Shown piece by piece: positions 1 through 30,000 of a stretch of 30,000 nt of DNA. Each line of letters opens with the position of its first letter. Positions within the stretch are counted from its first letter, which is position 1. This stretch comes from Dickeya oryzae. GTDB lineage: Bacteria; Pseudomonadota; Gammaproteobacteria; Enterobacterales; Enterobacteriaceae. A model generated the notes under the pieces. It was not told the origin of the DNA, did no database searches, and was given only the letters and a program-made list of their open reading frames with translations. Made by a program: the position numbers and the translations under genes. The stretch is from positions 205,503 to 235,502 of the forward strand of contig NZ_ML762922.1 in NCBI RefSeq assembly GCF_009372235.1. The letters are read 5' to 3'.

Positions 1-944
1 TATTCACTCTGAGCACTGTTCGCTTTGAGCACATCACGGATACGGGCTTTATAGGCTTCCACTTTCTGCGGTGTCATCAGACGACGTTCGTCATCCAGCA
101 CCACGCCACCCACATCGTCAGCGATACGCTGAGCGGACTGCAGCATCAGCTTGAAGTTCTGACTGGCATCGCCATAAGACGGCACCATCATGAAAATCGA
201 TACGCCCGGCGTGGTAAATTCAGACATCGCGTCCACATTGAACGAACCGGGTTTGACCATGTTAGCCAGGCTGAATAACACCGGCCCACTGCCAGCCGGG
301 TTGACATGACGATGGAAGATGTTCATTTCGCCAAACTGGAAACCTGCCTGCAACACGCTTTGCAACAGCACCTCACCTCCAATCACACCGCCCTGATGAG
401 CCGCTACGTGCAAAACCAGCACCACTTCTTGTTGCGGCATCGGCTGTGAAGCCACCGGCGCTTCAGGCACCGGTTCAGCATGAGGGTGATGGTTCACGTC
501 AGCTACCGGCTCTTCCGCTCTCTGCTCCGCAACGCGTTGCACCGGTTCTGTCGGCTGGGGTTGGGAGGCTGGCGGCTGATAGCGAGGCTGCGGTTCAGCA
601 TACGGGGCAGCAGGCTGATGCGACGACGCTGGCAGCTCCACTTCATCCAGCAGCGGATCGTAGACGGTCGGCTCCTGGCGGAAGGTCGTCTCAAAACGAT
701 CACCCGAAGCGTTGCCAGACGGCGTATTTTGCTGACGGCGAGAGGACGTTACCCGCACTTCACCCACCCCGTCGTCAAGCTCCTCCAACGGGGCATCATC
801 ACGCTTTGGCTTCAGGCGCTTTACCGGACGATCACGGAAAAGGGACGAGCGCTCCTTACGGCTTGTCCAAAGACCATGCAGTAACAGTGCTATAATTGCG
901 ATCGCGCCAACGACAATCAAGATCAGACGCAGGTCCTGCATCAT
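1..944 (-). CDS. zipA: Cell division protein ZipA (FtsZ-binding membrane anchor). Essentially full length; the last base of the stop codon lies outside the window.
   Basis: The reverse complement from 944 reads ATGATGCAGGACCTGCGTCTGATC... = [50 protein letters not shown], the typical ZipA TM anchor plus charged region. The C-terminal part reads ...[17 protein letters not shown]...KANSAQSE, with 'ta' of the stop at positions 2..1. The frame has no in-window stop, which is why it is absent from the ORF track. A Pro/Gln-rich linker lies in the middle. Confidence 0.9.
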
Positions 945-978
945 TGCTATCCCAGTTATTCCAATACATTGCCACTAC

Positions 979-1010
979 GGCAAATACACATACCTCTAAC
1001 TGTATTTGCC
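979..1010. repeat. Perfect 10-bp inverted repeat GGCAAATACA-N12-TGTATTTGCC in the zipA/cysZ divergent control region. Function unknown.
   Basis: Read directly: 979-988 ggcaaataca, 1001-1010 tgtatttgcc. It lies 35-66 nt upstream of the zipA ATG. A second weaker pair, TTTGCC-N9-GGCAAA, is at 1074-1094. Confidence 0.6.
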
Positions 1011-1166
1011 TGTGTACTCAAGTGCAAGTCTGTACACTAGTTTATGATAATAAAGATCGACTGCGGGCATTTTTTTGCCGTTTTTTCAGGCAAATCGCAA
1101 CTAGCCAGCCGAAATTCATCCCGATATGATGCCGTAACCTGCCTACCATAAGGTGAGAACCACCCC

Positions 1167-1937
1167 ATGTCCTACACGCAACACCTTGATCCCAAACACA
1201 GCGGCCTGCATTATTTTCTGAAAGGCTGGCAACTGCTTTCTCTGCCCGGTATCCGTCGTTTTGTCATTCTTCCCATGCTGGTGAATATCCTGCTGATGGG
1301 TGGTGCTTTTTGGTGGCTGTTTCGCCAGCTTGGCACCTGGATCCCGCAGCTAATGACCCATGTGCCAGAGTGGCTACAGTGGCTCAGCTACCTGCTCTGG
1401 CCGCTGGTGACACTTTCCGTCTTGCTGGTTTTCAGCTATTTCTTTAGCACCCTGACCAACCTGATCGCCGCGCCGTTCAACGGCCTGCTGGCGGAGCAAC
1501 TGGAAGCCCGGCTGACCGGCCAGCCGCTACCCTCCAGCGGAATGCTCGATATTGCCAAAGACGTGCCCCGCATCATGCGACGCGAACTGCAAAAACTGGC
1601 CTATTATTTACCCCGTCTGCTGGTGTTACTGCTGCTGTATTTCGTACCCGGCATCGGTCAGACCGTCGTTCCTGTGCTGTGGTTTTTGTTTGGTGCCTGG
1701 ATGCTGGCAATCCAATATTGCGATTATCCGTTCGATAACCACAAAGTCGGTTTTGCCACCATGCGAAAGGCGTTGCGGCAAAACAAGCTGGCAAATCTGC
1801 AATTCGGCGCGCTGGTCAGCCTGTTTACGATGGTGCCAGTGCTAAACTTGTTGATCATGCCGGTTGCTGTCTGCGGCGCGACCGCCTTGTGGGTCGATCG
1901 TTACCGCCACCTGTCCAGCACATTGCCTCGGCACTGA
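1167..1937 (+). CDS. cysZ: Sulfate transporter CysZ
   Basis: 256-aa ORF, multi-TM, N-terminus ...[25 protein letters not shown].... It sits in the conserved zipA / cysZ / cysK neighbourhood of enterobacteria. AGGTGAGAA lies upstream of the ATG. Confidence 0.93.
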
Positions 1938-2105
1938 TACCGACACAGAGAGCCAGTGACGCTACCCTGTTCTATAACTGGATATTAATGAAAACATATT
2001 TCCTCAGAACATATCGATATAGCGATTCTTTACTTCACTGGCTTTCCCGAACGAGTATTCTCTCTGAGGTTCGCAAAAATTTCATACAGCTATTAAGGAC
2101 GGGCT

Positions 2106-3074
2106 ATGAGTAAGATCTACGAAGACAATTCTTTCACTATCGGCCATACGCCGCTGGTTCGTCTGAATCGCATTGGTAATGGGCGTATTCTGGCTAAGGT
2201 GGAGTCACGTAACCCGAGCTTCAGCGTCAAATGCCGTATCGGTGCCAACCTGATTTGGGATGCCGAAAAACGCGGCGTATTGAAGCCTGGCGTCGAACTC
2301 GTAGAGCCGACCAGCGGTAACACCGGTATCGCACTGGCGTATGTAGCGGCAGCGCGCGGCTACAAACTGACACTGACCATGCCGGAAACCATGAGTCTGG
2401 AGCGCCGTAAGCTGCTCAAAGCGCTGGGTGCCAATCTGGTGCTGACCGAAGGTGCCAAAGGCATGAAAGGCGCTATCGCCAAAGCCGAAGAGATTGTGGC
2501 CAGCGACCCGGAGCATTACCTGCTGCTGCAGCAGTTCAGCAACCCGGCCAATCCGGAAATTCATGAGAAAACCACTGGCCCGGAAATCTGGGAAGACACC
2601 GACGGCGAAGTCGACGTGTTCATTGCTGGTGTAGGTACAGGTGGTACGCTGACGGGCGTCAGCCGCTATATCAAGCAAACCAAAGGCAAAGCGATCATTT
2701 CGGTGGCCGTCGAACCGGCAGACTCCCCAGTTATCACCCAGGCGCTGGCCGGCGAAGAAATCAAACCCGGCCCGCACAAGATTCAGGGGATCGGTGCCGG
2801 TTTCATTCCTGCCAACCTGGACCTGAAACTGGTCGACCGCGTTGAACGCATTACCAACGAAGAGGCTATCACCACGGCCCGTCGTTTGATGGAAGAAGAA
2901 GGCATTCTGGCCGGGATTTCCTCCGGTGCGGCGGTGGCTGCGGCACTTAACCTGTTAAAAGAAGAAGAATTCGCCAACAAAACCATCGTGGTGATTCTGC
3001 CATCCTCCGGCGAGCGTTACCTCAGCACCGCGTTATTTGCCGATTTGTTCACCGAACAGGAATTGCAGCAGTAA
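2106..3074 (+). CDS. cysK: Cysteine synthase A (O-acetylserine sulfhydrylase A)
   Basis: 322 aa: [57 protein letters not shown]...[31 protein letters not shown]-lysine motif SFSVKCR. Near-colinear with E. coli CysK. Confidence 0.97.
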
Positions 3075-3105
3075 TTCCTGCACTCAAAAATGTGATTTAA
3101 AAGTT

Positions 3106-3133
3106 AAAAAAGCACCCTGCGGGGTGCTTTTTT
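3106..3133 (+). terminator. Rho-independent terminator of cysK
   Basis: Stem AGCACCC (3111-3117), loop TGCG, GGGTGCT (3122-3128), then a T run to 3133. It lies 32 nt after the cysK stop. Confidence 0.8.
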
Positions 3134-3204
3134 GTGGCAGAGTTCAAACTTTCTGCTACTTGCAGATTGCTTTTCATCGTCAGGTTTAGTATTTAACCGG
3201 ACAA

Positions 3205-3226
3205 TTATTTTGATGCGTAAAATTAA
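3205..3226. promoter_or_regulatory. Putative Mlc (NagC-family) operator in the ptsH upstream promoter region
   Basis: TTATTTTGATGCGTAAAATTAA is a near-palindromic TTATTTT...AAAATTA. From memory it closely resembles the Mlc site at E. coli ptsH P0 (TTATTTTGATGCGCGAAATTAA). Not verified by alignment. Confidence 0.45.
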
Positions 3227-3473
3227 TATCTATCGACGCTCCACATACGGATATCACTCTTGTGACATGAAGCAGCAGGCCCGGATGTTTCATCAACTCA
3301 AGAACAAAGGAGCATTACCGATTTGAGCCAGGGGTAAGCGCATTCCGTTTCCCTTTACCGCATCCCGGCCTGCCTTGACCCATTCAGGGCAACCAAACAG
3401 GCTAAAGTTCAGTAGATACACTAAACTTTAGTTCCACAACATGAACCTAATCCAACAAGTTGGGGAAAACAGA

Positions 3474-3731
3474 ATGTTCAAGCAAGAAGTAACGATTACC
3501 GCACCAAATGGCCTGCATACTCGCCCTGCCGCACAGTTCGTGAAAGAAGCTAAAGGCTTTACCTCCGAAATCAACGTTACCTCTAACGGTAAAAGCGCCA
3601 GCGCGAAAAGCCTGTTCAAATTGCAGACTCTGGGTCTGACTCAGGGTACTGTCGTCACGATTTCAGCTGAAGGCGAAGACGAACAGCAAGCCGTTGAACA
3701 TCTGGTTAAACTGATGGCTGAGCTTGAGTAA
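3474..3731 (+). CDS. ptsH: Phosphocarrier protein HPr
   Basis: 85 aa: [85 protein letters not shown], with active-site His15. Start set at ATG 3474 (GGGGA SD at 3462-3466), not the track's 3441. Confidence 0.97.
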
Positions 3732-3778
3732 ACGGCCCGCTCTCTTTAGTGAACATCAGGATCAAGTAAGGTAGGGTT

Positions 3779-5506
3779 ATGATTTCAGGCATATTAGTAT
3801 CACCGGGTATCGCTTTTGGTAAGGCGCTGCTACTGAAAGATGATGAGATTGTCATCAACCGGAAAAAAATCTCCGCAGACCAGGTCGAGCAGGAAATCGA
3901 ACTCTTCCTGACTGGTCGCGCCAAAGCGTCACAGCAGTTGGAGGCTATTAAGCAAAAAGCCGCCGAGACGCTGGGGCCAGAGAAAGAAGCCATCTTCGAA
4001 GGGCATATCATGCTGTTGGAAGATGAAGAGTTCGAGCAGGAAATCGTTTCCCTGATTAAAGACGAGCATGCGTCTGCGGACGCGGCGGCGTTTTCCGTCA
4101 TCGAAACCCAGGCGAAAGCGCTGGAAGAACTCGATGACGAATACCTGAAAGAGCGCGCGGCAGACATGCGCGATATCGGCAAGCGCCTGCTGAAAAACAT
4201 CCTGGGCATGCATATCGTTGATCTGGGCGACATTCAGGACGAGGTTATTCTGATCGCCAAAGATCTGACCCCGTCTGAAACCGCACAGTTGAACCTGAAC
4301 AAAGTGCTGGGTTTCATTACCGATATCGGCGGCCGTACTTCCCACACCTCGATCATGGCGCGCTCACTGGAGCTGCCTGCCATCGTTGGGACGACCGACG
4401 CTACCCAAAAAATCAAGAATGGCGATTTCGTTATTCTCGATGGGGTAAACAACAAGATTTACCTGAATCCTGATCAGGCCACGATTGAGCAGCTTAAAGC
4501 CGTTCAGGAGCAGTACAACACCGAGAAATACGAGCTCGCTAAACTCAAAGATCTGCCGGCTATCACGCTGGACGGTCATGAAGTTGAAGTGTGCGCGAAC
4601 ATCGGTACAGTACGCGACATCGCCGGTGCTGAACGTAACGGTGCCGAAGGCGTGGGCCTGTATCGCACCGAGTTCCTGTTTATGGACCGCGATGCCCTGC
4701 CGACCGAAGAAGAGCAGTTCCAGGCGTACAAAGCCGTCGCGGAAGCGATGGGCGCTCAGGCGGTTATCGTGCGTACCATGGATATCGGTGGTGACAAAGA
4801 CCTGCCGTACATGGACCTGCCGAAAGAAGAGAACCCATTCCTCGGCTGGCGTGCGATTCGTATCTGTCTCGATCGCAAAGAAATCCTGCATTCGCAGTTG
4901 CGCGCCATTCTGCGTGCCTCCGCGTTTGGTAAATTGCGCATCATGTTCCCGATGATCATTTCGGTAGAAGAAGTGCGTACCCTGAAAGCCGAACTGGAGA
5001 TGCTCAAAGCTCAGTTGCGTGCTGAAAACAAAGTATTTGATGAAACCATCGAAGTCGGTGTGATGGTGGAAACCCCGGCCGCGGCGGCCATCGCCCATCA
5101 CCTGGCGAAGGAAGTTGACTTCTTTAGTATTGGGACAAATGACTTAACCCAGTATACTCTGGCGGTAGATCGTGGGAACGAGCTGATTTCTCATCTCTAT
5201 AACCCGATGTCTCCGGCCGTGTTGACCCTGATTAAGCAGGTAATCGACGCTTCCCATGCCGAAGGCAAGTGGACTGGCATGTGCGGTGAACTAGCAGGTG
5301 ACGAACGTGCTACACTACTGCTGCTGGGAATGGGTCTGGATGAGTTCAGCATGAGTGCCATCTCGATTCCTCGCATCAAGAAAATTATTCGCAATGCCAA
5401 CTACGAAGATGCGAAAGCGCTGGCGGAGCAGGCATTAGCCCAGCCGACAGCAGAAGAGTTAAGCAGTCTGGTAAGCCGGTTCATTAAAGAAAAGACGCTT
5501 TGCTGA
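3779..5506 (+). CDS. ptsI: PTS Enzyme I (phosphoenolpyruvate-protein phosphotransferase)
   Basis: 575 aa: [20 protein letters not shown]...[21 protein letters not shown] (phospho-His motif)...[15 protein letters not shown]. Colinear with E. coli PtsI. Confidence 0.98.
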
Positions 5507-5547
5507 TACCGCTGTGCTGACCCAATATTAATGCTTAGGAGAAAATC

Positions 5548-6057
5548 ATGGGTTTGTTCGATAAACTGAAATCTCTGGTTTCTGATGATAAGAAAGAAAC
5601 CGGCAGCATCGAAATCATTGCCCCGTTATCCGGTGAAATCGTCAATATCGAAGACGTGCCTGATGTTGTCTTCGCTGAGAAGATCGTCGGCGATGGTATC
5701 GCTATCAAACCTAGCGGTAACAAGATGGTTGCGCCGGTCGATGGCACCATCGGTAAAATCTTCGAAACCAACCATGCTTTTTCTATTGAATCAGACACAG
5801 GTATCGAACTGTTCGTTCACTTCGGTATTGATACCGTTGAACTGAAAGGCGAAGGCTTTAAACGCATCGCCGAAGAAGGACAGCGTGTCAAGAAAGGTGA
5901 CGTCGTGATCGAGTTTGATCTGCCGTTGCTGGAAGAGAAAGCCAAGTCCACTCTGACACCAGTTGTTATCTCTAACATGGATGAGATTAAAGAACTGACT
6001 AAGCTGAGCGGCACCGTGGTTGTGGGGGAAACCCCGGTTATTCGTATCAAGAAATAA
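5548..6057 (+). CDS. crr: PTS glucose-specific EIIA component (EIIA-Glc)
   Basis: 169 aa: [16 protein letters not shown]...[51 protein letters not shown] lies before the ATG. ptsHI-crr operon order. Confidence 0.98.
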
Positions 6058-6072
6058 CCGCACATCCTCATG

Positions 6073-6100
6073 AAAAACGGCACCTTCGGGTGCCGTTTTG
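6073..6100. terminator. Bidirectional rho-independent terminator between convergent crr and the sensor kinase gene
   Basis: Stem ACGGCACC (6077-6084), loop TTCG, GGTGCCGT (6089-6096). It is flanked by an A run upstream and a T run downstream, so both strands read hairpin plus U-tract. Confidence 0.8.
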
Positions 6101-6152
6101 CTTTATCACTCAATCGTTTCTCTCGCCAGCGAGCTTATGCACCACACAGCGC

Positions 6153-7574
6153 TTACTGCCAACGTGGAATGCAAATATGGATCTGTAATCCTCCCTGCTG
6201 ACGATTCTCCGCCTCAATCCGGCCGCCGTGCGCCACCACCGCCTTGCGGGCTATCGCCAGCCCCAGCCCATACCCTTTGCCCGACTGCGGCGAATCGATA
6301 CGCATAAACGGGTCGAAAATGCTGGAGAGCTTGCTCGCATCCACGCCCGGGCCGCTATCAGCCACACCGATACACCACTCTTTCTCGTCGCGAGACAAGG
6401 TCACCAGCACCTGCTGACCACGTGACGAGAAACGCAAGGCATTACGGATGATGTTATCCAATGCATGCCGCATCAATTCCGCCGAGCCCTTAACGGTATA
6501 ATCGTCGTATTCGCCGGGGCTTAACGCAATATCGACCCCGGGCACCTGCGCTTCATAGCGGGCATCGTTGACCACCGCGCTCACTAATCCGAGCAGGTCA
6601 AAATACTCGTCACTATTAACGGCATGGCTATTAGCCATATGATTCTCAGCACGGGAGAGCGTCAACACCTCGCCTATCATCTTATCCATGCGCTCGGCTT
6701 CACGCTCCATACGCTGTAACGCGTTTTCCACGTTGTCGGGGTTCTGGCGCGCCAGCCCTATCGCCAGTTGTAACCGGGCCAATGGCGATCGCAACTCATG
6801 GGAAACGTCATGCAGCAGTTGCTCGCGCGCACTCACCAGTATCGACAAACGGCTGACCATCGCGTCAAAGTCACGAGCCACATCGCCAATCTCATCATGG
6901 CGGCGCCGCATCGACGGATAAAGCCGTACCGACAGGTCACCCTGCGCCACCTGCTCGAAGCTCGCCCGCAACCGTCCAAGCGGACGCGCCAGATTCCATG
7001 CCAGCATCGCGCTAAACAGCAACCCACCCAGTGCCCCAATCCAGATCATCGGCAGCGGCAAATGCAGGAAAAACGGCAGCGACGCCGGGGGTTCCTTCGG
7101 CATCACATCATGCCGCCAGCGCGCGATATCAAAACTTACCCGGTAACGCTGCCCGTCAGGGCCTTCCACAGCCTGCTGCAACGCCTGATCCGCTCGGTCT
7201 GAGAAGCGTCCTGGCTCTGGCGGAGGCCCAAATCCCCCTCTACCGGGGTGCGGTGGCTCATCCGGCATTCCCGTGCCCGGCAAGGGTTCGAGATTGCCCG
7301 TGTCGTTATCACCGACCACCGACACATTGATATAAACACGCTCGTTCTTCGGCCAGTCGGCCAGCGTTTTCCCCAGTTCAGCCATTCCCCCCTGACGCAA
7401 CGCCTGTACCGCCAGTGCCATTTGAAACGACGCGGTATATTTGACCTGACGCATTTCCGGTGGCTCGGGGCGCTCGCCGTAAAACGAGAACCCCACCCAC
7501 AGTAGCTGTGAAATGACGAAGAACGTCAGCCACAGTCCCAGCAGGATCTTCCAGAACAGCCTTCCATGCATCAT
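6153..7574 (-). CDS. Two-component sensor histidine kinase, CpxA-like (2 TM, periplasmic loop, HAMP, HisKA, HATPase_c)
   Basis: 473 aa. H-box LLHDVSHELRSPLARLQL; N/G boxes DNIIRNALRFS, VADSGPGV, GKGYGLGLAIA. TM1 is LFWKILLGLWLTFFVISQLLWVGF and TM2 is LPMIWIGALGGLLFSAMLAW. The periplasmic loop has a Pro/Gly-rich stretch, PDEPPHPGRGGFGPPPEPGRF. Confidence 0.9.
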   Translation of the reverse strand: MMHGRLFWKILLGLWLTFFVISQLLWVGFSFYGERPEPPEMRQVKYTASFQMALAVQALRQGGMAELGKTLADWPKNERVYINVSVVGDNDTGNLEPLPGTGMPDEPPHPGRGGFGPPPEPGRFSDRADQALQQAVEGPDGQRYRVSFDIARWRHDVMPKEPPASLPFFLHLPLPMIWIGALGGLLFSAMLAWNLARPLGRLRASFEQVAQGDLSVRLYPSMRRRHDEIGDVARDFDAMVSRLSILVSAREQLLHDVSHELRSPLARLQLAIGLARQNPDNVENALQRMEREAERMDKMIGEVLTLSRAENHMANSHAVNSDEYFDLLGLVSAVVNDARYEAQVPGVDIALSPGEYDDYTVKGSAELMRHALDNIIRNALRFSSRGQQVLVTLSRDEKEWCIGVADSGPGVDASKLSSIFDPFMRIDSPQSGKGYGLGLAIARKAVVAHGGRIEAENRQQGGLQIHICIPRWQ

Positions 7575-8254
7575 TAACGGATCCGATAGCCAACGCTGCG
7601 CACGGTCTCGATGGTCAGGTTACACTCATCCAGCGCGGCCAGTTTCTGACGAATATTACTGATGTGGACATCCACACTGCGGTCATAAGCCTCACGGCGA
7701 CGCCCCAGACATTTCTCCGACAGTTCATCTTTGGTCACGACCCGGCTCGACGAACGCATCAGCAGTTCCAGCAGGTTGAATTCCGACGCGGTGAGATCAA
7801 ACATCTTGCCACGCCACTCGCTGCTGCGCGTAGACGGGCACACCACCAGGTCGCCATAGCTCACTGTCCCGGCGTCTTCGCTTTTTTCCGACTTATCTTC
7901 ATAACGGCGTAACACCGCGCGCAAACGCGCCACCAGTTCCCGCGGATAACAGGGTTTCGGCACATAGTCATCCGCCCCCATTTCCAGCCCAATGACGCGA
8001 TCGATATTGTCGCCTTTGGCCGTCAGCATAATGATGGGAATCGCGTGATTCCGACGTACTTGCCGCAGCACGTCAATCCCGCTCATGTCAGGCAACATGA
8101 TGTCCAAAATCATCGCGGTATACTGACTGGACATGGCGCCGTCTATCCCTTCCTTGCCGGTCATGACCTGTGAAGTACTAAACCCCTCCGCCGTGAGGTA
8201 TTCACACAACATGTTCCCCAGTTCAGCGTCATCGTCTACCAGTAAAATTTTCAT
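7574..8254 (-). CDS. OmpR/PhoB-family response regulator, CpxR-like
   Basis: 226 aa: MKILLVDDD...ILDIMLPDMSGIDVLRQVR...IIMLTAKGDNIDRVIGLEMGADDYVPKP, with a winged-helix C-terminus ...VDVHISNIRQKL...VRSVGYRI. Its stop overlaps the kinase start by 1 nt (TAATG at 7572-7576), which suggests translational coupling. Confidence 0.9.
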   Translation of the reverse strand: MKILLVDDDAELGNMLCEYLTAEGFSTSQVMTGKEGIDGAMSSQYTAMILDIMLPDMSGIDVLRQVRRNHAIPIIMLTAKGDNIDRVIGLEMGADDYVPKPCYPRELVARLRAVLRRYEDKSEKSEDAGTVSYGDLVVCPSTRSSEWRGKMFDLTASEFNLLELLMRSSSRVVTKDELSEKCLGRRREAYDRSVDVHISNIRQKLAALDECNLTIETVRSVGYRIR

Positions 8255-8484
8255 ACGTTCTTCCCATGCATTGTTACCGCCCTTATTGTCAGGGCTGGTC
8301 GCAATCTGCGCAGCAGTATTTACGGAATCCTTACCTTTTACTGTTCAAAACATAACGTCTGTAGATCGGAATAATGGGTGTGGTACACCGTATCTTCATC
8401 AGCAAGGTGGAAGGTGTGCCAGTCACCACGCGTTACACTAAAACGCAAGCGCGTAGACCGGCAGTGCGGCTCTGGCGGATATCC

Positions 8485-9366
8485 TCAGCCAAATACACCG
8501 GTAGACAGATAGCGATCGCCGCGATCGCACACCACGGTCACCACCAGACTGCCAGGATGTTCGGCGGCGATACGCAGCGCTCCAGCTACCGCCCCGCCGG
8601 AGCTGACGCCGCAGAAAATGCCTTCCAGCCGCGCCAGTTGCTGCATGGTGCTTTCCGCTTCCTGCTGCGATATATCCATAATTCGGTCAACCAGCTGTGG
8701 CTGAAAGATGCCCGGCATGTAGTCCGGCGACCAGCGGCGGATCCCCGGAATCTGGCTACCGTCTTGTGGTTGCAGGCCGACAGTGCACACCGTATCACTC
8801 TGGCTTTTCAGGTAACGGCTCACGCCAGTGATGGTACCGGTGGTCCCCATGCAGGACACAAAGTGGGTAAGTCGCCCTTCGGTTTGCCGCCAGATTTCCG
8901 GGCCGGTGGTGGTGAAATGCGCCAGCGGATTATCCGGATTGTTGAACTGATCGAGCAGCACGCCCTCGCCAGCCTGCGCCATTTGCCGGGCCAGATCGCG
9001 CGCGCCCTCCATCCCCTGCTCACGGCTGACCAGCAGTAGCTCCGCGCCGTAGGCGCGCATCGCATCCTGACGTTCCCGACTCATGTTTTCCGGCATCAGT
9101 AATCGCAGTCGGTAACCTTTCATCGCCGCCACCATCGCCAACGCAATGCCGGTATTCCCGCTGGTCGCCTCAATCAACGTGTCTCCAGGGGCTATCTCGC
9201 CGCGGCGTTCCGCCTGCTGAATCATCGACAACGCCGCCCTGTCTTTTACCGACCCAGCCGGGTTATTGCCCTCCAGCTTCAACCAGATTTCGCTGCCGGT
9301 ATGCGCCGCCAGACGTTGTAATTTGATCAACGGCGTATTGCCGACGCAGTGTTCAAGCGTACTCAC
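8485..9366 (-). CDS. cysM: Cysteine synthase B (O-acetylserine sulfhydrylase B)
   Basis: (V)STLEHCVGNTPLIKLQRL...WLKLEGNNPAGSVKDRAALSMI...[28 protein letters not shown]..., colinear with E. coli CysM. Start set at GTG 9366, preceded by GGAGAGAGAAA. The ORF-track extension to 9444 runs through a terminator hairpin. Confidence 0.9.
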   Translation of the reverse strand: MSTLEHCVGNTPLIKLQRLAAHTGSEIWLKLEGNNPAGSVKDRAALSMIQQAERRGEIAPGDTLIEATSGNTGIALAMVAAMKGYRLRLLMPENMSRERQDAMRAYGAELLLVSREQGMEGARDLARQMAQAGEGVLLDQFNNPDNPLAHFTTTGPEIWRQTEGRLTHFVSCMGTTGTITGVSRYLKSQSDTVCTVGLQPQDGSQIPGIRRWSPDYMPGIFQPQLVDRIMDISQQEAESTMQQLARLEGIFCGVSSGGAVAGALRIAAEHPGSLVVTVVCDRGDRYLSTGVFG

Positions 9367-9396
9367 TTTCTCTCTCCGCACGACGTCAGGCGTCGC

Positions 9397-9431
9397 CAAA
9401 AAAACAGGCACCGCGATGCAGTGCCTGTTTG
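9397..9431 (-). terminator. Rho-independent terminator after yfeX, upstream of cysM
   Basis: On the - strand: AAACAGGCAC (9430-9421), 9-nt loop, GTGCCTGTTT (9411-9402), then TTTT.. (complement of the A run at 9398-9401). It lies 26 nt after the yfeX stop. Confidence 0.75.
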
Positions 9432-9456
9432 TCACTCGTAGCAAAACCGGATTCTG

Positions 9457-10356
9457 TTATAGCGATAGCAAACGATCAAGAGAAGGCGCGAAGAAGTAGC
9501 TACCGCTGACTGCACGGGTAAAACGCAGCATCTCGTCACGTTTGCCGTCACGGTCGCCGAACATACTCAACAATTGCTGTTCAATATTGTGAAGACGGGC
9601 GCAGTACGCCGCGAAATACAAGCCGTGCTTACCGCTGGCGGTACCATAAGGCAGGCTCTGGCGCAGAATTTTCAGCCCTTTGCCATCCTCTTTCAGATCG
9701 ACACGGCTCAGGTGTGAGGTTATTGGCCGCGCGTCGGACGACAGTTCTTCATTGTCTTGCTTCGTGCGACCGATCATCTGTTCCTGCTGTTCGACGCTCA
9801 TGCGGTTCAACTGGCGCAGATTATGCTCCCAGCGCTGAACAAACACATAGCTGCCACCCTCACCTGCCTGACCATCCGGTACGATGGCCACATCGCGACG
9901 CGTATCGCCTTGCGGGTTCTCGGTACCATCAACAAAACCGCTCAGATCGCGGTCTTCCACCCAACGAAAACCGTGGGTTTCTTCTTCGATGTTGATGGTA
10001 TTGCCAAACGCAGCCAGCACCGCCTGCGCCAGTGAAAAATTGACGTCATGACGTAGCGACTGGATGTGAATCAGCATATCGCGCTGGGTCGCAGGAGCCA
10101 GCCCGTTACCCAACGGCGTGAAGGGTTTTAGCTCCTGCGCGCTGTTATCGCAGTCCAGCTCACGCCAGACATCGTAGCCAAATGCGATCACCGCGCCGAG
10201 CCCCGCGTCAGGGAAGCGCTGCTGTAACTCACTCAGCGCCTGACAAAACTTCTTGCAACCCTGGCGGATGGCATCAAATTCGCCCTGTACCATAGCCTCC
10301 ATGAAGATGGCAAAACGGCGATGCTCCAGCAAAATACCGCTTTGAATTTGTGTCAT
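9457..10356 (-). CDS. yfeX: Dye-decolorizing (DyP-type) peroxidase / porphyrinogen oxidase YfeX
   Basis: 299 aa from ATG 10356 (SD GAGGAAG): [12 protein letters not shown]...[23 protein letters not shown]...[21 protein letters not shown]...[22 protein letters not shown]. Same length as, and colinear with, E. coli YfeX. Confidence 0.9.
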
Positions 10357-10431
10357 CTGTTGCTTCCTCACTCGGTGCAGTTTCTTTTACGCTGACAAAA
10401 CTATGCCGGACGGCTATCTCAATACTGCGTC

Positions 10432-10462
10432 AAAAAAATACGGGGCGCGACCTGCACGCCCC
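10432..10462 (-). terminator. Probable rho-independent terminator of the LuxR-permease operon
   Basis: On the - strand: GGGGCG (10462-10457), 9-nt loop, CGCCCC (10447-10442), followed by GTATTTTTTT. It lies about 110 nt after the permease stop. Confidence 0.55.
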
Positions 10463-10574
10463 AATCGGATTCACATCATATCAAACGATGTTGACGATAA
10501 CAGGATAACCTTACCAATAAAGGTAGAAATCGCAGGTGACTGTTTTTGCAAGGATGATCATCACAGACTACCGA

Positions 10575-11870
10575 TTACTCCGCGTAAACGGGTTTCGGTG
10601 CCGGGGCAGCCACCTTGATGACCCAATACACGACACTGGCTGCCAGTAACGAGTTCAGGGCCGGAACACCCCATTCGGTGAACAGTCCAATGGCGCTCCC
10701 TGCCAGACTGGCGATCATCGCCGACCAGCCGATAGGTGGCGTACTGGCGGCATCTGGCAACTCACCGCGTTGGCGGCTTTCGTCCAGCACGCTCCGGCTG
10801 GTACGCAAAATATAGTAATCCACCAGCATGACGCCAATTACCGGTGGGAAGAACACCCCCAACAAGGTCAGGAAATCCACAAACCGGTCCAGAATACCGA
10901 TCACCGACAGGAAAGTGCCGATGAAACCTATCAGTAACGTGATGGATTTATAGCTCAGCTTTCTGCCAGTGATGCCCTCAACCGCATTCGCAATCCCCAG
11001 CGATGAGGAATACAAATTGATGTCGTTGATACGCAACGTGGAGAAAATGACGGTAATCAACCCGATACCGCCCGCCGTTTGCGACATGATAGTCACGATG
11101 TCGGCGGTATTCAGCGCACGGGCAATCAGTATTGCCAGCCCGTTAACGACAAATTCGCCGATAATAATAGACAGCATGGTAATCCAGAAAACATGCCACC
11201 CACGACGGGAGTAACGGGTCATGTCGGGGGTAATCAGGCTCGCTACGATGCAACCGCCGACCACCATGGTCGCCCCGGCACTCACGGATATGGCCTCACC
11301 AGACACGCCCTTTTGCAGCAGTTCGGTAATGTTGTGGCCGGTGAGCGTCATAAACGAAATATAACCGACGACCATGATAAACAGCGGCACCGCAATTCTG
11401 GCGGTATACCGCAGCGCGCTAAAACCAAACGTGACTAACAACGTCAACGCACAACCAGAAAGTGCGGCCGACCAGCCGAACCCCAGTCGGTCGCCCAATG
11501 CAAAATTGAGTGATTTGGCAAACACGGCGTTTTGCACACCGAACCAACCCAACAGGCTGACAGCGATAATAGCGCCGATAAATACCGCACCGATGCGACC
11601 AAACCCACACCAGCGCGCCAGCAAACTCCCGGACAACCCTTCCTTCATGCCCGCGTAACCTAACCCCAGCGTTACAACGCCAAATATCGCACTGCCGATG
11701 GCAATAGCCAGAAACGCATCGCCGAGTGTCATCGAATGCCCCAGCACCGCACCCAACATAAACTGATCCAGTGCGGTCAGCATCCCTATATGCACCAACG
11801 CCACATTGAAAAACGGCAGTCGAACAGACATGGGAACCCGGCTTACCGGGTAGTCATCAATATTTTCCAT
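10575..11870 (-). CDS. NCS1-family (purine-cytosine/CodB-like) permease. Substrate unknown.
   Basis: About 431 aa from ATG 11870 (MENIDDYPVSRVP...), with about 12 hydrophobic segments. The layout is typical of cytosine/purine/hydantoin permeases. AGGGA SD; only 14 nt downstream of the LuxR-type gene's stop. Confidence 0.8.
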   Translation of the reverse strand: MENIDDYPVSRVPMSVRLPFFNVALVHIGMLTALDQFMLGAVLGHSMTLGDAFLAIAIGSAIFGVVTLGLGYAGMKEGLSGSLLARWCGFGRIGAVFIGAIIAVSLLGWFGVQNAVFAKSLNFALGDRLGFGWSAALSGCALTLLVTFGFSALRYTARIAVPLFIMVVGYISFMTLTGHNITELLQKGVSGEAISVSAGATMVVGGCIVASLITPDMTRYSRRGWHVFWITMLSIIIGEFVVNGLAILIARALNTADIVTIMSQTAGGIGLITVIFSTLRINDINLYSSSLGIANAVEGITGRKLSYKSITLLIGFIGTFLSVIGILDRFVDFLTLLGVFFPPVIGVMLVDYYILRTSRSVLDESRQRGELPDAASTPPIGWSAMIASLAGSAIGLFTEWGVPALNSLLAASVVYWVIKVAAPAPKPVYAE

Positions 11871-11884
11871 TGCCGCTATCCCTG

Positions 11885-12565
11885 CTAGATAAATAGGATC
11901 CCTTTCGTCAACAATGAGTGAGGTATAAAACTCTCCAGGCCCTGTTGATAGCAAAACTCTTCAAACTGATTGAACGAATGCACACCCGCTTTTTGATACA
12001 TACTTTGTATTCTGTTCTCGATAGTTCTCTTGGACAGGTTGAACTGTTTCGCAATTTCTTTGCTGGAAAAACGCCGCAAGACCAGGAAAAGCGTATCCAG
12101 TTCAGCACGGGTAAAAAGATCGGTGGTTATTTCGGTTTTCAGTACGGTTGGCTTGCGCCGATCGATATGAATCAGAGGTGATAATGTGGTCATCGGCCGG
12201 GCATTCCATAAAATGCCCACACACTCTTTGGCTGGATTAAAGAGCGGAATTTTTTCACTAATGAATGGTGACAGCTCCGCCTTGCCAAACCAATAGTGTG
12301 TTTCTATAACGGTAACCCGTTCAGCCCGATTCTCCGTTCGACGGTCGTGTTCAATAAAATCATCCGACAGTTCAGCCCAGGCTATCGGAAACTCGTCGTC
12401 GGATTTTCCCTCAATATCAAAATTCACCGGCGTATTCGTGTAACTGTACGCCGACGTATTCATATACACATGGCGAGAAGCCAGATCCTTGATTCCCCAC
12501 GGTTCGCTCAGACTATCCAGTAAGGGAATAAACGAGCGAAGATAATCCGGTGATTCATTTATCAT
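11885..12565 (-). CDS. LuxR/FixJ-family HTH transcriptional regulator with an N-terminal PAS-like sensor domain. Not an AHL-receptor type as far as I can tell.
   Basis: The C-terminus FTRAELDTLFLVLRRFSSKEIAKQFNLSKRTIENRIQSMYQKAGV is a GerE/LuxR HTH. Start set at ATG 12565 (MINESPDYL...). The track's start at 12598 is a TTG, and the true start is uncertain. The gene is AT-rich compared with its neighbours. Confidence 0.75.
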   Translation of the reverse strand: MINESPDYLRSFIPLLDSLSEPWGIKDLASRHVYMNTSAYSYTNTPVNFDIEGKSDDEFPIAWAELSDDFIEHDRRTENRAERVTVIETHYWFGKAELSPFISEKIPLFNPAKECVGILWNARPMTTLSPLIHIDRRKPTVLKTEITTDLFTRAELDTLFLVLRRFSSKEIAKQFNLSKRTIENRIQSMYQKAGVHSFNQFEEFCYQQGLESFIPHSLLTKGILFI

Positions 12566-12846
12566 AAAAAATATCTCGCACACCAATATACTCACCAAAA
12601 AATAATAAACAAATGCAATTAGTTTTATATGTAATTCTTTGATTGAAGAAATTGAATGAAAATTTCAATAAAACCCATGCAAAACCACAAATTATTATCA
12701 TCCTAATTAATCACCTCCATCACATAATACAAAAGCTTATAAGATATTTTTTAATTCAAGAGTATTTTTTACCTATACAAATATGTAATAGTAATCGCCC
12801 GTCACAAAAAATAGCAATCAGTCATAGCTAGCGAGGATAGATATAA

Positions 12847-13131
12847 ATGCGCTCAAGGAGAACAGACTGGCATTCAGCTGATATTATTGCAGCTTTAAGA
12901 AAGAAGGGGACGTCTCTCTCTGCGGTATCCCGACAGGCAGGGTTAAGCTCTACAACGTTGGCAAACACCTTATACCGTCCCTGGCCGAAAGGGGAACTGT
13001 TGATAGCCAGGGCATTAGGGGTTGGCCCGGAAGAGATCTGGCCAAGTCGCTATTATGACCCGCAAACCGATACGTTAATTGATCGTCAAAAGCTGATGCG
13101 TAACAAATCCAGCCGGCACATTGCAGGTTAA
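12847..13131 (+). CDS. sfsB: Ner/Nlp (SfsB)-family small HTH DNA-binding protein
   Basis: 94 aa: ...DWHSADIIAALRKKGTSLSAVSRQAGLSSTTLANTLYRPWPKGELLIARALGVGPEEIWPSRYYDPQT.... This closely parallels E. coli Nlp/SfsB (DWHPADIIAGLRKKGTS...STLANALSRPWPKGE...IWPSRYHDPQT). GAGGA SD lies 9 nt upstream. It could be a paralogue rather than the orthologue. Confidence 0.75.
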   Translation: MRSRRTDWHSADIIAALRKKGTSLSAVSRQAGLSSTTLANTLYRPWPKGELLIARALGVGPEEIWPSRYYDPQTDTLIDRQKLMRNKSSRHIAG

Positions 13132-13303
13132 TACGTTATTGTCGCGAAACACAGAGCACGCTTATTTTCAAAACGTTCAATAATAACACTGCTCAGCATT
13201 GGCATGACGTAAAAACCTAACCCGAAGAGGTTCCCCGGGTCAGGCATTCAAATAATGCAGATAATGTATTCCCCTGTGCCAGATAGACACATCAGGGACG
13301 GTG

Positions 13304-14986
13304 TTATACGTGCAGGGTGGTACCTGAAATCGCGGACGCCACGGTGTCGGCTTGCGACACGACCAGACCCAAACGCTGGATGATGTCCTGTCGCAACAGA
13401 TATTTCCTGATTTTCCCTGACGCGGTGCGGGGCAGATGGTCAATCACCACCAGATGCTCGGGGTATTTATACTTGGCGACACGCTTGCGGCCGAAAAAAG
13501 CGATCACCTCTTCCAGTATCAGCGTATGGTAGGGTTCCTTCAGTACGACGTAAGCGCAGGTACGTTCGCCCAGGCGCTCATCCGGCATGGCAACAACACC
13601 CGCATCACGCACCCGTGGGTGTTGCAAGAGAATTTCCTCCACCTCCCGACTGCTGATGTTTTCACCGCCACGGACAATAATGTCCTTCTTCCGACCGGTG
13701 ATCTTGATATAGCCCGCCTCATCCATACGGCACAAATCACCACTGTAATACCAGCCTTCGTCGTCCAGCGCTCTCGCCGTCAGTTCAGGTTCGTCCAGAT
13801 AGCCCATAAACACCTGGGGGCCACGGGAAGCCTCCTCCCCTTCATCACCGCAAGGTACTGTCTGCCGATGCTTATCAACCACCCGAATTTCAACACCAGC
13901 GACAGCCGTGCCATCGGTATTAACCACGCGGGACAGCGGATCATCCAGCTTAACCACAGCGTGGGGCGAGCTTTCCGTCGCACCATACACACTCAGCAGC
14001 TTGATGCCAGCTTGCAGACAGTCGCGGGTGATTTTTTTCGGGATCGTGGTGCCGCCGCACAGGAAAAAGCGCAGTGACGACAGATCGTAAGGGTGCTGCT
14101 GTACGGTACACAGCAAGTCATAGACGAACGGCGTCGCCCCCAGTACGCAGGTACAGCGCTCCCGTTCCAGTAAGGTGAGGCAGTGTGTCGGATTGAAGAT
14201 ATCCAGCAGCACACTGTGGCCCCCAATCAAGAATGGCAGGGTGACGCCGTGCAGAAACCCCGTCGCGTGCGCCAGCGGTGCTGGCATCAGGATGGTGTCC
14301 AGCCAGTTCAGATTAAGAGTGGCAGCGTAAGCTCGCTCACTGGCGAGAATATTGTTGTGGGTCAGCATTACTCCCTTGGGTACGCCTTCCGTGCCGGAGG
14401 TGAACAACACCGCAGCCAGTTCGTCACCGTTGACGCTGACCGGTTGCGCCAGCGGTAGGTAGTCCTGCAACAGTTGGCTAAGCGCTGGCGTCGAGGTCGC
14501 GGGTGCCAGTTTATCCACCGCTACCAGATGCTCTAAATACGGCAGTTGCTCGCGCAATGGCGTAATCAGTTCCAGCGGGCTGCTGTTTTTGAACCAGGTC
14601 GGCACAAACAACATGCGCGCCTGACTCTTGTTAAGAGTCCAGATCAACTCCGTCTCACGGTAGGCAGGCAGCAGCGGAACCGATACCGCGCCGACTTTCA
14701 GGCAGGCCAGATAGATTAACGTGAACTCGCTCCAGCCGGGAAGCTGGAACGCCACCCGGTCGCCGGGCATAATACCGCAAGCCAGCAAATACGCGGCCAG
14801 GCTCGCGGCAGCGCGGTCCAGTTCGGCGTAGGTATAGGTCGCACCTTGATTGTCGATAACGGCAATTTTGTCAGGTGCCGCCTTTACCGACTGGTGCCAG
14901 TAATCGCCAAGCGACGCGTCCCCCCAGTACCCCAGCCGCCGATAGCGCTCGCGGCGTTCGGCGTTAAATTTTATTGTGACCGTCAT
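13304..14986 (-). CDS. fadK: Short/medium-chain acyl-CoA synthetase FadK (YdiD)
   Basis: 560 aa: MTVTIKFNAERRERYRRLGYWGDASLGDYWHQ...VLFTSGTEGVPKGVMLTHNNILASERAY...GWYYSGDLCRMDEAGYIKITGRKKDIIVRGGENISSREVE...PRTASGKIRKYLLR. Colinear with E. coli FadK, and last gene of the ydiQRST-fadK arrangement. Confidence 0.93.
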   Translation of the reverse strand: MTVTIKFNAERRERYRRLGYWGDASLGDYWHQSVKAAPDKIAVIDNQGATYTYAELDRAAASLAAYLLACGIMPGDRVAFQLPGWSEFTLIYLACLKVGAVSVPLLPAYRETELIWTLNKSQARMLFVPTWFKNSSPLELITPLREQLPYLEHLVAVDKLAPATSTPALSQLLQDYLPLAQPVSVNGDELAAVLFTSGTEGVPKGVMLTHNNILASERAYAATLNLNWLDTILMPAPLAHATGFLHGVTLPFLIGGHSVLLDIFNPTHCLTLLERERCTCVLGATPFVYDLLCTVQQHPYDLSSLRFFLCGGTTIPKKITRDCLQAGIKLLSVYGATESSPHAVVKLDDPLSRVVNTDGTAVAGVEIRVVDKHRQTVPCGDEGEEASRGPQVFMGYLDEPELTARALDDEGWYYSGDLCRMDEAGYIKITGRKKDIIVRGGENISSREVEEILLQHPRVRDAGVVAMPDERLGERTCAYVVLKEPYHTLILEEVIAFFGRKRVAKYKYPEHLVVIDHLPRTASGKIRKYLLRQDIIQRLGLVVSQADTVASAISGTTLHV

Positions 14987-15142
14987 GATGTTATCTCTGT
15001 TTTATACACGGCCGCGCTATCGTGAAAGGCTTGCACGGTATCGAGCCATTCCATCATCCATCACCGACACGACGACCTCTCGTTGCAGGTGAGCACAGAC
15101 CAGACAGAACGACTGGCTGGCCCCACTGCTGACGTGAACGTC

Positions 15143-15436
15143 TCAGCCAAAACGGAACTCGATACCGAACGTGCCCTGGGGATACTCCCATTTTTCCAGA
15201 ATCGTATCGCCGCACAGTACCCGACAGGTGCCACACTCCAGGCAGCCAGCGTAATCAAAGTGGATATTGCCTTCGCCGTCCTGCTTATAAAGCCCCGCCG
15301 GGCAGGCTTTCACCAATTTGTTGAACTGCTCTTGCGCCGGTTTATCCATCAGCACGATATGCGGATTGCCTTCATCAACATGGAATTTGTTGATGCCCAG
15401 TTTGACGTCAACATTGACACTATTTTCGTTGCTCAT
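15143..15436 (-). CDS. ydiT: FixX-like ferredoxin-like protein YdiT
   Basis: 97 aa: ...KACPAGLYKQDGEGNIHFDYAGCLECGTCRVLCG...WEYPQGTFGIEFRFG. ATGA overlap with the ydiS stop (15433-15436). Confidence 0.93.
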   Translation of the reverse strand: MSNENSVNVDVKLGINKFHVDEGNPHIVLMDKPAQEQFNKLVKACPAGLYKQDGEGNIHFDYAGCLECGTCRVLCGDTILEKWEYPQGTFGIEFRFG

Positions 15437-16722
15437 AGCGCGGTCGCTCCCTTGATGCCATCTTTCAATAGATTCATCAGTCCCACCTGTTTGGCACGAC
15501 CCAGGATTTTTGAGCGCATGGATTTGCTGGGGCCACCATCAATAATGAACATGTCGCTCATGATGTCGGCTATCATGCGCGGGTACTGGGTGAACATACG
15601 CGGGTTTTCCATCAGTGCTGGCAGCTTGCGGTAGCGGTGCATGTCTTGTAGCACGAAGCTCTGCTCCAGAGTCTTGCGGTATCCGGCCAGCCCATCGGCG
15701 GAAAAGTCCTGCCTGTTTTTCGCGTCAATGGCGGTCAATGCCGCTGCCTCTGCTGATGCGATGGCCAGGTCCATTCCCCGCACGGTATACCCCAGATTGA
15801 GGCACAGCCCCGCGGCGTCACCCACGATCATCACACCATCGCCCGCCAGTTGCGGCACCATATCCAGCCCCCCTTCCGGTACCACATGCGCGGAATACTC
15901 CCGCAGAGTGCCCCCTTGAATCAGCGGTCGGATAGCCGGGTGCTGCTTAAAATCTTCCAGCATCTGCGGCACGCTCTTGGTGGCGTGATCGATATCGCCC
16001 AAGCCACAGACCAGCCCCAATGAAATCGTATCCCGGTTGGTGTAAAGGAAGCCGCCACCCATCAGGCCGTTTGATGGCGATCCGGCAAACAGCCAGGCCG
16101 CGCCTTCGCCCGCGACGAGAGTAAAGCGGTCTTCAATCACAGAGGACGGCAGTGCAATCAGCTCTTTAACACCGACCGCATAATGGTGCGGTGATGACGG
16201 CTGTACCATGCCGATAGAACGCCCCAGCAGCGAATTGACACCTTCGGCCAGAATCACGATGTTGGCTTCCAGTACGTCGTCACCCGCCTGTACGCCGACT
16301 ACCCGGTTGCCCTCGCGGACCAGAGAATCGACCCGCACGCCGGGAATAAACTGTGCGCCCGCTGCTTCCGCTTTTTCCATCAGCCACGGGTCAAACAAAT
16401 TGCGCAATACGGTGTAGGAAGCCTTCGATGCGATATCTGGCTGTTCGCTGTGGTAATCCATCGTGATCGCGCTTTCTTCAGTGAGAAAGGAGATTTTTTC
16501 CCGGGTCACCTTGCGTTCGACAGGCGCCTCCTGCGCAAAGCCCGGCATAATCTTCTCCAGACTGTGCGCATAAAGACGCCCACCGGTCATGTTTTTGCTG
16601 CCCGCCGAGTTGCCACGCTCAATCACCAACACGTCCAACCCGGCTTTCGCCATCACATACCCGGCCACACAACCGGCGACACCCGCACCGACCACGATGG
16701 CATCAAATTTTTCTTCCGACAT
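15433..16722 (-). CDS. ydiS: FixC-like FAD-dependent oxidoreductase (ETF:quinone oxidoreductase-like) YdiS
   Basis: 429 aa: MSEEKFDAIVVGAGVAGCVAGYVMAKAGLDVLVIERG (FAD GxGxxG)...SVPQMLEDFKQHPAIRPLI...LLKDGIKGATAL. Colinear with E. coli YdiS. Confidence 0.95.
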   Translation of the reverse strand: MSEEKFDAIVVGAGVAGCVAGYVMAKAGLDVLVIERGNSAGSKNMTGGRLYAHSLEKIMPGFAQEAPVERKVTREKISFLTEESAITMDYHSEQPDIASKASYTVLRNLFDPWLMEKAEAAGAQFIPGVRVDSLVREGNRVVGVQAGDDVLEANIVILAEGVNSLLGRSIGMVQPSSPHHYAVGVKELIALPSSVIEDRFTLVAGEGAAWLFAGSPSNGLMGGGFLYTNRDTISLGLVCGLGDIDHATKSVPQMLEDFKQHPAIRPLIQGGTLREYSAHVVPEGGLDMVPQLAGDGVMIVGDAAGLCLNLGYTVRGMDLAIASAEAAALTAIDAKNRQDFSADGLAGYRKTLEQSFVLQDMHRYRKLPALMENPRMFTQYPRMIADIMSDMFIIDGGPSKSMRSKILGRAKQVGLMNLLKDGIKGATAL

Positions 16723-16771
16723 AGCGTCGTCTCCTTATCCCGCCACCAGCAGGGCGGCGGGGCCAGTGTCG

Positions 16772-17725
16772 TTAACGGGTCAACTGCTCGATCAGGGCGG
16801 GTACGACTTTGTAGATGTCCCCAACCAGACCGTAATCGGCGTATTTGAAGACGGGCGCGTTTTTGTCTTTGTTGATGGCGATGATGGTTTTCGCACTGTT
16901 GCCACCCACCATATGCTGAATCTGACCGGAGATACCCAGCATCAGATAAAGATCGGATTTCAGCAGCACACCAGAAACGCCGATGTAGCGTTCACGCTCC
17001 ATCCAGTGCTCCCCTTCAGCGATAGGACGGGAACAACCGACTTCTGCGCCGATAGCCGTCGCAAGACCTTGCACCATACGCAGGTCATCCTGAGACGCCA
17101 GACCACGACCAACACCGATGACGCGTTTGGCTTTGCTCAAATCAACGCTACTCACGGATTTCGCACGACGCTCCTTGCACAGAATTTCCTGGCGCGGGGC
17201 AACATAGCTGGCCTGATAGACCGGGCAGTCGTGTGCCGGATTGGCAACAGCAGGCTCTAGCGCGCCGGGTGCCAGCGTGACAATGGCGATCGCGGTGTTG
17301 ATCTTCTCGCGGCCAAAGGCCAGACCACCGTACATGCGGTGTTCAGCAAATACGCCGTCATCGCTTATGCTCAGGGTGGTGACGTCGTTGACCACGGCGG
17401 CATTGAGCAGAATGCTAAGGCGTGCAGCCAGCGCTTTGCCGCGTTTGGTGGAGGACAACAGGATAAGCGACGCGGTACGGGCATCGTCTGCCGGTTTTTC
17501 TACGACGGAAGCCAGCGTTTCGGCATAGTTTTCAATACGCTGATTTTGCGCATTCACGCCCAGAACATAGACGGCGTCCGCCCCCAGGGGTTTGACTGCC
17601 GATACTACGTCGTCATGCTGGACCAGCACATCAACGCGCTCCCCCCACTGACGGGCACCGGCCAGTAAATCGGCATAACGTTCGGTGTTGTCGCTGAACA
17701 CCCATACATTGGCTACTTTACTCAT
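16772..17725 (-). CDS. ydiR: Electron transfer flavoprotein alpha subunit (FixB-like) YdiR
   Basis: 317 aa: MSKVANVWVFSDNTERYADL...VGCSRPIAEGEHWMERERYIGVSGVLLKSDLYLMLGISGQIQHMVGG...VGDIYKVVPALIEQL. Confidence 0.95.
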   Translation of the reverse strand: MSKVANVWVFSDNTERYADLLAGARQWGERVDVLVQHDDVVSAVKPLGADAVYVLGVNAQNQRIENYAETLASVVEKPADDARTASLILLSSTKRGKALAARLSILLNAAVVNDVTTLSISDDGVFAEHRMYGGLAFGREKINTAIAIVTLAPGALEPAVANPAHDCPVYQASYVAPRQEILCKERRAKSVSSVDLSKAKRVIGVGRGLASQDDLRMVQGLATAIGAEVGCSRPIAEGEHWMERERYIGVSGVLLKSDLYLMLGISGQIQHMVGGNSAKTIIAINKDKNAPVFKYADYGLVGDIYKVVPALIEQLTR

Positions 17726-17747
17726 GGTGATTGTTCTCCATTCCGGG

Positions 17748-18512
17748 TTAGTTCAGCACTTTCTTCAGATGTTCAGCCAGTTCAGCCACGGCTTCCGGCG
17801 AATCGCTTTCAATGATGATATGTTTGCGCTCAGCCTGGGGCGGTACATGGATAGCAGCCAGTTCAGTAAAGGGGGACCCGGGCGTCCACTCGATATCACC
17901 AGCTTTCCATTGCGTAACCGGTTTTTTCCCGGCACCGAGAATGGCTTTCATGGAAGGAATGCGGGGGACGTTGATATCAGACGCCACGCACAGCACCGCT
18001 GGCAGCGTCAATTCCAGCACCTCAACGTCCTCTTCCAGCGTGCGCTCAACGATGACGCGGTTACCTTCAAGCTGGATGTTGCTGACCGCGTTGACGGTCG
18101 GTACCTGTAGCAGTTCCCCGGCCAGCAGCCCCACCTGCTGGGCGTACAGATCGCCGGAACCTTCACCGAACAGCATCAAATCGAAGCCGATTTTGCCCGC
18201 TGCAGCGGCAATCGCCTGTGCGGTGTCCTTCGGCTGTGCGTTTTCCAGCCGTTCATCCTGCACCAGACAGAGTTCATGCGGGCCACGCGACAGCACGTCC
18301 TTGCGGACTTTGGAGTTTTCGAGATAGTGGCCCCCCACACAGAGTGCCGTTACCTGACCGTCATCCCCAACCAGTTGGGCCGCCGCTTCAATAGCGTTGA
18401 GGTCAAACTGGCTAATCTTGGCATCAGCGTGGTCGAAATTGAGCGTCCGCTCTGCGGTAACCACAATGTCTTGCTCTTCGGGTACCAGCTTGAAGCAGGT
18501 TATAATTTTCAT
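17748..18512 (-). CDS. ydiQ: Electron transfer flavoprotein beta subunit (FixA-like) YdiQ
   Basis: 254 aa from ATG 18512 (SD AGGAG): MKIITCFKLVPEEQDIVV.... Same length as E. coli YdiQ. The track's start at 18530 adds 6 residues and has no SD. Confidence 0.95.
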   Translation of the reverse strand: MKIITCFKLVPEEQDIVVTAERTLNFDHADAKISQFDLNAIEAAAQLVGDDGQVTALCVGGHYLENSKVRKDVLSRGPHELCLVQDERLENAQPKDTAQAIAAAAGKIGFDLMLFGEGSGDLYAQQVGLLAGELLQVPTVNAVSNIQLEGNRVIVERTLEEDVEVLELTLPAVLCVASDINVPRIPSMKAILGAGKKPVTQWKAGDIEWTPGSPFTELAAIHVPPQAERKHIIIESDSPEAVAELAEHLKKVLN

Positions 18513-18530
18513 GGTATCTCCTATCGGCAA

Positions 18531-18677
18531 TCACAACGATTTGAGTGGGCAACATATTAAGTGGGCAACATAGGCGTCCTTACCTGAATGGTGATCCCCC
18601 AACAGGTCCATAAAACAATTCAGACGGATGCCGCTCGCTGGCAATAAATAATGTGGAGAGATGGGTTGTTGACTCAT
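18531..18677 (-). CDS. Hypothetical 48-codon upstream ORF ending 18 nt before ydiQ. Unverified.
   Basis: My own translation of the - strand: ATG at 18677, preceded by GGAGAAAAAC (SD-like, 6-nt spacing). Product MSQQPISPHYLLPASGIRLNCFMDLLGDHHSGKDAYVAHLICCPLKSL, stop TGA at 18533-18531. It is below the ORF-track length cut-off. I recognise no homology. Confidence 0.25.
   Translation of the reverse strand: MSQQPISPHYLLPASGIRLNCFMDLLGDHHSGKDAYVAHLICCPLKSL
18544..18572. repeat. Tandem direct repeat AGTGGGCAACATA x2 (16-bp period), 32-60 bp upstream of the ydiQ ATG
   Basis: Read directly: 18544-18556 and 18560-18572 are identical 13-mers separated by TTA. The 16-bp units match at 13 of 16 positions. 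Confidence 0.85.
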
Positions 18678-18995
18678 GTTTTTCTCCGGTTAAACAGGCA
18701 TGGTTAAACATTAATAGCGCGATATCCCCCATCACCGAATGAGAAATACCGTGGCGTAAATAAAAATCGGTTCTCTCAAGGTGAGATAAAACTCATACCT
18801 CAGTTCATTCGTGTTAAACAACGCAACGCGTTGGTTCTGCAAAGAAAAAGCCTCTGGATAGAACAACTAATAAAGCGAAACTGAAGCATGAAGAATATAT
18901 GCAGATATACTGATACCGACGCACGGTAAATACGACATGATAATATGTTTTAGTTACCAACTATCTTGCAAAAAAAAGTGTTAACTTGCTCAATG

Positions 18996-19011
18996 TGTTA
19001 ATTAATTGTTT
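18996..19011. promoter_or_regulatory. ArcA-box-like sequence in the ydiQ/ydiP divergent region
   Basis: GTTAATTAATTGTTT (18997-19011) matches the published ArcA consensus GTTAATTAAATGTTA at 13 of 15 positions, with TGTT direct repeats 11 bp apart. A further TGTTA is at 18979. The AT-rich context makes chance matches plausible. Confidence 0.3.
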
Positions 19012-19423
19012 TATATCCACAGCCATTTCATCAGCCATAAATAAAAAATATGACTTATACACGGCGTTAACACACCAGGCAAAACCATCAATTCATGTGT
19101 GACCGCCATCATAGTTATGATCTTTTTTTCTGATTTTTTGATGTTGATTTACATGAAAAATAAAATATGACTCGAATTGTGAATCTCGTGTATCAATCTT
19201 GTAGATTATTCTTCCATTTTCTCTCACATGCTGACCGTATAATCAGGAGTAGCTTACTCCTCACCGTGCTATTTATCCTGTTGGCAAGCCAACGCACGAT
19301 CTTGCATGACATACCAACAATCTTGTTTTTGCCTGCATATTTCGTGTTATATACTGTCTTCGGTTACTCTATTTCGCCATCCAATAATTGGCTTACGCCT
19401 TACGGTTAACTGTGGAGGTCGTT

Positions 19424-20335
19424 ATGTATCAATGCTGGTTTGATAATAAAACGGATGCTGTTTTTGAAAATGGATTGACACCCAAACTCTCCCGCTATGT
19501 TATTAGCGACGATCCCAACTGGGAATCCGGCCACCATGTACACGAGACCGAAACGGAACTTATCTATGTCAAGAAAGGCGTAGTTAATCTTACCATTGAC
19601 TCATCCAGTTATACCGCACGGACGGGTGATATCATTGCGATAGAGCGCGGTAGCCTGCATACGGTGGCGTCTGACACCTCATCACCCGCCACCACCTACA
19701 CGTGTGCCGTTTATGGCTTTAAAATCAATGGACTGGAAGAAGGCCGCATTATGCAACCCCATTCATGCCCTGTCATTTCCACGGTTAAAAATAAAGAGGT
19801 GATCCGCAGCATTTTTCAGGAACTCAGTGTACTGCTACCACAGAAAAAAACGAATTCACTGCCCCTGGTGTACGATGCATTCAGCTATGCGTTAACTGTG
19901 ATTTATTATGAAAACTTCAAGAATGCTTATCGAAATGATCGGGGGTATATAAGAAAGGATGTGCTTATCAAAGATATCCTGGTTTATTTAAACAATAACT
20001 ATCGAGAAAAAATCACGTTAGAAAATCTGGCAAAAAAATTCCGGGCCAGTGTCAGTTACATCTGTCACGAATTTACCAAAGAATACCATATTTCACCGAT
20101 TAACTATGTTATCAAGCGCCGTATCACAGACGCAAAATTTTCACTGACCAACACCGATCTCTGCCTGAACGAAATATCGTTCAGGGTGGGGTACGATAAT
20201 GTTGATCATTTTACAAAATTGTTTATTCGTCACGTTGGCTGTTCACCGTCTGAATATCGAAAACAGTTCAAAAACGACCTCGATAGCCTGGAATATGTCA
20301 CCCAGCTCGATGACCATTCAGAAATGCTGACGTAA
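19424..20335 (+). CDS. ydiP: AraC-family transcriptional regulator YdiP (N-terminal cupin, C-terminal double HTH)
   Basis: 303 aa from ATG 19424 (SD GGAGG at 19414-19418): MYQCWFDNK...GHHVHETETELIYVKKG (cupin)...ITLENLAKKFRASVSYICHEFTKEY...FRVGYDNVDHFTKLFIRHVGCSPSEYRK. Same length and position as E. coli YdiP, between ydiO and ydiQ. Confidence 0.9.
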   Translation: MYQCWFDNKTDAVFENGLTPKLSRYVISDDPNWESGHHVHETETELIYVKKGVVNLTIDSSSYTARTGDIIAIERGSLHTVASDTSSPATTYTCAVYGFKINGLEEGRIMQPHSCPVISTVKNKEVIRSIFQELSVLLPQKKTNSLPLVYDAFSYALTVIYYENFKNAYRNDRGYIRKDVLIKDILVYLNNNYREKITLENLAKKFRASVSYICHEFTKEYHISPINYVIKRRITDAKFSLTNTDLCLNEISFRVGYDNVDHFTKLFIRHVGCSPSEYRKQFKNDLDSLEYVTQLDDHSEMLT

Positions 20336-20443
20336 ATCGACCGCGTTATCATTAGTAAGCTACCATGATTCGGCACGGGTGATAGAACACACGCTCTGTA
20401 TCCAAACAAGCCAGGCCAATAGCTCTCCACTCAGATAACAGCA

Positions 20444-20477
20444 CACTCAGTTCACACCTCAGGGTGTGAACTGAGTG
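20444..20477. terminator. Perfect 15-bp stem hairpin between convergent ydiP and ydiO. Probable bidirectional terminator.
   Basis: CACTCAGTTCACACC (20444-20458), loop TCAG, GGTGTGAACTGAGTG (20463-20477). It lies 10 nt from the ydiO stop. The flanking U-tracts are weak on both strands. Confidence 0.55.
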
Positions 20478-20486
20478 AATAACCGA

Positions 20487-21638
20487 TTATTTATTCTGGT
20501 AATCTTTCAGAATCTGACGGCCCGCAATATAAATCATGATCTCATCGGTGCCGCCGCCAATTCGCTCACAACGGACATCACGCCAGAAGCGGGAAACACG
20601 CGCATCGTCGGTGTAGCCCAGGCCGCCCATAATCTGTATCGCATCGTCAATAACTTCCAGCGCGGTACGCGCACAGTACAACTTACACAGCGCCGCGCTG
20701 GTACGCAGCGACTGGTGCATATCCGCCTGCCATGCCACCTTCATCACCATATTGCGCATGTTCTCGATTTTTATCGCCATCAGCGCCAGCTTTTCCTGGA
20801 TCATCTGGTTATGGCCGATAGGCTTGCCGAACGCAATGCGCTGGTTGGCGTATCTGGCGGCATCCTCAAACGCGCACTCGGCAAACCCGGTACTGCGCGC
20901 AGCGTTGATCAGGCGTTCCATCTCGAAGTTGTACATCACATTGAGAAAGCCCATGCCTTCTTCGCCGACCCTATCGCTTTCATCCACCTCGACATTGTCC
21001 AGATAGACTTCGCAGGTGCTCAGCATATGCCAGCCGATTTTATGCAGCGGGTTGATTTTGATACCCGGTTTATTCGATTCCACCCACCAGAGGGTGAACG
21101 CTTTTTTCGGATCCTTCGGTTCTGGATCACGCGCCAGTACCAGCATATACGGGTATTCTTTCGCCCCGGTGATGAAGGTTTTCTGGCCATTCAAATACAC
21201 TTTGCCATTTTTGCGCGTATAAGAAGTGGTTGCGCTACTGTTGTCCGAACCCGCGCCCGGTTCAGTCAGCGCCAGCGCATAAGCCGGGTCGCCGGTGGCC
21301 AGCGTGCTTTCCGCCGTTTTACGCAACTGCTCCGCCGAGCCGAACCGCAGCATACTGTGAATGCATTGCCCATTGGTGATAAGAAACGCGGGTGCGCCGC
21401 ATTTTGCCACTTCCATCAGCGCCAGCATCTGGGTGACATAGTCAGCCGGAATGCCGTTATATTCTTCTGGCACGCCCAACAGGGAAATACCGTTGTCAGA
21501 CAACGCTTTCATGAACTCTTTGGGATACGTCCCGGTCTGATCGCATGTCCTGAAATATTCTTCCGGGAAATTATTGGTAATTAACTCGCGAATACTGGCA
21601 AGCAAGAGTTCTTGTTCTTCAGTTAAGGCAAAGTTCAT
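20487..21638 (-). CDS. ydiO: CaiA-like acyl-CoA dehydrogenase / enoyl-CoA reductase YdiO
   Basis: 383 aa: MNFALTEEQELLLASIRELI...ALALTEPGAGSD...YLNGQKTFITGA...IGGGTDEIMIYIAGRQILKDY. Same length as E. coli YdiO. SD AGGAG; 14 nt after the ydiF stop. Confidence 0.95.
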   Translation of the reverse strand: MNFALTEEQELLLASIRELITNNFPEEYFRTCDQTGTYPKEFMKALSDNGISLLGVPEEYNGIPADYVTQMLALMEVAKCGAPAFLITNGQCIHSMLRFGSAEQLRKTAESTLATGDPAYALALTEPGAGSDNSSATTSYTRKNGKVYLNGQKTFITGAKEYPYMLVLARDPEPKDPKKAFTLWWVESNKPGIKINPLHKIGWHMLSTCEVYLDNVEVDESDRVGEEGMGFLNVMYNFEMERLINAARSTGFAECAFEDAARYANQRIAFGKPIGHNQMIQEKLALMAIKIENMRNMVMKVAWQADMHQSLRTSAALCKLYCARTALEVIDDAIQIMGGLGYTDDARVSRFWRDVRCERIGGGTDEIMIYIAGRQILKDYQNK

Positions 21639-21652
21639 CTTCTTTACTCCTA

Positions 21653-23248
21653 TTATTGTTCTGCTTCAGGCAAAACAAATCCCATGACGTTGTCGTGAAA
21701 CATTCTTTCATCCATCAATTTCAGATCGCCGGAAATAATGGGTGTGAAGTCCATTTGAGCCAAAATGTCTTTTTCCAGATCGACACCGGGTGCAATTTCG
21801 ACCAAATGCAAACCATCTTCTTTCAACGTAAATACCGCACGTTCGGTGATATAACGGACATCGAGGCCCCGCTCCAGCGCTGTTTTCCCACTGAAGGTAA
21901 TTTCCGGTATTTCTTTAATGAATTTTTTAACTTTCCCTTCCTGAGTAATGGTCAGCTTGCCATCCCCCACGGCGGTTTTCAGGCTACCGGCGGTCAGCGT
22001 GCCGCAGAAAATGATTTTCTTCGACGTGGCGCTGATATCGATAAATCCGCCGGTCCCCATGATCTTGCCGTTGAATTTGTGCACGCCGACGTTACCGTGT
22101 TGGTCGATTTCCGCGAAGCTCAGGTAGCACACATCCAGCCCACCGCCGTGGTAGAAATCAAACTGGGCGGTCATATCCAGAATGGCGCGGGTGTTCACAT
22201 TGGCACCGAAAGCCACCCCCTGGGTGGTGATGCCGCCCACCGGGCCGGTTTCCACCGTCAGCACAAAATCGTCTGCGCACCCCTCTTCCCGAGCCACCAG
22301 GCCGATACCATCGGCAATCCCGACCCCCACATTCCCGACTGCGCCTTTGCGCATTTCAAACAGTGCGCGGCGAGCGACCAGTTTGCGCTGGTTCAGCGGG
22401 ATAGCCATTTGCGTGCTGTCATCAAGGGTGAAGTCGCCGGAAATAAAGCGATTGACGGGCGCACCGCCATAGAGTTGCGTCTGGGCTGAATCAACCACCA
22501 CGATATCCACCAGATAACCGGGGATTCGCACCGATTTGGGGTGTAGCGTGGCCTTTTTCACCATTTTCTGCACCTGCATCATCACGATGCCGCCATGATT
22601 GTGAACGGCTTGCGCGATCACTAATGCGTCCAGATACATCACCTCATCCTCAAACGAGGCATAGCCTTCACTGTCGCAGGTGGTGGCGCGGATAAAGGCG
22701 ATGTTCGGCGCTATCGCCTTGTAATACAGGTATTCCTGGTTATCGATTTCAATCAGTTTGATCAGCTCTTCTTTGGTGACTTCGTTGAGCTTCCCGCCCT
22801 GCTGGCGTGGGTCGACAAAGGTGCCGACGCCGATATTACTCAGGATACCGGGCTGATGCGCGGCAGCGGCGCGCAGCGTCTGGGTCAACACCCCTTGCGG
22901 ATAGTTGTAGGCAAAGATTTTGTTCTGCTCGGCCAGATCAGAAATTCGCGGTGACTGCCCCCAGTGACCGCACAGCGCCCATTTCACCAGTCCTTCCTGT
23001 GCCAGTGGGCTGATGCCGCGCTCAGCACGATCCCCCAATCCGGTCGGGCTGATTAGCGACAGGTTGCGCGGTGACTGCGTGGCTTTATATCTTTCGGATA
23101 ACGCAGTAATTAATGTTGTGGCTTCAAGGATGCCGCCACCAGCGCCTAATACGCACAGCGTGGCTTCATCCGGAATATATTTAACGGCGTCTTCGGCAGA
23201 TAATACCGGCACTCTGCCATTGACTCTTTTCGGTTTTTCCAGCTTCAT
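21653..23248 (-). CDS. ydiF: Family I acyl-CoA:acetate CoA-transferase YdiF
   Basis: 531 aa from ATG 23248 (SD AGGAG, 6 nt): MKLEKPKRVNGRVPVLSAEDAVKYIPDEATLCVLGAGGGILEATTLITAL...LTVETGPVGG...GTGGFIDIS.... Same length as, and colinear with, E. coli YdiF. The track's start at 23359 is an AT-rich extension. Confidence 0.95.
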   Translation of the reverse strand: MKLEKPKRVNGRVPVLSAEDAVKYIPDEATLCVLGAGGGILEATTLITALSERYKATQSPRNLSLISPTGLGDRAERGISPLAQEGLVKWALCGHWGQSPRISDLAEQNKIFAYNYPQGVLTQTLRAAAAHQPGILSNIGVGTFVDPRQQGGKLNEVTKEELIKLIEIDNQEYLYYKAIAPNIAFIRATTCDSEGYASFEDEVMYLDALVIAQAVHNHGGIVMMQVQKMVKKATLHPKSVRIPGYLVDIVVVDSAQTQLYGGAPVNRFISGDFTLDDSTQMAIPLNQRKLVARRALFEMRKGAVGNVGVGIADGIGLVAREEGCADDFVLTVETGPVGGITTQGVAFGANVNTRAILDMTAQFDFYHGGGLDVCYLSFAEIDQHGNVGVHKFNGKIMGTGGFIDISATSKKIIFCGTLTAGSLKTAVGDGKLTITQEGKVKKFIKEIPEITFSGKTALERGLDVRYITERAVFTLKEDGLHLVEIAPGVDLEKDILAQMDFTPIISGDLKLMDERMFHDNVMGFVLPEAEQ

Positions 23249-23284
23249 AGCGACTCCTGACCCAGGCCGAATTGAATTATTTTT

Positions 23285-23371
23285 ATTCAAAAATGAAATA
23301 TACTGACGCAGTGCTAAATAATTTTCTTTGCGTGACATATAAAATAAAAATACACACATTCATTTTTGAAT
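23285..23371. repeat. Perfect 13-bp inverted repeat pair ATTCAAAAATGAA ... TTCATTTTTGAAT, 61 bp apart, in the ydiF upstream region
   Basis: Read directly: 23285-23297 and 23359-23371 are exact reverse complements. They lie 37-123 bp upstream of the ydiF ATG. Confidence 0.8.
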
Positions 23372-23548
23372 GAGGATATATTTACCATTACTTTCATTGC
23401 ACTTAACGTTATCAATTCAGACCATTGATAATATGCGAGCGTTCGAGCCATAGTAATAATACTATTTCTCTCATCAATGATGCTATTTGATATTTATTTT
23501 ATTCAGGCACCATAGTAGTACCTGAATAAATACGCCAATGCCTTTCAA

Positions 23549-24307
23549 TCAGGCTTCATGCAAAATTCTCAGTACGTCTCTCAAATCTTTGATAGCTATC
23601 TGGCCGGGCGCGGACGCTTTTTTCAGGGCGCCGAACGTTGCCGACGACCCGAATACTTCCCCCGCCAGACGTGAAATTACCCCGTCTTTCGACATCGACA
23701 TGGTGATGATCGGACGATCCGCATATTTCTCAGACATTTCCTGCGTGGCCAACAGCAACGTCAACACGTCGCTCTTGTTTTGTGGCATCAATGCAATCTT
23801 GGGAATATCAGCACCCAGCTCCTGCATTTTGCACAAGCGTTTGACGATCTCTTCCTTCGGTGGCGTTTTGTGGAAATCATGGTTGGACATCACGACCTTG
23901 ATTCCGTTGGCATGCGCGTGAGCAATGGTGTCACTCACCAGTTGGTCACCGGTAAACAACTCCAGATCAATCATGTCCACAAGGCCACTGTCGATTAGCT
24001 GTTTATTCAGGGCAATATAGGCTTGCGGCGAAATATCTTTCTCACCGCCTTCTTTAGCGGTACGGAACGTAAAGAGAATCGGTTTCTCACGAATGATGGT
24101 GCGCAGCTTGTGCGCGGCATCCAGCACGCTGTCGATCTGTTCCACGCCATCAAAATGATCGATGCGCCATTCCAGAATATCGAAATCAAAATCCCGGTAG
24201 TAATGCGCTTCCGACTCTACGGAAGACACATCTTTTCCCATTAATGACACGATGATTTTGGGGGCACCTTCCCCTATCACCACACTCTTCACGGTTACGG
24301 TATTCAT
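23549..24307 (-). CDS. aroD: 3-dehydroquinate dehydratase, type I
   Basis: 252 aa: [26 protein letters not shown]...[11 protein letters not shown]...[12 protein letters not shown]...[19 protein letters not shown]...[40 protein letters not shown]. Colinear with E. coli AroD, including the Schiff-base Lys context PKIA. Confidence 0.95.
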
Positions 24308-24404
24308 GTTGTTCCCTTAAAATTTATCCCCTGACCAGCACCGCCTGAGCGAACAGCGTGCTTCAGGCGGCCACCGCTGGGCAACTAACAGCCGACGCGG
24401 ACCA

Positions 24405-25271
24405 TCAGGCACCAAATCCCATCGCTTTTTTAACGTATTCCAACGGGAAGTCTTTTCCGGTCCAGAGTTTGAACTGCTCTGCCCCCTGCCACAGCAACAT
24501 ACCGTAACCATCAACGGTCTTACAGCCAACTTCCTGTGCCATCTGCAACAATTTGGTGATATGCGGGTTATATACGCATTCGGTAACCAACAAGCCTGGG
24601 CGCAACAAGGATTTATCCGTAACGATGCTCTCGTTTTCCAGCGGTTTCATCCCAAGCTTGGTGCCGTTGGTCAGGATGTCGGCGGTAGCGATAGCATCAG
24701 CGAACGCCTGTTGATCACCCAGATCGTGCACGGTAACCATGCAGTCGGTGTTGTCGTTCACGCGTTTGGCAAAGGCGAGCGCCTTTTCGTAAAACTCATC
24801 ACGACGATTGAACAGCTTGATGGCCTTAATGCCTTCAATCGCCGCCTGAGCACCGATCGCGGTCGACGCGCCCCCGGCTCCGACCAGCACCATAGTTTTG
24901 CCTTTGATATCAAAGCCGCTTTCCTTGATGGCGCGGATATGCCCGGTACCGTCGGTGTTATACCCTTTGAGGTAACCATCATCGTTGACGATGGTATTTA
25001 TCGCGCCGACCAGTTTGGCTGCTGGTGTCAATTCATCCACATAATCGCAGGCCAGCTGTTTATTGGGCATGGACACACCAGTACCACGCATTTTTAGCGC
25101 TTTAAGCCCTGCTATCGCCTGAGGGAAGGTGGTGTTATCCACTTCAAATGCCATATAGGTATAAGGTAACCCAACTTCTTCCAGCGCTTTATTCTGCATT
25201 TCCGGTGACAGGCTGTGTCTGATTGGATAAGCCATTAACCCAATCAGTTCATATTTTGCAGTTACATCCAT
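24405..25271 (-). CDS. ydiB: NAD(P)-dependent quinate/shikimate dehydrogenase YdiB
   Basis: 288 aa: [46 protein letters not shown]...[53 protein letters not shown]. Nearly identical N-terminus to E. coli YdiB. SD AAGGAG. Confidence 0.95.
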
Positions 25272-25340
25272 TATAAACTCCTTACGCTATAAATATATTC
25301 TTGCCGCCTGCGCCATTATTATGATGACGAGGGGTTCTGC

Positions 25341-26609
25341 TTATGAATGTGATGGTCTATTACTGGCATTCTTCATCGAAAACATGTTTTCCCCCATCCG
25401 CACATCGTTTTCAGGAATATTGAACACTTTGTAATAGCGAACGAAAACGATAAATGCGGTGAGCAGCGATACCACGGCAAAACCAATATCCAGCAGAATG
25501 ATGTATTTCAATTCAATCTTGGATAAATAACCGGTGATGATAGGAATCACGAAATTAGCCAGGCCGCCCATCAACATATAGAGACTGGTGACTTTTGCTT
25601 TGCTTTTTGGGAAGAACTCGGACATCACAGAAACGCCCAGTTGTAATAACCCACCGGCCGCAGAGAAGCCGATAACAAATGCGCCGACGTTACAAACCAG
25701 TGCGGAGGGATACAGATAAATCACCGTGCTGGCCACCACTGCCAAGGCAGAGTTGAACACGTTGGCCCAGACTGGGCGAACCATGCTTTTCAACAGCAGA
25801 GCGAAGACGAATACGCACACCAACGATCCCATGCTGTAATAAGAAATGGTCTTCAACGCGTCGGTTTCCGCCATACCGGCATAGGCTACGGCATATTTCG
25901 GCATCCAGACCACGATGACGTAAAAGGTGGAGAAGATGGCAACGCCGAATACAATCGATGCCACACCTTCCAACCAGACCAACGGCTTCTGATTCATCTG
26001 CGGCAAGTCTTTGATGGCATTGGCATCTGCCGTCTGGCTCGGGAATTTACTCCTTACTATAAGCAGCGATACCAGCAGGAACGCGATCCCCGGCAGGACA
26101 ATGCCGTAGCCGTACCAGATATTGCTGGTGAGCAGGTAGCCGACCAGGACCGGATAGAACATTTGTCCGAAAGAAATCATGGCCTTGAGCAGAATAACGG
26201 CCGAACCGGACGTTTTGGGATAAGCCTCCATCAATGCCGGATAAGCGCCGGTATCCAAGGCAGCGTTGGCCACCCCCACGCAGACCGCGAGAATAAAAGC
26301 TACGATCAGGTTGGGGCTGGAAGGAATACCGAAAAAGAACAACACATACAGCGCTACCCCGATAAGAATTGACACGCGGCGGCCGAACTTATCGGAAATC
26401 ACCCCGAAGAACAAAATACTGACCAATCTTCCCAGGCCAATACCTGAAATAAGATAGGCGATGCCTGCATTATCAGTTCCGAACTTTGCCGCCAGACTCG
26501 TCATATTCTGCGCCAGGGTGATGACGCTAATGCCATGAAGAAAATAGCTTAGATATATGCCGATAACAGCTAATAAAAATGGCGAATTGAAGGCCTTGTT
26601 CTGGCTCAT
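25341..26609 (-). CDS. ydiN: MFS transporter YdiN
   Basis: 422 aa: MSQNKAFNSPFLLAVIGIYLSYFLHGISVITLAQNMTSLAAKFGTDNAGIAYLISGIGLGRLVSILFFGVISDKFGRR.... Colinear with E. coli YdiN. SD GGAGAG. Confidence 0.92.
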   Translation of the reverse strand: MSQNKAFNSPFLLAVIGIYLSYFLHGISVITLAQNMTSLAAKFGTDNAGIAYLISGIGLGRLVSILFFGVISDKFGRRVSILIGVALYVLFFFGIPSSPNLIVAFILAVCVGVANAALDTGAYPALMEAYPKTSGSAVILLKAMISFGQMFYPVLVGYLLTSNIWYGYGIVLPGIAFLLVSLLIVRSKFPSQTADANAIKDLPQMNQKPLVWLEGVASIVFGVAIFSTFYVIVVWMPKYAVAYAGMAETDALKTISYYSMGSLVCVFVFALLLKSMVRPVWANVFNSALAVVASTVIYLYPSALVCNVGAFVIGFSAAGGLLQLGVSVMSEFFPKSKAKVTSLYMLMGGLANFVIPIITGYLSKIELKYIILLDIGFAVVSLLTAFIVFVRYYKVFNIPENDVRMGENMFSMKNASNRPSHS

Positions 26610-26634
26610 GCTTCTCTCCGTTTATAGTGATTTT

Positions 26635-26702
26635 TTCATTGCACAGTTTTCATTGCATCATGTTCATCGCACAAGTCGTGCCTTGCTGCACAAGTTGCAC
26701 AA
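26635..26702. repeat. Phased short direct repeats just upstream of the ydiN start: TTCATTGCA / TTCATTGCA / TTCATCGCA at an exact 14-bp period, then three (T/C)GCACAA copies
   Basis: Read directly: 26635-26643, 26649-26657 and 26663-26671, then GCACAAGT at 26669 and 26688 and TGCACAA at 26696. They lie 26-93 bp upstream of the ydiN ATG. Confidence 0.8.
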
Positions 26703-26736
26703 ATTGTTCCGGCAGTTTTATTTCTCTTATTTACTC

Positions 26737-26767
26737 CCCATGAGTTATACGCCCATGAGTTATACGC
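26737..26767. repeat. Perfect 15-bp tandem duplication (CCCATGAGTTATACG)x2 in the ydiN / LysR-gene intergenic region
   Basis: Read directly: 26737-26751 equals 26752-26766, and the next base also matches. This produces the PMSYTPMSYT artefact in track ORF 26557..26937. Confidence 0.9.
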
Positions 26768-27455
26768 TTCGTAAAATATTGCTAAATTACTCTCTGTATT
26801 TAATGTACTCAGCAAGGGAAACAATGAACACGCAATATAAGGTTTTCGTTGCAAACTTTATTGCAGGGAACGACAGACCTCATTCAGTCAGCGTGTTGAA
26901 GATTTGTTTTCTCTTTTACAAAATCACCACATTATGATGCCAAAAAGCACAACCCTAAACATCAACAAGACAGAATAAAATAATGCGACACACTTCAAAT
27001 TTATTTTTATGATTCGTGTGTGATAAGATTTTTTTCATGCCAACTATCGCCACGATAAAAAAACAGCACATTGTTATTGTGAGCCAGCTGGCATTAATAC
27101 ATAAAAGAGGAAAATGAGATGAAGTGACACCTCTCTCTCCCTCTTCGACTTCACGAGGCGAGAGATAACAGAGCCGCTCTCAAGTAACACCCTATTTACC
27201 TTTTCCTCCTGTATTTCATATTCAAAAAGACATGCTATTTTGCAGTTCACCATAATAATGTTGCAAACAGGACAAAGCGGCCTCGTTTTTACGGTCATAC
27301 CCGTGTACACCATGACATAAATCCCACAGATAATCTGATTCTCATATATTTGCGGTATGTGGGTATTATCAACCGTATCGTTAGGCTACGCTCGTAACCA
27401 ATACGGTAGTACCACCGGCAGGGATAGGCGCTTCATTGATCTGACGAGAACCCGA

Positions 27456-28358
27456 ATGAACTTAAAACAACTACATTATTTCAAACGACTGGCAGAAAAA
27501 CAGCACTACACGGAAGCGGCATCCAGCCTGAACATTACCCAACCCTCGTTGAGCCATGCCATCTCTGAGCTGGAAAAAGAACTGGGGGTCGCTCTGTTTG
27601 AACGGCATGGGCGCAACGTGCGAATTACCCAGAGCGGGAAACTCTTTTTACCCTATGTCGAAGGTGCGCTGCTTGAATTGGAAAATGGCCGCACGGCGCT
27701 GAGGAAAATGTGCGCGCCCCACGATGAAATCATCAATCTGGCGTTTATTTACACCATGGGGGAAACCGTGGTGCCGCAATTGATCGATCGTTTTATTCAT
27801 ATTCCAGAAAATACGCATAAACGCTTCGCTTTTTTTCAGGGCACCACACTGTCGATCGTGCAGGATCTCAAGGAAGATAAATTTGACATGGCGCTGTGCT
27901 CCCATATTCCAGACGAGTCAGACATTGAATTTATCCCGGTGATCACTCAGGAACTGGTGCTGGTGACCTCACGCGACCACCCACTGGCGCAACGCCATCG
28001 CAGTGAAATCGATCTGGAAGACGCCATCGCCTATCCGTTCATCTTTTTCTCCCAGAAAAGCGGGCTGCGGCAGTTTATCGACAAAATCTTCATGCAGAAA
28101 AAACTGATCCCAGAAATTGCCTGCTATGTGGAGGAGGATACGGCGATGGTGGGCCTGGTTAGCATCAACTACGGTATCGCGATCATGCCACGTATCAGCA
28201 CACTGTCGCACTCCAACGTACAGGTGATGAAAATTCGCAATCCAGGCCAGACGCGCTACGTCTATCTGGCGACACACAAAGAACGGACGCTGTCGCCAGC
28301 AGCGGAATCTTTTAAGCAGTTCATCCTAAGCACCTGCCCGTCGATAGCATTGGCATGA
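27456..28358 (+). CDS. LysR-type transcriptional regulator (LTTR), divergent from ydiN-ydiB-aroD
   Basis: 300 aa from ATG 27456: MNLKQLHYFKRLAEKQHYTEAASSLNITQPSLSHAISELEKELGVALFERHGRNVRITQSG (canonical LTTR wHTH), plus a substrate-binding-domain-like C-terminus. The track's start at 27357 adds 33 non-LTTR residues. Confidence 0.9.
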   Translation: MNLKQLHYFKRLAEKQHYTEAASSLNITQPSLSHAISELEKELGVALFERHGRNVRITQSGKLFLPYVEGALLELENGRTALRKMCAPHDEIINLAFIYTMGETVVPQLIDRFIHIPENTHKRFAFFQGTTLSIVQDLKEDKFDMALCSHIPDESDIEFIPVITQELVLVTSRDHPLAQRHRSEIDLEDAIAYPFIFFSQKSGLRQFIDKIFMQKKLIPEIACYVEEDTAMVGLVSINYGIAIMPRISTLSHSNVQVMKIRNPGQTRYVYLATHKERTLSPAAESFKQFILSTCPSIALA

Positions 28359-28417
28359 CGGTGTCCGACGTCAGAGAACTGAAATAAACGAAAGTGGCCG
28401 TAACCTCCCGGCGGGCC

Positions 28418-29647
28418 TCAGGCACCAATCTGATTCATGCTGATGGAACAGCGACGGGCTTCCATATCGCGGTAGCCAATAAACAGTGCGGTCAGAAAAC
28501 CAGCCGCCGCCAGGCCAACGTCAAACCACATAATGCTGGCGATGCTGAGTTGCGACAACCGGGCAGTGACCAACGGAATCGTAAAGGTCGCCAGACTCCC
28601 CGCGCTGTAATAAATGGCGGTGGCTTTCCCTTTGGCATTGGGAAAACGCCGCGCCATCAGCGTTAACCCCAGTTGTAACACCCCTCCCGCCGCAGAAAAA
28701 CCGATCACAAAGGCAAACACGACCACCACCTTAACACTGGGATACAGGCACACCACCAACAACGCGATGAAAGACAGGAAGGTGCAACCTATCAGCACCA
28801 GACTCGAATGGGTACCGTTCCTCGCCAGTCCCGCGATAATCACCACGCCAGACAGCGAACCGATGGTGTAGAGACTCAGCAACTTGATTGCCATTTCATA
28901 AGGCATGCCCGCCACAAACTGCCCGTACTGCGACAACCATTGACTGATCAGGTAGAACGTTGCCATAGCGATGTAACCGTAGAAGGTAAAACTGGCGAGA
29001 TCCAGCATGGCACAGGCATGGTGTTCTTGCTCCGCCAGCACTGGCTTAATCTGGGCGTCGGCCCGTTTGGCCTTATCGGTTTGCGGGTGATGCGGCGGAA
29101 ACGGATACCGGAACAGGCACACTGCATTTAACATCATGATGCTTGCCGCCAGCAGGAACGACCAGCCGAACCAAAGATTAGCCCACACCAGTACACTTAT
29201 CACCAACGGCAGAAGAAACTGCCCACCGGAGACAAACGCTTTGATCAGGATATTGGCGGTACCCGGACTGTTGGGAAACGCCTCCATCAGTGACGGATAA
29301 GTCCCGGAATCCAGAAAACTGTTGGCCACGCCAGCCAGTAACCCAAAGCAGTAAGCCAGGATAATATTGGTCGTGCCGAGGATGCCCAGGAAAAACACCA
29401 GATAGCATGCGATACCAAGATAGATAAAAGGCTTACGACCAAATCTATCGGACAGCGTACCGGCAATCATTAACAGGCTTAACCGACCAATCCCCAACGA
29501 AGAAATGACCACAGATACCCCAGCGGCATCGGTGTGCCATTGCTGTTCCAGATGGTGCATGTTCAAGCTCATCAGGATAACGCCCATGCCATGTACCAGA
29601 TAATTGAGGTACAAGCCAAATGCCGTTGGTATATAGGGATTTTTCAT
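28418..29647 (-). CDS. ydiM: MFS transporter YdiM (paralogue of YdiN)
   Basis: 409 aa: MKNPYIPTAFGLYLNYLVHGMGVILMSLNMHHLEQQWHTDAAGVSVVISSLGIGRLSLLMIAGTLSDRFGRKPF...PSLMEAFPNSPGTANILIKAFVSGGQFLLPL. Colinear with E. coli YdiM. Confidence 0.9.
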   Translation of the reverse strand: MKNPYIPTAFGLYLNYLVHGMGVILMSLNMHHLEQQWHTDAAGVSVVISSLGIGRLSLLMIAGTLSDRFGRKPFIYLGIACYLVFFLGILGTTNIILAYCFGLLAGVANSFLDSGTYPSLMEAFPNSPGTANILIKAFVSGGQFLLPLVISVLVWANLWFGWSFLLAASIMMLNAVCLFRYPFPPHHPQTDKAKRADAQIKPVLAEQEHHACAMLDLASFTFYGYIAMATFYLISQWLSQYGQFVAGMPYEMAIKLLSLYTIGSLSGVVIIAGLARNGTHSSLVLIGCTFLSFIALLVVCLYPSVKVVVVFAFVIGFSAAGGVLQLGLTLMARRFPNAKGKATAIYYSAGSLATFTIPLVTARLSQLSIASIMWFDVGLAAAGFLTALFIGYRDMEARRCSISMNQIGA

Positions 29648-29708
29648 ACGGGACCTTCGGTTCAGAAAAGGATGCTGTCATTAAGCGGCATGTCCTTATT
29701 CTCCCCGG

Positions 29709-29730
29709 ATACCCATTCATCAATGGGTAT
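29709..29730. promoter_or_regulatory. Perfect 9-bp inverted repeat ATACCCATT-CATC-AATGGGTAT upstream of ydiM. Candidate operator or 5'-leader hairpin.
   Basis: Read directly. It lies 62-83 bp upstream of the ydiM ATG. The outer ATAC...GTAT ends recall LTTR-type sites, but the spacing (N14) is not the classical N7. Confidence 0.35.
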
Positions 29731-30000
29731 GATACAGAGAGAGCGCAGCCTTCTCATGGCACATCACCTGGCGTCATGCAGACAAAAAAGCCTACGGTCT
29801 TGTCTGCCCATAAGGCACATTTAATTTCAGGTATTCCATACCTTTTTCATGCTATCAATTCATTCTCAAAATAAATAATTCCTTTTTCAGTCACAATTCA
29901 TAGATTCTTTCTATAGTGAAATTTCATGAACCACTGCACATAAAAAAATGAATTATTCGAATTTACTCATACAAATAAAAACACAAATGCAACATTTCAA

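Follow-up and report, generated by a model that had tools for sequence, protein, structure and literature searches.

The reductive CoA loop that we propose here for the ydi genes would share the plan of the cai/fix system for carnitine and the car system for caffeate. Published genetics (reviews and primary papers) instead describes ydiFO, ydiQRST and fadHIJK as an anaerobic beta-oxidation pathway, the ydiQRSTD genes of S. Typhimurium have been assigned to butyrate utilization, and ydiO reportedly has an important part in the use of fatty acids by a fadE mutant. An initial sequence-only reading of the locus examined below had called the substrate of these genes not established, and so passed over this work, which places ydiFO, ydiQRST and fadK in the anaerobic oxidation of fatty acids and butyrate.

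CoA-dependent chemistry on shikimate also has precedent. A reference cited in PMC13304725 concerns a Streptomyces route from shikimate through shikimoyl-CoA to cyclohexanecarboxyl-CoA, and a title cited in the same article names a synthetase of shikimoyl-CoA together with a FAD-dependent (ACAD-type) dehydratase in cyclohexanecarboxyl-CoA biosynthesis. Gut bacteria are reported to convert shikimate to hydroshikimate, and shikimate has been detected in faeces. Judged against the Streptomyces route, as it is cited there, and against gut hydroshikimate formation, the earlier suggestion of an undescribed pathway is too strong. Sutterella wadsworthensis (strain DFI.4.78) is reported to grow by shikimate respiration, in which the enoate is reduced to hydroshikimate. 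What shikimate induces in E. lenta is a periplasmic-type flavin reductase rather than an ACAD, and because S. wadsworthensis has many such flavin reductases, its shikimate phenotype may not stem from a ydi cluster.

The window that we analyzed is a 30-kb stretch of DNA from Dickeya oryzae, a member of a genus of plant soft-rot bacteria. It carries a ydi block of about 16 kb (13304-29647) with 13 genes: fadK, ydiT, ydiS, ydiR, ydiQ, ydiP, ydiO, ydiF, aroD, ydiB, ydiN, a LysR-family gene and ydiM. All of the genes named in the sequence-only reading were recovered at their positions by ORF and NCBIfam analysis, although its tally of twelve falls short of its own list. Its account of the strands (11 structural genes on minus, ydiP and the LysR gene on plus) and of three junctions is also accurate, these being gaps of 14 nt between ydiF and ydiO (21639-21652) and 22 nt between ydiQ and ydiR (17726-17747), and an ATGA overlap of ydiS and ydiT (15436-15433). 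The gene content is that of the E. coli ydi cluster, and thus the block itself is not new; rather, this is a known cluster for which a new function is partly supported and directly testable. The fadK-side flank differs, with ppsA in E. coli and sfsB-like, LuxR, permease, Dyp peroxidase, cysM, two-component pair and crr-ptsIH-cysKZ genes in Dickeya.

FadK, YdiS, YdiR, YdiQ, YdiO, AroD and YdiB pass NCBIfam equivalog or subfamily cut-offs, and YdiT, YdiP, YdiN and YdiM were identified by tblastn identities of 66-74% and by sharing the gene order of annotated E. coli. The starts of the longest ORFs lie too far 5′ for ydiF, ydiQ, ydiP and the LysR gene; the likely starts (23248, 18512, 19424 and 27456, respectively) are those called in identical genomes. 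The ydiF start has a GGAG 6 nt upstream, and the ydiQ ORF runs on to a TTG at 18530, with 254 aa called in identical genomes. The features are as follows (bit scores are given with model cut-offs).

13215..13245, minus: intrinsic-terminator-like hairpin (14-bp stem, T-run), 59 nt past the fadK stop
13304..14986, minus: fadK (ydiD), AMP-forming medium-chain acyl-CoA ligase, 560 aa; NF004758 979.5 bits, cut-off 736; 74% to E. coli FadK
15143..15436, minus: ydiT, FixX-like ferredoxin, 97 aa; FixX model 147.5, below the cut-off of 166; 74% to E. coli YdiT
15433..16722, minus: ydiS, FixC-like ETF:quinone oxidoreductase, 429 aa; NF007450 866.9, cut-off 466; FixC model 636.4, cut-off 610
16772..17725, minus: ydiR, ETF alpha (FixB paralogue), 317 aa; NF008884 585.3, cut-off 528
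17748..18512, minus: ydiQ, ETF beta (FixA paralogue), 254 aa; NF008998 456.2, cut-off 338, alignment beginning at residue 7
18513..19423, no strand: divergent ydiQ/ydiP control region, 911 nt, AT-rich (39% GC), with CRP-like site TATGATGGCGGTCACA
19424..20335, plus: ydiP, AraC-family regulator, 303 aa; AraC-type HTH matches; 66% to E. coli YdiP
20487..21638, minus: ydiO, CaiA-like acyl-CoA dehydrogenase/enoyl-CoA reductase, 383 aa; NF008997 766.2, cut-off 537; 93% to E. coli
21653..23248, minus: ydiF, fused family I CoA-transferase, 531 aa; Pfam CoA_trans; PDB 2AHU/2AHV/2AHW, 1085.9 bits (2AHU is titled 'putative enzyme ydiF')
23249..23548, no strand: aroD-ydiF spacer, 300 nt, AT-rich (~32% GC), imperfect hairpin at 23498-23530 just 3′ of the aroD stop
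23549..24307, minus: aroD, type I 3-dehydroquinate dehydratase, 252 aa; TIGR01093 270.1, cut-off 139.3
24405..25271, minus: ydiB, NAD(P)-dependent quinate/shikimate dehydrogenase, 288 aa; NF009390 629.7, cut-off 349
25341..26609, minus: ydiN, MFS transporter, 422 aa; MFS matches; 74% to E. coli YdiN
27456..28358, plus: LysR-family regulator, 300 aa; absent from E. coli
28418..29647, minus: ydiM, MFS transporter and ydiN paralogue, 409 aa; MFS matches; 68% to Escherichia/Citrobacter YdiM

Flanks differ, yet at least 10 enterobacterial genera share the order ydiM-(LysR)-ydiN-ydiB-aroD-ydiF-ydiO-ydiP-ydiQRST-fadK. Confinement of this adjacency to close relatives had been named beforehand as an outcome that would speak against coupling, and is not what we found, since cases occur in Betaproteobacteria, uncultured bacteria and Firmicutes. 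Two species of Sutterella (Betaproteobacteria) carry ydiN-ydiB-aroD-ydiF-ydiO divergent from ydiQRST (45-83% identity), both without ydiP, ydiM and fadK and in flanks unrelated to each other; an identical Sutterella YdiO protein, named 'MULTISPECIES [Sutterella]', is on at least 1000 contigs. The uncultured contigs L073 and L074 have a single co-directional operon, ydiN-ydiF-ydiO-ydiQ-ydiR-ydiB-aroD-ydiS-ydiT-HAD, with gaps of at most 59 nt (one exception, 140 nt) and with ydiB-aroD placed between ydiQR and ydiST; the L073 version is without fadK. At L166, YdiF (64%), an SDH, a type I dehydroquinase and a YdiM-like MFS protein are joined by a non-orthologous ACAD (29%) and ETF, and at L167 a FadK homologue (43%) adjoins an ACAD and an SDH.

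A type II dehydroquinase shares operons with YdiF-clade transferases (58-66% identity) in Enterococcus raffinosus, Sedimentibacter, Anaerovirgula, L075 and L077, where it is a non-homologous replacement of AroD. Other partners in the Firmicute operons are a MaoC hydratase, which acts on CoA esters, a VOC protein, whose fold could do so, and a ketopantoate-reductase-family dehydrogenase; IolD-like TPP enzymes and aldehyde dehydrogenases occur in some cases. Among 14 distinct contexts, 9 include a dehydroquinase, and in 12 a shikimate-type gene of some kind lies no more than 10 kb away. The binomial tail for this tally is ~1e-14 if the contexts are independent, which overstates its significance because the contexts share ancestry. 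Three of four control homologues (identity of 46% or less) have no dehydroquinase or shikimate-type neighbors.

The part kept across architectures is YdiN-YdiB-AroD-YdiF-YdiO-YdiQRST, and FadK is dispensable. We consider it probable, from this pattern of linkage, that the quinate/shikimate module and the CoA/ETF module are functionally coupled. Because the modules move, shuffle and interleave jointly in distant bacteria, we propose that they serve an O2-independent, CoA-dependent handling of shikimate-type plant acids, which most likely would be a reduction. The occurrences in Sutterella, L073/L074 and Firmicutes similarly lend support to the single O2-independent, CoA-dependent hydroaromatic system suggested by the sequence-only reading.

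Perhaps the cluster encodes a CoA loop of the cai/fix kind, in which shikimoyl-CoA is reduced and into which YdiB and AroD funnel quinate. We hold this proposal tentatively, as somewhat short of probable: its substrate would be assigned from gene context and one organism-level phenotype, and we also infer in which direction the redox step runs, how electrons reach it and what FadK does. YdiN and YdiM, whose family has been tied to shikimate genes (PMC10588857), would take up the acid. NAD-linked YdiB and AroD would convert quinate via 3-dehydroquinate and 3-dehydroshikimate to shikimate, redox-neutrally overall, and YdiF would transfer CoA to shikimate. Since this acid is a cyclohex-1-ene-1-carboxylate, its thioester is an alpha,beta-enoyl-CoA, whose C1=C2 bond could be reduced by the CaiA-like flavoenzyme YdiO. 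The quinol pool or a ferredoxin would supply the electrons, which YdiST (FixCX-like) and then YdiQR (FixAB-like ETF) would carry to YdiO; YdiF would afterwards move the CoA on to the next molecule of substrate, releasing dihydroshikimate. FadK may prime the loop at the expense of ATP, analogous to CaiC and CarB, and expression would be governed by YdiP, plus the extra LysR protein in Dickeya.

Several protein-level features bear on this loop. After its own family, YdiO matches best to CaiA (440.9) and then to acryloyl-CoA reductase AcrC (231.6), and the nearest characterized relatives of YdiO and YdiQR (CaiA, AcrC, FixAB and AcrAB) are all reductive. Median identities across genera are 88, 90 and 93% for YdiB, YdiF and YdiO, and 68-78% for the remaining genes; these three proteins evolve at a common, unusually slow rate, which counts in favor of the reductive loop. 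So do the second-ranked FadK family, cyclohexanecarboxylate-CoA ligase, and the L167 neighborhood of a FadK homologue. YdiF is active on short acyl-CoAs and acetate in vitro and FadK prefers C6-C8 fatty acids, both of which count against a hydroaromatic substrate. To our knowledge, aroD encodes the only biosynthetic dehydroquinase of E. coli. This biosynthetic role counts against the reductive loop, and because of it the label 'qsu-like', given earlier to the uptake and oxidation module, is unsafe. The coupling of modules in the sequence-only reading is supported, whereas its statements on substrate and novelty and this label are unsupported or go too far. The absence of FadK from the Sutterella and L073 versions is counted against the loop as stated.

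A less likely explanation, but one with a real chance of being correct, is that the genes form the front end of anaerobic beta-oxidation of short- and medium-chain fatty acids, including butyrate, with ydiN-ydiB-aroD as an unrelated shikimate-pathway neighbor. FadK or YdiF would activate the acid and YdiO would oxidize the acyl-CoA, with ETF and ETF-QO passing electrons to menaquinone and on to nitrate or tetrathionate. Beyond the published assignments, including those from S. Typhimurium and the fadE mutant, this agrees with the 'medium-chain fatty-acid--CoA ligase' equivalog that FadK passes and with a Cetobacterium YdiF homologue (45%) that lies within a classic butyrate cluster. It also fits the transcription signals. 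The hairpin at 13215..13245 is the strongest terminator-like site within 12500-30000 and likely ends a ydiQRST-fadK transcription unit, and the 300-nt aroD-ydiF spacer, in which no canonical terminator was found, probably holds the ydiF promoter region. It is plausible that the aroD side, ydiF-ydiO and ydiQRST-fadK are separate transcription units, and the spacer and the independent ydiQRST-fadK unit count against one co-transcribed system. However, beta-oxidation leaves unexplained the retention of ydiB/aroD with ydiF-ydiO in Sutterella, the interleaving with ETF genes in L073/L074 and the type II dehydroquinases beside Firmicute YdiF-clade genes. Moreover, the supposed fatty-acid activator FadK is the dispensable part, and profile searches of ORFs found no beta-oxidation hydratase, dehydrogenase or thiolase encoded in the cluster. 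The system could be sized for C7 acids and act on fatty acids as a sideline.

We regard as doubtful that the coupled system runs oxidatively, in salvage. Reduced alicyclic acids from other anaerobes (e.g., dihydroshikimate or hydroxylated cyclohexanecarboxylates) would be imported, activated by FadK or YdiF and oxidized by YdiO to shikimoyl-CoA, with electrons passing via YdiQRST to quinone; the product, together with the quinate that YdiB and AroD process, would feed the common aromatic pathway. This would account for the co-location with biosynthetic aroD and YdiB, the usual direction of ETF/ETF-QO is from ACAD to quinone, gut hydroshikimate and faecal shikimate are consistent with it, and the gene-context evidence fits the oxidative direction equally well. 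Nevertheless, the closest characterized relatives (CaiA/FixABCX and AcrABC) are reductive, as is the sole organism-level phenotype at hand (Sutterella), and the Firmicute variants have hydratase- or reductase-type partners rather than biosynthetic genes.

More doubtful still is a route like that to cyclohexanecarboxyl-CoA in Streptomyces or Alicyclobacillus, in which FadK or YdiF would make shikimoyl-CoA and hydroxyls would be removed stepwise to give (hydroxy)cyclohexanecarboxylate, YdiO being wholly or partly a FAD-dependent dehydratase/reductase. The synthetase and ACAD-type dehydratase named in the cited title are in its favor, and the second-best family of FadK is indeed cyclohexanecarboxylate-CoA ligase (TIGR03208), but the scores are far under the cut-offs (422.6 bits versus 792.3 for FadK; 188.8 versus 650 for the weak match of YdiO to cyclohexane-1-carbonyl-CoA dehydrogenase models). 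Also, a ChcA-like enoyl-CoA reductase of the SDR type and a further dehydratase are both missing from the window, and the dedicated ETF and ETF-QO indicate net redox rather than dehydration.

That quinate or shikimate serves as a carbon source and is fully degraded without oxygen, by opening of the ring in a CoA ester as in the Bad pathway for benzoyl-CoA/cyclohexanecarboxylate, is highly improbable: the Firmicute MaoC, ketopantoate-reductase-family, VOC and IolD-like partners resemble hydration, oxidation and ring cleavage, but neither a hydratase nor a 3-hydroxyacyl-CoA dehydrogenase, ring hydrolase or thiolase is encoded in the cluster of Dickeya and E. coli, and we know of no use of quinate or shikimate for growth by E. 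coli, which is counted against it. ORF profile searches also detected neither a dehydroshikimate dehydratase nor a ring-cleavage dioxygenase in the 30-kb window, as the sequence-only reading had noted for the quinate/shikimate module.

An FNR-like site at 19144-19157 in the ydiQ/ydiP control region has a frequency no better than chance, and CRP-like sites with 1-2 mismatches are also found in Brenneria, Pectobacterium and Yersinia. The LysR gene is present in Dickeya, Musicola, Brenneria, Pectobacterium, Symbiopectobacterium and Yersinia, and a YdiP orthologue (49%) adjoins the shuffled operon of L073.

The ydi block (window 13304-29647) is confirmed as the sequence-only reading had described it; it is the orthologue of a known cluster and hence not new as an object. 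A six-frame ORF listing and NCBIfam scans of the window gave the following genes for the block.

13304-14986, minus strand, fadK
15143-15436, minus strand, ydiT
15433-16722, minus strand, ydiS
16772-17725, minus strand, ydiR
17748-18512, minus strand, ydiQ
19424-20335, plus strand, ydiP
20487-21638, minus strand, ydiO
21653-23248, minus strand, ydiF
23549-24307, minus strand, aroD
24405-25271, minus strand, ydiB
25341-26609, minus strand, ydiN
27456-28358, plus strand, LysR-family gene
28418-29647, minus strand, ydiM

Every gene named in that reading is present by ORFs and NCBIfam matches, but its count of twelve was wrong, since 13 are both listed and found. Its junctions proved exact, with gaps of 14 nt for ydiF/ydiO and 22 nt for ydiQ/ydiR and an ATGA overlap for ydiS/ydiT. 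In four genes, the longest-ORF start overshoots the likely start. Seven enzymes pass the curated NCBIfam cut-offs of models built on E. coli proteins (bits/cut-off: FadK 979.5/736, YdiS 866.9/466, YdiR 585.3/528, YdiQ 456.2/338, YdiO 766.2/537, YdiB 629.7/349, and AroD 270.1/139.3), and YdiF has a match in 2AHU, the solved structure of its E. coli counterpart. Exact matches of YdiO, the LysR protein, and FadK occur in public records named Dickeya (oryzae/zeae). G+C along the block is uneven, rising from 0.41 around ydiP to 0.58 in fadK.

The remainder of the window carries cysZ, cysK, ptsH, ptsI, crr, a CpxAR-like two-component pair, cysM, a Dyp peroxidase, a cytosine-permease-like gene, a LuxR-type gene, and an sfsB-like gene. 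The stretch that separates crr from the ydi block (6153-12598) holds a Dickeya gene set that is missing from this position in E. coli. It comprises cysM, a small regulator, and the following features.

6153-8254, CpxA/CpxR-like two-component pair, below the CpxAR cut-offs
9457-10371, Dyp-type peroxidase
10575-11954, cytosine-permease-like NCS1 transporter

The E. coli K-12 cluster ydiM-ydiN-ydiB-aroD-ydiF-ydiO-ydiP-ydiQRST-fadK shares its gene set, order, and orientation with that of Dickeya, the sole difference in order or orientation being the LysR gene inserted between ydiM and ydiN. Protein identities between the two are 66-93% (fadK 74, ydiS 77, ydiO 93, ydiF 89, ydiB 87, and aroD 72). 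The neighbors on the fadK side differ, with sfsB-like...cysM...crr in Dickeya and ppsA in E. coli. The region is matched in 5359 of 5426 complete E. coli genomes. A YdiO scan with one genome per species, in which the 13 window proteins were mapped by tblastn onto 62 loci, recovered the complete order in Escherichia, Citrobacter, Kosakonia, Pseudocitrobacter, and Intestinirhabdus, and also in Serratia, Yersinia, Brenneria, Pectobacterium, and Symbiopectobacterium. Within these 62 loci, the LysR gene is confined to the Pectobacteriaceae/Yersinia group. Identity between genera reaches 91-98% for YdiO, 88-94% for YdiF, and 85-89% for YdiB, compared with 64-88% for AroD, the ETF subunits, FadK, the transporters, and YdiP; the medians across genera are 88-93% for YdiB/YdiF/YdiO and 68-78% for the remaining cluster genes. 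A metagenome scan with a 13-sequence YdiF alignment retained 80 loci, all of them 88-90% E. coli-like, so that no diversity was gained; ydiB, aroD, ydiF, and ydiO occur together in 71.

Some copies of the cluster show local peculiarities. Among Dickeya strains (L002-L007), AroD is 91-94% identical to the window copy (23549-24307) while every neighboring protein is 97-100% identical, which suggests that the window aroD might be a locally divergent or recombined allele. In E. coli strain 2018-05-2CC (L001, 22831-24585), ydiN is truncated by an IS1A insertion and is followed directly by rprA and ydiK, with ydiM and ydiL absent. A copy in Enterobacter sp. EA-1 (L069, 6580-17455) has decayed, with short or split matches to ydiF, ydiO, and ydiR (the last in two pieces), an AroD identity of only 44%, and no ydiS match found. 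Here the whole system looks to be undergoing pseudogenisation in one lineage.

Linkage of the quinate/shikimate genes (ydiN, ydiB, and aroD) to ydiF, ydiO, ydiQRST, and fadK is not restricted to close relatives, a restriction that the sequence-only reading had named as fatal to its proposal, because the two sets are also linked in Sutterella and in two uncultured loci, and YdiF relatives are linked to a dehydroquinase in Firmicutes. In two Sutterella species (Betaproteobacteria), ydiN-ydiB-aroD-ydiF-ydiO diverges from ydiQRST at 45-83% identity, ydiP, ydiM, and fadK are absent, and the flanks of the two species are mutually unrelated. The Sutterella YdiO sequence is common to several Sutterella records and is found on at least 1000 contigs. 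The uncultured loci L073 and L074 (42% GC) carry a single operon, ydiN-ydiF-ydiO-ydiQ-ydiR-ydiB-aroD-ydiS-ydiT-HAD, in which the shikimate genes are flanked by those for ETF on one side and ETF-QO on the other, and a YdiP orthologue (49%) lies upstream. Two further loci, L070 and L071, have SDH-ydiF-ydiO followed by a ketopantoate-reductase-family gene, a VOC gene, a second SDH, and a YdiM-like transporter. Another, L166, combines YdiF (64%) with an SDH, a type I dehydroquinase, and an MFS transporter; the ACAD and ETF found there are non-orthologous. The YdiM/YdiN transporter family itself adjoins shikimate-pathway genes in about 75% of cases, Firmicutes included (PMC10588857).

In the Enterococcus raffinosus megaplasmid, Sedimentibacter, Anaerovirgula, and locus L075, a YdiF relative of 58-64% identity is the first gene of a compact operon that also encodes a MaoC hydratase, proteins of the ketopantoate-reductase and VOC families, and a type II dehydroquinase, the last of which is not homologous to AroD. 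Related loci carry additional genes: an ACAD, an SDH, and a QuiC-like dehydroshikimate dehydratase in L077 (622.9 bits, under the 1200 cut-off), a FadK-like ligase (43%), an ACAD, and an SDH in L167, and an adjoining shikimate kinase in L160. The conserved Firmicute operon, seen in L161 (10004-13763, the E. raffinosus megaplasmid), L076, L075, L159, L160, and L158, consists of a YdiF-clade CoA-transferase, a MaoC hydratase, a ketopantoate-reductase-family gene, a VOC gene of about 125-130 aa, and usually aroQ, often with a LysR or LacI regulator and sometimes with genes for an IolD-like TPP enzyme and an aldehyde dehydrogenase. Its gene content suggests a CoA-dependent pathway for hydroaromatic compounds or cyclitols, one so far undescribed. 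Locus L158 (Hominifimenecus sp., 1155-6990) lacks a dehydroquinase, SDH, or shikimate kinase, and has four carboxylesterase/feruloyl-esterase-type genes and an MFS gene directly upstream of CoA-transferase-MaoC-KPR. Going by Pfam names only, one might speculate that these esterases release quinate from chlorogenate-type esters.

We define the YdiF clade by at least 58% identity to YdiF and by the presence, within 10 kb, of a gene for a dehydroquinase, an SDH, or a shikimate kinase. The window has both features, such a shikimate-type gene lies within 10 kb in 12 of 14 distinct contexts, and a dehydroquinase is present in nine of the 14. Generous background rates give a binomial tail of about 1e-14, a value that overstates significance because the contexts are not independent. 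In the plasmid collection, YdiF identities jump from 58% to 46% with nothing between. Three of four distant control homologues have no shikimate-type neighbor (C. perfringens, Listeria, and Cetobacterium, the last of which sits in a butyrate cluster). The fourth, from Paraburkholderia (45% identity), has an SDH-family gene overlapping the transferase stop, and thus the boundary of the association is not sharp. Transfer to another class, operon rearrangement, and replacement by a non-homologous dehydroquinase form a classical signature of functional coupling, and we consider it probable that the two modules are coupled. This gene linkage is comparative evidence for the O2-independent, CoA-dependent hydroaromatic or alicyclic acid route proposed from the sequence, which it bears out only in part.

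What might the coupled system do? Because shikimate is a cyclohex-1-ene-1-carboxylate, linking it to CoA yields an alpha,beta-enoyl-CoA. Among characterised proteins, YdiO is closest to CaiA (440.9 bits) and to AcrC, the acryloyl-CoA reductase of Clostridium, YdiQR to FixAB and AcrAB, and YdiST to FixCX; all of these relatives run reductively. We tentatively favor a cai/car-type CoA loop that would reduce shikimoyl-CoA, a new substrate class, although this reading from gene content could well prove wrong. YdiB and AroD would convert quinate via dehydroquinate and dehydroshikimate to shikimate with zero net redox change. YdiF, with FadK as primer, would then form shikimoyl-CoA, which YdiO would reduce with electrons delivered from quinol or ferredoxin via YdiQRST, and dihydroshikimate would be released at the end of the loop. 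The shared slow evolution of YdiB, YdiF, and YdiO may be a weaker hint toward the loop, as may the finding that FadK has cyclohexanecarboxylate-CoA ligase as its second-best family.

The physiology of S. wadsworthensis, which grows with shikimate as electron acceptor and reduces the enoate to hydroshikimate, fits the reductive loop. It is not proof, because Sutterella has many flavin reductases and E. lenta uses one; RNA-seq in the S. wadsworthensis shikimate study was limited to E. lenta and H. filiformis. Eggerthella lenta shikimate respiration (Little et al.) relies on a single secreted/periplasmic-type flavin reductase acting on the free acid. It would share with ydi the proposed net reaction, from the shikimate enoate to hydroshikimate as an anaerobic electron sink of gut bacteria, but it has no CoA chemistry. 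A mention of "3-hydroshikimate" in an E. coli Nissle preprint was set aside as evidence, since by context it looks like a slip for 3-dehydroshikimate.

By analogy, the parts (transporter, CoA-transferase, priming ligase, ACAD-type reductase, and ETF) would map one-to-one on both cai/fix and car. The carnitine system of E. coli (caiTABCDE and fixABCX), in which a dehydration step makes the enoyl substrate, follows the same logic with paralogous parts: a transporter, a CoA-recycling transferase, a priming AMP-ligase, an ACAD-type reductase, and FixABCX-type electron delivery. CaiA (crotonobetainyl-CoA reductase) is the next-best family for YdiO, whose score of 440.9 does not reach the equivalog cut-off of 540 and identifies it as a paralogue rather than CaiA. 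YdiQRST are likewise paralogues of FixABCX, passing the FixA subfamily (335.8/219) and FixC (636.4/610) models and falling below those for FixB (320.4/549) and FixX (147.5/166); the YdiQRS models fit the window proteins better than the Fix models. CaiB (family III CoA-transferase), CaiD (enoyl-CoA hydratase), and CaiT (BCCT antiporter) have no counterpart in the window. Instead, ydi has a family I transferase (YdiF, PF01144) and MFS transporters, and dehydration is proposed to occur on the free acid by AroD rather than on the CoA ester by CaiD. Its substrates would be hydroaromatic acids, unlike those of the carnitine system.

Caffeate respiration in Acetobacterium woodii (carABCDE) relies on a bifurcating ETF that works with NADH and ferredoxin, and it lacks an ETF-QO. 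At the level of described parts, it resembles the proposed ydi loop in cycling CoA by means of a transferase, a priming ligase, an ACAD-type enoyl-CoA reductase, and an ETF to act on an alpha,beta-unsaturated acid of plant origin, a likeness that the sequence-only reading had also raised. A third cai/ydi-like cluster is found in Budvicia aquatica (L060) and at a second locus of Citrobacter youngae (L061), at about 4700-20600, and adjoining ydiM in Citrobacter sp. NCU1 (L059). Its first part comprises AraC, a family III CoA-transferase, an MFS gene, and a divergent ACAD, and its second part comprises an ACAD (69% to YdiO), ydiQRST paralogues (65-77%), an MFS gene, a FadK paralogue (66-68%), and a desulfoferrodoxin-like protein. 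Lacking both shikimate genes and YdiF, it shows that the ACAD/ETF/ligase chassis recurs with varied front ends.

Aerobic qui/qsu plus pca systems share with ydi a quinate/shikimate dehydrogenase and a dehydroquinase, here YdiB and AroD, as well as an MFS transporter and a LysR-type regulator. However, neither a dehydroshikimate dehydratase, a protocatechuate dioxygenase, nor beta-ketoadipate genes are among the ORFs of the 30-kb window. A PcaIJ-type 3-oxoadipate CoA-transferase could account for linkage of a transferase to a dehydroquinase, but YdiF fails both models (49.1/128.5 and 38.4/243.55 bits), and pca genes and a thiolase are absent beside it. E. coli is not known to use quinate for growth, and its aroD also serves as the biosynthetic dehydroquinase.

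Among the other readings of the cluster, the best supported is that ydiFO, ydiQRST, and fadK serve mainly in fatty-acid or butyrate oxidation. In the literature these genes are taken to form an anaerobic beta-oxidation pathway, and Salmonella ydiQRSTD, which S. Typhi has lost, to be an operon for butyrate use; the published genetics, available as second-hand statements on E. coli and Salmonella, point this way, and the window holds both a medium-chain ligase (FadK) and an ACAD with ETF/ETF-QO. Set beside the recurrent linkage to shikimate genes, we regard this main role as rather unlikely, and the phenotype may reflect a genuine side activity or a further function. It is improbable that the coupled system runs in the oxidative direction to salvage reduced alicyclic acids for the aromatic pathway, given the reductive direction of the characterised relatives. 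More improbable still is a route resembling the actinomycete conversion of shikimate to cyclohexanecarboxyl-CoA (for ansatrienin and omega-cyclohexyl fatty acid) by a shikimoyl-CoA synthetase and an ACAD-family flavoenzyme, the only known CoA-dependent route starting at shikimate (cited in PMC13304725). That pathway is biosynthetic, employs SDR enoyl reductases, and, unlike ydi, has no ETF/ETF-QO, transporter, dehydroquinase, or quinate dehydrogenase; the window proteins do not reach the cyclohexane equivalogs (TIGR03208 422.6/792.3, NF043006 188.8/650, and TIGR03207 143.9/575.35). The Firmicute operons suggest that ydi could be part of a ring-opening catabolic route, which we find barely credible.

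Returning to the reductive loop, it is possible, if somewhat more doubtful than the loop itself, that enterobacterial ydi and the transferred Sutterella and uncultured copies constitute a cai/fix-like "hydroaromatic respiration". If so, the YdiF clade would be the marker of a broader, as yet undescribed group of hydroaromatic pathways that are anaerobic and CoA-dependent, taking in the Firmicute transferase-MaoC-KPR-VOC-AroQ operon, which may open the ring. The cluster itself is already known; the functional hypothesis is new to the literature searched. No paper tying ydiF, ydiO, or ydiQRST to shikimate or quinate emerged from a full-text search of incomplete coverage, and an earlier description is possible. 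The functions of ydiB, ydiF, ydiO, ydiP, ydiQRST, ydiN, and ydiM have long been unsettled in the best-studied bacterium, and there has been no good answer as to why E. coli keeps a quinate/shikimate dehydrogenase. Hydroaromatic respiration would provide a function for about 10 E. coli y-genes, account for the puzzle that YdiB has long posed, and reveal where some of the hydroshikimate in the gut comes from. The plant acids quinate, shikimate, and chlorogenate abound in decaying plant material, where Dickeya lives, as well as in the gut, home to E. coli, Salmonella, Citrobacter, and Sutterella. A CoA-dependent electron-sink or salvage route would be a new anaerobic respiratory substrate class for Enterobacterales and would let gut metabolomics trace hydroshikimate and metabolites of the cyclohexanecarboxylate type to genes. 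The "butyrate" phenotype of Salmonella ydiQRSTD would then deserve re-examination.

With respect to regulation, Rfam returned no families at gathering score on the whole window, and thus its long intergenic regions contain no known riboswitch or sRNA. Counts in a promoter/terminator scan of the window were not above those of shuffled controls, and the only convincing terminator is the site after fadK. A 300-nt AT-rich spacer separates aroD from ydiF. The divergent control regions of Dickeya are much longer than those of E. coli; that of ydiQ/ydiP (18513-19423) spans 911 nt at 39% GC, compared with 316 nt for its E. coli counterpart. A single FNR site with one mismatch in this region was rejected as a sign of anaerobic control because it matches chance expectation, and it is not conserved in E. 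coli. The LysR protein of the window shows no orthology to those beside the Firmicute operons, its 28-31% identity to them being ordinary for the family. A CRP-like site, TATGATGGCGGTCACA, lies in the same ydiQ/ydiP region, with no counterpart in the Enterobacteriaceae examined and with counterparts differing by one or two mismatches in Brenneria, Pectobacterium, and Yersinia. Finally, the 846-nt AT-rich divergent ydiN/LysR region contains a perfect 15-nt tandem duplication at 26737-26766, in which CCCATGAGTTATACG occurs twice.
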